From Fimbriosthenelais zetlandica (taxonomy: Eukaryota), in contig OZ365109.1 of NCBI GenBank assembly GCA_977030845.1, positions 53,630,001 through 53,694,000 of the forward strand: a DNA stretch of 64,000 nt. Direction: 5' to 3'. Under the pieces are notes generated by a model, which saw nothing but the letters and a program-made list of their open reading frames with translations, made no database searches and was not told where the DNA came from. Below, one piece after another: positions 1 through 64,000 of this stretch (the stretch's first letter is position 1; every line of letters starts with the position of its first letter). The position numbers and the translations under genes were made by a program.

Positions 1-525
1 ATAATGACTACCCTCACTAGAAACAGTGATGTTAGCCGTGGTCTTAACAGATACCTGGCCCTCATGAACCTGACTGCTTGTGGTTACAATCACTTTGCTA
101 CTATTCGAAGAATCATGCAACATAGTCCTTGGCGGCTTTTGGGGTGGATTCTGTGATGTCACTGGACTAGACTTGGATCCATTCTGCTGGTTCACGTCCT
201 TCTGTTCAGGACTTGAAGCTTTCTGTTTTTTCGATTCGCTATCAGCGGAAGATTTCTCTGGCGATTCTTCCTTAGCTGGTGGTGCACTGTTTCCAGCACT
301 ACTAAGTCTTTTTGTCGTATCAGTCAGGGGTATAAGTGGTTCCTTCCCATCTGAAACTAACTCTTGTTTCAAACCATTGAGCAGTTTTTCTTGTCGTTGT
401 TGGACATATTCCATATTTTTGGTCTCACGTAATTGTTTCTGAGCTAGCTCCAGGGATTTCTCAAACCGTAGAGTTTCAGTATTAGAAACCAACCTCTTCT
501 TCCTTTCTCTGTTACTCTCAGCATT
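1..525 (-). CDS. Core exon 13 (partial): NAESNRERKKRL...; coiled-coil end then low-complexity Ser/Pro/Lys tail, open to the window edge
   Basis: Acceptor tttatttcag at 526-527, phase 0 matching the previous exon; 175 codons with no stop. Confidence 0.87.
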
Positions 526-3500
526 CTGAAATAAATTTGCCATCATGTTCTTAATAATTTAAAATCTTAATCCGAAATCCTTCCTTTTAGACTTATTTCT
601 AACTTATCTAACTTAGAGTATCTGCATCATCAATCAAAAGGCTGAAAGGTCAATATGGGTGTCAAATATCTGCAAAAATTACTTTTAATATTCACAAAAG
701 CAGTTACAAATATCACTGAAAATTCAGCAACTTTTTTCCTTTTATAATTACCTCAAGACTTTGGACCCTAGCCTGGTGATCTGGGACCATTGCCTGAATG
801 TTTTCTAACAAGTTTCTCTTGTCTGCCGAGGCCGGTTGAGTAACCACTGGTACTGTAATTGGCTGTGGGTTCTTTTCATCTTGGACAGAGGCTAGCCTGA
901 TAACAAAACACATTGTATATTAATCCCTTCATACAGAATGATAAATTATGGAAATTCAAAGCAAGGTTGGGTAGGGTGAATAGTGATAGAATTCTTTTGT
1001 GATCTACGCATTTGTGATAAATGTAGAGAATACTGCAAGTATGCACGTGGATTACATAGAATATTTAACTGAATATATAGGCTAAAAGTGCAGGAAAGTA
1101 TGTTTACAAAGTACAATATCTTATTTGAACAGTTTGAAAGGGCACATTTCTAGGATGGCATGCATGAATCAAGAATACATCAACACTGAGGAAATCTAAA
1201 TCAATCGACTGAAAAAATAGATATAGTGGAAGAAGGAAAATATATTATTCCAACTGTTCTTTCCTTTAAAATTCGTTCAAATTTTACTTTTATTTTTTTA
1301 GCAACCATCACCGGTATGGCCAGCCACCAAAAGCATGGTTTATGGGATGTTTTTCCTCACCTCTTCAGAGTGTAAAGGGTACCCGTTAGTTTCTTGCATC
1401 GCTTTAATGAGGTATCAAGTCTCTGCGCTTCTAGTTGTATGTACCTATTAATAGTTCAATTAGCAAATATTTGCTTAGCAAATAGCTGTGACACTAATAT
1501 TTTATCCCGATTGTACCTAGCAGATTTTGCTGTGCCTTTAGAAACAAATTTCTAGACTTTTAGTGCAACATTAAGAAGTTACAGTGAGGAAAGTATGGCA
1601 AATCCAAGCATGAAGTATTAAGAAATTAAGAGTTGTTTTTGAAGCTGGTAAAACAAAAGCAAATGTCACTGATAAGTGAATAAAATGTTTAGAAGAGTCA
1701 AGGATTAGAGTATTAGACGAGTTAAAGAAATTAAACAAATTGAAAATGAAATAGACGCTAGGTATGGACAAAATAGCAAATTACAAGTCTTCAGTAACTG
1801 TTATTGCATCAACGACAATATACAAAAATATGTATACACAATCATAAAACAAGTACTATTATAGACACACTGCAATGACAATGATTTACAATTACAATAC
1901 TTGTGAGTACTTATAACAAAAACTATATTTAAATAACTCGAGTGTCTAGGACAATTACAGACAAATTCACAAGTTATATATCAAGATTATTTCATCAAGG
2001 ACTGCTGATCGATGGCTCAGTTTCAAAGGTCAGCAAAACATGTCAAAAATAATCTTGAAATTGTGGCACATTCACAATAGATAAAGCTGGTCACAATTTC
2101 CTCATCTCTCTTGGTGGTACCTGGCAGAGTAACTTAAGCCCTGTAAGCACTGTTAAATTGCAACAGAAAGAAAAATTTCTGATCCAAAGAGAAGAAGAAA
2201 AATAATTTAAAGATCTGACACCTAGCATACACCAAGGAAATTAGAGGTCCTTGTGAAACCAGCTACACACACTTCACACAGGGTGGGTTACATATGTGGT
2301 AGGTTTGAATAAATATTAATCAGTAAAAACTCACTTTTCCTCTCTGACTACCACTTCCATTTCTCCAGCCATGACTGACTTCATCTGCTCAGTGAGTAAG
2401 GGATATTTCCCTGGAAAGAGACAGGAAAGAGAGTTGACTGGACGGGAAAATCTTTTGACTGTTATCTAAATTACATCTTCAAATTGGCAAGGGATACCAA
2501 TAGAAAATCGGATCTACATGTCCATCTCTTTCTGGCTTGACTGAAAGGTGGTTTAAAAGTGCTGGCCCTAACTCAGATAGATTGACAGTTGAGAAGATAA
2601 TGTCTAGGTGACCAGATTTCATGGGCAGTAGCGATACAATGGATACAGACAGAGTATATTTGAGATCGATCCAGTTCTTATAATTGAATCTGCTTGATAC
2701 TTGAGGACAATTGGCCACTATCACAATACAATGAGCTCTAGTTCTAATTACCAGTCTATGAGTGGACATGCTGTGTGATATTATGGAACTCACCTTTGAG
2801 GTCAGCCAAAGCCTTGCTAATGTTACTAAGAGCCAAAGCCATCGACTCTACTTCTGTGTTCTGAACACGACATTTCTTGTTCAACACATCACTCCGTAAT
2901 TCTTCCACAGCTGATTCTAAGTCACTGAAAAATTAACAGACATTTTTACTGAATTGAACCGATACATTTAACAGAAGTAAAATTAGAACATACATAAGCA
3001 TTAAGAATTATTTAAGAAGGGGGTCCGATTTTAAAACATGAATGAGCGCGTCGTTTATGCAGTATTCTTCTCAAATGAAAAACCAATATGCTATACTCTA
3101 TGCATGAAAACGGTTATGGTTCACTGAAATATTTCTTTACCTCAGGCACGAAGAATAATTAGTCTTGTCTCTTGCAGAGAAGACTGATCGATTATACAAC
3201 TATTTTGCTCCAAATCACTTCAGATTGAATTGAAGTAGGCCTAGGTAGTAAAGGTAATGTATATAAAACATGCCAAACTTACACAAGATCCTGCTCAACT
3301 CTCTTGGTATCATCATTGTAGACCTTCATACTATGATCAACTCTTGCCCTTGATGCACGAACCGGAACATCTTGTGCCCCTGGAACTGTCGACAGTACCT
3401 CCTGAAAAGATAATATTGAAAGGAAAACCTGAAAACCCCATTTAATTCTATAAAATAGAGCAACATTTATTTATAAGTGTGTAGACTCTGGAATGTCCCT

Positions 3501-6500
3501 TTTGGGGTACACTGAGAAACCTTTTACATGAATGAAATAACGAAGTTCACACCAGGTGACATTCATTAGATTATCGCTGCTTATCAATCTATCAGCTAAG
3601 GCATCAAGGAAATGTTCTGGTAATTTCGTGCGGCCACTCACTTTGATTTTAAGGAAAGTTTGCTGGAACGTTTCTCTCATTGATTCTGCATTGGCTAACT
3701 GCATTCTCCTCAGATGTCGCAGTTCTGATTTCAACTCTTTCGCACGACTGTTTAGTGCCCGGATAGTATTCTGCATATCGGCAGTCATGGCGGGCTGTGG
3801 TGTTGGCGTCGCTGATGAGACATCAGACAAACCTGAAACATGCCACAGAAAAAAATAGATCACGTCAACAAAATCAACTTTTCAGCAAGGCAGTAATACC
3901 TCCAATATACCAGGCACACAATTCACATTTGGGGGAACACAAGAGTGCAGGTTATTATTGGACACAAGGAGGAGGCTAGAGTGTAGATGCGGATGCAGAA
4001 TAATAACAATCATAGCCATTATAAACATTTTTCTTCACATGTAACTTTCCAAAAATGGTCTCTCTCTATGCAGAAACATTCATAATTCAGTTAAAATAAA
4101 TTACAGAAGACGCTTATCTATCCTACGTTCGACAAATTTGATGTTGCTGTTATATATATCCCATATATATGGCAGGAAATAGGAGGAGGGAAGGATATGT
4201 TGGCTAGGGATTCCCATATTGAGATGCGTTAATTATTGAGACATGTACATTGAAGATCCTCAGCCATAGCTTAGTTTCCAGCAATAAAGGAAATGAATGT
4301 TCACCCCTCTTTCTCCCTTACCGATGGCAGGGCACTCGAGCTTAAAATTTTGATTATTTTAGTGTGCTTTTTCCCAAAAGACTTTATTAATTCTGGTGTA
4401 ATTTCATGCAATAGGGTAGGATCCACTGAGGCTAGCAGGCTGTTTAAACCAAGGATTTCCATATATAGGCCTATGCATGAACATCAATTGCAGAAAAAAT
4501 AGAAGGTAATCATTCTTAGGTCTTTATGTACGTCATTCATTGGAACAGAGTACATTAATAATCTTCTGAAACTCTTATTCGATTAAGTTAATAACTTTAC
4601 AGATTGTACAGGATGATTCATTCAATATTTATGATGGAATATAAGTCATATTAGTAAGTGAACTGGGGAGATTAATAAAATATACAGTTCTTAATTAGTT
4701 TCCTTGTCAAACAACGAACATTCACCCATTAACAAGTGCTGACATGGAAGACACCCATCTGTGCAAAACTTGCAGGTAAGACGATTGGGCAGCAATTCAT
4801 ATGGACTGAACTAAACTGATAATAACTATGTGGACTCTCATGCAAGTTTTTGTCCACAACTTTGTTTTTAACTCCTTCCACTCAGATATTCTCTGATCTG
4901 AATCAGTGTTCTAGACAATGAATCAAATGAATAATAGCTCTATTGGTTCAATCTCTGGACATTTCTGACTCTAAAAACCATCTGTTGAATAGACCTAGGA
5001 TGTTAACAAACCTGTTTGTATCTAGATTCCTCAGGCTGTTAGTGGATTAAACTACACTAAATTATCTCTATTGAAGGTTTCCGACTTGGTGATGATGCCT
5101 TGGTTCATAACACACTAAAGAGTCACAACTTACTGAAATAACGCAGATACTCAGAGGCATCTAGGTATTTTGGTGGGGTCATGGACATGCATTTAAAAAC
5201 GTAGTGGGCTGCAATGAAAACCATAAGATAACACGGAGAGGGTTCGTTTAGTCATGCTACCACACCATGTGTTGATGACGAGAATGATAGAGAATTTACT
5301 CGCTGTGTGCAAGCTGCTTTTTGGTCCAAAGCCAAGAGGAACAACCGGACCATTCCTTATAAGAATTCCTCTAAAAAGCCTAAGTAATCTGTCAAGATAT
5401 GACGACAAATTTTTGGTCTAAATATCCACAGGCCTTGGGTATTAATGAATGATTATTCTTGGGTTTTACAGGTATACAAAAATAATTATGGTTGCCTCTT
5501 GACTTCTTTCATGGAGAAAATGATAATAATTAAACCATGACTTTTTGTAAGATTTACTATGTCTCAGCAAGAGACATCATAAATCAGTGTTGCAGCACCC
5601 TATGCCATCTCTAGAAATTGCACCTCAAGTCACAAAGAAAAATCAATAAAACAATGGGAATTAACATGTGGTAAATGTCCAATATTAATTCATTGTTGGA
5701 TCTAAATTTCCACTTTAGAGGCTAAAAAACATGCAAAATTCGGATTCGGAGAAAATCTATCTCAAAGGGGGACTGTGCTTGGAAAAAACAGAACTAAACT
5801 GATTTTTTTTGGAAAAACTGAACTTGAGGAGCAATATTCCCGGCCAATTGATGCACAGATGCGTTCAAAATAGGGGGAGTATTGCTGGACACTGCAGCTG
5901 AACGATGGCTAGAAGAGGACAAAAAGTGGGGGGAAGGCAAATGAGCAGCTTAATGGAGCAGGGCAAAAATGGAGAGGTGCAAAAATATGATTATGAGAGG
6001 CAGACAACACAACGGATGGGAGATGGAGGAGCGCGAGAGGTTCTGTCTTTCTCCGCTATGGGGCACTGACTACATGCTGTGTGGTATATTCCCAGTACCT
6101 GTGATAGGGGGCGTAGAAGGAGACTGGACGGGTGTAGCATTCTCACTCTCTGAAAACAAACGGCAGCTAAGGTTAATGGCCTTCAAAAGGAAGCTCAGCC
6201 CGGAGAAAGCTGTTGAAATAGGTGGCCATACATCCACAAAGTTTATTGTTCATCATAAGCAAAAGTCCAGTCTTGCAAAATCTTTTTGAATTTTAAAATT
6301 ACGCCTATGGACTTGTGGTGATTATTTTGGGGGTTTTAAATGTATTCTTGCCATTGTATTGAATCCAAAATTTATTTCCCCGCATTTAAATTTGGATATG
6401 TTGGATATTATGTCTATTTTTAATATAGGTCTTTTACTTTTTTGGTGGAGATGGGTTCATCTAAGTTCTTATCTACTGTGGAATGCATGTCATATTATGT

Positions 6501-9500
6501 GCACCCTAAACTATCAAAATACAACTAAGAAAAATCTAAAATAGTAGCTCTAAACTTCTATTATTTGGGATTGTTTCTTGGAACGACTATGATATCTACG
6601 AAGCCTCTGATCTTTCCTACTAGCAGGAATGCTACAGGAGGACACGAAGGTAAATGGAAATGAGTCGATGTGTAAGTGATGTCGAGAAACTAACATTTAT
6701 ATGAATGCTTAACATCAGTAACATATGTGGGACTGAGGACTATCTTTTCTCTCTTCCTTACTATATATGCCTCTAGACCGTATAATACAAATTGCAATCA
6801 TATGATGTGCCTCTTGAAAATATGTGTTCTGTAATTATTTCAACATTGACACTTCCCACAATACTGCACTCAATACGTTCAAGCCTTACAATTATCCAAT
6901 ACCAACTTTTAAAATCACATCAGACATTCTTTAGCCAACAATTAACCTATTGTCTTAATTATGTAACAAGTTAGTATAATAATGTCCTTAGAACCATGCC
7001 CAGTCAAAGTTTTCTTCACAATGGTGTTAGTTTTTGAGTTCCCAACATCAGGATCAAATCCAAAACTATGCAGAACTGTAATCGCCATGCTTGATTGGCT
7101 TATAGGTTGGATTACTACACACATTGTATACCTCTATTACCCTGCAGCCTTTCCAAGGATATTATGCAATCACTGCATGTTTTCTTCATACGCGCAAGTC
7201 CTAATTTACAGAGAGAAATGGCACCTACATTAGAATGAACAAAGGAGCACTAGACCGGTGGGAGTAACATTGGATCCATCCATACTACTGGGGACTGACT
7301 GGCGAGGATAACAAGAGTTGCCACTATCAGACTGAATATCTATATACATTATCTATATGTCCATGATGTTAAGAAACTACATGTATTGACTTAAGTTGGT
7401 CAAGGAAAATGTAATATTTTCCTAATCTGATAATGACATACCGGTACATATAATTATGTTATCTCCGCTCCCCGCCCCGACCCCAAAAGAAAAGTGAATA
7501 ATTATGCGGTAATTCAATCTCCATTGTGGATGGGTGAAGGAACATTGGTTCTTCATCATGGATGGGTCATTTTGACAGTTTCCATCCTCTGACCTATATC
7601 GGTCATCCAGGTTCTGCCCAGAACAATATCCAACAAAGGAGAAAACTGCTGAAACTGCGTGTCTGATGGCACTATAGATCAGCTAAACACCCAAATTCCC
7701 AGATAAATACCAAGTGGCAACTCTAAAAGGCAAGAAAAACAGGAGAATCTGAAGCCTGGGGAGCTCTGTATGCTAGAGTCGATCTATTGTGAGGAGGGAA
7801 TGACGGCTGCAGGGTAGGGAGAGGTGAGTTGGCGGTCTGGCCATGTTGGTTGTTTAAAGCATTTCAATATGATTATGGCACTTGTACAGTAGATACCTGG
7901 CTGAGCAAACTGGGGAGGAGCGGGCACTTCCAAATGGACTGTAGCAAATGTAAATGTACACATTGGACAGTGGTTATAACTTAGAACTAAAACCATGGAA
8001 TAAATTACAAATAGGCCTACTTCATCCTCACCAAAAATATATCCAACGAAAAATATGTAAGCCTAAGTTTTAAATTCATTGTAAATTATCTGCATTATTA
8101 ATTCAAAATTAAAACATTGTTTTCATTAAAGAAAAAATGATGACAAAAAAAATTCAACAAGTTCCTGATATTGCCCAATTGGGAAAAAATCCTCAAAAAT
8201 GTTTATATTCAAGAAAAGATGGAAACAATATTTTATATTAAAAACCTATGTTATGATCTAAGGATGGTGATGCCTTTCAGTCATGATCTTCAAGACAACC
8301 TCAACCTACTTTTAAAATTAAAATCTTTTCTTAAAAATTAAATGTTACACATTAAAACATTATATTTCATACGGGGAGGGGTTTGAGAAGTACAACGATG
8401 GAAATATTCATTACTTTAAAAACAATTATCACTTGTTCTTTGGGGTCACTACATCGGAATACAGAAAGAAGTTAATAGAAAAAATCTTTAATCGGACATA
8501 ATTTGACAAGGTAATTAACCAAAATACATTGTAGGTGGTTTGGAAGATACAGGCTAATGGAGAAAATGGAAATGACAAAACTTACAACGAAACTGTAATG
8601 CATTTCCTAATGCTATATAGTACATATCTCACGGTCCATTAACAGGCACAATGATGTAGATCTATTACATTGTCGTATATAAATGCAGAACATGTCCATT
8701 CTTCTAGAAATAATTCAATACAAGCCGAACTAGCTGAGATTAGGATAAAGGCTATATTTTCATGGTTATTTTGATGATAAAAGTTGCAATAAAGATAGGA
8801 GATACTGACTGCTTTTGGCTGATGTGTCTGAAGTGAGGCTAGCATTGCTTCTCGCACTGCCCGGCCGACTTCCTCCTGGCTCCCTCTGTACCACAGCGGT
8901 CTGTACCCATGCTGCAAGATTCGCCAACTGTGCTTCCATTTTATCCATACGATTTCTGCTAAAAAATGGATTTACCAAGTTACGATTGGGGGCCTAATCG
9001 TTGATAATCGATCAATTGGATGATTTTGAAATGAGCCTGGTATTTCTTGATGATCTAATTCTTATCACCATTTCCATCAATTTATTTTCTACTATCAAAC
9101 AAAAATACTTCGATAATAAAATCATGTGCATACATTTTACCGATTCAGAGGAATCTGCACTTTCAATAACTTATTATTTGAAACATTCTCCTGAGAACAG
9201 AGCCTATCAGTGTGGCCTACTTGGCTGAGATTTCTGATGTTGTATTGTAAATGGTCACTGTGCTGTGAGCTGTGCAGGGCCACTTACACCCGAAACCCCA
9301 TAGGAAATCTTTTACCGAATTGGGTCGTTGTTAAATTACTGTGGTTTTTAGCTATTACAAAATTAAAAAATATGATACAGTTGTGTAAAGAATACTCACG
9401 AAGCTTCCTGATCACTAGCTGTTGGAGTGGCACTTCCTGACCGGGACGAGCCTTCGTAGTAATCGTGGTAACTACGGCTTTGTGGTAGGCGTGAATCGGG

Positions 9501-12500
9501 AGGGAATCCGGCCCCTCCTTCTGGTATGTAAGCCACCGAGTGGCGCTGATTGGGGATAATTCCCACTGAAAGAGGAAGAAAAAACATCTTATAAATTGTC
9601 AAAATATTCGAGAAATACTTCTTTTTACTTATAAATTCTAAACATTTGCTCATCATACAATCATATCATAATGACAAGGGAGGATAGGCCTACATGGTTC
9701 TTCTACATGTTCATTGGACCATTTTCTTGACGTACATTGGTTGGCCCATCAATTGCTTACGGGTAATTGATAAGTCGGACTGATCAACGTAGGTCATAAG
9801 GTTGAAATGGTCCAGAGGACATGTCATTAACGTACAAAAACAGAATGCATATTATTTTTAGATAAGCTACTGCAGTCAGTGCCCTTAGAGAAGATAGCAT
9901 TGACCCTTTCAATGGAATGAGTAAAATTGACTGTTGATCGAAGACTGTGATCTGTATCGACAAATTCAGGAACATTATAACGCTACAGTCATAACATTAT
10001 AAGTTTATTTAAAGGTGTGAAAATTGACCATTAGTAAGAACATCTTATAATATAGAGGATGTCTATTGTATGTATAGAAAAGACAATGAGGTTAATACTT
10101 GGGAAATGGGATTAGGGGAATGGGATAAAGGAGAAACTAACTTCTTGCTACAAAAAAAACTGTTGTGTATAATCATGGACAAAAATATGGCAAAACCTCA
10201 GATGGGAAATATGTACAAGACTGTAAAATGAATGTTCATGGAGCGAAGCCACCGTTACCAAGAACAAATGGATGATCTGTTGAAAAGTAGGAAAATGATT
10301 TTAACTCCCAACACCATTATCACAACACCAGCACCACTAATATTACAGAAAATCCAAAAAGGTTATGTTTACATTTAAAAGTATAAGTCAAAACACTTAA
10401 ATGAAACCAGGCACTAAACTATCCTACTGTCCAACTCTTGTTCTAATACTTATTATTAGCAATCTTCAAAGTCTGGTTGATTCAAAATTCCTAATTTTAA
10501 ACGAGAATTCAAAGTTTGATATTGCTGAAATTAACATGGAAAAGAAGACAAAAAAGATCTTTACATAATTGTCCATCAACTTTAGGTTAAATTTACAGGA
10601 ACTGTATTTATTGAGTTTTATTTGGCCACGTGGAGCAAAAAAGCAAAAAAGACCACATATTTAAATGCAATCTTGATGCAAAAAACAGGGACATCTGACG
10701 AGAAATATTCACATATGTTCAGCTCACAACTTTTGAGCAATCATTTCTATGAACAGTAGGGCATCATGTGAAAAGTTATATGTCCATTATTCTCTTAGGC
10801 CTATATGGAATTCCAATATTGAATTGTTCGCCATTTTTAGAATGTAAAATGTGAAGCCCCTTGTCCACCAAGCTGCATTCTTGACATACATTAGATCCAC
10901 CTGTCAACTGCCCTGCAAGCAATTGACAGGTCCACCGACGTAAGTCAACAAAACGGTCCAGTGGACATAGGGCTTATACCGGCCAGTGAAGGGCAAATGG
11001 CAATCTTCCAGCTTTGAAGATCTTCCTACTGTAAAGATAGAGATACAAGACATTGTGACCTTGTCATTATCTGAGGTCACACACACATGACACTGTTACT
11101 CACTGTGCGCCGCCGCAGCCAGGGGGCCTCCCCTGGACGGTGACCCCGGTGGGGGATATATGACGTCACGGTTGATGACGTAAGCATGATGGGTAGGAGA
11201 ATCTATTGAACAGGGTAACACAGGACAAACATGACTGATACTGTTGTTGACCATACCAGAGACTCAGAGATGAGGGGTCGAGAAGCACCATGTACGTTAT
11301 ACAAGCGTCCTTATATGAAGGACGAGACTAATATCATGAGACCTGGCCTAAAAGTTGGTCACCTATACTACTCACTGTACCGTAGCCTACCTGACAGCAC
11401 AATAAATCAGCTTCTTTAACAAAAATTTGGAAGACTTCAGTATGGGGAATTCAGCAGTGGAAGATCCTGTGTCTTCCAAAATAAATTATACCTTAGCTTA
11501 TTTTGCAAAACCTTATATAAAGAATTTTTAAAAATGTGCAAAAGCAGTTTGGGGTGTCATGGCCATTTTAGGGACATCAAAAGACTAGAATTCTATCAAA
11601 CAAACGTGATAGAAATCTATTTTTTGAATTAGGGGTTGATATATTTTTCAGATCAAAATAAAGCATTGGGCAAACAATCGCCATCAGGTAGAGCTGAAGC
11701 ATCCCATTATAACCTTATGTAGACAAAGCAATCTATAAAGGTTATAATCATTTCAACACCGTAAAGTTCTATATGTAAAACCCACCCCCATAGAGATGAA
11801 CCCATTGCCCAATAGGATATTTGAATGTATAAAATAACCAAAATATTTGGGGAAAATATGCAGCAGATATTTAAAGTGTCAACATTGGTGAAGTTTAAGC
11901 GACATATTTAAAAGCGATGTTTGTCAGTTTTATACAAGAAAGTATGCAAGTGAATGTAATTGATGAATATAAGGAATGACAACAATGCAACTAATAGGCG
12001 TATAGTGTCAACATAAACATCAAAGGTAGACAGAGATATAGTATAAGCTGTATGAGAATGCCACTAAAGCCAAGGTTAACTCAGTGTATATTTGCAAAGA
12101 ACTGAGTTTTTGAGTATTAAGAGTTCTAAACCACTACAGACAAGTTCAGAAGGTTAGCACTTTTAAGTCATTTATATCTTCAGAACAGGGTTAGCACAGA
12201 CGGCACTGCATGGATAGATAGAGTGGAAAGGTGCACACAAACACAGATCCGGACTTATCCCATATGTTTCAGAGTCCTAGCCTGTTTCTTTTCTGTACGG
12301 ATTTGAATCTGAGTAATTTTGGTGAAGTTAACTTCTTATCTAAAATGAAGATTTCAGCCTAAGTATTGGTTGCTGTACATATTATGGTGTGGTATACGCC
12401 ACAATCTCTCACTACTAGACCTCAATTATCATTTGTACTCTTTTCAGTAAGCCATTTTGTACCATTCTCCATTCTTGAAAGAGGTAGAAGATAGATGTCC

Positions 12501-15500
12501 ATAACGATTTTTAAATCTTCAAATCCAGACCTATCTCGTAATGATCAAAATGTTGTATAATATGCTTGGAATTATGACATCCCAAATCGACCTGTCCTCT
12601 TCCATTATTTTAATTTTTTTCCATTTTCTTGCAAGGTCTGTATTCATAAAAAAAATTTTGAGACTGAGCTTTTATGGCTTTGCTTATTTTTTGGATTTGC
12701 TTGAGATATTCAGAATTTCTTATTTTCATTTTGGGTGTTTTCTTTCTTGTGTATTTTTTTAAACCACATTTTTGTTAGTCCTAAACTACTCACTCTGAGG
12801 GATGGGATGGGTCCGGGAGGGGGAGCTTTGGTTGGAGGGGACCTTGTTAATAAACATCTGATGTGAAGGAGACAAAGGTTGCCCACCGCTCGAAGGCATG
12901 GTTCCCGCGTACTGCGCGCTCGTCCCGTACTGCGCCATTTCCTGCTGGTAGATGAAGTTAGACTGAGCCGGCAACGATGCTGCTTTAGCCTGCAAAGACA
13001 TCCGCCATGCAACAGATTAATTAATTAAAGGCATTTAAAAATGAGCTCTAATTAAGGAGATCAACAATGGAGTTTGAAAAAAGTTTAATTACAAACCAAT
13101 CATGGCGGTTGAAAGTCATTATTGATAAGATACGATATCCATCTAAGATTTTTGTGAATAATGGATTCCAAGTTTACATTTTCACTAAAAGAAACATCTA
13201 AGAGATTTCTAAAAATATTTTCCTGACAAATAACATTTTTGGAGGCTTTCTGAGAGGGAAAAGACAATTTAATGTGATGAATAGAGAGAGAGAGAGAGAT
13301 CCCTTTCGCAAGTAAGCTACTTGTCCATGAAAGGAAGGATAATGTGTTTGAATGGGCAATCAGTTCCATCGATCTTAAAATTGTACCATTAAAGAGTAGG
13401 AGGAGGAGGGGTAGGGTAGGCATGATATTAACAGGCTTGACTCAACAAGATACATAAAAGGGGAGAGGAAAAGAGGCAGGTACTAGAGGGTCAACAGGTA
13501 CAGAGGGAAGGAGTGCTTTGATCAAGCCTATACATGACAGGAATAGCCTTCCGGGTAAAACCTCAGGTGCATTCTGCCTCCAAACACAGCAGAGATTGCT
13601 GATGGTGTGGCATGAAGAATAAACGCCATCTTTCTCACTGAGAGATGGCTAGAGAGGAGGATAGAGGGGGAGATAATGACACAGACCAGCAGAGAGAGTG
13701 TTTAGAGAGTGTGAAAGCACTTCAATCAGAGTGCTAGAAGTGGAGTGGACTGGTGGAGATTATCATGGCGGGCCTGGTCGGCCATCCGTGAAAGGCTGAC
13801 AGTGCTTCTTCAAGATGCAAAATGAATGTCAATGAAACATCAGCTGGTGTTTTCTTATCCCTGTCATGATTACACACATGAGCAGAGGTCGGAGCAGGGA
13901 TCTGGAGGAGACTAGGCTCCCTGAGGATCAAAGATGTCCCCATTATAGAAAGTGTCAGGGAACACTGTAGTTTGCAATCCTGACGTTTTAGAGTCCACTG
14001 TGTCATTTTCTTGACGTTCGCCATTCGGCATTGCTTCAATTGCTTATGCCTCAATTGATGGCCCAATCTGATATATACGTCAAACATTTTAGCCGAAAGA
14101 TGATCAGAACTGTCAATATATGCAGTCAGACATTGTACCTGGTAAATAATGCTTTAATTTCACCATAGAGAACATGCTAAAAAGCAGGTCTTACAATGTC
14201 TTGGATGATCTACAGACCACACTGAAGGCCAATAGGGAACCCATATGTTTATAAAAGTAGTGAAAAAACTATCCAACTATATGAGAGCAGGATAGTGGCT
14301 TATTTTCAAGTCTAATATGACCACATTTCATCAACCTTTTAAGTTCGATTGCTCTTCAGCTAGGGGAGTACATTTTTATTAATCTGCTCATGCTACAGCC
14401 ATCAGAGGGAACTCTATATTATTTTTTTCTTTTGGGGGAAAAGGGGCAAGTGCTATATACTATATGACTGTATAATTGCGCAAAAAGTAACTCCTTTGAA
14501 GGCTGGTGGCAAGAATATCTCAGTAGCTTACCATGGAATAAATTCCAAACCCCATTTTTATATATGCGCAGCAATGAGACCGACTGTCTCTCGTGTCATT
14601 ATCGATCATGATGAAGTGCCAGACTCCAGGGTTTTGCTTATCGTCAGTTTCCATCCAGCGGGAAAGCTGTCTCACGGGACTTAATCAATTTGACGGGTCG
14701 TTGTCTACCGTGAAAAAAGACCAATGATTCAACCACCCTATAACTCTCACTGCCAGTCTGTACTAGATGCTAAATATAATGGATAAGTATTGAATTAAGG
14801 TCATGCAAATTTCAGATGCCTTGTAGTAATACCAGCCTTTCCTTTGAATAAAACTGTGGGGGAAAGGACTGAATAACATGTCATATACACACCGAAATAA
14901 TGATGATGAACATCTAGTTGTCAATCAATCACCACCCCACCAAGGAAACCATTTATTATCACCAGCCCATCTATTCATTCTCTCCTTCACACCCATTTAT
15001 TACTACACCCATAAACATCAATCTCTTCTGTTAAATTCAACTAGGAAAACCAGGATCTTACAGTTCTTGTTACATGCATATGCGTAAGCAGTATATGGAA
15101 ATTGGACTTCGTCATTGGCAACATAACAAGCCTCATGGCCTGCATGGCCATATATGTGGCCATAATAATTATGGATAGGAACTCAGGATTGCAAAGGAAG
15201 TACAGGGAGGACGAGGTTTTGTATCGCGCAGCTTGGAGCCAGTATCTAGTTTGGATCCATAGTTGCATGATCTGTTGCAGCTCGGGTCCAGTCTCCTGCA
15301 GTTTGAGACCAATTTGCTGCAGCTTGGATTCAGTCTTCTACTTGCAATATGGGTCCAATCACTTGCGGATACTCGTAGTAGACACTTTCATATATAGACA
15401 ACACACTACACAGACCATTTGTACAGTCATAAAATGCTCCAGACTGTCCCAGCCAGCAGCTATCATCTAGAGACTGTATACTTGGCCAGAAATCAAGAAA

Positions 15501-18500
15501 CGCCAGTTCCACCGACACCCAGAGGCATTATATAGCCCTCACCCAAAATAGCTTTCCTAGCCAGGATATCTCCATATTCCCTACGTCCCTGACTGTCCTT
15601 GAGAAATGGCCAGACCACCTTCCTTCTACTTACCATAACCACGATTAGGCTCTATGTGATAAGGTCCGAGCATTTTTAGCCACAAGTTCCTTCAGGCAAA
15701 ATCAGTAAAACAACAGGCTACAAGAGTTGTGAATGTAGCCTGGAAGGTCACAGCACTGAGAAGTGGCTGATACAAGGCGAGTGTTCCTGTCACTGATATA
15801 TTTCTCCAGTGTTGTCAGTGCCAACAGACGTACATATAGCATTCCCTGTGAAAACAATACAACTGCTGCATGGGACCCTGCTATATATAGGAAGAAACAT
15901 TGACATAGACCTTGTAGGTTGACTGATTTAACATATCCAGAGGCAGGCTAGACATGCAATGCTGAAGTTCATAGTCAATTTAAAGCTAAAATTGTAACCA
16001 TTATGGCATTATACGTGGAGGGTAATTCCATCCATTATGTATGTTATATCTGCTTGGAGAAAAACACAATAACACCAGAAAGAGCTCCGATCTGATTAAA
16101 TTCGATGTCTGACGCAGTTCGATTGCAATTTTATTGATTAGAGAGGGGAAAATCAGTGGAAAATAGCAACCGGGAAATGGGAATTGTGATTCAGCGAATT
16201 ATGATGGGAGGGATGGATTAGAGATGCAAGAGTGAGTTAAAGTTAAAAAAACAACTGGGTACAATTAATCTTCATAGCATCCTACCACCCCTTAAGCGCA
16301 AATCACAAAAATGTACTGTCCTTCTCCTATTGAATAAAAATATTAAGTTTAGGATGCGACAAGGGTTCTGATAATATTTTCCACAGTCCATGTTTTATAT
16401 TAAGCTTGGAAGTTACTCTGTCAATATTTTAAATCACAACAAAATGAAAAAAAAAAAGAAGTGAAAGCCAAAGGATTTAGAAGTGGTTCTGTGTTATTTT
16501 GGAGGAGAGAATGAAGGAGTAAAATCAATGTTTGGTAAGAGTGGTCCAGGAGGGGGATAGAGCCGTGGGTGAGGGATTGTTGTCCCAACATTAAACGATG
16601 ATCAATCATTTTGTAGAAGTCAGGAAAGGATTACTGCCCCCAGGCACAGTAGCTAGATGCTAGAACCTCAGGTCTTAAAGATATCTCTGTAAAACCTAAA
16701 CTAAATGCTATAAAAATGACTCCTAGATATGAGCTGAATTCTTAAAAAGAACAAACTGTGTTGGGCTACTTTTCCTTATATAATATGTCCGATGTGGTAT
16801 ATCAGATAATCAGCAAGATCAAAGACAGACCAGACTTTTATAATATATAATATAATATAAGTCACATATAGGTCACATTTATCATTGGAATCTTTATTTT
16901 ATCTTTACATTGACAGATATTCAAGTCACAAACACTTAATTGGCTTGGCCCCAATATTCGTGATTTTTGCCAGCGTAAATATACCAATTTAGGGCCTGGT
17001 AGATGCTGATTTGTGTATTTTAAGGCCTTTTCTCATCAAGCTTTTTCTCCATCATCAAATCTGCACCAGCAGAATACTAAGGTAAAGCTCAGCACAGTAT
17101 TGCATCAGACCCAGTCAAATTTTCTTATTATGGGAAAACTAACAAGGGAAATTTGCGATTAAAAACCTATTTCCATATGGAATTCCAGGCCCATTCAGCA
17201 CCTCTTCGACAGCGCTTGAATAATATTTGACTAAAATGGCTAATTAGATTATTCCATTTAATTCCATCATTAACTTATTAAAATTAAACAAAAAGCGAGG
17301 CATATTCAAATATGTATTTAGAAAGTCAAGAGACCTTTCAGGGGAGATGGCTCGTCTACTGAATATTATATTAATAGAAAACCTTGGTGCAAGTCTATAC
17401 GAGAGGTGCTCACTTCGCTGGCTTCAGTGGTGATGGAATAGCTCTGATTTCCCTCCAGACGCTATATCAGGAGGCATGATCAACACGCTCCCAGATGACG
17501 AGAGCAAGAACCAACACTTTCTCCATCGATTCTCGCCCCCCACTTATTTCCGCCCTTTCCCAGCCAAACGCTAACTCGCGGTTATATTGGTCTGGCAATA
17601 AAATTGAAATATTCAACACCTCCTCTTCCGCCTATAGGGACTGGCGTCTCAAGGCAGATGTAACTTTTCAAAGTGACTTTGCTCAAAGTTAAAGCAGTTC
17701 TTTCCCGCGCCAGATTTTTCCAATATGAGGTCGTCTAAATGCGAGCTTTTCTGGTTTCCAATTTGCCGATTTCAGGAAGGATTAAAGTATTCCACGTCAA
17801 AAGGGCAAAAGGTCACAAATCAATGAATGAATCATAACCATAGCCTTCGTCCAGCTCCAATGCATATCCAAACAACAGTATCCCAATGACTTACACTGTA
17901 AAATGAGTGCAATAATCAATAAAAGCAGGACTTGGCAAGTCTAATGACAGGACACTAATTCCTCAGAAGGCGATGATCACCGTGATCTATACATCATTCA
18001 CACAGTGCATGATCCGACTGTCACATTCTCTGGTTAGACTTAATCTCGAGCCCCCATCAGTGGATTGTATATTGGTTTTGGACCCTATTGGCACATCCAT
18101 AAAGGGGCCTGAGTTAAAGGCAAGAATCCCAACTGCAGCAAGTACATCATAGATTAACATAAAGATGCAATTGATACAACCAACATGGCCATCCAGGTGG
18201 AATAAAAGGCACGACAAGGAAGATGTTATTCAAAATGGCGTCTAGGAGTAATAGTAATTTGGTTTAATAACATGGTATGAAGCAAACAACAGGGCTTGTA
18301 TCCTTACCGATGAATGAATTAGGGCTAATTTACATGACAAAAACACTTGACCAGATTTCATAAAATTACTGTGGACAGATGAAGTATGGTCAAGGATTGT
18401 GTCCATTAGCAAGCCAAACCCACACAGCCATAGATTGTTCTGAGAGAGACTAAACCTCAGAACTAATATCTGCAGACAGAAGTAATATCAAGACAGAATA

Positions 18501-21500
18501 TTCCAAGATGAACAAAGATCTTTGAAATGTTATGAATATTTCAACAACGTCAACGGCAGAATGTAATTTTCCAAGAACATAACATTTTCAAAGCTAGCAA
18601 CACTGAAGTAATCTCTGCATAGAGACATCAAATGGAATCTAGAGGAATCATTGTAGGAACCAATCTGTGGAAGAAATCAGTAAAAAGAGACTAACGGTGG
18701 AAAATAGTCGATAGTAATCAAAGAAGGGAAATGCCAGGACGTGTCTCTATGCCGACAGAGTCCTCAGTCCACAAGCATTGAGCTCAACGTGTCGCCAGCA
18801 ATCAATTAACTATGGATCCCACTGCCTTTGATGGGGTGCTTACTTAATCTCAATAACTGGCATAATGGAAATCACAAGTTGTAATTAGCGTTCAGCGACA
18901 TGGGTCTTTACTCTTTAGGGGACATTGCCGGGGTAGTGATGGAGGTATTGTATTGATTCTATTGTGCTCCGATCAGCATGGGATGGATTTGGCGGAGCAC
19001 CGGTCCAACACTCTTAAAAAGGTTCTTATTAGATGTTATTTTAGGGAACTCAGAGATATTTGCAGAGCCAAAGCAATGCTGGGAAGGGTTCTCTCGTTCT
19101 CTCCGCAATATGAGTGACATTTGTGCCTACGCTACGCTCTGCATACATCATTTAGGTGACAGAGAAGGAAAGAGAGAAGTAGAGTGGGAGAGAGAGAGAG
19201 GGAAGGAGCTATGCGGGGGAAGGTATAGAGAGATACAGGAATATACTGTCCATATATTACTTACCTGATCGAAATTTCTGGGAGGAGCTGAGGTGTGGTG
19301 GGCGGGGGAGTGGGGGCCGGAGCCATCCTGTCCTCCGCCACTATAATACACACCTTGTGCCCGGACAGTCTTAGGACTGCGAGAGGGACTCCGGACTGAT
19401 GGAGCTTCCGTCTCATAGATCTTGAGGACCGCTCGATCCTTCACATCTCTGCAAAGAAAGGAGAATACACATTATATATCAAAGAAACATTATCACATAG
19501 CGCCTTGTATTTATAAAAGAACTTATATTTATGAAAGAAAATTACTGTGTTGGAATGAACAGTTAAGGCATCCAAGTCATATAAAGAATTTTCTCATTGA
19601 GGAATGCAAATGGTAAAACATTATGTTAACTGGGCCAGATGTACGTTAGTCGTGCGACAAGAACAACCCACAAGCCCACAAGCAATAGATAGACGGACCT
19701 GACATTAGCCAAGAAAACAGCCAGTGAATTGCCTGAAACAATTGATGGACCGACCTGACATACGTCTAGAAAACAGCCCAGTGGCCATGACTCTTTACTG
19801 TGAAGGCTATAAGTAGGAGCTTGTATACTTTGGATGTATGGCCCAATTTTCACAAGGCCCAATTTGCCACGGTCTTGCCACGGTGGCCATGGTCCTGTTT
19901 CCCTACATGTCGCGGCCATTTACTAGACCCAATTATCTCTCTGCTTCGTGAACAACACGGCCTTGCAGGGAGCATTAGCCCGGGTCAATACATGATACAG
20001 CATTATATCGATCATTATAATAAGACACTTTGGTTTGAGACTAATATCCCTAAACCAGCAGGATGTAGCCGGGCATCTGGAGGACCTTAATCTCTCCCTT
20101 CCCTCCTTCCTCCAGTACTGCCCTCCCTGCTGCCACCAATATCAGGACCCCAACTTCATAGCCGGTCAATAGATTGATTTTACTTCCTTGGTGTCCGCCA
20201 AAAAGGGTCCCATCGACTGGTGAGGAGGGTCAAGAACGGAGGGCGCAATATGACACTTGGAATGCCCTTGTGATGCCCTTCTGGCTAACTCTTCACGCCC
20301 TCAGCCCACCGCACACTCCGGAATATCACAGGAGCCCACTTTCGGGACTTCCTGAGAGGGTCAAAGGCATGTGTGTGGTGGGAACACTTTCTGGATTCTC
20401 ATTTAGCACTATATCTTTGGTGATATATGGAGAAGGATATAACACAAGGGCACTGGTTTTCAGTTATTTTACACAAGTAAAAACTAATGCAAGAAATAGT
20501 GCAAGAACAAATGTCATCTTTTTCTTAAGGGACAAATATAATCTCTTTCTTAAGGGTTCTCATACTTAGGGTTCTTACCCTATTAGATTTATGCTTCATG
20601 GAGCCTTTCATTTCTTTAATCGAAGTGATTGACATAGTTCATGTCTTCTTGAAGCCTGGACTAAAGAACATAAAAACTCAAGCTGTGAAGTGAGGCGTAG
20701 ATCCAATCAAATTATGGTTCCATGAGGTGACTGGGTGCAGAGTGTAAAAGCTCGTTACAGTAATATTCAGTCGCCTTTTCGTCCCTACACAGTTCATGGT
20801 GAGTGGATATTCATGGCAGAGGTCCAAAATGGACTAGTCCATGTCCATATTCCACAGCAGCTAGCAGAGGGCTAATTCCAAGTCCCTATCACGTCTAGTG
20901 GTTCAAGAATAAAATCCCACTGCCTCACTCTCCACTACCATTAAACCCCAGGAAAAATAAATCAGGCACATCTTTCATCTGGAAATCTGGAAGGCTTCAG
21001 AAGGATAGCTAAATGGCCCCGTAGCTTCTGCCAAATCCATTTGGCATCAAATATTCGAAGCAGGGGGATGATAGATTGTTCCCGGTGGGAAAAAGATGTG
21101 AAATAAACCTGCCTTAATTGTTTGGACATATCTCTTGGAATCCATGAGGGATGAAGTTATATAGAGACCGGCCGAGTGAGAGAGACCTTTTTTCATTCGG
21201 TAATTGCAGTGAGTGCTGTCAAGAGTCAGTCTAGCCAATGACAAGCCTATTCTGTGAAGAGTGGCTACTAATTAAGTTGGAACTAAAATGAATGGTTTGG
21301 GCTAGAATACCTTGATCACTATGGATGCTATAGAGCCTAGGACACTAATGGCTCAGAGGTGTGCTTTCGAATAAAATTAATAAAATAGTCAAGGCCATTC
21401 TCTGGCCGTTTTAGAATCTCTCAGTGAAAACTAAAGGTGTCTGAGGTCTTTACAAAGATTATTATATGAACTGGGGTCTCATTTGACCATCAAGACTATA

Positions 21501-24500
21501 TATATAGCTTAATACTTCATCCAGGGTTCATTCAACTACAAGCAGATTTTAATTACATGTCCTCAAACCAGGAAGAAGGGGGCGAGCAATTATGAAGCTA
21601 TTTACAAGAAGAAGGCAATCGATGGTGATTGATGTACTCACCACGGAGTAGTTATGACTCACCCAGAGCGGTTTAATGATGATAGTTTGAGGTTACTTCA
21701 CATTTTACTGATTATTAGGTAATAAAGCCTGGATAGGCCTGGGTATTATGGATTGAAAGGACACGGCTGAAGCAGTATATTCTTATAAGAATAATAAGTA
21801 TTGTAATATCTCAAACCAGCAAACCGTTTTTCTGACCAGATTTATTTTTACCAAGCGGGGATCATAAGCAACCATTACGCTGGACTGGAGTGAAAGTAAC
21901 AAAGTGTAACTAAAAACAGAAAAATGGAATGGGAGTGGAAATTCCTATCAGGTTAGAAGTGAAAATGATAATTAGTTAGTGAATAAATACTGAGAAGTCT
22001 ATCATTTAGACTAGAATGGTTTCTTTCAACATTTCTACTCAATTCCCATGAAACTAGATAACAATGATGGCAACCTGAGCAAGCGTCCATATTGCCGTGG
22101 TGATGATCGGTTACAATGGACTCCAATAACATGCCCCTTTTAGACTCATTGGCCGAGTCCTAATAGTCAAATCTCAGCATAAATAGGGTACGATTTAGAT
22201 ATTTTCCAGCAACATTTGCCTGCAAATTAGCACATTACCAATCTAATTCACAGCAAGGTACTGCGAGGCGCATTGCAAGAAGAATGCCGACTAATAGAAG
22301 AATACTAGCGTGACATTCATCATGGAGAAAGTGCTTTAAAACAAAACCAGAATAATTGCCATAATCTTTCCTAATTACACGGGGGACCATTTGGCCATTT
22401 TCCCCATGAGACTCATGTCTGTAGTCGACTGCAGAGCCATTCATTTTGCAATAATTTGAAGGGCTTTTGACAAAATGTGAAAACTTGCTTCAATGGAGCA
22501 ATGATAATAGTGACATGCCTCAGCGCTGGCTTGGGTCTATGCTGGGACCTTTAAGATACCAGAACATATTGTTTGTCTCCCCACGCGGAAGCATCTTAAT
22601 AAGCAGTATTGAAAGCAGCAGCCTAGCAGTGTGTGTATTTTCAATGGCCTTCTTCATAAATAACCCTAGCGTGTATGATGGAAATTCAACCAAATCTCTG
22701 GCAATAGAAAGAGCAACAAAGCATTGTTACTCCCATTCCACTATGCCATATTTTAATCAGCAAGACGTGTGGTCCCACCACGGTTAAACTAATAAACTAT
22801 ATACTGTATGACACATAATATGAACCGATGGAAGCATCTAACGAGCATTTCTTAGCAAGACGCCTCGCAAAACACCTTTTTGGGAGTGGAATGATGATCA
22901 ATTGCCAGGAATGATTTCCTCTCAAAAAAAGGCCAGTCACCTAGAATAAATTCGGCTGATATATCATATATCATATCTACCACGGCTTGACACAAACTCA
23001 TGTGTCATTTGAGATCCAAAAAAGAGGGCATCAGACAGAGGGTGGAACGTGGGTGGAGAGAAAGCAATCGATAGAGATATAAATTGAATGATAAACAAGG
23101 ATAGGCCTGTCAGGAGCAGTGAGATAAGACTCTTATAGGAGTGTGACCATGGGCAATACATAGATTTAATACTTGCAAACCCAGTCTATCACCAATATCT
23201 CTCCATCTGTCATCATCCATCATATAATACCGAATATACACAAGAATTAAAAAGATTAAAGGCTCACAGGGCTCGAAAAGAGAGTGTCTGGACTATGCCA
23301 AAATACCAATATTTAGATAATTACCAATAATATATGTAGAAAATAGACCCACAAGACTACCATACCATACCATTCAGCGATACTATTTTTTCTACCATCA
23401 CAATAAATAATATCTTATATCCCATGTCTTTAATAATTGTCTTAGTTATATTCTCACATTTTAATTATTACAGTTGTATTACTGTGTCAGATAATTAATT
23501 CCAATGTATTTTTCAGGACATCTTATAGGTCTAAGATGATAATAAAAGGCAATGGCTCATTAACCTTACCTTCGATAATAGGCTATTTTCGGTAACATTT
23601 GGTCTCGCCCTGGTCTTGCTTTGTAGACGTACAGCCTGTTCAGCTCATCCATGGTTGTGGATTGCTTGTGGATATCAGTGTAATGTATTCCAAATCAGAG
23701 CAACTGATAGCCCTATATGCATGGCTAGATCCAAGCCCATTGATATAAGCCTAAAGATATCTGAATGATGTCCCACTACCCGAAGCCAAACAGATAATTA
23801 TACATGATCAATTAGAACCAAATTACTTATTCAGATTCCCTAACATACCATTAATTGATAGAAATATAATTCAATTAATTGCTTTTCAATTAATGATGGG
23901 GCAAGTCCGAAGCAATGGTTTAGTCATTGTCCATTCTGGCTAACAAGCAAAAAAGAAAAATGTCCCCTTATGTCCGTACATATATACAAATGTAACAACC
24001 ATATAGCTTTGGCAACAGCATAAATAAATGACACTCCCTTGATAGGTCCCTCTCAACAACCAAGAACAAGGGCCTTCTAGCGACAAGCATATAAGCCTTT
24101 CTGCAATTAGTGTCCTCTACTCCTCTTACAAGTGTCTTTTGCCTTTGGATTGTACTCTATATCAGACATCATAGTCCCAGGAGGCAACTGCCTTCTTTAG
24201 CCCTAGGTTTGACTAATAAGTATAAGCCAGATTTTGGGGACCGAAATCTTCCAAATAGTCATATGCAAATGCTCTTAAATGACAAACTCCTGGGGGTTTC
24301 CTGCAGTATTGTCACAAAATATGCAATAATAATGTCCGGAGTGTCTCCTGGTCCGACGGGATGTCCTTTACTGAAGCCCTTGTCTTGTTCGTACAGCAAT
24401 ATTATATAGCAAGTCTTTTTACTTTTTTTTCTAGCAGGCAGCATATAAGGGAATCCCTACAGTGGTTGATGGGAGAGGAGGGAAGACGCAGAAATGTCCT

Positions 24501-27500
24501 CTCTCCCATGTGCCAGCCACTGCGCTTCTGCAGGTCGGGTAGAGTGGGGACTGCTTCCAGATTCCTCCTGGCGCCTTAGTGACTGGCGCCTATCTGGAAG
24601 CACAGGCCAGGCGTCGATGGCGCCTATAGACATGGAAGTGTGCAGGAGGGGAGAGGGAGTGGGAGTGGGAGTGGGAGAAAGGGAGAGTATGGGTATGTGA
24701 TGCACTGGGACCTTGGCTACAGGCATCTATGCTTCCCCATATTAATCAGCGAAACCGATGTTGATTATTTTAGTGAACAATTGTAAACACTAACAATTAA
24801 AATACCATTGGTTAAATACCGGATTACTTAATAATTGATTGCTGAACTTTAGAAAGTCATTTCTTTTTGCACTGAATTCTACTACGTTGTTCTTGCATCC
24901 TTACAACCAATTGAATTACCAGGCTAGAAGCAGGATACAGGCCATTGCTGCCATTTTATTGTTGGCCATTTTCAGAGTATGACACTTGAAGAAGTTCTAT
25001 CAGTGCATATCGGGAGGCTAATCTGATTGTACTTGGCGTTTCAATTAGATGAAGTCAGATTTAGCTGATGGTTTGGGAATATGGTATCTGTCGGTCAATA
25101 TGAGGCCCCAGCTGTAGAGAATGGGTCCCACACTGGAGGTCAATACTGGGGGTCCTATTCCCCTGATTAAACAAACCCTTATGGACTTAACTCTTCCTCT
25201 AATTTAAAGCAAAGCTATTGTCTGTTCTCAGAATACAATCAGGTCATCTGCTACTCATAGATCGCATTTTCTGGGGCATCGGGCATCACGTGAATCAGAA
25301 TCCAAGTAGTTTTAATCCACTGAATTGCAATGAAATTTACTATATTTCCCGTTTATCTTTTGATACATTCTTTGGCATTAGCCAAGTACAATATTATTCA
25401 TCTTATGCATTATTAATGCTAACGAACAAGAACCCAAGACAAGAAAACACACCTTTGAATCAGGAGAAACATTTAGAAAGCATTATCTTGGATGGTTAAT
25501 AAATAATAAAATAGAGCAAGCGGTAAAGGAACTGACATAAGCCTGGCACAATTGTTCACTGTTTTTATAAAGCAGGGATACATTTGTTGACACTGAGACC
25601 TCTGATAGTGAACATCACCCTGTTATCTACAGCATTGATAAGGTCAGCCTGTCCTGGCTGACAGCAGTATGGAGTAAACACGGTAAACTAATGGGCTGGC
25701 AGCAGTAACAGCAGCAATCCCTCCCACAAAACAAAATGGCATTCCACGAACACTATCACCTAGGCCAAACCTGGGACATGAGTGAAGAATTATTATTTCC
25801 TCGATAGAAAATTATCAGAATCATCAGTGATTCTAGTGCGTAAAGATATATGGCCCATTGGAATATTGAAGTTGTATCGCACAACACACAGGCAAAATAT
25901 TAATGAATATTACATATCGTAACAATACATCACGCCGTAGTTTTTATTTTCATCGAAAAAATCTCAAAATTAATTGAGAGATCAACAAGATAAATAGGGT
26001 ACAAAATCAATTGCCATTATCTATCTGCCCATATCCTGATTCGATCTAACAATCCTGCATTCCATGAAGATGCAATAAAATGTAGGGTCTCTGGCACATA
26101 TTCCCCTCGTTGCATAACTTCAGCGAGCGCTCGTAGAAAATATCGTAGGAATTTTCCTGTGAATTTTTTTCCTACGAGACTTGGCCAGCGAGACCTCGCT
26201 GAAGTTAGGCAACAAAGGAGAATGCTCGGGTGGCTAATGTTTGTTAGTTCATTTTGATCTTTGAATGGTTCGTTCATGATTTTGAACTTAGTTCGGTCGT
26301 GATACATTTTGTTCTATATAATATTCTTTGTTCAGCCGTGCACGTGCATGATACATTGTGATCTTTGTTCAGCCGTGATACATTTGATCTGAGGTATGCT
26401 ACGGCATCAACGAAGGTGGTGGGAGAGGAGGAGAGGGTTGAAGAGAGGAAGCAGAGTTTCTGTTAGCATACTCGGCACACGCTATCTGCTGATTCAGCCC
26501 AAATGACAATTATCCCACATGAATGAGGAGGGGCAGCCTCAGAACTGCCTGCTCCATAAGAGCTCTTATATCTATAGACATGCCATATTCACATTGTAGG
26601 GAATCAATACAGTTATATTGGTATTAACAATCATCGTTTGCTCTGCCCTTCAAACAAGTGTATTAAATACTTGCAGGCTTGTTAGACGAGAGGGTCCCAA
26701 CCTCCTCTAGTGTTTGAACGATGTTTGGTAAGAGATTTTCAATATTCATGCCTCGCCTAAGAACCTATTTTTGTTAGCCATGTAGTTTGAATCTGTAGGC
26801 CAACTATTCTGAGAAGTATAAAATAATTTCAAATAACATACTTGCTTACAAGTAATTTGTAACCATTGGCACCTAATTAATTCTTGCGATAGATTTTGCA
26901 TTTACAAAAGTATTTATTATGAATATAACAAAAGTATAACGAATTTAACAAATGTATGATGAGCATTATGAAAAGTATATTATGCGTACATTTTAATTCC
27001 GATAAAATAAATTTTGTGCAATACAAGATACAAATAAAATGTATAGGTGCAAATCTGTATTTAATGATGTAGGGATGATACCTAAAGAGAGAACAGAGTA
27101 GGTACATAAAGAATTGGCATCAGATCATTAATTTGCTACTTTCAGCGTCTCTTCATTGTAGGAATGTGATCAAATAGCAACTGACAAGCATGACATAATC
27201 ACCTACATTTTATAATAATTGCCTAAGATTTGCAGGACGTTTTGTGCTAATTTTACTATCATCCTTACATGAAAACCTAATTAAATTTAGTTCAATCTTT
27301 CAAAGTTTGAACCGATTAGCATCAATCATTGCTGGAACAGGTATTTGGAAATTAAACACTTTTATTGATTACCTTTCATGCCAAAGCTTGTGGTCTAATG
27401 ACACACTGAAGGATGTTGGTTCAAAGTGTAATTTTGGGATTTATAAATTTGAGGTGCAGAATATTATTTTTTACATTAAATTTCTTCTTAATTAAAGCTA

Positions 27501-30500
27501 CACTTAGACTAGCAATCCTTCTGCATGTTTTAAGCTTAGGATGCGTGCAGCAAGTTCTTACATCTCGATGGTTTTCCCTTTGATTTAATAAGCATTTCGC
27601 ACCTGCGGCCGATACCAATTTCCCTCTACTTCTCACAAAAGCCACCTTTCTAACTAGAATCAACAGCGGGGGGAATATATTTGGCCCGCGGGAAAGCCTC
27701 TATAATGTCGACAAGGAAAGAGGATATATATAAAGAGCAATGCTATGATGGCTGAATCATTAATTAATACAGCACGAAAAGGCCTCCGCCCACGGTGTTT
27801 CCATTTATTGCATAGCGATAGCTAATTCTATTGCTCCATATTCTTAGCAGACCATATTCCTTGCACTTTCAGTGCCACAGATGATAAAAAGTCTTTGGTG
27901 GGAGGCAATATACTGGTCTAACTTCCTAGTTGCTACATTCAAGGGGCGGTTGACCTTCTGGTTCTAAATACTATAGTTGAATAAGTGGACTAAATACTGG
28001 ACGTATAAACAATACCTAGTCTCAAATAAAGTTCTATAGGCTACTGCTCTTTACGCCAGAATGGAACTTGATACAAAAACAGTTAACTGCATGGGGTATA
28101 GTGAGAGAAGGGGTATATCTTATATTATCTTCTTCCACAGATATATTTGGAAGGTGGGTTTTAAGCCTTTTAGCAACGAAAGTTCATTAAATTGGCAAAA
28201 CTCTGAGCAAAATGCGATTAAGTTAAAAGGCAGATAGTCTGCCTAAAATTGTATAGATTCTAGCCATCCTTTTGGGGATGTGCTTCAGTGTAATCATGCA
28301 GAATCAGAGATTTCCAAATGTAACATGACAGGGGCAGGAGGCATGGTATATGTATACTTTTCCTATCTCTCCTCATCCATTCTACAATTCCTATCCCAGA
28401 CTAAGCATTAAAAAATCAAACAAGAAAAACCAATTTATCAGTGTTGCTTTGTCTTTGAATAAATTCTATTCATGTCTAAAAGAGACTGCGAGACATTTTC
28501 CATATATTGCAAAAGAGAGCGTTCAGAGAATTCTACAACTGAGGAAAAGACATTTCAAAGCTAAGCAGGAAATGCCAATATTCTTTTGGGATGCTTAGGA
28601 TTTATTCTAAGAGACATCCTTGTACATCTGCATAAGGAATAGTCAACTGCTCCTCAATCAGGTGAAATGTCAAAAGCGGTCAGCATTCCGTCAGTATAGG
28701 AATGAGACATCCCATTGAGAGAGTGTCAAGGGAGAGAATCCATCACACCTGCGACCTTTATAACGTGAGGTCGTATACTGGGAGATGGCACTGGTGAAGG
28801 CAGGCTAATGAGACCCGTATAGGGATAAGGGCATCAGGATACAATGTCATGCCATGTGTGGATGCTACGTTCAGGAACGACCCTATACAGCAACGATAGA
28901 AAGTGTAATGTAATTGATTAATGTGGATTCTATACACATTAATATGAGCAATTAATGGGTTTGATACATCTTCCTTTCAGGAAGTCACACTTTTTGTTCT
29001 TCTGTCGGTCCCTCTTTTTGTCGCAGAGTATGAAACTAACAAGACTGTCTGTCAATAACAGTTGTTCTTGGGTTATCAAGAAGATTGAATTCGTTTTGTT
29101 TATCTAATTGTCAGGTTTATCAATGTGAGAAGAATGAATGAATGAATTAGTGAACGGGTAAATGAATGAAGGCCATTATAATGGCGACAGCAATGTAGGC
29201 TACATCACACGAATCAAATAATTTATACAAATAATTTCATCAGTATGAGCTACAGAAAGAAACGTTCCAAGAGGGAAAAGAATGCCTCACAAATTCAGCT
29301 CTACCACTGAGAGTATGCCTAGCCCTCAAGGCTTCCCTATAGAGGTAGTGAGGCGTGCCACTTAGTCACAATGGCCATCAAGGGGGATGGGTGCTAATTT
29401 GAGCATGAAGGATGCCTGGTGAGTGTGGTGTTGAGAGGAAAGGCTACGCTGGAAGTAGTCTGAAAGGGCAAGTAGAAAAGGGAAGGAACAAAAGTCATGG
29501 TTGTGAGGGAATTGTGCACGAACTAATGCAATTCCTGGACAGGATCTTGCAGCAAAATGTTCCTTCAGAACAGGAGAAACCATTTCTCTCTGACTTCCTA
29601 CAAGCCTCGAGCCTGGTAATGAGGAAAAGCTGTTAAAAACCTATGAAATTCAATGAAGGTTCAGCACAGGCTACAGTGAGCTTAGATTACAATCACTTGA
29701 GGAGGAATAGCCATGACAAACCATGGCATCTTTCATCGTCAAGAAGGGCCATCCAATCAAATAGCTCAATGGACGTATGTGTGGAGTATGCCCCGGGCTA
29801 AATATAAGGCGACACCTCATTGGTCAGCCCTGGAGGCTTTCATCCAAATGAGACGTGTAAGATGAGGGATCGATTTCTTTGAGGATTGAGACACAATTTG
29901 AGCATAAAGTGAGAGCCTGTATAGATCTGATCCTGGGGCAAAACCCTTACAAGCAATACAAACCATTAATTTAATGACTATAAAGAAATGTAGGCCCATA
30001 CTTTGCAGTATAAGGGGCTAGATCTATGCTTTTATGTTGAATATTACAATTCAAATAAAAAATACTAGCCCTATTCAGGTTATGAATGGGATTGAATGTT
30101 GAATAAAGGAGTACAAAAATGATTTGCACAGGCAGTTTATCCATGTAAACAATAGTAATCCCAATATATTCTTGTTTGTGGAGACCATAGCCATATTCAA
30201 ACATATAGCCAGTGTTATGCTTAGTCACTGGTGCTTTTCTCATCACTCTAGTGTGGAAAAAAATCTTAGCGAGAGGTATCAGATATAATCAGATTGTGTA
30301 TTCAGAAAAAGACAGGAGATGAGTCTATTGTGAGGGGGCTGGTGCTACCACGGCACTAATTGGCCTGTAAAACACTTTAGACTCATGGGGCTGGAGGCGA
30401 GCAAAGGAGATTGGCGAATGTTTCTTATGAGATTAAAGTTGCTTTCTCCCTTAATGCAATCCATAATATCAGAAAAAAAGTGTTTTCGCATTCGTCTTTC

Positions 30501-33500
30501 TTTCTGTATTTCAGTGCAAAACTATTTTCTCTTCAAAGGTAGAAATTCATAACATTTATAGTAAATGGTGAATTCAATAATAAGAAGGCCTAACGTTAGG
30601 ACACCACTCTTTTTCTGCTAATCACATAGATGTAGACATTAATTGATTAGCTGTTTAAGTTTTAAAATTCTTATAGTACCATCTCGCTTTCCCCAATCCA
30701 TGTAGAGATAGGTCCCTTAACAAAGCTTATGTTACTGCCACTTAGCTGATCCCGATCTCCTATAGCTACTTCAGAGAGAGCCAGACAAGCCTGTATGCCA
30801 TTAGACAGCGCAGCCACCGGGGAGAGCTCTCTTCCTGTTAGAGTAGTTCCATTAGTAACCACAAGGGGGCCAGCCCTGTCTGTGAGGCTTCACCGAGATT
30901 TGAGGGTATGAATATTAGGTGTGACAACCACATATCCTCCCTTCTCTGATGCCAGATCATGGCTCTATCCCTGATTGTCACATCCAGTACATTCGTTACA
31001 CCAACAACTTCGCGTGGGATGATATTCTAGTTTAGATCATTGCTTCCAAAGGTTCATTGCATTTTGGTAGATCATAACAAAAAAGTCATCTATGCCCATT
31101 GGATCATTAGAGTGATAAGCACTAATGCAATACAGAATAAATAGGGATGGCTTGTGACAAACGCTTCATCCATAAGTTTGAATATTGTCCCAGTGATCTG
31201 TGAAGCCTACAGATAATTACAATACACATTATAATGAAAGCCTTCATTATATACCTGATGGCGACCCCCAGCTGGTAAGAGAAACTTATTTGTATTCATG
31301 AGGCTATAAAGACCCTATCTAACCTCCAGCGGAAGGTGGAGGTCATTGGCCTGATATAGGAGCTAGGTATAATCAAGGCAAACCATGGCATTCATTAACT
31401 ATGGTGGAGAACTCAGCCATCTCCACTTTACTGCCTAAAATAAGGCAAAATCAGAGGGGAAAAGGCACTTAAGGTAAGGATTTATCTGTGGGAGGATTTT
31501 GGGTCATAATGAAAAGATCCCCGATGCACGTGGTCTGACATTTTCGCAATACATGTACATAGATTGAGGACCAACACCTGCGTTCATTCGAGATGAAAAT
31601 ATCGAGAATGGAAAAAAACTTATAAAACAAATCTTTAACTTACTTGAGATCTTCCAGCTCGTAATAGACATTGGTTGCTTGGTCCAGGACGTATATTTTC
31701 CTGGTGGGAGCTTCAAAGTAGACCATGGAGAGAGACTCCGGAAAGGAGCGCACAAAGAGCGCACGGACCGTGTCGATCGATGTGACCTCATTAGGTAGGA
31801 GCGCTCGCTTCGTCTCATTTCGGTGAATAAGGAACACCAAACCTGAAACAAGTGAAAAATTTGAAACATGAAAAAGTGTCCAAAAGTCAAAACCAAAAGT
31901 CCATAACTTGGCATAAGTTAATCGTCAAATAATATATATATAGACCTGTACATATCTAAAAGCTTATAAAGAATAAAATGGCTGGAATGAAAAGCTAAAG
32001 ATTCCCCTAGAAAATGTTATTTACGTTATTTAATGAGTGCCTGGGAATTCTTGAAGGGGGTTATCAATGGGAGTAGATGCTAGCGTTTTACAGTAGACGG
32101 CGCCAGCTGCGTGCAGTTTAAGAGCTCGTGTGAGCAGCTCAGAGCTACTCGAATAGAAGCAAGATCGTGGGTGGGAAAGCATTGCCCCACCTATATCTTC
32201 TTGATATACCAACCTTCAGATAGAAAATCTCTAGCTTCTGAAGGTTTCTTTGGAGGTTTCAATGTATTATATGGAGTCTTCCAAGAACTATAGATGATAA
32301 GCTCATCTTATGTGGAATCAACATAAACCAAGTAGGCCATTTCATAACAACCATTATACAACAACAATACCCAACATTGTCCAATTCCATCACTTGTATT
32401 AGTTTAGGGGAAATGCATTATAAACAGCTGGGTTCGTTAAAGAAAAACAGAAAACCCGAGGCTATCCATCTCCTGAAGGGGAGGCATTTAGGGAAGCTTG
32501 GGTCAGTGCAATTGGGGGAGTTAAGCCAGACCATCCCATAAAGATGTAGCAAAACACATCCATTCTGCATGCTCCAAGGAGGAACTCCCCTGATTGGCGC
32601 CATTAAAGTGGAAGCCTGGGAAAATATAAATTGCCCTTATAATTCCAGCCTGTGGGATAATGTTATGCCACTGGGATAGGGCAGTTGGTGCAACAATCAA
32701 GAAATATTAATGATCACATCAGATTTGGAAGGGTTTCTTAAGAAATCTGTGATTTAAATGAACTTGGTTTTAAGTACGGAACATGTAACCTGAAGGCTGA
32801 ATAATGATCTCAACCCTATAGCAATTTCAGCTGATATGAATTTTACATTGTTTCCTAAATTAAACCAGAAGATCTACATCATACTTGAAACTGAAAATTC
32901 TGTAAAGCTGGAATATGGATATGTAACCTCCATGCAACAAATTCGTTCGTTGCTTATAGTAAAATAGATTATTTTGACTTAAAACTAACCTCTCAAGTTA
33001 GATGTACATCCAAACCATGAATATCTGCGATGCCTGCCCATTGTGAACAGTGAAAAATGAGATTGAATACCAAATATTCAGTCTCAAATTATGAAGGAAA
33101 GTAGTGGATCATAGAAATGCAAACTCATCGCTAAATTTCTTCTTGGCCACGAAAATTGAAATGAGGTGTGATGAAGGCAATATTTGTTGCATTCTTTCGA
33201 GGTAATCCTTTTGGTTTCTGTCAGTACTTTCCCATGTTCCTCATTATTAGACTTTGATGAGAATATCTTGGATCGCAGCTCTGTATCCAGTAGAGGTCTG
33301 ATAAACCATCAAAGCCACATTTCTATAGAAGTCCAATCTTCCACTTTCTTCCACTGTTAAATCAATTCATCACATAATGTAAACGTCAGACACGGACTCC
33401 CTCTGTCACGCCTGGAATGGTGTTAATAAGTTTGTGATCCCTTCAAGAGTCACAGACGTACGATCTATTAGCCTACCCAGAACCCACCGTCAGGTAAAAG

Positions 33501-36500
33501 GCATTAAATCAAGCTACTTAAAAAGAGATATCTTGTGGGAGGTAGCGGAGAAGCGGCGGGAGGGGGTGGATCCCTGATTTTACCCACTCAGGGGTTTGTC
33601 CTGCAGGTCCTGTCCAGGTAAACTCATCTTCCCCGCGCGGATTTAACCATGGCAACGGAGGGAGGCTGACAGGTGTGAGAAAGAGGCGCCACGTGCGTCC
33701 GAAACACCCAGGGTCATCAATCGTACCTTCTCATGGGATGATGGTGGGGCGGGGGGTGAACTGGAGGGAGGAGGGGGTTGCCCTGACCCCCAAACAAACC
33801 CCAACTATTCTCCCAACCTAGTATAAACACATATACTATACACTGCACTATGTGTTATCAGTTAATGGATCTTCCTCCGTGCTAGCTTTGTTTTGGCTGG
33901 GCTTGAGTGTCCAAACCCAAAACCACATGAGAAGTTGGTCGTTTGGTTGCACATAAAGTCCCGTAGCGCAATGCAAAACTGTTTTTGTTTATGACAAGAG
34001 AAATATTTACCTGCTGCGATGTAAACTCCTTTGGTGTAATGTATAGAGTATGTATGCTGGTAGATACCAGACTTTGTGGTATTTGTGTGTTGGGGTAATT
34101 CTATGTCATGGGTGCTATATGTGCTCATCCCCACCCACCTTTCCACAGGTAATAAATAAAAGACCAGGTACTATGTATATATACACATGTAACACTATTC
34201 CCTCTGTAAATGTGGTCAAGGATGATGAAAGTAATACTATTTTGCAGAGCTGGGCGGGTATTGTATGGGACTCCCTATGCACAGTTAGGCCTCACAAAGA
34301 TGTATAGTCTCCATAGATTCCATCCAGTAGCTTTCTCGACATTGCTCCTAAATCGTCCATGTATCATCAAGGTTTTTATCTCATCTAGGTTTTTATTATT
34401 TATTTTTCGTTCTGGTCTCGTCTGGGCATCCGCCTCCTATCAATCATTGGGCCCGTGTGGCATCCAATACATGATATTAGATTTTTAATGTATAATAACC
34501 TGTATGTGTGTAACTATAGGACAGCTACAGTGGTACAGAGCTGGTGGGAGTATTGGTGGTTCTAAATAGAGATAAGATGATATAGCAATGTCATCGCTCC
34601 AATACTGATGTAAAGTAAAGTCCTCTTTAAAAAAATAATATCGAAAAGGCAATTTGAAGGACTACTGCAGTAGCATTACACAATGTAGAAGAAAAAAGAA
34701 AATTATTATAATTGTAGTTAATTTCTGCCAGGCAATCCACAGGAGGACATTTTACCTGTCACATGACAAACCGAAGGATCTTTTTTTGAAAAAAAATCTG
34801 TCCTTCAAACATTGGGATCAGATACGGCTAGAGGTAAACCGTCTTGCCGTGAACCTGTTGGAATATTTTTGGAGCGGCTGCCAGAAAAACGTTGTCAAGG
34901 TCAGGTTGTTCAGCTGGCAGGACACCAAAACCCAATCATGTGTATTTACGAGATTACTAAGAGGTGCTCTCAGGGAAAAACAGTATCCATGTGCACCTTA
35001 CTTTCATCTGTCAGAGGTCAGTCAGAGTTATTTCTCACATTAAAATAACTTTCCACCAAAAAGGTATTTATATAGAATATTCCACCAAACACTTTTCCAT
35101 CGAAAGTTGACTAAAATACTAGCTAAAGATTAAATCCAATTTTCCGGTGTATTGGTTACTATGATGTACATTTGACAAGGGTTAAGGAATCCCACAGAGG
35201 CATAATGTCACCTCTGTTGGACGCTATATATCATCCAGTAATCCGGAAGCATGCAGACGGAGAAGGACAAGTCCTTGACATAATTTCTAAAACGGTAAGC
35301 CGATGAAATAATCCTAAAGGTCGAAAGTCAATTTATGTACAGTCGAATGCACAAAAATCCAAATAATCGAAAAAGTAGGGAAAGTATGTATGAATCAGTG
35401 GGATAGAAGGGGGTAAGTTTTACCAGCCCCTCCTCCTCCTGTACTGACTCCTCCTGGGTCTAGGGGTACAGACATGACTCCTCCTCCAGTAAGTGAGGGA
35501 GTCCCTTCTCCTACTCCTGAGAGTGGCTACACACAGGTAACCCCAGGTGGTAGTGGGTACTGGATGAAAAGAGGGAGGAGAGGTGGGAGGGTGGGTGGTA
35601 GAGGGGCTCATCACAGGGCTTGTGGTCCGGAGAAGCACGTGGGGAGCCGGTGTGTGTAATGGGGGACGAAACCCTGCCATGCTATTATGAACTGTTGGAA
35701 GGGATACACATGGGTTATGAGCAGCTCATGGGAGCTATATTCCCAGTGTAGTAATATTAGATATTGTTGTACTCCATACTAAATATTGATCAACAGTTGG
35801 GGAGAAATCCGGTGGATAATGCATCATTATCAACCAAAAATATTCATGGAAAACACCAAGTAACTGCAGATAAAACTGTCTCAGATATCATATTGATTTA
35901 TTTAACTGATTTAAGGAATGAACTCTATAGTGAATCAGATCAAGGGAGGGAGTATTTCAGGTTTTAAGGTCAAGAATAAAATGTTTCTTATGTACCAATG
36001 GCATTCTCAATCTCGATTATCGATTATATAAAATTAATTAAATAATAAAATTCCATAAGCTAAATCATATGGAAAAGAGCTAGCTCGGCCATAGAAGGAC
36101 AAGTATCAATCATACTCAATCTCTATTTGCATTCAGCCATGATTGACATCCGTCACATTAGTTCATCAGAGATCACTCAGTTAAACGACCAATACCCATA
36201 CCCCAGCCTGACCCATCTCTACTGAGCTGGGAAATGAATAGTTGCTAATTATAGATAATAGACTTCAGTACTCAGAAGCAGTTTAGTATCTAGGTATGAG
36301 TTCTTCCTGATACTGAGCCTATTCTTTCCACCCAACTATAGAAAACGGATATCAATACAATGAGCTTGTGGAAGGATTAAAATATACAAAAAAAAGTTAA
36401 AACCTAGGCCTCCTAGACAAAGGGATTTAATAAGAAAAGAATTTGAAGCTCATGGTAGGATGTGTGACAATCATCAATGTAACAATGCTTGTAGCAATTC

Positions 36501-39500
36501 TGAAAAGATAAATTGCTATATGTCTGATAAATATATCATTTTACGACGCTTTGTAACAGCTTATCTGTGGAGATATGAACTCCACATGACCCAGAGATAC
36601 ATAGATATAATAATAAGTACCCTGACTGGTTGCCCCCTCCATCATCGGTCCTTCCCATACTCCTCCAGGGGAAAGGTCATACACTGGAGCATTAGAAAAG
36701 AAAACTCCACGTGCAGGGTAGACGGGTCATTTCATCTAATAGAGAAAACAAAAAATGGAGATGATAGAGAAGGGGAGAGCGGGAGAGAGAAAGTGGGAGA
36801 GAGAAGAGAGCTTCGGGGAGAAAGGGGATAGAGAAAGATGAGAGAGAAGAGTGAAGCTTAGAAAAAATTAGATAGGAGTGACGAAAGAGGAATGTAACAC
36901 CTCAGAGGGGGGATAACAGAAATATCTCATTTACCTCGAGCCTTTGTATACTCTACTGTAACAGGCCGACGCTTCCTGCAGCATCCGCAGCAACAACCAA
37001 GCAAGCACATGGCTCACACTCCCTTTAACAACTATTCCAGAAGTCTGATAATGTGGAAAGCATCACTGTTGGTATGATAGTCCATCGTTCTCATGATATG
37101 TATCACAACTCCAAGCTGGTACTCCAGTTAAGTGTGTTGGGAAACAGCGCTGTGTGAGTGGTTGCCTTCAGGCTCATTGTGTATGTATACTTGAGTATGG
37201 ACAAGACAACCCTCCACTGCTAATAGTACAAACTTAGCATCTCGTTCCGGGAGGTAGCAACTCACTTAAATCCTCGTTGCTAAGGAGGCTTGGATCTGTT
37301 GTTGCTATGGCGGTAACCAGGGTAACTAGGCACACACGTGAGACAGAAGGCACCACGTGGTCGTTGAGAAAAGGATATACCGAACTGCTACTGGTTGCTT
37401 TTTCCATCCAGTGTAGTTGTTATGTTTCATGAGTATTTATGCGGTTTTTATGAGTACAGGAAAGGATGGGTTTGGCTTTTTAAAGGACTGGTGGGAGGAG
37501 ATGGAAATAGCCAACCTACATGGACTGGGGAGTGATAAAAAGACAATATGAAGAATCGCTCTCGTCTGGGTTAACTGACACTGAGGATCAAAGTAACAGA
37601 TTGGTTCAAATGAGCAGCTCCAACTTTCACCCAGAAAATCTACCTCTAATTGGAGTTACACATTTCAGTGGTGCCCTCAAAAAACAAGGCTTTCCTCAAG
37701 TGAAGGTTGGGAGCTGGGAATATTATCAGTTCCAGATGTTAGTGTTTCTACCTATAGGTATAGAAGCACTTTCCTGCTTCTAACCCAAGCACAAACTTCT
37801 GATAGGACCTACAGGAGTTTTTGGTAAAGGTATGTTTATTCTCAAGAGGTGGAGGGTGATGACACTGGCATGTTTGTTTTTATTCCCGTCTGACCTTTAA
37901 TGTAAAAGAAATGGCAGAGACAGATGAGGGATGGAACATATGGTTCTCTTGATGGTTCTCTTCTATCCAACCTAGGTGGCGACTCTCAGGAAATGTTAAT
38001 GAACTGAGGAAAAATATCACAAAGAACTGAGAAGAATCAGAAGCTATCACTCAGAAGCATTGGTCTGCTAACGTCTTGTCACCCGAGTCAAATATCAAGA
38101 AGATCATTTGAAAGCTGTCATTTCTCCTTCACGGTCTAACATATAGTTTATCATATTTCACCTGAATATTTCAGGATGCATGAAAAATGTGTGACATGGC
38201 AGAATGTCAATATGGGGGGTCTCATACTCTGGGCAGTGTTACTGGAACGCATGTCACTGATAACACCAGGTTCGATTTCCAAACTCATTTTCCATTCAGC
38301 TTCGCACCAAAGCCCACAGCCGGTACACTCGAAGAATGTTACTATTTCCATGGCATGGAACTTTCTGTATACCTTCCTCTCTCCCTCCATCTCTCATTCC
38401 CTCTCATTCATTGGAATCAGTACATATCACTTAGGTGAATGGAAAGCTTCAAGAGGGCAAGGCATGACCAGGAAAAGTCAAGGAGCGCAGCAATAACTGA
38501 GAAAACACCATGGGAAAATGGTGCAAATACATTGACAGAGGCACACCAGACTAAAGTACTTAGCCACCCAGAAGCAAAGCATATGAGCAAATGCCCCTCA
38601 TCCTGGTCCAGTGCTTCTTTTATCTGAGTTTTAGAGGCAGGTATCTAATGTTACCACTGAACAGTTGCCTCCAGGCCAACCCTAAATCTGCACCTGGTGT
38701 TTTTCTGTCACCACAGATACCATATACTGTCTCTCATCCGCTTGTGGTTCCCCGTTGAAGCACCAGAGGGAGGCAGTGAGCGCGGGTGGTACGCTATAGA
38801 GATGGCTTAGAGGATGAAATACATCATCAGATATCAACTTCTCTCCGTGTAACTGAATCAAATAAGTGATATTGTTACTCCGGAGATGACAAATATCTTA
38901 GAACAGGTGATCGATGGGATAGGAATATTAAGAATCTGACCATATTTAGGGGAGGGATATGACCAGAATGGGACCTAATTATTCAAAGGTAATTCATAAA
39001 ATAAAAATTCCATTATATCAAGACAGTGAGATTGATCTGATGAAATGTTATCAGTTGTGCATAAACTTTGCATAAAATGATGACTATCAGAGAAGCATAA
39101 TTTCCCCTGAACCTAATATCTGTAACAATAAACGTCTGAGCAAATTATTACTCCTTCTACCTGTCACATCATGGTAACTTGAGGTAACCTCGAGACCCCA
39201 AACAAGTATTCAGGTGACGGTTTGACAACACTGGGAGGATTCAGTCCTGTCTCCAGTCGGGAACCAGCTAAAGAAGGCCTAAGTACTTATTGAATGTCAT
39301 CAGAATGTTATTAAAACGGCTGAATTTCCATTTCCAAATACATTTTGGTGGTTGCATGATGACATTGTTCTAAAGAGAATCCTCTCAATCGGTATCTATG
39401 GCCTCAAGTGTTATAACATGAACAATTGCTCAGGAAATGGCGAGGAATCTGTCAGAACCTCGAGACAAATTCAACAAGAACAATTAGATAATTAGTTTAA

Positions 39501-42490
39501 AGATTTCCAAGCAGGCATTTTATAGAAGTAATTAGTGATCAATATCCTCAAGGAAACAATTTATTCCCAATTGTTTCAGAATATGAATCAAAGAGAGATG
39601 TGGGTTCCCCGTTCACAGGTACAAATTCCAGGCCAAAAATGTTCCTTTTGTCCGTTGCTATGGCAACCACAATGAGAGAGGCGCCCTCTCAGATTAGCAT
39701 TGATTTCCGTTCATGAACGTAAACGGCCAAAGACATTAGATGGGTTTAACAAAGGAAATACGGAGGGAAATTGTGATAAATTGACTGAAGGTTGTGCTCC
39801 ACAATTTCCTTAAGTATTTCAAGATTGAGAGTTGAGAGACCAAAGACAGTGAGAGTATTTTGAGCTATAATCATCATTCAAGTAATTTTTCTGAGCATTG
39901 TCATTGATATAGACCAAAGTTAATCGAGAACAAGCGTGACAGAGAGGGAACTGTAGTGGTTAAGAAAAGCGAAGACTACTACTGCGTGCCACGTTTTGTT
40001 GGTATAATAATGATGCAAAGGGAGGGTACACAAATCAAGTAATAGTTTTGAGTAATAGTTGTTCAACAGTATGTATTGATGTTAATCTTAGATAGATAAA
40101 AATTAATTTTTATAGATCAGTACAGGATAAGGGATTTATAGGACAGTATAATATTTTAAGAATCTCTCCTGTCTTTGCATGTTTTCTTCTTGATATGTCT
40201 TGAAAAGAATCCCTTAAAAGGAAGCAAAACATCATGGGTGTAGGACCTCTGGTCTCTTTTAGAGAGCAGTCATTCATAAGGAAGATCTATGGTAGGTCTC
40301 CATTTAGAACATGTCCTATATAGTACCTTAACCCTAAACACCACAGGTCCATGTTTGAAAAGACAGGCAATTTATCTTCTAGTACAGCTGGTATTGGACG
40401 GCGGTTTTGAGTTCTCAAAGGCCAAACTGTTGAGCTGATGCTGATCAATTTAATACTTCTACCATTGATCTAAAATATAGTGGACATTAAATCTGACACC
40501 AATATGAACGAACAGTCATTCAGCTTGCCATGAGATAGAAACTTTGACCAACATTCATTTTAGTGAATCCTGCATCACAGAATTTCAATCATAATGTCAG
40601 AAAGTTTTTTCACATAAGCCATGACATACCAAGGAGGAAGGCATCATAATAAGTTGGATCAAGCATGACCGAGGCAGGCTACTCATCTCATCCTCAGGGG
40701 AAATGGCAATTAAGATCTGACCACAAAAGATTAAGCACAAACCTGATGTATTTATGCCATTAAGCTTTCCATGTCAATGAGCTTTCATTAAGCTTACCAT
40801 GTCCCTGCGGTTAGTGAATAGCCTTGAAAATGTTAACAAGCTGCCATAAATATCAAAGCAGCCTGTCAACACAGGCACTACAGGTCCCCTCCACAAGGTG
40901 TTGACGCTTATGAAGGTTCATTAAAATTTAAATAAAATACCAATCTATTAATAATGGCCAATATGTCCTATAATTATAGGTATAATAATATAACGATAGG
41001 ACAAATTACAGACTAATTAATTCATTATTAAAACGAATTCTGTGGCATATATTGAATATTAGAGTCAATTCTCAGGCAGAAAGTAGTATTTTGCCACGAG
41101 GATCTATAGAGTGCTTTTCATTCCATTACATGCAGACGATGAAGTTCAAAAGCACAAAATACAAAGCTTGCTTTATTCATCCCGTGGGAAATTACATACC
41201 ATACTAATTAGTGCTTAACTGGATCAATAAACCCCGTATTACGCGGTAAAGAGGTAAGGATTTTCAATGTTAAACAATGCACTGGAACCCAAAGAGGAAA
41301 GATTAGGGTTTGAAATCTTACTGTAAATGGGTTAAAATTTGCTGCCATGATGCCTGATGAATTTGATGTACCTTCAAATCTTTACAATATGTATTCAGGC
41401 CGTTTTTTTCTCGAATGAAACACTTCTATATGACATTGAGGAAAGACTGTCTATGACCAGAATATTTCAAACCATATAAGCATAGGCTAAGCCATGTCTA
41501 AGGAAGTGCAATGAGGACTGCAATCTAAATACAGTTGTCAATCCAATCTGACAGAGGAAATCCGGGTCAGTCAGGCTCTCAATATGGCAGTACTGGCCTA
41601 TGTTTGAGGGGAATATCCTGAATCTTTATGCGTTTTTGTAATATCTAAATCAAGGCCAAGGGTTCTGAGGGCAGAAAGAGAAAGCTATGTTCATGAGCAA
41701 ATATCAAGATTCCATTTCAAATCATCGTTTCCTGAGTTCGGACAAGGCCTTTTTTTAATGGTTTCTCAGCTGAACTTGTTTATGTGACAATTCTCAGCGG
41801 TTCCAGATTTACATAGCTTTCACTAATCCCAAGGCTAAACTGAAACAAATTCTTCTTGCTGATCAGCTCAAAGAAATCCCTTGAAATAAGAGATTTAGCT
41901 TCTATTCCCTCAGCTGCGCGCTGGGTTCAGAACAGCATCCAATTTGTGTGGACTGCTGTGTTTCCTCTAATCCAGAGCTTAGAGAAATAACTCAAGTCTT
42001 CACACCGCTGTTTAAAGCCTTTCTCAAACTCCTTCCTCTTCACAAAATCTGTTCTATTCTCTATGGCGAACTTCTGGGAATTCATTCCAAGCCAGCCCGA
42101 GTTCCTTCCAGTCCATCCTATTTCCAAACTTTTCAAATCAAAAACTACAAATGGAATATATATACTAGAATCGCTATGATGAATTTCCAACCTAAGTAGT
42201 ATAATATTAGTCCATTGACTCAGGCTGGAGTGTAGGTCATCAATCACGGACACCAATCCATCCATCTATAAAGTGATCAGTGCTAGAGAAAGAAGCACAG
42301 AAAGAAAGGCAATCTACTTACCTAATGGCTTTTCAAGCGTCTTGTTCGGGCTTCTTACGACGGGTAAGCTTGACCTAAGTCGTCCCCCTCGCAGGAAGCC
42401 CCCTTCCCCCATCATCTCGTCTTCTGACCCCTCTCCAACCTCGGGCGGACCCGGGTGTCCAGCAGCCTTCTTCTGCTCCTCTGCTCGCCT
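1..42490 (-). CDS. SRCIN1/KIAA1217-like: Spliced core CDS of an SRCIN1/KIAA1217 (sickle tail)/CG32809-family actin- and Src-regulatory scaffold; 13 exons, 3' end outside the window
   Basis: join on minus strand: 42490-42322, 31842-31644, 19448-19265, 12989-12794, 9565-9400, 8958-8810, 3832-3642, 3401-3283, 2924-2794, 2410-2335, 1444-1361, 896-752, 525-1. Total 2334 nt = 778 codons, no stop, all GT-AG with matched phases. Recognised family motifs: RSSLPVVRSPNKTLEKPLGLVFL..ETKRALLPNEVTSIDTVRALFVRSFP, YYELEDLKDVKDRAVLKIY, RSGSATP..RMDKMEAQLANL, EMEVVVREEK, RCKKLTGTLYTLKRLASVQ (family assignment from recall, not a database search). Confidence 0.93.
752..896 (-). CDS. Core exon 12: (R)LASVQDEKNPQP...LLENIQAMVPDHQARVQSLE
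   Basis: Acceptor ttttgttatcag, donor gtaatt; phase 2 to 0; family-like PDH..R motif. Confidence 0.92.
1361..1444 (-). CDS. Core exon 11: (K)YIQLEAQRLDTSLKRCKKLTGTLYTLK(R)
   Basis: Acceptor attaatag, donor gtgagg; phase 2 to 2; conserved RCKKLTGTL motif. Absent from the ORF track. Confidence 0.92.
2335..2410 (-). CDS. Core exon 10: (G)KYPLLTEQMKSVMAGEMEVVVREE(K)
   Basis: Acceptor tctctttccag, donor gtgagt; phase 1 to 2; EMEVVVREEK motif. Confidence 0.92.
2794..2924 (-). CDS. Core exon 9: DLESAVEELRSDVLNKKCRVQNTEVESMALALSNISKALADLK
   Basis: Acceptor ttaatttttcag, donor gtgagt; phase 2 to 1; coiled-coil, family-like. Confidence 0.92.
3283..3401 (-). CDS. Core exon 8: EVLSTVPGAQDVPVRASRARVDHSMKVYNDDTKRVEQDL
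   Basis: Acceptor tcttttcag, donor gtaagt; phase 0 to 2. Confidence 0.9.
3642..3832 (-). CDS. Core exon 7: LSDVSSATPTPQP...KELKSELRHLRRMQLANAESMRETFQQTFLKIK
   Basis: Acceptor tgtttcag, donor gtgagt; phase 1 to 0; coiled-coil. Confidence 0.92.
8810..8958 (-). CDS. Core exon 6: RNRMDKMEAQLANLAAWVQTAVVQREPGG...SDTSAKS
   Basis: Tandem acceptor ttttttag/cag, donor gtcagt; phase 2 to 1; corresponds to the family ME.QxAxL motif. Confidence 0.9.
9400..9565 (-). CDS. Core exon 5: (M)GIIPNQRHSVAYIPEGG...DYYEGSSRSGSATPTASDQEA(S)
   Basis: Acceptor cttcctctttcag, donor gtgagt; phase 1 to 2; RSGSATP motif. Confidence 0.88.
11104..11155 (-). other. Candidate non-coding alternative first exon, GC-rich, ending ...ggcggcgcacA|gtgagt (5' end uncertain)
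   Basis: No internal ATG; consensus donor at 11103-11098; its last A plus TG of exon 9565 forms an in-frame AUG. Confidence 0.5.
11156..11183 (-). promoter_or_regulatory. Paired CRE sites (TGACGTCA 11161-11168, TGACGTAA 11176-11183) followed by a TATAT element on the minus strand
   Basis: Read directly from sequence; immediately upstream of the candidate exon ending at 11104. Confidence 0.6.
12794..12989 (-). CDS. Core exon 4: AKAASLPAQSNFIYQQEMAQYG...SSPSRTHPIPQ (Pro/Ser/Gln-rich linker)
   Basis: Acceptor gtctttgcag, donor gtgagt; phase 0 to 1 bridges its neighbours; GC-rich relative to the intron. Confidence 0.82.
13283..13298. repeat. (AG)8 microsatellite
   Basis: Direct read. Confidence 0.85.
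15228..15360. repeat. Degenerate minisatellite, core GCAGYTYGR..CAR, 21-nt spacing at 15277/15298/15319 with looser copies at 15228, 15246, 15344
   Basis: gcagcttggagccagt / gcagctcgggtccagt / gcagtttgagaccaat / gcagcttggattcagt. Confidence 0.6.
19265..19448 (-). CDS. Core exon 3: (K)DVKDRAVLKIYETEAPSVRSPSRSP...PPRNFDQ
   Basis: Acceptor ctttctttgcag, donor gtaagt; phase 2 to 0; continues the domain from exon 2. Confidence 0.92.
23570..23652 (-). CDS. Candidate alternative first coding exon MDELNRLYVYKARPGRDQMLPKIAYYR(R)
   Basis: Strong Kozak accATGG, upstream in-frame stop, donor aag|gtaagg in phase 2 matching exon 19448. Confidence 0.58.
24648..24683 (+). repeat. G-rich (GGGAGT)n repeat, G-quadruplex-forming motif
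   Basis: Six runs of three or more G. Confidence 0.6.
26299..26385. repeat. Local duplication: tctttgttcagccgtg twice (26325, 26362) with tgatacatt three times
   Basis: Direct read. Confidence 0.7.
31644..31842 (-). CDS. Core exon 2: (G)LVFLIHRNETKRALLPNEVTSIDTVRALFVRSFPESLSMVYFEAPTRKIYVLDQATNVYYELEDL(K); AIP3-like domain
   Basis: Acceptor ttgtttcag, donor gtaagt; phase 1 to 2; the most conserved block of the family. Confidence 0.95.
33643..33656. promoter_or_regulatory. RFX X-box, one mismatch (TTAACCATGGCAAC), in a GC-rich island with E-box CACGTG at 33690-33695
   Basis: Match to GTNRCC(N0-3)RGYAAC except the first base. Confidence 0.4.
36935..37010 (-). CDS. Candidate alternative first coding exon MCLLGCCCGCCRKRRPVTVEYTKAR(G)
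   Basis: In-frame tga then gccATG; donor gag|gtaaat in phase 1 matching exon 31842; Cys cluster plus basic patch. Confidence 0.62.
37276..37359. promoter_or_regulatory. RFX/E-box cluster: half-sites GTTGCTAAGG and GTTGCTATGG, X-box GTAACCAGGGTAAC (37313-37326), CACGTG at 37335 and 37354
   Basis: Read from sequence; about 270-350 nt upstream of the MCLLG ATG on the minus strand. Confidence 0.55.
39654..39667. promoter_or_regulatory. RFX X-box GTTGCTATGGCAAC
   Basis: Canonical 14-mer X-box. Confidence 0.55.
42322..42490 (-). CDS. Core exon 1: RRAEEQKKAAGHPGPPEVGEGSEDEMMGEGGFLRGGRLRSSLPVVRSPNKTLEKPL(G)
   Basis: Acceptor ggtttccag, donor gtaagt; phase 0 to 1; RSSLPVVR motif. Confidence 0.93.
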
Positions 42491-42884
42491 CTGGAAACCA
42501 ATTGAAATTCTCACTTTAAACTGATAATCTCAGTGAAATATATAGATTGTATAGATTATGGTAAATAAATAGATGTAGAATTAATAATTAGGGCTTGTTA
42601 GTTACTGACACATTTGGAAATGGCTAAATTATGAAGAATCATAAACAAAATAGCCTGGTGATAGATCTATACCTATTTTGTCAATATTGTACATATAAAT
42701 TAGCAATCCAAACTGAACGGTAATAATTAAGGATTTTAGTTAGAAAATATTGACAATGTCATCTGAAAGAATACCGAAGCGGCAATTGGGAAGAAACAAT
42801 TCAAATGTTATGAGACACTTCCTGGATGAAGTTCCTACATTATTGTAGAATATACAATAGGCCGTCAATCCATGGATATCCAAG

Positions 42885-42924
42885 GTTGTTTACACCAGAG
42901 AGACGTTGTTTACACCAGAGAGAC
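42885..42924. repeat. Perfect 20-bp tandem duplication gttgtttacaccagagagac x2, each copy with a Forkhead core TGTTTAC
   Basis: Direct read. Confidence 0.85.
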
Positions 42925-44749
42925 TGCACCTCCAGGGACCGGATGTATAGCAGATCTGTAACAAGCCAATCTGCAGGGGTTTGAAAACGGCTGGACAAGA
43001 CTGGCGCCCTGAGCAAAAAGATGATCTACAAGAGACTCAATCTTCCCAGATATTTGCAAGTGTTGGCACAAGAGACTTCTCAGCACTGCTATATATATGA
43101 CTCAGAGTGATGGACTATAAGGAAGCATCTAGGCAACAGCAACTTGAATGTCATGTATGTGCAGGAGGTCATAACCACAGGATTCGATTGATATACTAAA
43201 TATCAAAATATGCAGTTTTTGATTTTCAATAATTTAGGCTACCTCATAAATATTTAATAAATCTTCATGACATTACAGATGGGACAAGTTCAGCTGAAAT
43301 AAAATAAATTAGTTTTCAGATGGACTATGAATTTTAGCTGAATTATGAGCAGAGCCACTCTCACGCGAGTCCTGCATTATATCATATATTGCCTATTCCA
43401 GCCGAATCATCCGCACCTCACCTTCCACAGGGTGTGAAGCACGTGGTGGGGAGGACATCAATGTACATGGCTGGCATTCACAGGAAATTATTTCCCACCC
43501 ACTTGCTGGCTGATATAACATACTCATAAATAGGGAGTTCTGTCTGGTCTACTGTATGTATAAATACAGTTGGCGCCAGATTATAGAACCCATCAGCATT
43601 TTATCCTTATCGGAAAAATATTAGATTTTGCAGTTGTCCATAACTATCCCAAAAAAACGCATGATGAATCTGTATCTAGATCGAAGATAAGTTCCTCGGG
43701 AACACGATCTCTTCGAATGAGCCATATGATTATCAGAGTTGCGCGAAGAAACTGGAGAAACAGTACACCCTGTCAGCTCTCCATTTCCCAGCCTTCTCGC
43801 AAGGCAGCAATGATATTTTTACATGTCTCACACAAAATACAGTGCGAGAATATGGCTGGCCATTTAGATGACCATCAGCATAGGGTACATGGGAAATGTG
43901 GCTAGCCTTTGAATATACCCAGTTAACATTACTGGTCTGGTTCTGTCTATGCCACCCTCAGGGGACTGGCAAGTATTAATTGGTAGAGAATGTGAATGTT
44001 TGCCAAATAAGATGAATCTCCCATCTAGAAAATCTACCCCTTCATATTTAACACGTACTATAGAGAGCTTTATAGTGCCCTAAGCCTCCCGTGCTAGATG
44101 AAGGCGGCACATCTCTCTGATGCCATGAAAAGGGATGAAATAGGATGGGAGGGATTTCCCTTTGGAGGAAAGGGTAATACCCTGGTAGTATTTCCACATC
44201 TGTCGCGTTATAAATACAGTGGAATATAACTTAATGATCACTTCATTAACCCGACCATCTCATTCTGCGACGGTGAGGACCAAATAGTTCCAGCAGGACT
44301 AACGCCTATAGGTCTGTACGTTACCAAAATAGTTCAATCATGGTCGTTTTAGTGAGAGTCCACTGTATATCCCTCCTCTGGACATTAGGTTTAATGTATC
44401 AGTACCTAAACCATCACTAGATCTACGATTCATGTGGCACGTTGGACTATTGCTAAAGCCATCTCGATGTTCTCTTGGACGTGTAAATGCCAGGCATTTA
44501 ACAGGTCACGCGAGGGAACAGAGGACTGCTGCATTAAATCAGCTGTATTGAATAGCGTTATTTCAGCAGGAAAGGACTCTGTCCATTGCTTATAGGCCTG
44601 GTGGATAGCCAATCATTCTGAATAGACCAGCCTATATATACATTTATAAATTTCCTGATATAAGACAGTGGTATTTATTTTGATTTACTAGGCCCCTAAG
44701 ACCATCAGTTGAACATGCCACATCTGAATATATTTGAGTGAAATAACCT

Positions 44750-44763
44750 GTTGCCATGGTAAC
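44750..44763. promoter_or_regulatory. RFX X-box GTTGCCATGGTAAC
   Basis: Canonical 14-mer X-box. Confidence 0.55.
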
Positions 44764-47700
44764 ATTTCTTCAGTTTGTTTACCTGTTACTAAGCGTCGTG
44801 ATTATCATTTGAGTGATCTACCAAATATCAATGGTCACAAGAACTACTAAGAAAAAGGATGCAAAAATTGTCCTACTTAACACGGTGATTTGTTTTCCAA
44901 AATATTGACTGAGAATATAATGTACTTTTATAATGATAATAATATATTTCTAAATGAAAATGCGTAAAGTCAGATATAGGATTATCACAAGTGCAGTAAA
45001 TACGAGAAACTTCTATGCATATAAGATAAACACAGAATGGTTAAGGCAATAAATGGGTGTACAGGGGGTAGATTGGTGTTGTAGGAGATAGCACTGATAC
45101 CCGAGGATGAAGGAAAGGTAGTAATTAGTGGCATGGAGCAGGCAGTGGGTGAGAAGAAAGGCTGGGTGGGATGAGGCATCGGAAATATCTACAGCAAACA
45201 AAGCATGGGGACAGCTACAAGCCCAGCAATTCAGGCCCAGCTACTGGCCTCCAACCTCAATCACTGCTAAAATATTTGTCATTCGTCAAGCAAAAGATAG
45301 CACCCACATACAATGTACACAAGAGGAGAATACTCGTGAATATCAGAAAAATGTTAATTTTGCGAGAGGATAAATTGGTAAAAATGAGACGATAATGAGA
45401 AGTGAAAGAGAGGGGAATCAAATGGTATGAAACAGGGGAATGAATGGACTCCGATTTGCCACACAGATCTATAAATCTGCAGGAGTGGATGCAATCGGAT
45501 TCTATGTTCATAATAATGAGAGAATTGTGGCATATATAACGGTTCTAGCCTACACCATGCAGCAGACAATCCGTAATGAAAATCCCAATAACTGACAGTG
45601 CCAGATCCTAATGAGACACCCACAGAACGACTGATAGCAGAAAATGTAATAAAAGATAAGAACGGTAATAAAAGGGGGAGATACCCCAGAGAGATAAGTT
45701 AGTATACTGCACAAGATAAGGAGGAGTAATGTAGCCATATAACAAGTTCTTTATCCCTTGGAGAATCGGGGAATTCTTGTTCGCCCGGGATAAAGGGAAA
45801 TGAAGTAATGAAAATTTTCCAAGAGTGAAAAGTACTGTACCTCATACTCGGCCCAATGTGAATGCTAGTGATACGGTTTCGACATAGACAGGCACAAAAT
45901 AAAAATGGAAGTGGGCAGGGTGGTTTGGGGTATTGGTTTTGGTAGAAAATAATTGTAATGATAATTATGGTTTTTGTAATAATCCAAATTTGAGACGAAA
46001 ATGATTATAAAGCACAAAAGCAAAGCATTGTAGACATAGACAGGACAGATACATGTGGTGAAAAAGAGAAAAGATCAGATTTTAAATAATTTTCACGTGC
46101 AATGAATCATGACAAAATATTTCAAATAGGATAAAGTTATCAAATTATTGGTGAATATTTAACCAATCAATTGGATTAACGTTGCATTCAGAAATCAATT
46201 GCCGTTTAATTGAGGAAAAGCCGCGATATCAATATTTAGATCAAATTTTAATTGAATGCAAAATGTATGACAAATCATTGGGATTGTTGCCTGCATATGA
46301 AACACAAATGACATCACATTGGTCCTTTTCAGACTATTTTGTAAGAAATAATTTACGGTTCACATGATGAAATGGCACAAATTTTATTTTGTAGAGATCG
46401 CCGTCTCAAGCTATAAAATCTGACCAATAAACAAAATATCGACCAAACAGTCCGAAGCCAAAGCAGGCAAGAGTTTCTTAGAAAAAAAAATTAAAATCTT
46501 GGGGAGAAATCCAACGCCTGAGGAGACACCCAAAGCCTTGTGACATTTGCAACACAATGCATTTGCTTTTGAAATCAGATAAGGGTTAAACCGGAGGTGG
46601 AAAAAGTGTAAGACCAGGTTTTAAGTTGAAACTTGCTCAACACATTTTATCGCCACAGGTCATCATCATGTCCCTAGTTTTAATAATTGTTCTGCTTGTT
46701 TTCTCTGTCCATTGTCAATTAGTTGCAAGCAGTTTTGCTGCACTTTATTATGGGCTAAGTATCTTTAAGGATCTTCTTTTTCAGACATTCAAGCATAATT
46801 ATGCTTCAATAAATCAGAAATACCAGAAGTCAAAAATAGAAAAAAAACCATGAATGTCCAGAATGATGGGGGCTTGAAAATGGAATCTCCCAGTAGACCT
46901 GTGTAATCGAAACTCGAACCAAGTCGCCAGTCCATGTTGTTTTCCTATACAACTTAAGGCGACAGGCATCATGAGTCAGTATGCACTTTTAGACCCTCTG
47001 ACCTCCACCTCCATTACCAACCTCATATCCTTATTGTGTGTGTCCAATATGAACATAAAACATTTTAGTCCAGGAAAAGGACATAAAATAGTCTGCAAGG
47101 ACCCCCTGCAGGGAGGTGGTTATTGAATAATAACCGCCCGGAAGCTGACTCTTAAGAGTGAATGAGTGAAACATGTTGGAATGACATGCGCACTGTTGTG
47201 ACGCCTGAATGCACGGCTCGCCTGCCCCATTATCGTCCAGCTGGAATGATTCAAGTCAGGTTACCAAGGCAGCAATGATCAAATGGGGGACACATCGTCA
47301 AAATACCCCTAAAATGATACCATCCTTTTAGCCAAATGCTGTTTAGGCCCTTGCAATAAATAATGTGTTATTTTGTAATGATATTTCATTTTGAAATCCC
47401 GTACAAGGCTGTGCTCTCTAACGTTATTTTAGGATCTCCTAATGAATAATTTGATTCATTCTGCAGTATTACATAGTGAAATTCTGTTATAATATAGATA
47501 AGCCCAGTAGGCAATATCAGTCCTTGTACAATATGTCATATGCAATGGCACTATGCCTAGTCTAAGGCATAGACTCAGAATCTTCTAGACCCATCTAATG
47601 GCCAGAAATATCGACAACAAGAGTCGTTTGTATACGCTCACTGCATATTGGAACATTGGCTGGCGACATCAAAACGTCCATTAAGAAATAAAACTCTGGA

Positions 47701-49498
47701 TTTATCACAGGCTATCTTTGCTTAGAGACACTAAACACAGATGGGATCCCAATGTTGTGTGCACAGATTATAATCAGAGCTGTAGTACATTTCTTCCCAA
47801 GGTAACCATTAAGACCCCCTCCCCCGTCAGACAGCCTCCTAGGTAGGTGCATACTCTCTACTTTATGGACCTCTGAACAAGCATCAGAGACCATTAAAGC
47901 ACCTCAATTCATTTTTTCTCAATGATAATGGCGCAAAGACTCATTAAAATGAAAATGAGTTAAAAAGATCTGCTTTGCATGTGGATAAGGTACATTGTTG
48001 CTATCGCTTTAACGTTTTTGTATTTTAATTAAGGGTAATGGTATAGGACTGGCATCAATGGATCAAGATCCCTTGCCTAATTGATCCAATTAGAAATTCA
48101 AGTCCATGAAATGCTTTACCATCATGGCCATAATCAACGCGGATTAGTGTGAAATATGAAGAAAGGGTTTAATGTAAACGATGCCTGCAGGTTTTGCCTT
48201 TCTTGAATCTGTGTACGTTAAATGTGTGATCTGGGCCTAAGGCTAAAGTTGATACCTTTGAACAATCAGTGAGTTCAGGAGCCGTAGCTTCGATCTCTTT
48301 AGAACAAAGCTTGGAATTTACATGAACACCTCCTAGGGCTCTTAAACATTGAAGAATGTATAACAACGGTGGCCTTTTTACCATGTTTTCTAGTCAGGAC
48401 ACTGTTCCTGGCATGATGCTGCTGGGGCTTCTACACTACACCGTGCTCACACCTACACACTAAGGAGCAGGTAAGAGGTTTTCTCTCAGCTTTCACCATG
48501 ATTGTGATATGCCGGAAGAGCAAACAAGACAGCACCCACTCACGATCACAGGCCTTCATTCTTAGATCGGGGAGAAGACACGCTGCTTATTGTCAGAGAT
48601 CAAAGGCGTTCACTGTGCATATAGCCGAGATGCCATCTCATAGATGAAAGGCTTAAAAAACACGCACTTGTAAGGCGGCAAAAACCCAAAAGTTCTACTT
48701 ATATGGAATAATTACAACTGCAGTGAACTTCGGAACATATATCAGTTGATATCAACTGAAGGACATTTCTCAAAATTAATGACAAAAAATGGCAAAAATG
48801 GGCATCGTAATAGCCCTTACCGTCAAAAGAAAACAAATGAAAGTCATATTTCCCCAATATTAATCCGTCTAAATGAAAAAGTACCACCATCCCCAAAACC
48901 CATAGCGCTTACTCTGATAAATCTGCTCAGTGAGGCTTTATATAAAGGAGCTAATTGGACACTGCAGCTTGGCACAATAGATACTTTATGATCGGCTTAG
49001 AAAGGACATGCAGGAGGCAGTCATGTAAATGAAGGCCTAATAAGTTATATTTATGAGCGCGTCTCGGTGCATCTAAGGCAGCAACAGGTTAAGTGTTATG
49101 TTCCACACACGGTGATTCCGACCACTCATAAATATCATTGTTTCATGGTCATACAAGACACCAAACATGTTAGGCTAATGGAAGTAAAGGGGGCAGGGAG
49201 AAGTGCAGGGTTGGTCTCTAACTAAATTCTCTTCATAGTCTCTAAAAGGGCAGTATTCATCTCTATCAGGGTCTTTCCCGTTTGCTTTCAAGATTGCAAG
49301 ATATATCTTTCAAGTAAAATAGGTCAATTTTAACTAATAGGTCTATTTTAACGATGACTCCGGTCCATTCCAGCCTCTTGAATTAAGGTGAAACATGTTT
49401 TACCTGTACTCACATGGCCTATAGATGTAGTATTGGAAATGGGATTTGTTTTACCTTATTGATGAAAATTGTAAGTTGACTTCAACACCAAAATAGAA

Positions 49499-49536
49499 AC
49501 TCACCTATAAAAGAGAAAATACAGAAAATAAGTCAC
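49499..49536 (-). other. Candidate recursive (zero-length exon) splice site ...gtgacttattttctgtattttctcttttatag|gtgagt
   Basis: Branch-like tgac, about 25-nt pyrimidine tract and AG (49506-49505) abutting a consensus donor GT (49504-49503), inside an 11.2-kb intron. Confidence 0.42.
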
Positions 49537-50076
49537 GGCAAGAACCAAGCAGTCAAGAAAAATGTTATACAACGTGATATTTTGGGAGGAGAGTATGAGT
49601 ATGGCATCGTCAGATTAATGTTGCGCAATTCAAAAACGGTTTTTCCTACGAAAGGGTTTATTTCAGCCTGTGAACACAACTGCATTTCACAGACTTTTCA
49701 GGCCTTTGAAGCCATATTGTATCACTAGATTAACTTTATTCCCAACAATGTAAATCAGTGTTTCCAAGAGCACACGCCTTTTTCCATTTTAAAAGACATT
49801 ACATAGACTAAGGTCATATACTTGTCCTTAATATACAGCCTGCGGATGCAGGACTGACGTGACACTTGCTGCAAACACGACACTCTTCTGCCATGAAAAC
49901 ATTATTGAATTGACCAGCAGTTGCAATATGCTGATTACAAACTCGGCAGAGGCAGGCATATGAATAGACCTGGGGCATACTGACTATAACGACCTATCTG
50001 AAACGGTGCCTCTGCTACCACGATGACAACTAGAAGAGCATTTAAGATTATGTGATGCAGGAGACATCTAGATTGT

Positions 50077-50100
50077 AGCCAAAACTCTAGCCAAAACTCA
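50077..50100. repeat. 12-bp tandem duplication tagccaaaactc x2
   Basis: Direct read. Confidence 0.75.
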
Positions 50101-52789
50101 TTTTAGGACAAACTGTTACTGTTTTGTAATCAGTATTATAAAAATAATTTGAATAAACTGTGGTTACATTGTATGGGTCACATATGTCCTTTCTCCTTTA
50201 CCACGACAGCAACAAAGATAGCAGTTGAGAAAGATTATAGGATAAAGAAAACACCTACATGTAGCCAAAATGTATATTATAAATATACACGTTGGGAAAA
50301 CTCAATAAACTGAATTATTTAAATTTCAATAACTTTTGGCAACTTGTTATCGCTTTAGCTCTTTAGTTCAGTTGACTATGGTGATAATGGAGGCACAGTT
50401 TAACAGACTTATCATTCCTGATGAACTACGGCTGTGTAAGGATGACATGAGATCCCTTCATACATTCCTTCACTGTGAAAGCTCCATCAGCCCATCCACA
50501 TAAGTCAGTACGTAAGTAATTGTGATTGTGGCGTGATTTGCCTTCATTATCGCCCATCTATCTCATCAGGGGAGATGTGACTTGTTTGGCCAGGCATCCT
50601 GGGGGCACAAAACCATGGATAGCCATGGGGTAGAAAATTGCTATATATAGCCTTTACCAGGAGAAAGGAATGGTTCCAGTTATCTAAGTTATTGCCATAA
50701 AAGTTTTTGATTAGAAAAATGTAATATCTTTTCGGGGAAAATAATACTGTTATCACTGCTTCACAAAGCAAGCAGTGAATGGCATTGGAAAATTTGTTGA
50801 GAAACAATATCCAACCATCCCCCAAAAAAGTTTATCCTATTATAGTAAATACCTCCATGAAATTCTAATGCCTTTCTGAATTTGAAGTATTTTATATCCT
50901 TAAATAGTAATGCTAAATGTAAACATCCTTTTATATAAATGGTTATATTTCTGTGTCAATGCAAATTAATGCTTATTTTTTAAAGATCTGTTTGATAGAT
51001 AATGCAGGGTTTATAGACGTAAAGGATAATTTCTGGCAAAATTGCAAACACTAATAAATAAATATGTAAAATGGGCAGTGAAACTGGAAGGTGTGAGGAA
51101 AATAAAGGATGGAAATTCCCATTAAAATTGATATTTAATTGACAAATGATGCTCTGGATTAGTTTTTAGAAATTTCATGCCGTTTGGAAAAACTTTTGGA
51201 TGACAGCGGACAATTCATAGGGCTAATGAGAATTAGGTTACCAATTTCCAAAGGATTAGAGACATTAAACACTATTGAGAGGTTTAACGCATTTACAAAA
51301 CAGTGGATTGTTTTCCAGGCAAAATCCAATTAAATTTCTTTATACGACGTGCCAGTCTTTTGCAATATTGAAATAAGAATTAATTCTTTACCGGAACTAT
51401 CTTCGGGCTGAACGATCAAACGGAAAAATAATTTAACGATATATAGCATACAGAAAGAGGGAGTGGGGCCAGACTGAGACAGTTTCTTTATCTGAATGTT
51501 ATAAGGAGTATTAGGTTTCAAGGGCTGAACAGCACACATTTCCTAACAGCCTAAGATTGTACATACAGAAGTTTAACAAACAGAACCATGAGGAATATAT
51601 TTTCCATCAAGTGGGGGAATGAAGTACAGCATGAAATGGAATTATATCCTGGAGTTTTACCAGAAGGGATTGTACAACAATACATTAGCCTATAGTTGCA
51701 CCTGATACCTATATTATTTTCCCTATACTACTTACAGCCCAAGCAGGCTGGACTCATTCCCCTTATAATCAAGGGGATGGAGGGTCAGTTGAGGGTCATC
51801 CCGGGGCAGCCCTTTCAGTATAGCACTACAGGGCCATTATAATTGTAACTTGGAACATTTCATCATATCTCCATTAAAATTATAATGTGTTATGTACAGC
51901 AAACACCACCGCTGCCATATATATGAGTAATTAATATTGTGTTATATAACCTTGGATCACCAAGACCAGTAAATCCACTTAATAGGTATCCTCAAAATAC
52001 TTTGCTGCCTGCTAAGCCCATTTGATTAAAACTAATTTAATCGAGTGGAGACACAATGGGGTTCCTGTCACTATAAACGTCATATATTTTATACAATTTA
52101 TGAACAATAGGGAAGCCCGTGAACATTCTGACCTTTATGTACAGAGATATATTATACAATTATCAGAGAGGACATTTTTACATTATGTATATACTACAAT
52201 TGTTTACATGGAATTCTGCTCTTTACAAATGAATTGAATGGTCAATAATATTAAATTAATGCAACCAGGGGCACGCTTCTTGAGGGCATATGAGAAATTA
52301 CAGATAATAGTTTAGAGTAAGTACTCTATACTCAACTGACTGTAATAACACAAATCGCATTCATGTAAATTTGTCCTTTTGAGGGCAGGACCATGTAGGC
52401 TAATGGATAAAATTGCCTCAAATTATGCCAGCCTTGAGGAAGTCTACAAGAGCAACATCTGTCCCGTGAGATATAGTATGAGAGTACAGAAAGTGCATCA
52501 TGAAATATGAGCGAGTCCTAGAGGGTAGATCTAAAGAAGAGATGGTCCCATCACCAACACCCGCCCTATATACTGCAGCTTCTGCCCCCTTCCCCCCTCC
52601 TTGTTAATATTTCTGCAAATGCAAACAGTGACTTCAATATCGGGGATCCAAGACCCCATTAATCAAAGGCAAGAACCCCAGAAGTGGCCGACACCCGGCC
52701 GCCAGCACCATCAGAAGAGGGTCGACGGTGGAGATTGGATGAAGAGAGAGGGGTGGGAGAGAAAGCAATATGTAGGGTAATGATTGAGA

Positions 52790-52803
52790 GTTGCCATAGC
52801 AAC
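52790..52803. promoter_or_regulatory. RFX X-box GTTGCCATAGCAAC
   Basis: Canonical 14-mer X-box. Confidence 0.55.
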
Positions 52804-53675
52804 CCTTTGCCACTGTATAAGACCAAGCCTTTGTGAGGGTGTGACCAAAGTAGCGCATTGGGCCTAACACTTGATGTAGATAGGGTACATGTATGCACAT
52901 GGTGCATGCCATGTATACATGTACCTACACTGCATATAATTCATTATTGACTGAAAACCTGCAATGCATCTATACTGCATGCATTACTTTGGTATACGGT
53001 TACCTTGAGTAATATAGCCACTTGCCACTATACATTCAAAGGCTTACATTAAAGGATATGTAACTTATGACTCTCACTATCTAAAGGCAGCTAGGCCTAA
53101 TTCTATGATACTAAAAGGTATAGGCAAACTTCATAATTATAATATCACAGACTGATAATCTAACTATCAAGGTCTAAATTCTGCCCTTGACGACTAATCG
53201 AAAGGATTTCTTTATGAATTGACCACATAGTTTTATTGTCGGGCAGAATATACAAGGTCACTCCCACAATAATAAGCATTTTATGGAGATATGTTTATTA
53301 TCTGAGATGATTATTCTGAATCGTACATCACAGAGAGATCAGGAAGATTAGGAGATCAGGAGGCGTGGAGTGTTTAAGCATAAATGTACACAGACTCCGT
53401 ATGGGTGCCTCTGTTCCTGAGTTCAAAGTAAATGTGGGAGGGATATGAAAGCAGACATCAGGTGATACCCTATAGAATTTCCTATAAATGGAAAACCACA
53501 CGTTTCGGGACTTCAGACAGAAAACTCTTGGTGTACATTTTTTTTAATTTGACTTTTTAGTTGCAAAAACACCTTTAGAAAGACTCTGGTCGAAATCTTC
53601 AAACAAGATCATCTATACTAAGCCTGGTTTGATGTTGAATACAGTTATATTAGATAGAGACGGGGATATTCTTAC

Positions 53676-53685
53676 CGATTTCCTC
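53676..53685 (-). CDS. Candidate 10-nt microexon GAGGAAATCG, (R)RKS
   Basis: ctttttcag|GAGGAAATCG|gtaaga; converts phase 2 (exon 60741-60793) to phase 0 (exon 42490). Confidence 0.62.
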
Positions 53686-55530
53686 CTGAAAAAGTTCATT
53701 ATAGTCCCTCAAAGTCCTTTCTGGCTGCCATTTTCTTTGATATATCGATGGTAAAGGTACTCCGTATCACCATTAATAGGTGTAAAAATATCCAGGATTT
53801 GGGGTTGAAAGTTAAGACCTGACGTGTTCTTTATGTTGTATGTATACACTTTTGAGTTCAAGGAAAAACTTTTCCTGGAAACGGTATACATTGAAAACTA
53901 GACTTGTACTGTGGACCCTACAGATATGGTGCCTATTATTAGCAATCTCTTATGTATCCATATCAATCGGGTCATAATATTAAAGTGGCTCTATTACTGA
54001 ATTTTCTTTCAGATCATTAGTTCATCTCTATGATCCACTGCCGTTCCTCTGGACAGCACTGAACTTGAGATCTTCCAAGCCAATGCCCAACCGAGATTCT
54101 GGGTCAACAGTGCAAATCCAGGTACAGCTTTAATTAGATAAAACATGTTGTATAATTATATGGCCTCTTTCATTCGGGAGGTCATGTATCAGATTTAGAG
54201 TGATGTTGGTGATTGTATTGGTAGGTAATGTATCATGTCGGATTAACGCGCTCCTGGTGTCAATAATCTGGATCAGACAGATTTAATCTAATCTGGGATG
54301 GATTCAGCTCTGGTCAATAAATCATGTCAATCGCGATCATGTACACTGGTCATACTATCTATAGTGGATATGGGGAAGAAGGTTCAGAGACTTCCATAAT
54401 GCATTGCAATCCTTTATCAGCTATCGTAGAATCTATATGATAAGAATATATATGCTTGTATACCATGAAGAAATCAGATAATTGGGATCCAATTGCCAAA
54501 AAGATAATGCGATAGAGAGAACTAAAGCCCCCATCCTATACCAGCGATTATGAAAGCGAGATAAAATTCCATTGCCAAATATAATTATCCAGTTCATAAA
54601 TGACTGCAAGTTATATAAAACACCCAGAAATTATGATAGAACCAGTGTATATGGACGTAAATATACAGGAATTAACCTAGTGGTGACATTGAAATATCGA
54701 AGTGCCAGGAGGCCTTGGTATCCGTGGTGGGCGTTTTCTCGCCATTGCGGTTCAACAAACACGTACAGGGCTTTGGCCTTAAGCCACTTTGACTTTTTGA
54801 AAGGGCCACTGGGTTAAAGCATTTAGCCCGAAGAGATCAAGGTCGATATGTCAGTTAAAGGCTATTCCACATCACGAAATACGGCATGAATAACATAGAT
54901 GTACATCCATAATTATGAATAACATGCATGTGCACGCGAACAATATGCACATAAATATACATGACTGTATGATTATGTGTTTTGGTCAACGGTCAACCAT
55001 CAATAACTTTAAAAAAAGGTGAAAAAATATTTTATCCAATATGGATTTCTATCCTAGTCTAATAGAATTAGTACTGTCACCAGGAATTCCAAAAAAATCC
55101 TTTAGAAAATCCCATGAGTTCATCCTTAGTGAAGAGGGAGTGGGCGTGAATGTTTTAAGTCCTTTCAGTGTTAGAAGCTAAGTCTCAATGAAGGTTGAGG
55201 GTAAAATGCCTTCAGAACCACAAAATGTCAGCTTGTCTCCACTCGAGACATGATAACTACCCTGACCTGTTTCTAAAACATACACTTTGCATAACAATAA
55301 AGTAAACAACCCATGGAAAAATTCGCAAACACAAAACAACAAAGACAAAGGCAGTCCGCCATTCCATTTGGATCATTATGTCATGACGAATACCCGATTT
55401 TTAATCGCTCTCATGAAATGATCGAGTGAGATATTAAATTTTAGTTGGCATGGTTATTTTGGTGGATTAGTTTGAGGCGTTTCCAGCAGGTGGCAGGGCA
55501 CGTGAGTGAATCTCCCCTTAGGTGATTGGT

Positions 55531-55559
55531 GGGTGGGTGGGTGGGGGTAGGGGGCGGGG
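55531..55559 (+). other. G-quadruplex motif GGGTGGGTGGGTGGGGGTAGGGGGCGGGG
   Basis: Six G-runs with 1-2 nt loops. Confidence 0.65.
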
Positions 55560-57002
55560 TAGGTTTGGAGGTAAGGATGGGGTGTTTTGTGGGGAGAGAG
55601 AGGGAGGAGAAAGGTCAAAGGTGAAGACAGGTGAGCATTAGTTGTTGAGCGCCGGAGGAAACACCTGCAAACACAGAGCTTCTGTACCGGAGCTCAATCA
55701 CTGCCTCTCAACCAGTCCACGGTGACATTTTAAAAAGTTGAGGTCGGCTAAATGATTGAAAACAAGGTTCAAAATGGTTTTGAAATGCTGTGATTTACCG
55801 AGCTCAGATGTGTTTGAAGAGGTGGAGTTTGGATCAATTAAATCAAGTGGAATTGTAGGAAGACCAGAGGGATAATAATTACCATAAATTATAATCTTTT
55901 CATTTTGTCATTGGTGAAACCCATATAAACCTTTATAGAGAAGAGGATTGATTCAACAACGGTGAAGATGATTTGACGATAAAAAAAATCCAGAGAGAGG
56001 TATTTATCTAGAAAACCTATTTAAGGCATTGAATTTTTATAGCCAATATTAAATTTATCAATCATACCTTCAGACATAAAAATATCTATACTTTTCATTT
56101 CCCACTGTCTGAACATGGACATAAATCCTTTAGACAGGAGGAAGACAATAACAAATGTTTCCATCACCTGAGGTTAACATTTTCAAGCCAGTAAATCACC
56201 TCAATATGACTGCCATTTAACTGATGACTCATGCTCCACGTCTCAGTGACCCACCATGGGTCAAGTATCAGTTTTAGGAGGTAAAGCACTCGCAGTGCTC
56301 AAAAAACGTGACAGAGATAACAGCCTGGAAAGCAGGTGATAGGACAGAACACGAACGATAATGTTTCACGCGGATATGTTTTATCTTAATTATCCTGAAG
56401 TTTTTAAGTGGAGTTTCAAAAGTTTCAATGCGTTCTTGTTTTCGATGATCTTTTTTTTTTATTATTGTACGTATCCATATATATGTCAAGCCATGCACTA
56501 TATGTATAACCCATATGACTAGCTATATCTGTGGATATGACTTCATGTTGCTTTGATCACTGATGATATAGAATATGTACATAAACTTCATGTACCATAT
56601 ACATCATACATGCGCCTCATTTGGTGGTAACACCAAAATATAACTGTCAATAATTGAAAATCTCTCTTTGTTTCAGGAATCCATTAATAAAGAATACAGA
56701 TGACTAATTATAATAGCATTTTTTTATGAATAAAGCAAAACAATACAATAAGATACATAAGGGCATGATAGACCATAATGAAGCAGAGTATTTTGACATA
56801 AACTGCTGCTAATGATCCTGACATAGGTCGTACATAGGTCGAAAGGACATGCGGGACAAATTGGAGTCATTTATTATGATGGCAGGACAATGCCATGCCT
56901 ATATTCACAGTCCCTGAGGGCTGCACGTCATTACGGCTAATTAACTAACACTGTCCTCCACATCTAAGGTAGGAGAGATAGAGTTCAGCCTAGTAATGAC
57001 CA

Positions 57003-57027
57003 TTACTAATGATATCTTCATTAGTAA
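57003..57027. repeat. Perfect 10-bp inverted repeat ttactaatga-(5 nt)-tcattagtaa
   Basis: Direct read. Confidence 0.6.
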
Positions 57028-60000
57028 CTCGCATGTTGGGTCTTGATTAGTATTTATATAACCAATTTTATGGAATGTGTAATATGGAATAATTCCTGCC
57101 AGATGGTGGGTTTGTATTACATAATGATAAATTCAATTCACTTCTTCCAGTTATTACTTGAAGATGATAATGGAAGAAATTAATCTTGCATAGGTATAGA
57201 GTTCAAGGGAAAATACTGAACCATTGGGAAAAAAGTTAAAGAGATCCTTGGTATTTCGAGAATCATGTTCTTGTGACAAAGGTGATTGTATACAATCACT
57301 ACTTCGTGCAAAGGCACTTTATTCTAGTATTAAAAAAAACAAGGAGCACACTTGTAGCATGCTCCCCCGGGAGTATGGTTGGATAAATTAAGTACGCCAT
57401 AAAAGGCCATTTTGCATAACATTACAGATTTATATTGTACATGTCGAGAATATTATTACTCCCTAGAGCCTGTACATGATGCAACAGCTGGTGGGATGAA
57501 TCAAATTTTTCTTTTTCAATTTTTATATAGCTTCTATATGTAGTTGTAATATTTCTAGCTATCATCTTCGAGCACTATGTACGTGTACTATTTGTTTATT
57601 GGAACTTTAGATCAGGTTCTATTGGGGAACCCTTTAAAAATGACAGTCATTTCTAGGCAGCAGTGGGTGTCCTGAACCTTGTGTTTTATACGGTGATACA
57701 TTATGCAGGGCACAGCTTCGCTATCCAATTAGAAAGCCATAGATCAGATGTTTTTATTAAGGGAACCAGTCGGCTATGGACAATTCAGCTCACAATATGG
57801 AATCAAAACAACGTGCTGACGAAGCAACTTTTGATGTTTTCTATCCAATGACTGGTACTGAAAATGTTTTGACGTCTTTCTGCCAAGTACCTTGTCTAAT
57901 GGAAACAGATAGGTGATTTCTAACAAAGGTGAATATTTAAACTGCATGACAGCAAGGCACAAAATCATGGTTTTTGCTGTCAGACAGTAATGACACACCG
58001 TGTGTGCAGACAGTCGAAGCAATGATCACTGACTATTGGTTTAAAATAGACTTGCAGATATGCATTAACAATTTTTATTGTTTTCCGTATCCTGGTGGGA
58101 ATACACATTTATAATAGACAAAATTAATAATAAACTGGCAATAAAGTAAGAAATTCATATATTATGAAGGAGTAAATGTATGAGAGAATACATTTGAATC
58201 CAACTTACATAAATTCTCAATGTAATTTAAAGCAATATCATACACCTGTCGAATATTAGATGCATGGTCATAATGTGGGGAATCGGGGATAAATCCATTC
58301 TGCAAACCAACTAAACCGTAGAGAGCAAGATATGTCATTATAATTCTTCAGAGCAATGGAAAAGTTGAACACTTATCAAATAATTTGACAGGGGTGAAGC
58401 AAGGCTAAATGGGAGTGTGTTTAGGAGGTCACGGTCCCAATCAGACCATTAGTGGAGTGAGTTGCTCCCCTTGCCCTCTAGAGACTCTATGCTCCTCATA
58501 TAACCCTGAGAGATGAGTGGGTATAGGGGTAGGCCTGCCTATAGGAGGTGGTAGAGAATGGGGGTGGAAACACAATAGCCTCACCCTGATTTCCATGTCG
58601 TCCATGATCCCAGGACCGTCCCAGAGGTGCCCAATCCATTTAGAGAGGGCCTTAAAGGACCAAAAGACCCCTTTTATCCATGCAGAGGGATTTTAATCTG
58701 CACAGGCACACATACCCCGTGGTACCTTATACTTGTGCATGCTAAGCCTAACCCCCTCATATAAAGGACCTGCCTCCAATGCTTCATTCAATAATAAGTA
58801 CCTATCCATGTATAATAGTGATTGATGGATTTGGAAATTTAATTTTTGCGAGTAGCAATGTGCCCTGCATATGAGCTTAAAAGCTTTCAAAAAAGCTCTC
58901 AAAAGTGGCTAAATATAGATTTATAATCATGAAAATAGCCCATATACATCATTATAATACATATAATAAGTCCATAAATCTGGCTATGAAAGTACATACA
59001 TAATGTTAGTGCTACATGTGATGGCAGTTTTAACCGATTAAGACAAGCCATGCTTCTCATTAAACACGACCCCCTTGGGTTCAAAACGCCCAAAATAATC
59101 ACATTACATCAAACGTTATGTCAGCCTAATTTGACTCCGCGGAGTAGCCTTACCCCTCGGGGGAATGGTCATACAGCATACTACACTTACTACGTTATGA
59201 CCCAGATACTGGCCTACATGTAAAACTGCTTCACAGAGAGGCCAGCCATTATGGATGTGCTGCCTGATCTCTGGCAGGATTCCAAAGCTGCCTTTTTTGG
59301 CATTGGAAGCACTGGATGCCCATGTATTCTGCCCGCTCCAGCGATGCTCTCGCCCACGTGACTTGTGTTCTCGTATAATAACGCCATGTTAACGTGATTA
59401 AAGGTCTCTATATTATCGTTAATACACAAGGCAGTAAATGGTCCGTAATACTATAGAGTTACTACAATGGTGTGAACCGTCAATGTTCCCCAAACATCAG
59501 GCTAAATATTACCACGGACGTAACTAGTGTTCGCAATGCCACACCCATTTATTTCCAAACAAAACATGCCATTTCCACATCTAGAATTCGGGTTACTATT
59601 AGACGAAGGCAGAATAGCACAGCATTAACATAACCATATTATCCATTAACCATCCCAATCAGTCAAACAATGACATTGAACATTTTTATAATATGCTCCA
59701 AAAATACAATCAAGGTTCTCTATTTCAAAATATTGCCATAGACTAATGCCACTTTCCATGTGCTACTCGCATGAGACCATTCAAGGGATTACAGAACCAA
59801 CCTACTATGACAGGGGTACGATGTATACTCTATTCGCTATACAAAGCTGGAAATATATACACATACGCATATGATTCATATCTTTGTAATATGTAATTTG
59901 GGAATAAAAAAGGTCCGAGCTTTTGATGAAGCCGTATAATAATGCCGACTATGGGGGTTTATCTGGTCCCGATCCATGAGCCATGAGTCATCAACAATCA

Positions 60001-60391
60001 GGTCATGTCTGGTTCACCGGGCTAGACATAGAGAACACAACCACAAAAAATACAAAAACAAAAAACTGCGATACAGGTAACACGGTCCGAATTAAGCCGC
60101 ATGGATGATATATCAGTTTCCCTGTTTGCATTGGCAAATACACTAGGGGGTCGATTATGTATATTTGTGGAGAAACATTATTGGGTGAACTTCAGCTGCA
60201 TTTGCTCAGTATAGGACAATGCAAAGTCAATATTGATACGCTCTTATTAAACCCGGCAGTGTGTACACATATTTGTATGGGGAAACTATATTAGATGTGG
60301 CTTGTAGCAAAGTGTTGGGAAATATGTGAATACTTCAGAATAGGGGGAGAGAAGGCATGACAGTTATTTAGGAAGTCCTATGAGATGCTAG

Positions 60392-60405
60392 GTTGCTATG
60401 GTTAC
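60392..60405. promoter_or_regulatory. RFX X-box GTTGCTATGGTTAC (GTAACCATAGCAAC on minus)
   Basis: Consensus match on the minus strand, about 340 nt into the intron after the MGGCIS exon. Confidence 0.5.
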
Positions 60406-60740
60406 GTGATATTTGCCATAACACGTCTTTGGTCTCCATGCCAACGGTTTATATCCCCGTCAAATCTCAGTCTGGTTCCATGGATTATTTAGAAACTAAA
60501 TCAAATGAAAGATATGAAAGGAAACAGGCTTGAAAGGAAACAGAGATTGGTTCATAACAATATAATTGTAATGGCAAGAATGACCTATTCCATTTAAATA
60601 GATAAAACAAAATTGTAGCATTTTTATGAATCTGTTCCACTAAATACTGCATGTAGAACCCCTCTCACATAGTTATGAAGCCTATTTCAGGATAGACCCT
60701 TTGTTATGAGTGAACTACATTCCTTCGGGTAAGCCATTAC

Positions 60741-60775
60741 CTCAATCGCAGATCAAAGGAAATGCATCCACCCAT
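60741..60775 (-). CDS. Candidate initiating coding segment MGGCISFDLRL(R), inside exon 60793-60741
   Basis: Long pyrimidine tract tttatctcttcttgcctttcatctcatctcgttttcactcctggcag, ttcATGG start, donor gag|gtaatg in phase 2; MGxxxS myristoylation consensus with Cys4. Confidence 0.6.
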
Positions 60776-63700
60776 GAACCCCAGCCCTGAAGCCTGCCAG
60801 GAGTGAAAACGAGATGAGATGAAAGGCAAGAAGAGATAAACCACAGGTAGGCCAGGGATATGCTGGTACTGAATCCAGCATTGTAATGCCTAATGAGGCA
60901 AGGATATACCAGCATAATTATGGTATTCTGTAGTCATTAAGGGGTATGATCCAGTTATTAAAAGGATCAATATTAACCCGGCAAACTAAGCCTATAGGGG
61001 TTATAATACAAGCCTATGGGATCTGTTACAACAAGGAAGCGCTGCTAATTGGGTCTTAGTTGCAGTTCCCTATTGTTAACATATCAAAGTCAGTGAGAGG
61101 CATAATTCGATCACTGAGGTGGATATATGGACACAATACAATATTCTATATAGGCTTACAGCTTTCTTCATAATCAGTTTAATCTTGGGACTTTTGTACC
61201 TTTTCATGAACACAGACTTGGGGGATCTGCAATGCATTACTGCCTGAGATTGCACCACTTCAATCACTAGATAGATTCCTCTAATTTTGTATCAAAAAGT
61301 GTTATTTTCCCCTCTACAATGGATGGAGATGAATGTGGATTAATGGAGAAGGATTAGGAGAGATCACATTAGTTAGATTGCATTAGATTCATCTCAGTCA
61401 TAGACAATTGGCCTAGGGGATGTAGGGGTGAGGAAGGGGGAATGGGAGGGGGATGTTGGCCTACAGAGTAGAGGGAAATGGGAGACATGTCCTTCGCTTT
61501 GCCTGGGGAGCAGACCTGTTATCACAGGACCCTGGATTGGAGGAGAGGGGAAAAGTGGGGAATGGGAACAGGGAACGGAGAGAGAGATGGGGAGAAAGGG
61601 CTTGGTGAACTGGATGAATTAGGCTGGTTGACAAGGAAGGACATACTCACACAGTAGTGAGTGATATGTTTTATTCATGCTTTATATCCAGGCATTGAGG
61701 AACAAAGCCAGGATGAGGGAAATATGGGAACACCCGTTATGAAAGTCTATGAATGAACTTATCTCCAGTTGTACGCGAATTAATGGAGATAATGGATGAA
61801 GAATACTGCATGTATTTTACTGTGAAGTTATGAATCAATAGGCAGCGTGTATTGTTCTATAGTGCCCTGGGATGAGATGTCCTCAAATGACATACAATAA
61901 TTATGATTTATTGTCAGTATTTCTCCATATGGAAATATTCAGGAATAAATTCCAGCAATATTTGGAATGGCAGCTAATGAAAAGAGTGCTTGGATAAGAG
62001 AATGATTATAATGATCAAATAAATTTGAATAGAATCACATTTTTCAATTTATGGAGGAAATTAAAGATAATTCATGAAGAATGATCGACTGAGGCAATGT
62101 ATTAATATGAAGAATTTCCTCCATTTCCCTGAATATTATTCTGAAATTTACATCTTCTAGGCAAAATAGAAATGTATTTAATGTAATGCATTATTCAGCG
62201 TGTACTTTTCTTATACCAACTAGCAATAGCAGTACACAGATCAGCCATCAGGGGCGTCAAATTATGCATACAAACCTCAGATACGCTGGAATGCACTTTC
62301 AATGTTAATCATATTCATGAATTAGTTTAATGGAATCTCAATGGCATGTTTGTTGAAGCCGGCATGTAAACAAACTCGAGTGCAGAGGATGATTTTATGT
62401 TAATGAGGGTTATCCATCATGTCACGACCTGCCTTCAGCAGCGAGGTTATCCAGAACTGGGTCAAGGTGCTTAGCAATGGGGAAAAGCAAGGTCATATAG
62501 AGGAGCCATTATTGGCAGCAATGGCTGGCAATCTCTGCAGTGCAATCGATGTTAATAACCCACAAAAAAAGCTACAAAAACAGAGATTCCTGTCTAAAAA
62601 CAGAAGTGAAGTTGACAGAGGTATTGGCCTGTGCCTGCCACATTTCTCCACTTTCAGATAATTCAATTCGGAGTTATGCAGCAAGGCCTTTGTTTGCTGA
62701 GCCTTGCTCTTCACAACAGGAGGTTGGCAGTGTTTTTGTCTGATATCATGCGCGTTAACAATGCCCCCTTTGACAATGGGGTCGCTTGGAGAGGGTGTCT
62801 GGCTTGCCCCAAGGGAATGGCCTAATTTGGGAAGCCCCGGGGGTGCTGTGATATTCCCCGTTTCCTCCCCCACTTTTCCCCCTTCCCTCGCGCGTTTCCC
62901 CTGTGGTAATTTTCTGTCATCGTGATTAATATGCTAGGAGTCAGTAGGATCGGGCATGGAGAGTACACCAGGGTCAGTGAGTGCAAATGTGTTACTGCAA
63001 AAAGAAATGCACTGAAATATTAATGTTATGTGGACAGCAGAAGTGTTGTTGATTTCCTGGCTACTCAAATATTTGGTCCCCTGATATGGACATTAAGTGG
63101 ACGCACTTGTTCTGTGCACAGTGAAAAGCTTACGGTCAATTCACTTAATGTGTTGTTTGCACAAAAGAGATTTAATTGTAACCGAATCAGCCAGACCATA
63201 TTTTCAGTGGATCCTTAATATATTCGCTTCAGTGGGCATCATGAAACATATTATGAAGGGGACACGATCAGCATGCAGTATATAGTATAGTATAACCTGT
63301 TATAATACTGTAATAAGGCACATAGCGAGGCAGGGATAAGAGCAGTAAACGCCTGCCCTGTCTAAGATATTCATGTTCCTAATACCTTTAGATACACAGA
63401 TCTCATCAAAGCAGCCGCACAAATAAAAACTGAAATAAATCCACATCAGAAGACTAATTTGTATGCAATGGATGACAAAGACAACTTTAGCGGACATATA
63501 AAACCAAGAAAAAAATGTTAGTTTGTGCCTGTGAGGTACAAATTGTGCTCTGTGATTCTAGTAGGTGGATGGTATGTGACTGGCATAGAGACGGGGCTGG
63601 GTTTGCCCAGGCGCCTAATGTATCATAATCTAGTTAGCCCGTCCTATTTGTTGACCGTGTCTGGTCCTTTTCCCCCCACAGGCCTGTGTACATTTCACAC

Positions 63701-64000
63701 TGGCCTCGCCAAATCTCACCCAAACTTAACAGTGCTGCAACTCTCGCGATAGGAGAGAATATTGGTGACTCAACGAGTGATGGAGCAGGCTTGCATGGGT
63801 GCTTGCTAGGGTGACCCTCCAAACTCTAACCTTGGTAACCCTACTCCTAGAAAGGGAGGGGCCCCTGGACAAAAGACAAAGCAATGTGTGGGTTCTTTGC
63901 TAGATCCTTATGGGTTTCACTATCCTCAGGTTCACTACATACCAGAGTCATCATGATAGAAAGATGGCATCTTTATTATAATAAACCTGAAGATAATGAC

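What the first reader, a model, noticed from the sequence alone, without database searches (positions are those of the whole stretch)
1..60793. One scaffold gene with a ladder of phase-matched alternative starts that swap N-terminal membrane anchors
Seen: four candidate starts in different long introns (60775, 37010, 23652, and the junction AUG at 11104/9565). Each has a plausible start context and a donor whose phase fits the next usable exon (2 via the microexon, 1, 2, 1). Established: MGxxxS is the N-myristoylation consensus, Cys clusters beside basic residues are S-palmitoylation sites, and SRCIN1/p140Cap is a Src/Csk-binding actin scaffold. Inference: promoter choice would give a myristoyl+palmitoyl+polybasic full-length form, a palmitoyl-only form, a form lacking most of the AIP3-like domain, and a short coiled-coil-only form. 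This would be a modular targeting/dominant-negative system. I do not know whether it has been described for this lineage.
Basis: partly seen in the sequence, partly recalled or inferred. Interest (0 to 1): 0.82.

Follow-up and report, generated by a model that had tools for sequence, protein, structure and literature searches.

The report
Mostly chance starts; one missed exon

Summary
The window holds most of a minus-strand gene of the SRCIN1/KIAA1217 (p140Cap/SKT) family.

The pattern itself is not evidence. A start codon in good context, an open frame and a donor in the right phase occur 1-6 times per intron. Random sequence of the same composition gives the same rate.

- **23652:** absent from the one close relative I could read.
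- **60775:** reaches the next exon only through an ad hoc 10-base microexon and has no other support.
- **11104/9565 ("junction AUG"):** the ordinary mRNA forms the same junction codon. The junction Met is absent from the two relatives read there, and the CRE site is near chance level.
- **37010 (MCLLGCCCGCCRKRR):** too unusual in composition to dismiss. It recalls a conserved Cys-Cys/polybasic first exon in two other species, but homology is unproven.
it matches a first coding exon conserved in two other genomes and resembles the start of a foreign transcript that skips the upstream exon.

No RNA data could be obtained.

The parts
42322..42490 (-). Real coding exon E_a (..GGFLRGGRLRSSLPVVRSPNKTLEKPL, then G split across the junction). 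Acceptor in phase 0, donor TAG|GTAAGT in phase 1.
   Evidence: Homologous ORFs P0040, P0063, P0064 and P0067. tblastn matches to L004, L005 and L009.
31644..31842 (-). Real coding exon E_b, the start of the AIP3-like domain (LVFLIHRNETKRALLPNEVTSIDTVRALFVRSFP...YYELEDLK). Phase 1 in, phase 2 out.
   Evidence: Pfam PF03915 at E 6e-7. Dozens of homologues. Splice sites.
19265..19449 (-). Real coding exon E_c (DVKDRAVLKIYETEAPS...). Phase 2 in, phase 0 out.
   Evidence: 86% nucleotide identity to relative contig L002.
12794..12989 (-). Real Tyr-rich coding exon (AKAASLPAQSNFIYQQEMAQYGTSAQYAG...). Its donor AGA|GTGAGT is in phase 1 and its last base is A, so the canonical mRNA also forms the junction codon A|TG with exon 9565.
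   Evidence: Matches the L013 ORF.
9400..9565 (-). Real coding exon ((M)GIIPNQRHSVAYIPEGG...SRSYHDYYEGSSRSGSATPTASDQEA), phase 1 in.
   Evidence: Homologue P0068.
1..8961 (-). Downstream coding exons covering the coiled-coil and C-terminal Pro-rich part. Approximate match limits: 8961-8817, 3836-3642, 3431-3282, 2929-2759, 2411-2358, 1446-1360, 916-752, and 558-1. The last exon runs off the window.
   Evidence: tblastn with the spliced contigs P0071 and L013. Relative contig L001. Family alignment A4.
32990..33041 (-). It reads MGRHRRYSWFGCTSNLR, then G split across the junction: 52 nt, context cacaATGg, donor GAG|GTTAGT, phase 1 into E_b.
   Evidence: Found in the blind candidate list. It matches the conserved exons L005:9597-9660 and L011:1179-1239 and resembles the L013 transcript start. 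The motifs WF[DEG]C and TGGTTTGRMTGT occur only in these exons across about 300 kb read in six frames. It ranks 2nd of 3,527 six-frame fragments by HMM.
33300..34000 (.). GC- and CpG-enriched block just upstream of altB: GC up to 0.54, 14-17 CpG per 400 nt, with CCCCGCCCC and CACGTG motifs. Candidate internal promoter.
   Evidence: Inference only.
36935..37010 (-). 76 nt, in-frame TGA 6 nt upstream, donor GAG|GTAAAT, phase 1 into E_b. Plausible but unverified alternative first exon.
   Evidence: Compositional outlier. Resembles L005:4219-4302 and L009:2172-2231, but an HMM of those exons does not rank it.
60741..60775 (-). Unsupported candidate.
   Evidence: Cannot join E_a (phase 0) directly. 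No CpG/GC signal. No homologue in L004 or L005.
53676..53685 (-). The same donor also closes a chance ORF that starts at ATG 53699 (MNFFRRKS, phase 0).
23570..23652 (-). Not conserved.
   Evidence: No match in the 5.9 kb upstream of E_c in relative contig L002.
11104..11183 (-).
   Evidence: One full CRE found against 0.41 expected. Site pair p about 0.06. CpG count at the 95th percentile.

Best explanation
The window carries most of a long-intron, minus-strand gene of the SRCIN1/KIAA1217 (p140Cap/SKT) scaffold family.

The 'ladder' as described is mostly what chance produces in about 60 kb of intron. Starts 60775, 23652 and 11104 are probably not used.

What is likely real is narrower. The intron between exon E_a (RSSLPVVRSPNK motif) and exon E_b (start of the AIP3-like domain) holds internal promoter(s). 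Their short first coding exons splice in phase 1 straight onto E_b. Everything upstream is replaced by a 17-25-residue basic peptide.

- **33041-32990 (MGRHRRYSWFGCTSNLR):**
- **37010 (Cys string):** a plausible second one.

Shown here: sequence anatomy, chance rates, and conservation in other species. Inferred: promoter activity, use of these exons in this species, any lipid modification, and any membrane targeting.
For: **Gene identity and exon map:**

**Chance rate of phase-matched start/donor pairs:** the same as in simulation.

**23652:** absent from relative contig L002. There the real exon is 86% identical and two non-coding blocks are also detected.

**altB in other species:**
- L005:9597-9660 and L011:1179-1239 are conserved while the surrounding intron does not align.
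- They differ by 6 synonymous changes, 4 conservative changes and an in-frame 3-nt indel.
- Both start at an ATG and end at a phase-1 donor.
- The fully spliced metatranscriptome contig L013 opens with MATKKRRRWSFFDHRTQ joined to E_b, without E_a.

**altB in the window:**
- The window exon is one of only four phase-1 candidate donors in that intron.
- It carries the RR..WF.C motif and TGGTTTGRMTGT, which are otherwise unique to these exons in about 300 kb.
- It ranks 2nd of 3,527 fragments by HMM, and a GC/CpG-rich block lies just upstream.

**37010:** it has 6 Cys plus 4 basic residues. The looser criterion (3 or more Cys plus 3 or more basic) gives 0.32 hits per 64 kb in simulation, and nothing comparable occurs in 300 kb.

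**Cys-Cys/polybasic first exon in relatives:** the orthologues in L005 and L009 have a conserved MVLxGGCCG-polybasic first coding exon in phase 0 before E_a.

**Precedent:** mouse Skt/Etl4 uses several promoters (PMC4683868).
Against: - No RNA evidence for this species: no sequencing run was listed.
- The window altB match is not significant by sequence score alone (HMM E about 1). It rests on combined position, phase and motif arguments made after the motif was seen.
- L013 has 17 upstream ATGs in its 690-nt leader. Its 5' part could be unspliced RNA.
- The gutless-oligochaete orthologues show no conserved block in their roughly 1-kb E_a-E_b intron.
- Homology of 37010 to the L005/L009 first exon is unproven. 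The tblastn E of 0.006 was obtained without composition correction, and an HMM does not rank it. Part of the Cys run sits on TGC/TTG-rich simple sequence.
- The donor weight matrix was a generic one built from my own knowledge, not trained on this species.
Confidence: 0.5

Rival explanations
1. Four promoters give four in-frame N-termini: a myristoyl+palmitoyl form via the microexon, a palmitoyl-only form, an AIP3-truncated form, and a coiled-coil-only form. Together they act as a modular targeting and dominant-negative system.
For: - All four ORF/donor/phase combinations exist.
- MGGCIS fits the N-myristoylation pattern.
- The 23652 exon has an excellent start context and donor.
- The 11.0-11.3 kb region is GC/CpG-rich and has a CRE pair.
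- The mouse paralogue has several promoters and shorter transcripts (PMC4683868).
Against: - Chance gives the same density of such candidates.
- 23652 is absent from the relative.
- 60775 needs an ad hoc 10-nt microexon, lies in unremarkable sequence and has no homologue in L004 or L005.
- The junction ATG also exists in the canonical mRNA, and the junction Met is absent from L013 and P0068.
- A single CRE is expected in 37% of shuffles.
Confidence: 0.06
2. None of the intronic starts is used, including 37010 and 33041. The gene has one promoter upstream of E_a, possibly beyond the window's end. The similarities to other species' short exons are coincidence between short, basic, low-complexity peptides.
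For: - HMM scores for the window matches are at chance level on their own.
- L013 may be partly unspliced.
- There is no RNA data.
- Clitellate orthologues show no conserved intronic exon.
- No first exon for E_a could be identified inside the window.
Against: - The 33041 ORF combines right strand, right intron, right phase, the same 52-nt length as in L013 and a motif unique in 300 kb. The joint chance is roughly 0.002 or less.
- The L005/L011 exon is clearly under coding constraint.
- The composition of 37010 is far outside the simulated range.
Confidence: 0.25
3. Only the 33041 exon is real. The Cys string at 37010 is simple TGC/TTG-rich intron DNA that happens to be open in the Cys frame.
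For: - The DNA under the Cys run is low-complexity (TTGC/TGC units).
- The HMM of the L005/L009 first exon does not find it.
- CpG content there is only at the 79th percentile.
- No relative could be read at that position.
Against: - The run is followed by non-repetitive RKRRP, starts at an ATG with G at -3 and an in-frame stop 6 nt upstream, and ends 10 codons later at a good phase-1 donor.
- L005 has an MCLL... phase-1 ORF at the equivalent place.
- Relatives carry a CCG-polybasic first exon.
Confidence: 0.19

Closest known systems
Mouse Skt/Etl4 (KIAA1217), the vertebrate paralogue of SRCIN1
   Same: It is the same protein family. It is also a very long gene with large introns, and it has several tissue-specific transcripts attributed to different promoters, including shorter ones (PMC4683868).
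   Different: The mouse promoters were inferred from Northern blots, RT-PCR and lacZ knock-ins. No swap of lipid anchors was described there. Here nothing is shown at the RNA level, and the alternative exons are tiny first coding exons placed directly before the AIP3-domain exon.
Mammalian p140Cap/SRCIN1 N-terminus
   Same: p140Cap is a scaffold that binds Src and Csk. It is drawn with an N-terminal myristoylation site (PMC7904710), and Srcin1 appears in a palmitoyl-proteome list (PMC8230572).
   Different: The candidate myristoylated start here (60775) cannot be tied to the gene. The EPLYA/EGLYA Csk-binding motifs were not found in the window's Tyr-rich exon. The relatives' N-terminus is Cys-Cys/polybasic rather than MG-type.
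N-terminal Cys-cluster plus basic palmitoylation anchors such as GAP-43 (MLCCMRRTKQV) and PSD-95 (MDCLCIVTTKKYR)
   Same: Per my own knowledge, these are Cys clusters within the first dozen or so residues, followed by basic residues. MCLLGCCCGCCRKRR (window) and MVLVGGCCGAKPRK (L005) have that form.
   Different: The resemblance is one of motif type only. There is no homology, and no modification was tested.

Membership tests
SRCIN1/KIAA1217 (p140Cap/SKT) scaffold family | AIP3-like N-terminal domain (Pfam PF03915) | tested here: met
   The exon at 31.8 kb hits PF03915 positions 1-59 at E 6e-7 and 29.3 bits. That is below the whole-protein cut-off of 31.6 because only one exon was scored. Homologous ORFs carry a precomputed PF03915 assignment, and one is named 'SRC kinase signaling inhibitor 1' by JGI.
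SRCIN1/KIAA1217 (p140Cap/SKT) scaffold family | Coiled-coil middle region and Pro-rich C-terminal region in the family order | tested here: met
   Exons at 8.9, 3.8, 3.4, 2.9, 2.4, 1.4, 0.9 and 0.5 kb align in order with the spliced contigs P0071 and L013. The last-exon family alignment shows KKVPPPPPPRK, KKxPPPPPVRKTS and a terminal EETEI[YF]. Most of that exon lies outside the window.
SRCIN1/KIAA1217 (p140Cap/SKT) scaffold family | EPLYA/EGLYA-type tyrosine motifs that bind Csk (PMC7904710) | tested here: inconclusive
Exon 12989-12794 is Tyr-rich (NFIYQQEMAQYGTSAQYAG) but holds no EPLYA or EGLYA.
Alternative first exon / internal promoter | ATG-initiated exon with a donor whose phase fits the next constitutive exon | tested here: met
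   This is met for 37010, 23652, 11104 and 33041. It is met for 60775 only through the microexon. The feature does not discriminate: chance gives the same rate.
Alternative first exon / internal promoter | Conservation of the exon in related genomes while the flanking intron has diverged | tested here: inconclusive
   - 23652: not met.
- 33041: met by motif, position and phase against L005, L011 and L013, but weak by score.
- 37010: only a resemblance.
- 60775: no homologue upstream of E_a in the more distant L004 and L005; no close relative could be read there.
- 11104: no relative DNA obtained.
Alternative first exon / internal promoter | Transcripts that start at the exon and join it to the core exons | not testable with these tools
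   No run was listed for this genome, so read laying could not be used. The only transcript evidence is the foreign contig L013.
N-myristoylated proteins (pattern G-{EDRKHPFYW}-x(2)-[STAGCN]-{P} after Met1, from my own knowledge of PROSITE PS00008) | The pattern fits at residues 2-7 | tested here: met
   MGGCISF (60775) fits. MGRHRRY (33041) does not, because R follows G. A fit says nothing about whether the exon is used. By a rough estimate of mine (not simulated), an MG..C..S-type start is expected about 0.6 times per strand of a 64-kb window.
CREB-driven promoter | Palindromic CRE TGACGTCA close to a TATA-like element and a start site | tested here: inconclusive
   There is one full CRE at 11161-11168 against 0.41 expected, and 37% of shuffles have at least one. 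A second ACGTCA lies 13 nt away; such a pair has p about 0.06. Function and conservation were not testable.

The most novel reading that the evidence does not exclude
Invertebrate SRCIN1/SKT-family genes may carry a small array of alternative first coding exons, each encoding a different short membrane-binding peptide.

- A Cys-Cys/polybasic exon before E_a in some species.
- A Cys-string exon (37010) and a basic RR..WF.C exon (33041) before the AIP3 exon in this one.

On this reading, promoter choice decides both whether the conserved RSSLPVVRSPNK segment is included and how a scaffold of the Src/Csk-binding SRCIN1 family is attached to membranes.
Probability: 0.2. Interest if true: 0.5.

Novelty: new member of a known kind. 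Interest (0 to 1): 0.3.

Why it matters
If the two E_a-E_b intron exons are used, this scaffold would be made in forms that differ in two ways: whether they keep the conserved RSSLPVVRSPNK segment, and which short basic or Cys-rich peptide heads them. That would give a simple, testable handle on where the scaffold sits in the cell. It would also show that the multi-promoter layout known from mouse Skt/Etl4 is old.

The practical lesson for the scan is more general. 'Start codon plus in-phase donor' in long introns is not evidence by itself, because it occurs at chance rate.

Tried and rejected
- **RNA evidence.** Two run searches (exon only, kind rna; 4 kb, kind any) listed nothing, so read laying was unusable.
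- **Full-length annotated homologues, to read their N-termini.** The exhaustive search with the last exon returned only ORF-type fragments. The length limits of the word-based search kept long annotated proteins out of reach, and a family-profile search returned 13 fragments.
- **Pooling unrelated exon ORFs into one 'alignment'.** This found handles in relatives. It yielded the close relative's E_c contig but not its E_a, E_b or 9565 contigs.
- **The best relative contig for E_a** (531 kb, ENA) and one Logan contig had no DNA available.
- **Paralvinella locus L004.** Its GenBank models split the gene, and the 1259-aa model starts at an exon inside the E_a-E_b intron with no similarity to ours. 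I treated this as an annotation artefact.
- **Vertebrate-type N-terminal motifs upstream of E_a:** none found.
- **An exon-1-like ORF at 52712 (MVLAAGC...):** it ranks 2nd by HMM but has no usable donor, so I rejected it as an exon.
- **L005 MCLLDYVCSS... ORF:** suggestive, but it has an in-frame upstream ATG and I could not check its conservation.
- **Other checks.** tRNA and Rfam scans, Pfam on CpG-rich ORFs, and self-similarity of the candidate regions all gave nothing.

Full report
**Observation**

The gene lies on the minus strand.

| Candidate | Coordinates | Length | Peptide or sequence | Donor | Phase |
|---|---|---|---|---|---|
| Start 1 | 60775-60741 | 35 nt | MGGCISFDLRL.. | GAG\|GTAATG | 2 |
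| Microexon | 53685-53676 | 10 nt | cag\|GAGGAAATCG\|gtaaga | TCG\|GTAAGA | brings start 1 to phase 0 |
| Start 2 | 37010-36935 | 76 nt | MCLLGCCCGCCRKRRPVTVEYTKAR | GAG\|GTAAAT | 1 |
| Start 3 | 23652-23570 | 83 nt | MDELNRLYVYKARPGRDQMLPKIAYYR | AAG\|GTAAGG | 2 |
| Start 4 | ends at 11104 | – | exon ends in A; with acceptor 9565 this makes A\|TG | ACA\|GTGAGT | 1 |

**Gene and exon map**

The exon at 31.8 kb hits Pfam AIP3. Homologous ORFs from many animals carry the same domain, and one is named SRC kinase signaling inhibitor 1.

By eye, and by alignment to relatives and to two spliced foreign contigs (P0071, L013), the core exons are as follows:
- E_a, 42490-42322: phase 0 in, phase 1 out.
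- E_b, 31842-31644: phase 1 in, phase 2 out.
- E_c, 19449-19265: phase 2 in, phase 0 out.
- 12989-12794: phase 0 in, phase 1 out.
- 9565-9400: phase 1 in.
- About eight further exons run down to a large last exon that leaves the window.

No exon that could feed E_a in phase 0 was identified inside the window. The true 5' end may lie beyond base 64000.

**Is the ladder more than chance?**

I counted donors with a simple weight-matrix score of 6.5 bits or more that close an open frame from an ATG with a purine at -3, in the phase each intron needs.

| Intron | Observed | Mean in 200 Markov-1 simulations |
|---|---|---|
| Upstream of E_a | 6 | 5.5 |
| E_a to E_b | 4 | 2.0 |
| E_b to E_c | 3 | 2.6 |
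| E_c to 12989 | 3 | 1.5 |
| 12989 to 9565 | 1 | 0.56 |

The probability of at least one candidate per intron is 0.40-0.99. A phase-matched start per intron is what random sequence gives. The weight matrix is a generic one built from my own knowledge, so the numbers are approximate. Observed and simulated sequences were scored in the same way.

**RNA evidence**

None could be had.

**Comparison with a close relative**

ORF handles led to contigs of a related species (Logan ERR14368249 and ERR14368245). Their exons are about 80-86% identical to the window and their introns do not align. That makes conserved exons easy to see.

Contig L002 covers E_c plus 5.9 kb upstream. E_c and two short non-coding blocks are conserved. 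Nothing matches the 23652 exon, which lies 4.2 kb upstream of E_c in the window, even in very permissive searches. Start 3 is therefore not conserved. I could not obtain this relative's contigs for the other candidates.

**Start 1 (60775)**

- It is in phase 2, while E_a accepts phase 0. The 10-nt microexon is needed only to mend this.
- The same donor (53676) also closes a chance ORF from ATG 53699 (MNFFRRKS, phase 0).
- The surrounding sequence has no GC or CpG enrichment: it sits at the 37th percentile, whereas real exons sit at the 92nd-99th.
- No homologue was seen upstream of E_a in two other species.
- MGGCIS fits the myristoylation pattern. By rough estimate, such a start is expected about 0.6 times per strand in a window of this size.

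**Start 4 (11104/9565)**

- The canonical upstream exon (12989-12794) also ends in A in phase 1. The ordinary mRNA therefore carries the same junction Met, and the 'junction-created AUG' is not special to the proposed promoter.
- That Met is absent at this position in the spliced contig L013 (..ALGSSQRHSVAY) and in P0068.
- One full CRE occurs in the window against 0.41 expected, and 37% of shuffles have at least one.
- The pair of half-sites within 30 nt has p of about 0.06.
- The region is GC/CpG-rich, at the 95th percentile, so some regulatory role cannot be excluded. The case is weak.

**Start 2 (37010)**

- This peptide is a real outlier: 6 Cys in residues 2-11 followed by RKRR.
- A looser criterion (3 or more Cys plus 3 or more basic residues) gives only 0.32 hits per 64 kb in simulation. 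Nothing comparable occurs in about 300 kb of fetched loci.
- It has an in-frame stop 6 nt upstream of the ATG and a good phase-1 donor.
- tblastn with it found, in locus L005 from another species, the ORF MVLVGGCCGAKPRKTIAGVKQKKAKKRK (E 0.006, no composition correction).
- That ORF proved to be a genuine first coding exon:
  - It is conserved in a second species (L009: MVLAGGCCGSRPRYTSRVKK).
  - It has a good start context and a perfect AAG|GTGAGT donor in both species.
  - It is in phase 0 in both, despite a 24-nt length difference.
  - It lies 1.0-1.6 kb upstream of an E_a whose acceptor is in phase 0.

So relatives do head this protein with a Cys-Cys/polybasic peptide. That exon, however, precedes E_a, whereas 37010 follows E_a and is in phase 1. 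An HMM of the two exons does not rank 37010 among the window's top fragments. Homology is unproven.

L005 also has an MCLLDYVCSSPESKEPEQ phase-1 ORF at the equivalent intron position. It has an in-frame upstream ATG, and I could not check its conservation. I rate 37010 as plausible, at about 0.4-0.5.

A scan of JGI metagenome contigs with the E_b profile gave 39 loci.

- **L013 is a spliced transcript.**
  - E_b is followed directly by E_c and by all later exons, in a 921-aa ORF.
  - The ORF opens with MATKKRRRWSFFDHRTQ joined to the G of GLVFL, and E_a is absent.
- **In L005 and L011, two related genomes, a block 470-700 nt upstream of E_b is conserved while the intron around it is not**.
  - The block is exactly an ATG-initiated ORF that ends at a phase-1 donor: MVKGGSNTLGRRTWFDCGSKE in L005 and MVKGTNTLGRKTWFECGGKE in L011.
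  - The two differ by 6 synonymous changes, 4 conservative changes and one in-frame indel.
- **The window's blind candidate list for the E_a-E_b intron has four donors.**
  - One closes ATG 33041-32990, MGRHRRYSWFGCTSNLR: 52 nt as in L013, phase 1, donor GAG|GTTAGT.
  - It shares RR..WF.C and the DNA string TGGTTTGRMTGT with the L005 and L011 exons.
  - Across about 300 kb in six frames, these motifs occur only in these exons.
- **An HMM of the foreign peptides ranks this ORF 2nd of 3,527 six-frame fragments**.
  - E is about 1, so the score alone is not significant.
  - Because only four fragments were eligible beforehand, the coincidence has p of roughly 0.002.
- **A GC/CpG-rich block with GC-box and E-box motifs lies 300-1000 nt upstream**.

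Caveats:
- The motif was defined after seeing the sequences.
- L013's 690-nt leader has 17 ATGs and may be partly unspliced.
- Clitellate orthologues show no conserved block in their short E_a-E_b intron.

I rate this exon at about 0.7.

**How it most likely works**

Shown: sequence anatomy, chance rates, and conservation in other species.

Inferred: one or two promoters inside the E_a-E_b intron make mRNAs whose first coding exon splices in phase 1 to the AIP3-domain exon. The product lacks everything upstream, including the conserved RSSLPVVRSPNK segment. It begins instead with a short basic peptide, with a Cys cluster in the 37010 form. Such peptides commonly bind acidic membranes and, when Cys-rich, are palmitoylated (my own knowledge, for example GAP-43 and PSD-95). 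Nothing here tests that.

**What is known**

- Mouse Skt/Etl4 (KIAA1217) has several tissue-specific transcripts attributed to different promoters (PMC4683868).
- p140Cap is drawn with N-terminal myristoylation (PMC7904710).
- Srcin1 appears in a palmitoyl-proteome list (PMC8230572).

Multi-promoter use and N-terminal lipidation are thus known for the family. The specific Cys-Cys/polybasic and RR..WF.C first exons of invertebrate members were not found in the papers searched, and that search was not exhaustive.

**Verdict**

Novelty is modest.

Noticed in passing
window 20144-20309 and 18800-18887: Two non-coding blocks flank exon E_c and are conserved with the relative contig L002 (74% and 81% identity) while the rest of the intron does not align. 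They have stop codons in all frames, and the second carries TAATTA/TAATTG motifs. They are probably enhancers.
   Followed up: partly
window 25800-26500: A CpG-island-like patch inside the E_b-E_c intron has CpG observed/expected of 1.0-1.2 against a window mean of 0.46. It has no Pfam hit on its ORFs, no repeat copy in the window, and no match in L002. Unexplained.
   Followed up: partly
window 52637-52712 (minus strand): The ORF MVLAAGCRPLLGF... starts like the conserved first exon of L005/L009 (MVLAGGCCG). By my own count, 17 of its first 21 nt match, and it ranks 2nd of 3,527 fragments by HMM. It has no usable donor before its stop. It may be a decayed first exon, or it may be chance.
   Followed up: partly
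The 'microexon' donor therefore has a second, equally unverified reading as a first exon that feeds E_a.
   Followed up: no
window 12794 / 9565: The canonical exon 12989-12794 ends in A in phase 1, so the normal mRNA also has a Met codon split across this junction (..HPIPQ-M-GIIPNQRHSV).
   Followed up: yes
L005:11828-11960: In another species, an ATG ORF MLACETLCCKPRRRPEQ... (Cys plus polybasic) runs in frame through the acceptor into exon E_c. It may be chance: three other hits of this strength were found in 300 kb, against about 1.5 expected.
   Followed up: no
P0001 and alignment A4 (last exon, mostly outside the window): The family's last exon ends in a conserved EETEI[YF] and carries two PPPPPP-R-K/R motifs. 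The terminal motif looks like a PDZ-type ligand. It was not examined further.
   Followed up: no
L004:10001-20729 (Paralvinella palmiformis, GCA_025642065.1): The public annotation splits the orthologue into an 85-aa model (the E_a region) and a 1259-aa AIP3 model. The longer model's first exon lies inside the E_a-E_b intron.
   Followed up: partly

What the first reader, a model, noticed from the sequence alone, without database searches (positions are those of the whole stretch)
36935..37010. Cysteine-string N-terminus MCLLGCCCGCCRKRR on an alternative first exon
Seen: 6 Cys in the first 11 residues followed by RKRR, with a stop two codons upstream, gccATG and a phase-1 donor that fuses straight onto the AIP3-like domain. 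Established: Cys-string plus basic motifs are multiply palmitoylated in CSP/DNAJC5 and RGS-RZ proteins, and GAP43 starts MLCC. Inference: a reversible, myristate-independent membrane anchor placed directly on the conserved domain. The exon is too short for the ORF track.
Basis: partly seen in the sequence, partly recalled or inferred. Interest (0 to 1): 0.75.

Follow-up and report, generated by a model that had tools for sequence, protein, structure and literature searches.

The report
Candidate palmitoylated start exon, unproven
Inside an intron of a probable annelid worm's SRCIN1/sickle-tail-type scaffold gene lies a 76-base mini-exon that would give the protein a new start made of six cysteines plus four basic residues, a classic fat-attachment membrane anchor. 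The sequence is real and too unlikely to be pure chance, but no RNA or cross-species evidence shows that it is used.

Summary
On the minus strand, 37010-36935 reads ATG-MCLLGCCCGCCRKRRPVTVEYTKAR plus one G, then GTAAAT. A TGA lies two codons upstream. The phase-1 end fits the phase-1 acceptor at 31842, whose exon matches Pfam AIP3 positions 1-59.

The gene is the single-copy protostome orthologue of SRCIN1/p140Cap and KIAA1217/sickle tail (CG32809/AGAP005037 family). The mini-exon sits in the 10.4 kb intron between the canonical exon (42490-42322, also phase 1) and the AIP3 exon.

In favour:
- It is unique in the genome and not a called tandem repeat.
- Its donor resembles other donors of this gene.
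- It keeps the conserved junction glycine.
- I estimate that chance would give the full set of features 0.01 times or less per genome.
- Orthologues elsewhere carry cysteine-cluster or myristoylation-type alternative starts, and one transcript has a short polybasic first exon joined directly to the AIP3 exon.

Against:
- No sequencing run was listed, so splicing could not be tested.
- No counterpart exists in seven distant relatives.
- TGY-rich runs are common, and two other in-phase ATG mini-ORFs lie in the same intron.

Verdict: a plausible alternative first exon encoding an S-palmitoylated anchor, confidence about 0.5. It is a known kind of device in a new place, of modest interest.

The parts
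36935..37010 (-). Candidate alternative first coding exon (coding part): MCLLGCCCGCCRKRRPVTVEYTKAR plus the first base (G) of a Gly codon. The 5' UTR and transcription start are unknown.
   Evidence: Read directly and translated. Unique in the genome. Not called as a tandem repeat. CpG observed/expected is 0.84 against a window mean of 0.46, based on only 4 CpGs.
36929..36934 (-). Splice donor GTAAAT after GAG, phase 1.
   Evidence: Other donors read in this gene include GTAATT (twice), GTAATG and GTGAGG, so G at +5 is not required here.
37014..37016 (-). In-frame TGA two codons upstream of the ATG. It rules out an in-frame coding extension from upstream.
31643..31842 (-). First AIP3-domain exon. 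Acceptor cag|GT in phase 1, donor AAG|GTAAGT.
   Evidence: Pfam AIP3 positions 1-59. 62-81% identical over this exon to the best-matching orthologue proteins listed. Single copy in the genome.
42322..42490 (-). Canonical upstream exon (...GGFLRGGRLRSSLPVVRSPNKTLEKPL plus G), donor TAG|GTAAGT, also phase 1. It is the normal splice partner of the AIP3 exon in homologues.
   Evidence: Homologues read ...RSSLPVVRTPSKTLERPLG|LVFL....
32990..33041 (-). Rival splice-compatible mini-ORF MGRHRRYSWFGCTSNLR(G), donor GAG|GTTAGT, 1.15 kb upstream of the AIP3 exon.
   Evidence: It has the same length, a basic cluster and a Trp like the first exon of transcript L010, but the similarity is not significant (shuffle p 0.07).
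60741..60775 (-). Far-upstream exon starting MGGCISFDLRL with a GT donor. This is the subject of another note and is shown here only as the myristoylation-type alternative start.
   Evidence: note s1-207698.

Best explanation
The 76 nt are the coding part of an alternative first exon, driven by a promoter inside the 10.4 kb intron of the worm's single SRCIN1/sickle-tail-type gene. It splices to the first AIP3 exon at 31842.

The product would lack everything encoded upstream, including the MGGCIS start and the RSSLPVVR...KPLG exon. It would begin MCLLGCCCGCCRKRR, 26 residues before the AIP3 domain.

Inferred mechanism: Leu3, Leu4 and the RKRR stretch give a weak, transient affinity for acidic membranes. 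Membrane-bound zDHHC enzymes then S-acylate several of the six cysteines, which traps the protein on the membrane. Thioesterases can release it again. Alternative promoters would thus choose between differently anchored forms of the same scaffold.

Shown: the sequence, the reading phase, the domain junction, the rarity, and the precedent in the family. Inferred: transcription, splicing, translation and acylation.
For: - Exact reading frame and phase. The junction recreates the Gly that precedes LVFL in nearly all full-length homologues examined.
- The donor GAG|GTAAAT lies within the range of this gene's other donors.
- The exon is unique in the genome and is not a called repeat.
- Rarity. About 1,100 distinct TGY-run loci are extrapolated from 44 distinct loci counted by hand in the first 17.9 Mb of the list, and only this one has both an ATG five codons upstream and four K/R codons after it. 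The only other all-basic case (C10:52902466) is a convincing transmembrane exon with a juxtamembrane CCCCCCRKKK. My rough expectation for the whole combination, in a sense-strand intron with an in-phase donor, is 0.001-0.01 per genome.
- Family precedent for Cys-cluster starts: insects MCS[KR]CS[ER]CC, conserved between the ant Temnothorax and the beetles Diorhabda and Phyllotreta; bivalves M[HY]RGC[IV][FL]CKMRDA[IL]LGCMG.
- Family precedent for MG starts: Lineus, Ruditapes, Brevipalpus and this window's MGGCIS.
- Transcript-like contig L010 (P0166, 78.8% identical in the AIP3 exon) starts MATKKRRRWSFFDHRTQG|LVFL, with an in-frame stop upstream. A short basic first exon joined straight to the AIP3 exon therefore exists in a relative. 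A Capitella gene model does the same with MTPPRNADPELDIYFG|.
- Vertebrate p140Cap is drawn as N-terminally myristoylated (PMC7904710).
- A zDHHC gene is reported in this genome (note s1-214051; not checked by me).
Against: - There is no expression evidence. No sequencing run was listed for the exon or for the AIP3 exon, so read laying could not be used. No protein from this species was among those listed by the protein searches.
- No counterpart was found in the equivalent intron or upstream flank of Tubulanus, Capitella, Paralvinella, an Olavius-like oligochaete, or three short contigs. Within the reach of these data the exon is lineage-specific or absent.
- TGY-rich runs that read as poly-Cys are common, and a relative shows a clearly accidental one (MSLTLLTKSNWCCCYCCC, from (TGT)n) 230 nt upstream of its AIP3 exon.
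- Splice compatibility alone is weak evidence: the same intron holds two other ATG mini-ORFs with in-phase donors that score as well.
- There is no TATA-like element or CpG peak upstream, and several upstream ATGs would fall in the 5' UTR if transcription starts more than about 65 nt away.
- The rarity estimate is post hoc.
Confidence: 0.5

Rival explanations
1. It is a chance intronic open frame. A degenerate TGY-rich run, the kind of sequence that is the antisense of CAG/CAA repeats, happens to follow an ATG and precede purine-rich codons and a GT. It is neither transcribed as an exon nor translated.
For: - TGY runs are abundant: 3354 matches genome-wide, 36 with an ATG at this spacing.
- Four MRN codons after the run are no commoner than in the reversed control (3 against 5).
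- A second Cys run lies on the same strand at about 25731 without any exon features.
- An accidental M...CCCYCCC frame sits beside the same exon in a relative.
- Three in-phase ATG mini-ORFs occur in this one intron.
- There is no conservation in seven relatives, no RNA evidence and no promoter signal.
Against: The full combination (ATG, 6 Cys in 11, four consecutive K/R, 25 open codons, an in-phase donor of the gene's usual type, a preserved junction Gly, the sense strand, the intron directly before the conserved domain) has an estimated chance expectation of 0.01 or less per genome. The exon is not a called microsatellite. The family repeatedly uses lipid-anchor-type alternative starts.
Confidence: 0.3
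2. The region is transcribed but not as proposed. One option is an internal or poison cassette exon using an AG just upstream (aatag| or ttaaag|). This would interrupt the upstream reading frame or shift the frame into a stop in the AIP3 exon. The other option is an unspliced 27-residue micropeptide, MCLLGCCCGCCRKRRPVTVEYTKARGK.
For: - AG dinucleotides with a moderately pyrimidine-rich stretch precede the ATG.
- If joined to the phase-1 canonical exon at the ttaaag| site, the frame reads GSVSHVLAWLLLRMLQEASACYSRVYKGS and ends in phase 2, which runs into TGA nine codons into the AIP3 exon (my own reading).
- The unspliced frame closes two codons after the donor.
Against: No data support any transcription here. 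The candidate acceptors are weak. A stand-alone 27-residue peptide has no homologue: the pattern scan of metagenome contigs for CCCGCCRKRR gave seven hits, none of them next to an AIP3 exon and none shown to be related.
Confidence: 0.12
3. The true internal first exon of this intron is the other mini-ORF at 33041-32990 (MGRHRRYSWFGCTSNLR-G), and the cysteine exon is a bystander.
For: It has the same length (17 residues plus Gly), a basic cluster and a Trp at the same position as the transcript-supported first exon of L010/P0166. Its donor score of 3.84 slightly exceeds that of the Cys exon.
Against: The similarity is not significant (shuffle p 0.07), and the Cys exon's own right-aligned match to the same peptide is similar (p 0.04). 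The DNA alignment is unconvincing. The GTTAGT donor has an unusual T at +3. The two exons are not mutually exclusive.
Confidence: 0.08

Closest known systems
Exclusively S-palmitoylated N-termini followed by basic residues (GAP-43 MLCCMRRTKQ; calcium-channel beta2a MQCCGLVHRRR, itself one of several N-terminal splice variants)
   Same: Met followed within a few residues by clustered Cys, flanking hydrophobic residues and a run of Arg/Lys. There is no Gly2, so no myristate. The anchor would be supplied by an alternative 5' exon, as in beta2a. The motifs are from my own knowledge. GAP-43 and the weak-affinity-then-trapping model are in PMC3010063. The beta2a palmitoylation papers are listed in PMC4042065.
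   Different: There are six cysteines rather than two. There is no sequence homology. Acylation and expression are untested here.
Cysteine-string regions of CSP/DNAJC5 and RGS-RZ proteins (RGS17/19/20)
   Different: Those strings are internal and longer (CSP has about 14 Cys) and sit in unrelated proteins with J or RGS domains. This one is at the very N-terminus, starting at residue 2. It is an analogy only, not family membership.
Vertebrate SRCIN1/p140Cap and KIAA1217/sickle tail; protostome CG32809/AGAP005037 proteins
   Same: The host gene is their orthologue: AIP3 domain, the conserved ...SLPVVR...PLG|LVFL junction, and the downstream coiled-coil exons. p140Cap is drawn with an N-terminal myristate (PMC7904710). 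Orthologues carry MG... and Cys-cluster alternative starts.
   Different: None of the roughly 460 family proteins retrieved (not all isoforms in the databases) has a Cys string joined directly to the AIP3 exon. The insect and bivalve Cys-cluster exons lie 160-300 residues further upstream and are not similar in sequence.
PSD-95 alpha/beta and GRIP1a/b: isoforms that differ by a palmitoylated alternative N-terminus
   Same: The same logic of a scaffold protein switching membrane attachment through alternative 5' exons (my own knowledge, not checked here).
   Different: Unrelated proteins; two cysteines (PSD-95) or one (GRIP1b); experimentally proven.

Membership tests
SRCIN1 / KIAA1217 (sickle tail) / CG32809-AGAP005037 family (host gene) | AIP3 domain (Pfam PF03915) | tested here: met
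   Exon 31842-31643 matches profile positions 1-59 (E 1.9e-7). Exon 2908-2759 matches positions 213-255 (E 3.5e-4). The exon ORF at 913-716 matches positions 321-358, but only weakly (E 0.069). All full-length homologues carry PF03915.
SRCIN1 / KIAA1217 (sickle tail) / CG32809-AGAP005037 family (host gene) | Collinear similarity to family members across several exons, including the conserved exon before the AIP3 domain | tested here: met
   tblastn of P0166, P0151, P0074 and P0170 against the window gives 8-10 collinear exon matches at about 50-55% identity. The canonical exon reads ...RSSLPVVRSPNKTLEKPL-G.
Alternative first exon of this gene | Transcription start upstream and RNA junction 36935^31842 | not testable with these tools
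   No run was listed for either exon, so read laying had no input. No protein or transcript from this species was among those listed by the searches.
Alternative first exon of this gene | ATG in a usable context, open frame, and a donor in the phase of the downstream acceptor | tested here: met
   gccATGt with G at -3; 25 open codons; GAG|GTAAAT in phase 1 against the phase-1 acceptor; junction codon GGT, Gly.
Alternative first exon of this gene | Conservation of the exon in related species | tested here: not met
   There is no M-start Cys-plus-basic mini-exon with an in-phase donor upstream of the AIP3 exon in L002 (Tubulanus), L011 (Capitella), L012 (Paralvinella), L006-L009 (Olavius-like), L003, L022 or L023-25. 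All of these are distant (65-80% identity in the AIP3 exon) and several contigs cover less than 1.2 kb upstream, so the test is weak.
S-palmitoylated N-terminal anchors (GAP-43 / beta2a type) | Cytosol-facing Cys cluster near the N-terminus with adjacent hydrophobic and basic residues and no signal peptide or transmembrane segment | tested here: met
   MCLLGCCCGCCRKRR: Cys at 2, 6, 7, 8, 10, 11; Leu at 3, 4; RKRR at 12-15. The 11-residue hydrophobic stretch is too short for a membrane span. This is a compositional criterion only; there is no consensus motif for zDHHC enzymes.
S-palmitoylated N-terminal anchors (GAP-43 / beta2a type) | Thioester-linked acyl groups on the cysteines and acylation-dependent membrane binding | not testable with these tools
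   This needs acyl-biotin exchange or acyl-RAC, metabolic labelling, Cys-to-Ser mutants and 2-bromopalmitate.
Cysteine-string protein (CSP/DNAJC5) or RGS-RZ family | J domain (CSP) or RGS domain next to the cysteine string | tested here: not met
   The exon is followed by an AIP3 domain. In the Pfam scan of eight ORFs of this gene (three of them AIP3 exons), none matched a J or RGS domain. The resemblance is functional only.

The most novel reading that the evidence does not exclude
The SRCIN1/sickle-tail scaffold family has a general, so far undescribed design principle in protostomes. A battery of alternative promoters supplies interchangeable lipid anchors: myristoyl-plus-palmitoyl MG(x)C starts, Cys-cluster starts and polybasic starts. 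These would send the same AIP3/coiled-coil scaffold to different membrane domains. In this worm the extreme version places a six-cysteine anchor 26 residues from the AIP3 domain. Because the start is Met-Cys, the isoform could additionally be subject to the Cys-2 Arg/N-degron route known for RGS4/5/16. Acylation and oxygen- or NO-dependent degradation would then compete at the same residue.
Probability: 0.12. Interest if true: 0.55.

Novelty: new member of a known kind. Interest (0 to 1): 0.33.

Why it matters
If the exon is used, one gene would produce at least two differently anchored scaffolds: a Src-like MGGCIS form and a myristate-independent, multiply palmitoylated form that lacks the whole N-terminal region. 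That would give a simple handle on how p140Cap/sickle-tail-type proteins are positioned at membranes.

These proteins regulate Src/Csk signalling and are synaptic components in vertebrates. The fly orthologue CG32809 was recently listed in the acetylcholine-receptor proximity proteome (PMC12054790).

The survey across species is of independent use. Lipid-anchor-like alternative starts recur in insects, mites, bivalves, nemerteans and this worm, and the invertebrate genes are almost unstudied: only five papers in the searched library mention CG32809.

If the exon is not used, it is a useful example of how TGY-rich simple sequence can imitate a palmitoylation motif.

Tried and rejected
- RNA evidence: the look-up of sequencing runs on the exon plus its upstream flank (kind rna) and on the AIP3 exon (kind any) listed no runs. 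Read laying therefore had no run ids and was not used.
- This species' own proteins: a representative search with the AIP3 exon and three word-index searches (P0074 region 1-650, the AIP3 exon, P0166) listed no protein from this species. The best AIP3-exon match in the word-index search was 80%; by tblastn, contig L010 is 78.8%. ORF fragments of 116-505 residues were never candidates in the word-index searches.
- Homologue N-termini: about 460 family proteins were screened, including 97 extra cluster members. None has a Cys string directly before the AIP3 exon.
- Genomic loci of relatives were scanned for Cys-rich frames and by tblastn with the 25-residue peptide. Nothing convincing was found. 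The Capitella frame MTSDPCASCNCCQC just after the canonical donor, and the (TGT)n frame in L023, lack usable in-phase donors after the cysteines. One contig (P0264) had no DNA available, and P0151 was not on record.
- The metagenome pattern scan for CCCGCCRKRR gave 7 hits, mostly high-GC contigs and none near an AIP3 exon.
- Homology of either mini-exon to the first exon of transcript L010 is not significant (p 0.04 and 0.07). The DNA alignment was uninformative.
- Paralogue comparison: the gene is single-copy.
- Repeat or mobile-element origin of the exon is rejected. Only the CT-rich stretch at 36758-36854 in the downstream intron recurs in the genome, and TRF calls no repeat in the exon.
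- No Rfam family matches in 31000-43000.
- The CpG profile shows no promoter-like peak near the exon and none at the MGGCIS exon either, so it is uninformative.
- Literature: no paper describes palmitoylation of p140Cap or a Cys-rich isoform of CG32809.
- Structure and complex prediction were not used, because a 26-residue lipid-anchor peptide would not give a meaningful model.
Full report
**1. What is in the sequence**

Read on the minus strand, window 37010-36935 is ATG TGC TTG CTT GGT TGT TGC TGC GGA TGC TGC AGG AAG CGT CGG CCT GTT ACA GTA GAG TAT ACA AAG GCT CGA G, followed by GTAAAT.
- This gives MCLLGCCCGCCRKRRPVTVEYTKAR plus one base, so the exon ends in phase 1.
- Cysteines are at residues 2, 6, 7, 8, 10 and 11, and RKRR is at 12-15.
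- The context is TGA GCC ATG: an in-frame stop two codons upstream and G at -3.
- At 31842 the acceptor ttgtttcag|GT opens an exon that, in phase 1, reads (G)LVFLIHRNETKRALLPNEVTSIDTVRALFVRSFPESLSMVYFEAPTRKIYVLDQATNVYYELEDLK and ends AAG|GTAAGT at 31643.
- That exon matches Pfam AIP3 (PF03915) profile positions 1-59.

**2. The gene**

Collinear tblastn matches of family proteins mark further exons down to the low end of the window.
- The best relatives are a JGI metatranscriptome protein (P0166), nemertean proteins (Lineus, Tubulanus) and Capitella, at about 50-55% identity.
- Named relatives are 'coiled-coil domain-containing protein CG32809/AGAP005037', 'sickle tail protein', 'SRC kinase signaling inhibitor 1' and 'SNIP'. 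The gene is therefore the protostome orthologue of SRCIN1/p140Cap and KIAA1217.
- It is single-copy in this 447 Mb genome.
- In homologues the residues before the AIP3 exon are ...RSSLPVVRTPSKTLERPLG. The window has this exon at 42490-42322 (...RLRSSLPVVRSPNKTLEKPL, then G|GTAAGT), also in phase 1.
- The cysteine mini-exon therefore lies inside the 10.4 kb intron between the canonical exon and the AIP3 exon. It can only be coding as a first coding exon, because of the upstream TGA.

**3. Is it more than chance?**

Splice compatibility alone is not significant.
- The intron holds 199 combinations of an ATG with an in-phase GT before a stop.
- Three different ATGs have donors scoring 3.7 or more on a consensus matrix: 34128, 33041 and this one.

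A cysteine run alone is not rare either.
- The pattern TGY TGY TGY NNN TGY TGY has 3354 matches in the genome, against 880 for the reversed control.
- I counted 44 distinct loci by hand in the first 17.9 Mb of that list, which extrapolates to about 1,100 distinct loci. Most are TGY simple sequence, the antisense of CAG/CAA runs.
- 36 matches have an ATG exactly five codons upstream (control 6).
- A relative shows an obviously accidental MSLTLLTKSNWCCCYCCC, from (TGT)n, next to its AIP3 exon.

The combination, however, is rare.
- Only three loci in the genome have the Cys pattern followed by four MRN codons (control 5).
- Only two of these are all K/R: this one, and a convincing transmembrane exon ...LLLLILICACCCCCCRKKKGEDQ....
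- Only this locus also has the ATG.
- Multiplying by rough factors for lying in a sense-strand intron and for having an in-phase donor of acceptable quality before the next stop, I estimate 0.001-0.01 such cases per genome by chance. This figure is post hoc and approximate.

Other relevant points:
- The exon is unique in the genome.
- It is not called by Tandem Repeats Finder.
- It ends in G, so the conserved junction glycine is kept.
- Its donor GTAAAT is of the same loose type (GTAATT, GTAATG, GTGAGG) seen at other exons of this gene.

**4. Evidence from relatives**

No sequencing run was listed for the exon or for the AIP3 exon, so splicing could not be tested. No protein from this species was among those listed by the protein searches.

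I fetched genomic loci from these relatives:
- Tubulanus (L002)
- Capitella (L011)
- Paralvinella (L012)
- an Olavius-like oligochaete from gutless-worm metagenomes (my identification of the JGI samples, not checked) (L006-L009)
- three short contigs (L003, L022, L023-25)

None has an M-start cysteine-plus-basic mini-exon with a usable in-phase donor upstream of the AIP3 exon. These species are distant (65-80% identity even in the AIP3 exon) and several contigs are short.

**5. Family context**

Screening about 460 family proteins, including many RefSeq isoforms, showed that alternative N-termini of lipid-anchor type are a recurring theme.
- MG starts: Lineus MGHTYSS, Ruditapes MGQISSS, the mite Brevipalpus MGLGCALIKS, and this window's MGGCIS exon at 60775-60741.
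- Cysteine-cluster starts:
  - MCSRCSRCC(K/R) in the beetles Diorhabda and Phyllotreta and MCSKCSECC in the ant Temnothorax. Both are followed by a conserved EEEWN motif, so this is a conserved exon.
  - M[HY]RGC[IV][FL]CKMRDA[IL]LGCMG in the bivalves Ruditapes and Dreissena.
- None of these is joined directly to the AIP3 exon.
- Short first exons joined directly to the AIP3 exon do exist:
  - The 4.5 kb contig L010 reads as spliced mRNA: one uninterrupted 921-codon frame for a gene that is split into many exons in this window. It starts MATKKRRRWSFFDHRTQG|LVFLIYKNETKR, with an in-frame stop upstream.
  - A Capitella gene model starts MTPPRNADPELDIYFG| with a G|GTGAGC donor.
- The polybasic cluster of L010 lies at the same distance from the junction as RKRR here. 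However, neither this exon nor the rival mini-ORF at 33041-32990 (MGRHRRYSWFGCTSNLR-G) is significantly similar to it (p 0.04 and 0.07).

**6. Mechanism**

If expressed, the N-terminus has the features of proteins that are lipidated only by S-palmitoylation: no Gly2, hydrophobic residues (Leu3, Leu4), clustered cysteines and an adjacent basic stretch.
- The accepted model is a weak intrinsic membrane affinity followed by kinetic trapping through zDHHC-mediated acylation, reversible by thioesterases (PMC3010063).
- Vertebrate p140Cap is depicted with an N-terminal myristate (PMC7904710). A lipid anchor on this scaffold is therefore not new in itself.
- A myristate-independent cysteine string placed 26 residues from the AIP3 domain, on an isoform lacking the whole N-terminal region, would be a new variant.
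- All of this is inference. No step from transcription to acylation has been observed.

**7. Comparison and novelty**

The closest functional analogues are GAP-43, the beta2a calcium-channel subunit, and the palmitoylated alternative N-termini of PSD-95 alpha and GRIP1b (my own knowledge; beta2a references are listed in PMC4042065).
- CSP and RGS-RZ cysteine strings are analogies only. Their defining domains are absent.
- No paper in the searched library describes palmitoylation of p140Cap or a cysteine-rich isoform of CG32809. CG32809 itself is nearly unstudied, although it appears in a cholinergic postsynaptic proteome.

**8. Verdict**

- My odds: real palmitoyl-anchor first exon about 0.5; accidental intronic frame about 0.3; transcribed but used differently about 0.12; bystander to the 33041 exon about 0.08.
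- It would be a new member of a well-known kind of device, and interest is modest (0.33).

Noticed in passing
window 32990-33041 (-): A second splice-compatible mini-ORF, MGRHRRYSWFGCTSNLR(G), with donor GAG|GTTAGT, lies 1.15 kb upstream of the AIP3 exon. It has the same length, a basic cluster and a Trp position like the first exon of the transcript-like contig L010 (MATKKRRRWSFFDHRTQG). The similarity is not significant (p 0.07).
   Followed up: partly
window about 25690-25735 (-): The only other stretch in the window with 6 or more Cys in 11 residues (FCGRDCCCYCCQPIS) is on the gene's strand, in the intron after the AIP3 exon. It has no ATG and no evident splice sites, and is probably TGY simple sequence.
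   Followed up: partly
L020 (G000:C10:52901466-52903494), minus strand around 52902466-52902494: A convincing coding exon of a membrane protein: a hydrophobic span, ...GGLAAFLLLLILICA, followed by CCCCCCRKKKGEDQTDKHPN... and a GTAAGT donor. This is a juxtamembrane cysteine string of the palmitoylated type. The gene was not identified.
   Followed up: partly
proteins P0203, P0215, P0257, P0243, P0098 (insects); P0345, P0351, P0165 (bivalves): Conserved Cys-cluster alternative N-termini occur in orthologues: MCS[KR]CS[ER]CC...EEEWN in beetles and ants, and M[HY]RGC[IV][FL]CKMRDA[IL]LGCMG in bivalves. I found no description of them in the papers searched. They are candidate acylation (or metal-binding) starts.
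   Followed up: partly
L010:691-747 (+), JGI sample 3300021313: A metatranscriptome contig from a related lophotrochozoan encodes a 921-residue isoform whose first 17 residues (MATKKRRRWSFFDHRTQ) are polybasic and join directly to the AIP3 exon. It has a 690-nt 5' UTR containing upstream ATGs.
   Followed up: partly
L023:401-481, L024:190-270, L025:73-153 (+): A relative has a (TGT)n-derived frame, MSLTLLTKSNWCCCYCCCNAWHCCLF*, 230 nt upstream of its AIP3 exon with no usable in-phase donor after the cysteines. Capitella has MTSDPCASCNCCQCPMSSRK* 24 nt after its canonical donor (L011:8240-8302). Three annelid loci thus have Cys-rich M-frames in this intron. By my rough estimate this is not more than chance.
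   Followed up: partly
window 36758-36854: A CT/GA-rich low-complexity stretch in the intron just downstream of the mini-exon matches dozens of places in the genome at 71-89% identity. It is a dispersed simple-sequence family and is not part of the exon.
   Followed up: partly
L011:5888-8250 and 10001-16555: The Capitella assembly annotates the orthologue as two separate genes. The upstream model ends in the intron just past the canonical ...TSLPLIRSPNRSMERPIG exon, so the published 949-residue protein is either an internal-promoter isoform or a split model.
   Followed up: no

What the first reader, a model, noticed from the sequence alone, without database searches (positions are those of the whole stretch)
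53676..53685. Frame-shifting 10-nt microexon that acts as an on/off switch for the myristoylated isoform
Seen: inclusion gives MGGCISFDLRLRRKSRRAEEQKK. Skipping it from the MGGCIS exon runs into TGA inside exon 42490, overlapping the ATG-ATG pair. Established: RRxS is the PKA consensus, and myristate plus polybasic plus phosphorylation is the electrostatic switch of MARCKS and Src. Most regulated microexons preserve frame. Inference: these 10 nt complete the polybasic patch, add a PKA site and gate production of the isoform. Inclusion must be coupled to promoter choice, since a phase-0 start such as 58605 needs it skipped.
Basis: partly seen in the sequence, partly recalled or inferred. Interest (0 to 1): 0.74.

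Follow-up and report, generated by a model that had tools for sequence, protein, structure and literature searches.

The report
Candidate 10-base exon, still unproven
The 10 bases do sit between splice-like signals and would put a lipid-anchor start back in frame in a p140Cap/KIAA1217-type scaffold gene. But signals this good turn up by chance in an intron this long, and no RNA or cross-species evidence could be found, so it remains an untested guess.

Summary
The sequence facts are correct. On the minus strand, GAGGAAATCG (53685..53676) lies between ttttcag and gtaaga. Including it joins the MGGCIS exon (phase-2 donor at 60741) in frame to the common exon 42490..42322. Skipping it runs into a TGA overlapping the ATGATG pair.

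The signal is no better than chance. Dinucleotide shuffles of the 18.25-kb intron give 1.07 (length up to 10 nt) or 2.2 (up to 30 nt) equally good frame-restoring cassettes. The real intron holds 1 and 2.

The 3' splice site lacks the marks of regulated microexons: no UGC, a short pyrimidine tract and a 20-nt AG-free zone. Three weaker routes also restore frame.

The unusual part is the 53-nt MGGCIS exon. It has a strong acceptor, and the Gly2/Cys4/Ser6 start followed by a donor is expected 0.015 times per strand. Because 53+10 = 63, the pair could also be an in-frame insert in longer isoforms.

No RNA run was listed. The one readable relative showed no counterpart in 69 kb, but it is distant and its common exon was not reached.

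My odds: real microexon about 0.27, ordinary intron sequence about 0.6. RT-PCR or long cDNA reads would settle it.

The parts
53676..53685 (-). Candidate 10-nt microexon GAGGAAATCG. With the AG left over from the upstream exon it codes R-R-K-S.
   Evidence: Read. Frame joins checked. The signal is at chance level in shuffles.
53686..53745 (-). Putative 3' splice region of the candidate (…gggactataatgaactttttcag).
   Evidence: AG-free zone 20 nt, 10 of 20 pyrimidines, no TGC within 40 nt, no CTRAY branch motif. This is about as strong as the acceptor of exon 42490 (AG-free zone 17 nt, 11 of 20 pyrimidines).
53668..53675 (-). Putative donor TCG|gtaagaat.
   Evidence: GTAAGA is a good consensus match, comparable to other donors in this gene.
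60741..60793 (-). 53-nt exon carrying ATG (60775) MGGCISFDLRL. It has a phase-2 donor GAG|gtaatg, and the intron read-through hits TAA at once.
   Evidence: acceptor ...ctcatctcgttttcactcctggcag, AG-free zone 67 nt, 15 of 20 pyrimidines, UGC at -33. It is open in phase 0 from the acceptor (ASGLGFMGGC...). The MGxC..S start plus donor is expected 0.015 times per strand.
42322..42490 (-). Common exon RRAEEQKK...GGRLRSSLPVVRSPNKTLEKPLG (phase 0 in, phase 1 out).
   Evidence: The exon-level homologue P0001 is 77% identical and starts at the same FQ|RR boundary. tblastn hits to family proteins.
42410..42415 (-). ATGATG pair. The TGA at 42414..42412 ends the 37-codon frame that results when the 10 nt are skipped.
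58585..58605 (-). Candidate phase-0 start exon MDDMEIR (AGG|gtgagg). It is also readable as a 66-nt open exon from an acceptor at 58650.
   Evidence: No homology or RNA support was found.
31644..31842 (-). Next conserved exon, (G)LVFLIHRNETKRALLPNEVTSIDTVRALFVRSFP...YYELEDLK. It identifies the gene family.
   Evidence: Homologous exon ORFs carry Pfam PF03915 (AIP3). The exon is single copy in this genome.
62412..62474 (-). Conserved non-coding island 1.6 kb upstream of the 53-nt exon. It could mark a promoter or enhancer.
   Evidence: 73% identity over 63 nt (E 9e-5) to the relative's intron. It was the only intronic match in 69 kb.

Best explanation
Most likely the 10 bases are ordinary intron sequence that happens to lie between an AG and a GTAAG, not an exon. 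The gene is the single-copy p140Cap/SRCIN1-KIAA1217 (AIP3-domain) scaffold gene of an annelid-type worm. Several alternative 5' modules join its common exon at 42490 in phase 0. The 53-nt MGGCIS exon is the odd one out, because its donor is in phase 2. If that exon is transcribed and spliced straight to 42490, its ATG opens a 37-codon upstream frame ending at a TGA that overlaps ATGATG. The transcript would then be non-productive, or would make an N-terminally shorter protein starting at MMGEGG or MGEGG. The 10-nt 'rescue' is the kind of match chance supplies once or twice in an 18-kb intron. What is shown: the coordinates, the frames and the chance expectation. What is inferred: non-use of the 10 nt.
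For: - Shuffle null: 1.07 (length up to 10 nt) and 2.2 (up to 30 nt) equally good frame-restoring cassettes are expected in this intron, against 1 and 2 observed.
- YAG-N10-GTRAG occurs 8 times in the window and 7 times in 69 kb of the relative's intron.
- The 3' splice site has none of the features reported for regulated microexons. Those are UGC near the 3' splice site, a long UCUC-rich pyrimidine tract, a long AG-free zone and a strong branch point (PMC8797185, read; measured here).
- A 10-nt exon breaks the frame of every phase-0 upstream exon, so it would need strict coupling for which no mechanism is visible.
- There is no look-alike and no conserved flank in the relative's 69 kb.
- No transcript-type protein shows the junction, and there is no retrocopy.
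Against: - The MGGCIS start (Gly2, Cys4, Ser6) followed by a donor is itself unlikely by chance: 0.015 per strand per 64 kb.
- It lies on the coding strand in the 5' part of a gene whose family shows lipidated N-termini. p140Cap is drawn with a myristoylation site (PMC7904710). An insect relative starts MGLGCAL. This gene also has a Cys-string start exon in a compatible phase.
- A functional acylation start needs a 3n+1 connector, and the 10-nt candidate has the best donor of the few options.
- Its acceptor is no weaker than that of the confirmed exon 42490.
- The lack of conservation was tested only against one fairly distant genome (exon 1 is 55% identical), whose intron is over twice as long. 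The search did not reach the common exon.
Confidence: 0.6

Rival explanations
1. One reading: a real 10-nt exon that is always included together with the 53-nt MGGCIS exon. The product starts MGGCISFDLRLRRKSRRAEEQKK, that is, a myristoyl/palmitoyl anchor plus a basic patch with an RRKS site. Transcripts from phase-0 upstream exons skip it. A variant of this model has both small exons included together in longer isoforms as an in-frame 21-residue insert (ASGLGFMGGCISFDLRLRRKS), with no lipid anchor.
For: - The frame arithmetic is exact. 53+10 = 63 nt, and it is open from the phase-0 donor of the upstream exon through to exon 42490.
- The splice consensus is canonical: CAG|G ... CG|GTAAGA.
- The acylation motif is rare by chance.
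- Among tiny cassettes with a YAG acceptor and a GTRAG donor, only this one and one 13-nt rival exist in the intron.
- The family has precedent for lipidated N-termini.
Against: - Candidates of this quality are expected by chance.
- The microexon-type cis signature is absent.
- No RNA, no conservation and no annotated homologue with such an N-terminus were found among 155+ family proteins inspected.
- It requires strict coupling between exon choices, because either small exon alone gives a premature stop.
Confidence: 0.27
2. The MGGCIS exon is real and coding, but the frame is restored another way. The options are a GAG acceptor 2 nt inside exon 42490 (giving ...LRLRRAEEQKK), a GAG acceptor 19 nt upstream of it (...LRLRISIGFQRRAEE), or a 13-nt cassette at 60681..60669 (...LRLRLHNYRRAEE).
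For: All three give open, in-frame products. The 13-nt cassette passes the same filters as the 10-nt one.
Against: - Both alternative acceptors are GAG with poor pyrimidine tracts. Established knowledge ranks the acceptor base order as CAG/UAG > AAG > GAG.
- The 13-nt cassette would leave a 59-nt intron and has a weaker tract, 8 of 20 pyrimidines.
- None has any independent support.
Confidence: 0.08

Closest known systems
p140Cap/SRCIN1 and KIAA1217 (sickle tail) scaffold proteins, Pfam AIP3 (PF03915)
   Same: - The gene holds the conserved LVFL..NETKRALLPNE..YYELED exon and downstream AIP3-type exons.
- It has an SLPVVRS motif exon.
- An upstream exon carries 12 YxxV repeats including EPLYSTV, recalling p140Cap's Tyr-rich region with the Csk-binding EPLYA/EGLYA motifs (PMC7904710).
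- p140Cap is also drawn with an N-terminal myristoylation site.
   Different: - This is an invertebrate single-copy gene with several candidate alternative 5' exons.
- The proposed lipid start is Gly2/Cys4 (dual acylation type) rather than the mammalian start.
- It is out of phase with the common exon.
Neural eMIC/SRRM4-dependent microexons (3-27 nt)
   Same: Very short length, canonical AG/GT borders, and location in a neuronal-type scaffold gene.
   Different: - The length is not a multiple of three.
- There is no UGC near the 3' splice site, a short pyrimidine tract, a 20-nt AG-free zone and no strong branch motif (against PMC8797185).
- Flank conservation was not seen.
SH4-type dual-acylated N-termini (Src-family kinases, G-alpha-i) and the myristoyl-electrostatic switch (MARCKS, Src)
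   Same: MGGCIS has Gly2, Cys4 and Ser6. With the 10 nt, a basic run (R10, R12, R13, K14, R16, R17) with Ser15 in an RRKS context follows it. The motif rules come from my own knowledge, not from a tool.
   Different: Nothing shows that this ATG is used or that the glycine is N-terminal, and the exon has its own strong acceptor. Acidic residues (D8, E19, E20) interrupt the patch. No phosphorylation or localisation data exist.
Upstream ORFs whose stop overlaps the main start (termination-reinitiation arrangement)
   Same: With the 10 nt skipped, the MGGCIS frame ends at a TGA overlapping ATGATG.
   Different: The upstream frame is 37 codons, long for efficient reinitiation. The Met pair lies at a position that is an internal conserved Met in relatives (DEMG, DDMMD), so it need not be a start.

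Membership tests
p140Cap/SRCIN1-KIAA1217 (AIP3-domain) gene | Conserved N-terminal-proximal domain exon (LVFLxxxxETKRxLLPNE...YYELED). | tested here: met
   210 library proteins at E<=1e-10, best 73% identity; the homologous exon ORFs carry PF03915; 47% identity to a KIAA1217-like probe.
p140Cap/SRCIN1-KIAA1217 (AIP3-domain) gene | Downstream coiled-coil/AIP3 exons collinear with family proteins. | tested here: met
   ordered tblastn hits from 42484 down to 292 on the minus strand against six family proteins.
Regulated (eMIC-type) microexon | Length of 27 nt or less that preserves the reading frame. | tested here: not met
   The length is 10 nt. Alone after a phase-0 exon it gives a stop. Frame is kept only in combination with the 53-nt exon.
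Regulated (eMIC-type) microexon | UGC close to the 3' splice site, a long UCUC-rich pyrimidine tract, a long AG-free zone and a strong branch point. | tested here: not met
   no TGC within 40 nt, 10 of 20 pyrimidines, AG-free zone 20 nt, no CTRAY. Feature list taken from PMC8797185.
Regulated (eMIC-type) microexon | Conservation of the exon and its flanking intron in related species. | tested here: inconclusive
   There is no look-alike and no shared 12-mer in 69 kb of the relative's intron. However, the relative is distant, its common exon was not reached, and the closer genome (P0001) gave no DNA.
Regulated (eMIC-type) microexon | Inclusion seen in RNA. | not testable with these tools
   No sequencing run was listed, so read laying could not be used.
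N-myristoylated/palmitoylated (SH4-like) start | Met-Gly start with Ser/Thr at position 6 and Cys at position 3 or 4. | tested here: met
   MGGCIS. Chance expectation with a downstream donor is 0.015 per strand.
N-myristoylated/palmitoylated (SH4-like) start | The ATG is the actual translation start of a productive ORF. | tested here: inconclusive
   It is in frame only through the unproven 10 nt or weaker routes. The exon has a strong acceptor and is open upstream of the ATG, so it may be internal.
Myristoyl-electrostatic switch | A basic cluster next to the acyl anchor containing a phosphorylatable Ser, with phosphorylation releasing the protein from the membrane. | not testable with these tools
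   The cluster and RRKS exist in silico only if the 10 nt are included. Function needs an experiment.

The most novel reading that the evidence does not exclude
A real 10-nt frame-shifting microexon is used only together with the 53-nt MGGCIS exon, so two tiny exons act as one unit. From a dedicated promoter (perhaps at the conserved island 62412-62474), the unit would give a dual-acylated, polybasic, RRKS-bearing N-terminus on a Src-regulator scaffold. Any uncoupled inclusion would destroy the frame.
Probability: 0.25. Interest if true: 0.55.

Novelty: not a real feature. Interest (0 to 1): 0.25.

Why it matters
If real, it would be a clear case of an obligatorily coupled pair of tiny exons, one only 10 nt long and frame-shifting. 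The pair would decide whether a p140Cap-type Src/Csk scaffold is made with a lipid anchor. That would bear on how promoter choice and splicing are coordinated, and on how this family is targeted to membranes.

As it stands, the useful result is a caution. In an 18-kb intron, a frame-rescuing AG...GT pair of this quality is expected by chance, so it cannot be taken as evidence for an exon. The part worth testing is the 53-nt MGGCIS exon.

Tried and rejected
- **RNA evidence.** The look-up of sequencing runs failed twice and again later. It then listed no run, either for the exon alone (kind rna) or for 1.5 kb around it (kind any). Read laying could therefore not be used.
- **Transcript-type proteins.** A search with the spliced 72-residue N-terminus found only five exon-level genomic ORFs, none with MGGC. 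A search with the conserved exon found 113 exon ORFs, none from a close relative on a long contig. The representative library gave family members but no MGxC-polybasic N-terminus in lophotrochozoans.
- **Closest relative.** The assembly holding P0001 (ERZ26222911) served no DNA.
- **Paralvinella (L001) and another annelid contig (L002).** The homologous exon starts further 5' or differently, and no MGxC exon lies in the available upstream DNA.
- **Walking the ERZ25767047 contig.** I covered 69 kb downstream of the exon-1 homologue, using the remaining 8 of the 12 look-ups. Only exon 1 and one non-coding island aligned, and the common exon was never reached. An MGFCDL... ORF with a phase-0 donor at rel 64429 is not alignable to MGGCIS and was treated as chance.
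- **Metagenome scans.** Scans for a back-translated MGGCISFD pattern and for the spliced junction both found nothing.
- **Own genome.** No paralogue, no retrocopy and no spliced-junction match.
- **KREAF/YPQYA-type upstream exon.** I searched for one to fix the phase of the canonical isoform. None was found within 80 kb upstream; a KREHF hit at about +47 kb lies in an unrelated-looking long ORF.
- **Longer 3n+1 cassettes.** None of those with good acceptors looks coding.

Full report
**What is in the sequence.** The finding lies on the minus strand. At 53685..53676 the sequence reads aactttttcag|GAGGAAATCG|gtaagaat. Upstream, at 60775, is ATG GGT GGA TGC ATT TCC TTT GAT CTG CGA TTG AG|gtaatg. 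That pattern is unique in the window, and the intron read-through hits TAA at once. Downstream, ggtttccag|AGG CGA GCA GAG GAG CAG AAG AAG opens an exon at 42490 that runs to CCA TTA G|gtaagt at 42322. This is 169 nt, so the end is not at 42340 as first assumed.

Without them the frame is a 37-codon dead end, and its TGA (42414..42412) sits inside ATGATG (42415..42410). The MDDMEIR start at 58605 is phase 0 and joins 42490 directly.

**What gene this is.**
- The next exon (31842..31644) encodes LVFLIHRNETKRALLPNEVTSIDTVRALFVRSFP...YYELEDLK.
- It is 47% identical to a KIAA1217-like probe and hits 210 library proteins at E<=1e-10.
- Its exon-level homologues carry Pfam AIP3.
- Collinear tblastn hits run down to position 292.
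- The gene is single copy in this 447-Mb genome.
- Hits from Paralvinella and other worm assemblies and earlier scan notes indicate an annelid-type animal.
- About 7.4 kb beyond the window's end lies a 422-codon ORF. It starts MPLKKSK, carries 12 YxxV repeats including EPLYSTV, and ends ...PLSQ|gtaagg, a phase-0 donor. It is conserved in a relative (P0156, 55% identity, identical C-terminal end).
- This exon corresponds to the Tyr-rich, Csk-binding part of p140Cap, a protein also drawn with an N-terminal myristoylation site (PMC7904710).
- An alternative Cys-string start exon (37010..36935, phase 1) fits the phase-1 acceptor of exon 31842.

So the gene seems to swap N-terminal modules, most of them joining exon 42490 in phase 0. 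The MGGCIS exon is the exception, with a phase-2 donor.

**Is the 10-nt candidate more than chance?** No.
- YAG-N10-GTRAG occurs 3 and 5 times on the two strands of the window.
- Within the 18,250-nt intron, only two open 3n+1 cassettes pass the filters of a YAG acceptor, at least 7 of 12 pyrimidines and a GTRAG donor. They are this one and a 13-nt one at 60681..60669.
- Dinucleotide-preserving shuffles of the intron give 1.07 such cassettes for lengths up to 10 nt (at least one in 65% of shuffles), 2.2 for lengths up to 30 nt, and 4.2 for lengths up to 120 nt.
- The relative's intron shows seven YAG-N10-GTRAG sites in 69 kb.
- The candidate's acceptor has a 20-nt AG-free zone, 10 of 20 pyrimidines, no UGC and no CTRAY motif. 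It therefore lacks the architecture reported for regulated microexons (PMC8797185).
- It is, however, no weaker than the acceptor of the confirmed exon 42490.

**The part that is not trivial.** A Met-Gly start with Cys at position 3 or 4, Ser/Thr at position 6 and a downstream donor is expected only 0.015 times per strand per 64 kb. The exon also has a strong acceptor 18 nt before the ATG: an AG-free zone of 67 nt, 15 of 20 pyrimidines with UCUC runs, and UGC at -33. It is open from that acceptor. That makes it a 53-nt exon (60793..60741) that may be internal.

Because 53+10 = 63, the two small exons together are frame-neutral between the phase-0 ...PLSQ donor and exon 42490. Together they insert ASGLGFMGGCISFDLRLRRKS, while either alone gives a stop. 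This supports the idea that the pair belongs together. It also offers a reading without any free N-terminal glycine.

Against the pair, a phase mismatch is what a chance ORF gives two times in three, whereas real alternative first exons rarely need a hidden connector. Three other routes also restore frame: a GAG acceptor 2 nt inside exon 42490, a GAG acceptor 19 nt upstream, and the 13-nt cassette. All three are weak.

**Outside evidence.**
- Searches with the spliced N-terminus and with the conserved exon returned only exon-level genomic ORFs.
- Family representatives include an insect MGLGCAL start, but nothing like MGGC plus a basic patch in related phyla.
- The closest relative for exon 42490 (P0001, 77% identical, same FQ|RR boundary) served no DNA.
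- The relative holding the exon-1 homologue was walked for 69 kb downstream. Only exon 1 and a 63-nt non-coding island aligned: window 62412-62474, which lies 1.6 kb upstream of the 53-nt exon, at E 9e-5.
- In that relative no MGGCIS-like exon, no 10-mer look-alike and no shared flank word appeared. Its intron is more than twice as long as ours, and the common exon was not reached, so this negative result is weak.
- Metagenome scans and own-genome searches for the junction or a retrocopy were empty.

**Verdict.** My weighing is:
- about 0.6 that the 10 nt are plain intron, with the MGGCIS frame either an upstream ORF on a leader exon or not expressed at all;
- about 0.27 that the microexon is real and obligatorily paired with the 53-nt exon;
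- about 0.08 that another route restores the frame.

The PKA site and the electrostatic switch are motif-level analogies, based on my own knowledge of RRxS sites and of MARCKS and Src. They rest entirely on the unproven inclusion. One RT-PCR across 60775 to 42322 would decide the matter.

Noticed in passing
window 62412-62474 (minus strand); relative locus L015/L016 region, merged position 40622-40684: This is the only intronic stretch conserved with the relative: blocks CACCTTGACCCAGTT and GGTCGTSACRTGAT, 73% over 63 nt, E 9e-5. It lies 1.6 kb upstream of the 53-nt MGGCIS exon. It has no shared splice sites, so it looks like a promoter or enhancer element (an E-box-like CACGTG in the relative) rather than an exon.
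   Followed up: partly
window 36935-37010 (minus strand): A Cys-string alternative start exon, MCLLGCCCGCCRKRRPVTVEYTKARG|gtaaat. It is phase 1 and matches the phase-1 acceptor of exon 31842, so it would bypass exon 42490 entirely. This is a second lipid-anchor-type N-terminus in the same gene.
   Followed up: partly
L004 7399-8493 (minus strand; 7.4-8.5 kb beyond the window's end): A 422-codon ORF starting MPLKKSKDKKEKEGK, with about 12 Y-x-[ST]-V repeats including EPLYSTV and a clean phase-0 donor PLSQ|gtaagg. It is conserved in a relative (P0156, 55% identity). It is probably the Tyr-rich, Csk-binding-type module of the long isoform.
   Followed up: partly
window 58585-58650 (minus strand): The MDDMEIR start can also be read as a 66-nt exon that is open from the acceptor tcctttaag| (ALSKWIGHLWDGPGIMDDMEIR). 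It would be phase 0 in and out, so it could be an in-frame cassette rather than a first exon. No homology support was found.
   Followed up: no
window 42410-42415 (minus strand): The stop of the frame-shifted MGGCIS ORF overlaps the ATGATG pair (A-TGA-TG). This is a stop/start overlap of the kind seen in termination-reinitiation. However, the Met is at a position that is an internal conserved Met in relatives (DEMG, DDMMD).
   Followed up: partly
L009, about 47 kb beyond the window's end (merged coordinate ~111,150-111,750, minus strand): A long open frame rich in Ser/Tyr (…YFDGYDKIYYYNSEENISNSPQDL…SPKREHFLKLAPG…RRRYFRREIPDIYV…). It could be a further upstream module of this gene or a separate gene. 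It has no match to family proteins.
   Followed up: no
L001 10530-10720 (Paralvinella palmiformis JAODUP010000099.1): In Paralvinella the homologous exon extends further 5' (ERPSDASRRRTTQVV...). The annotation splits it off as an 85-residue 'hypothetical protein', separate from the AIP3 gene 7 kb downstream. That is probably one gene annotated as two.
   Followed up: no
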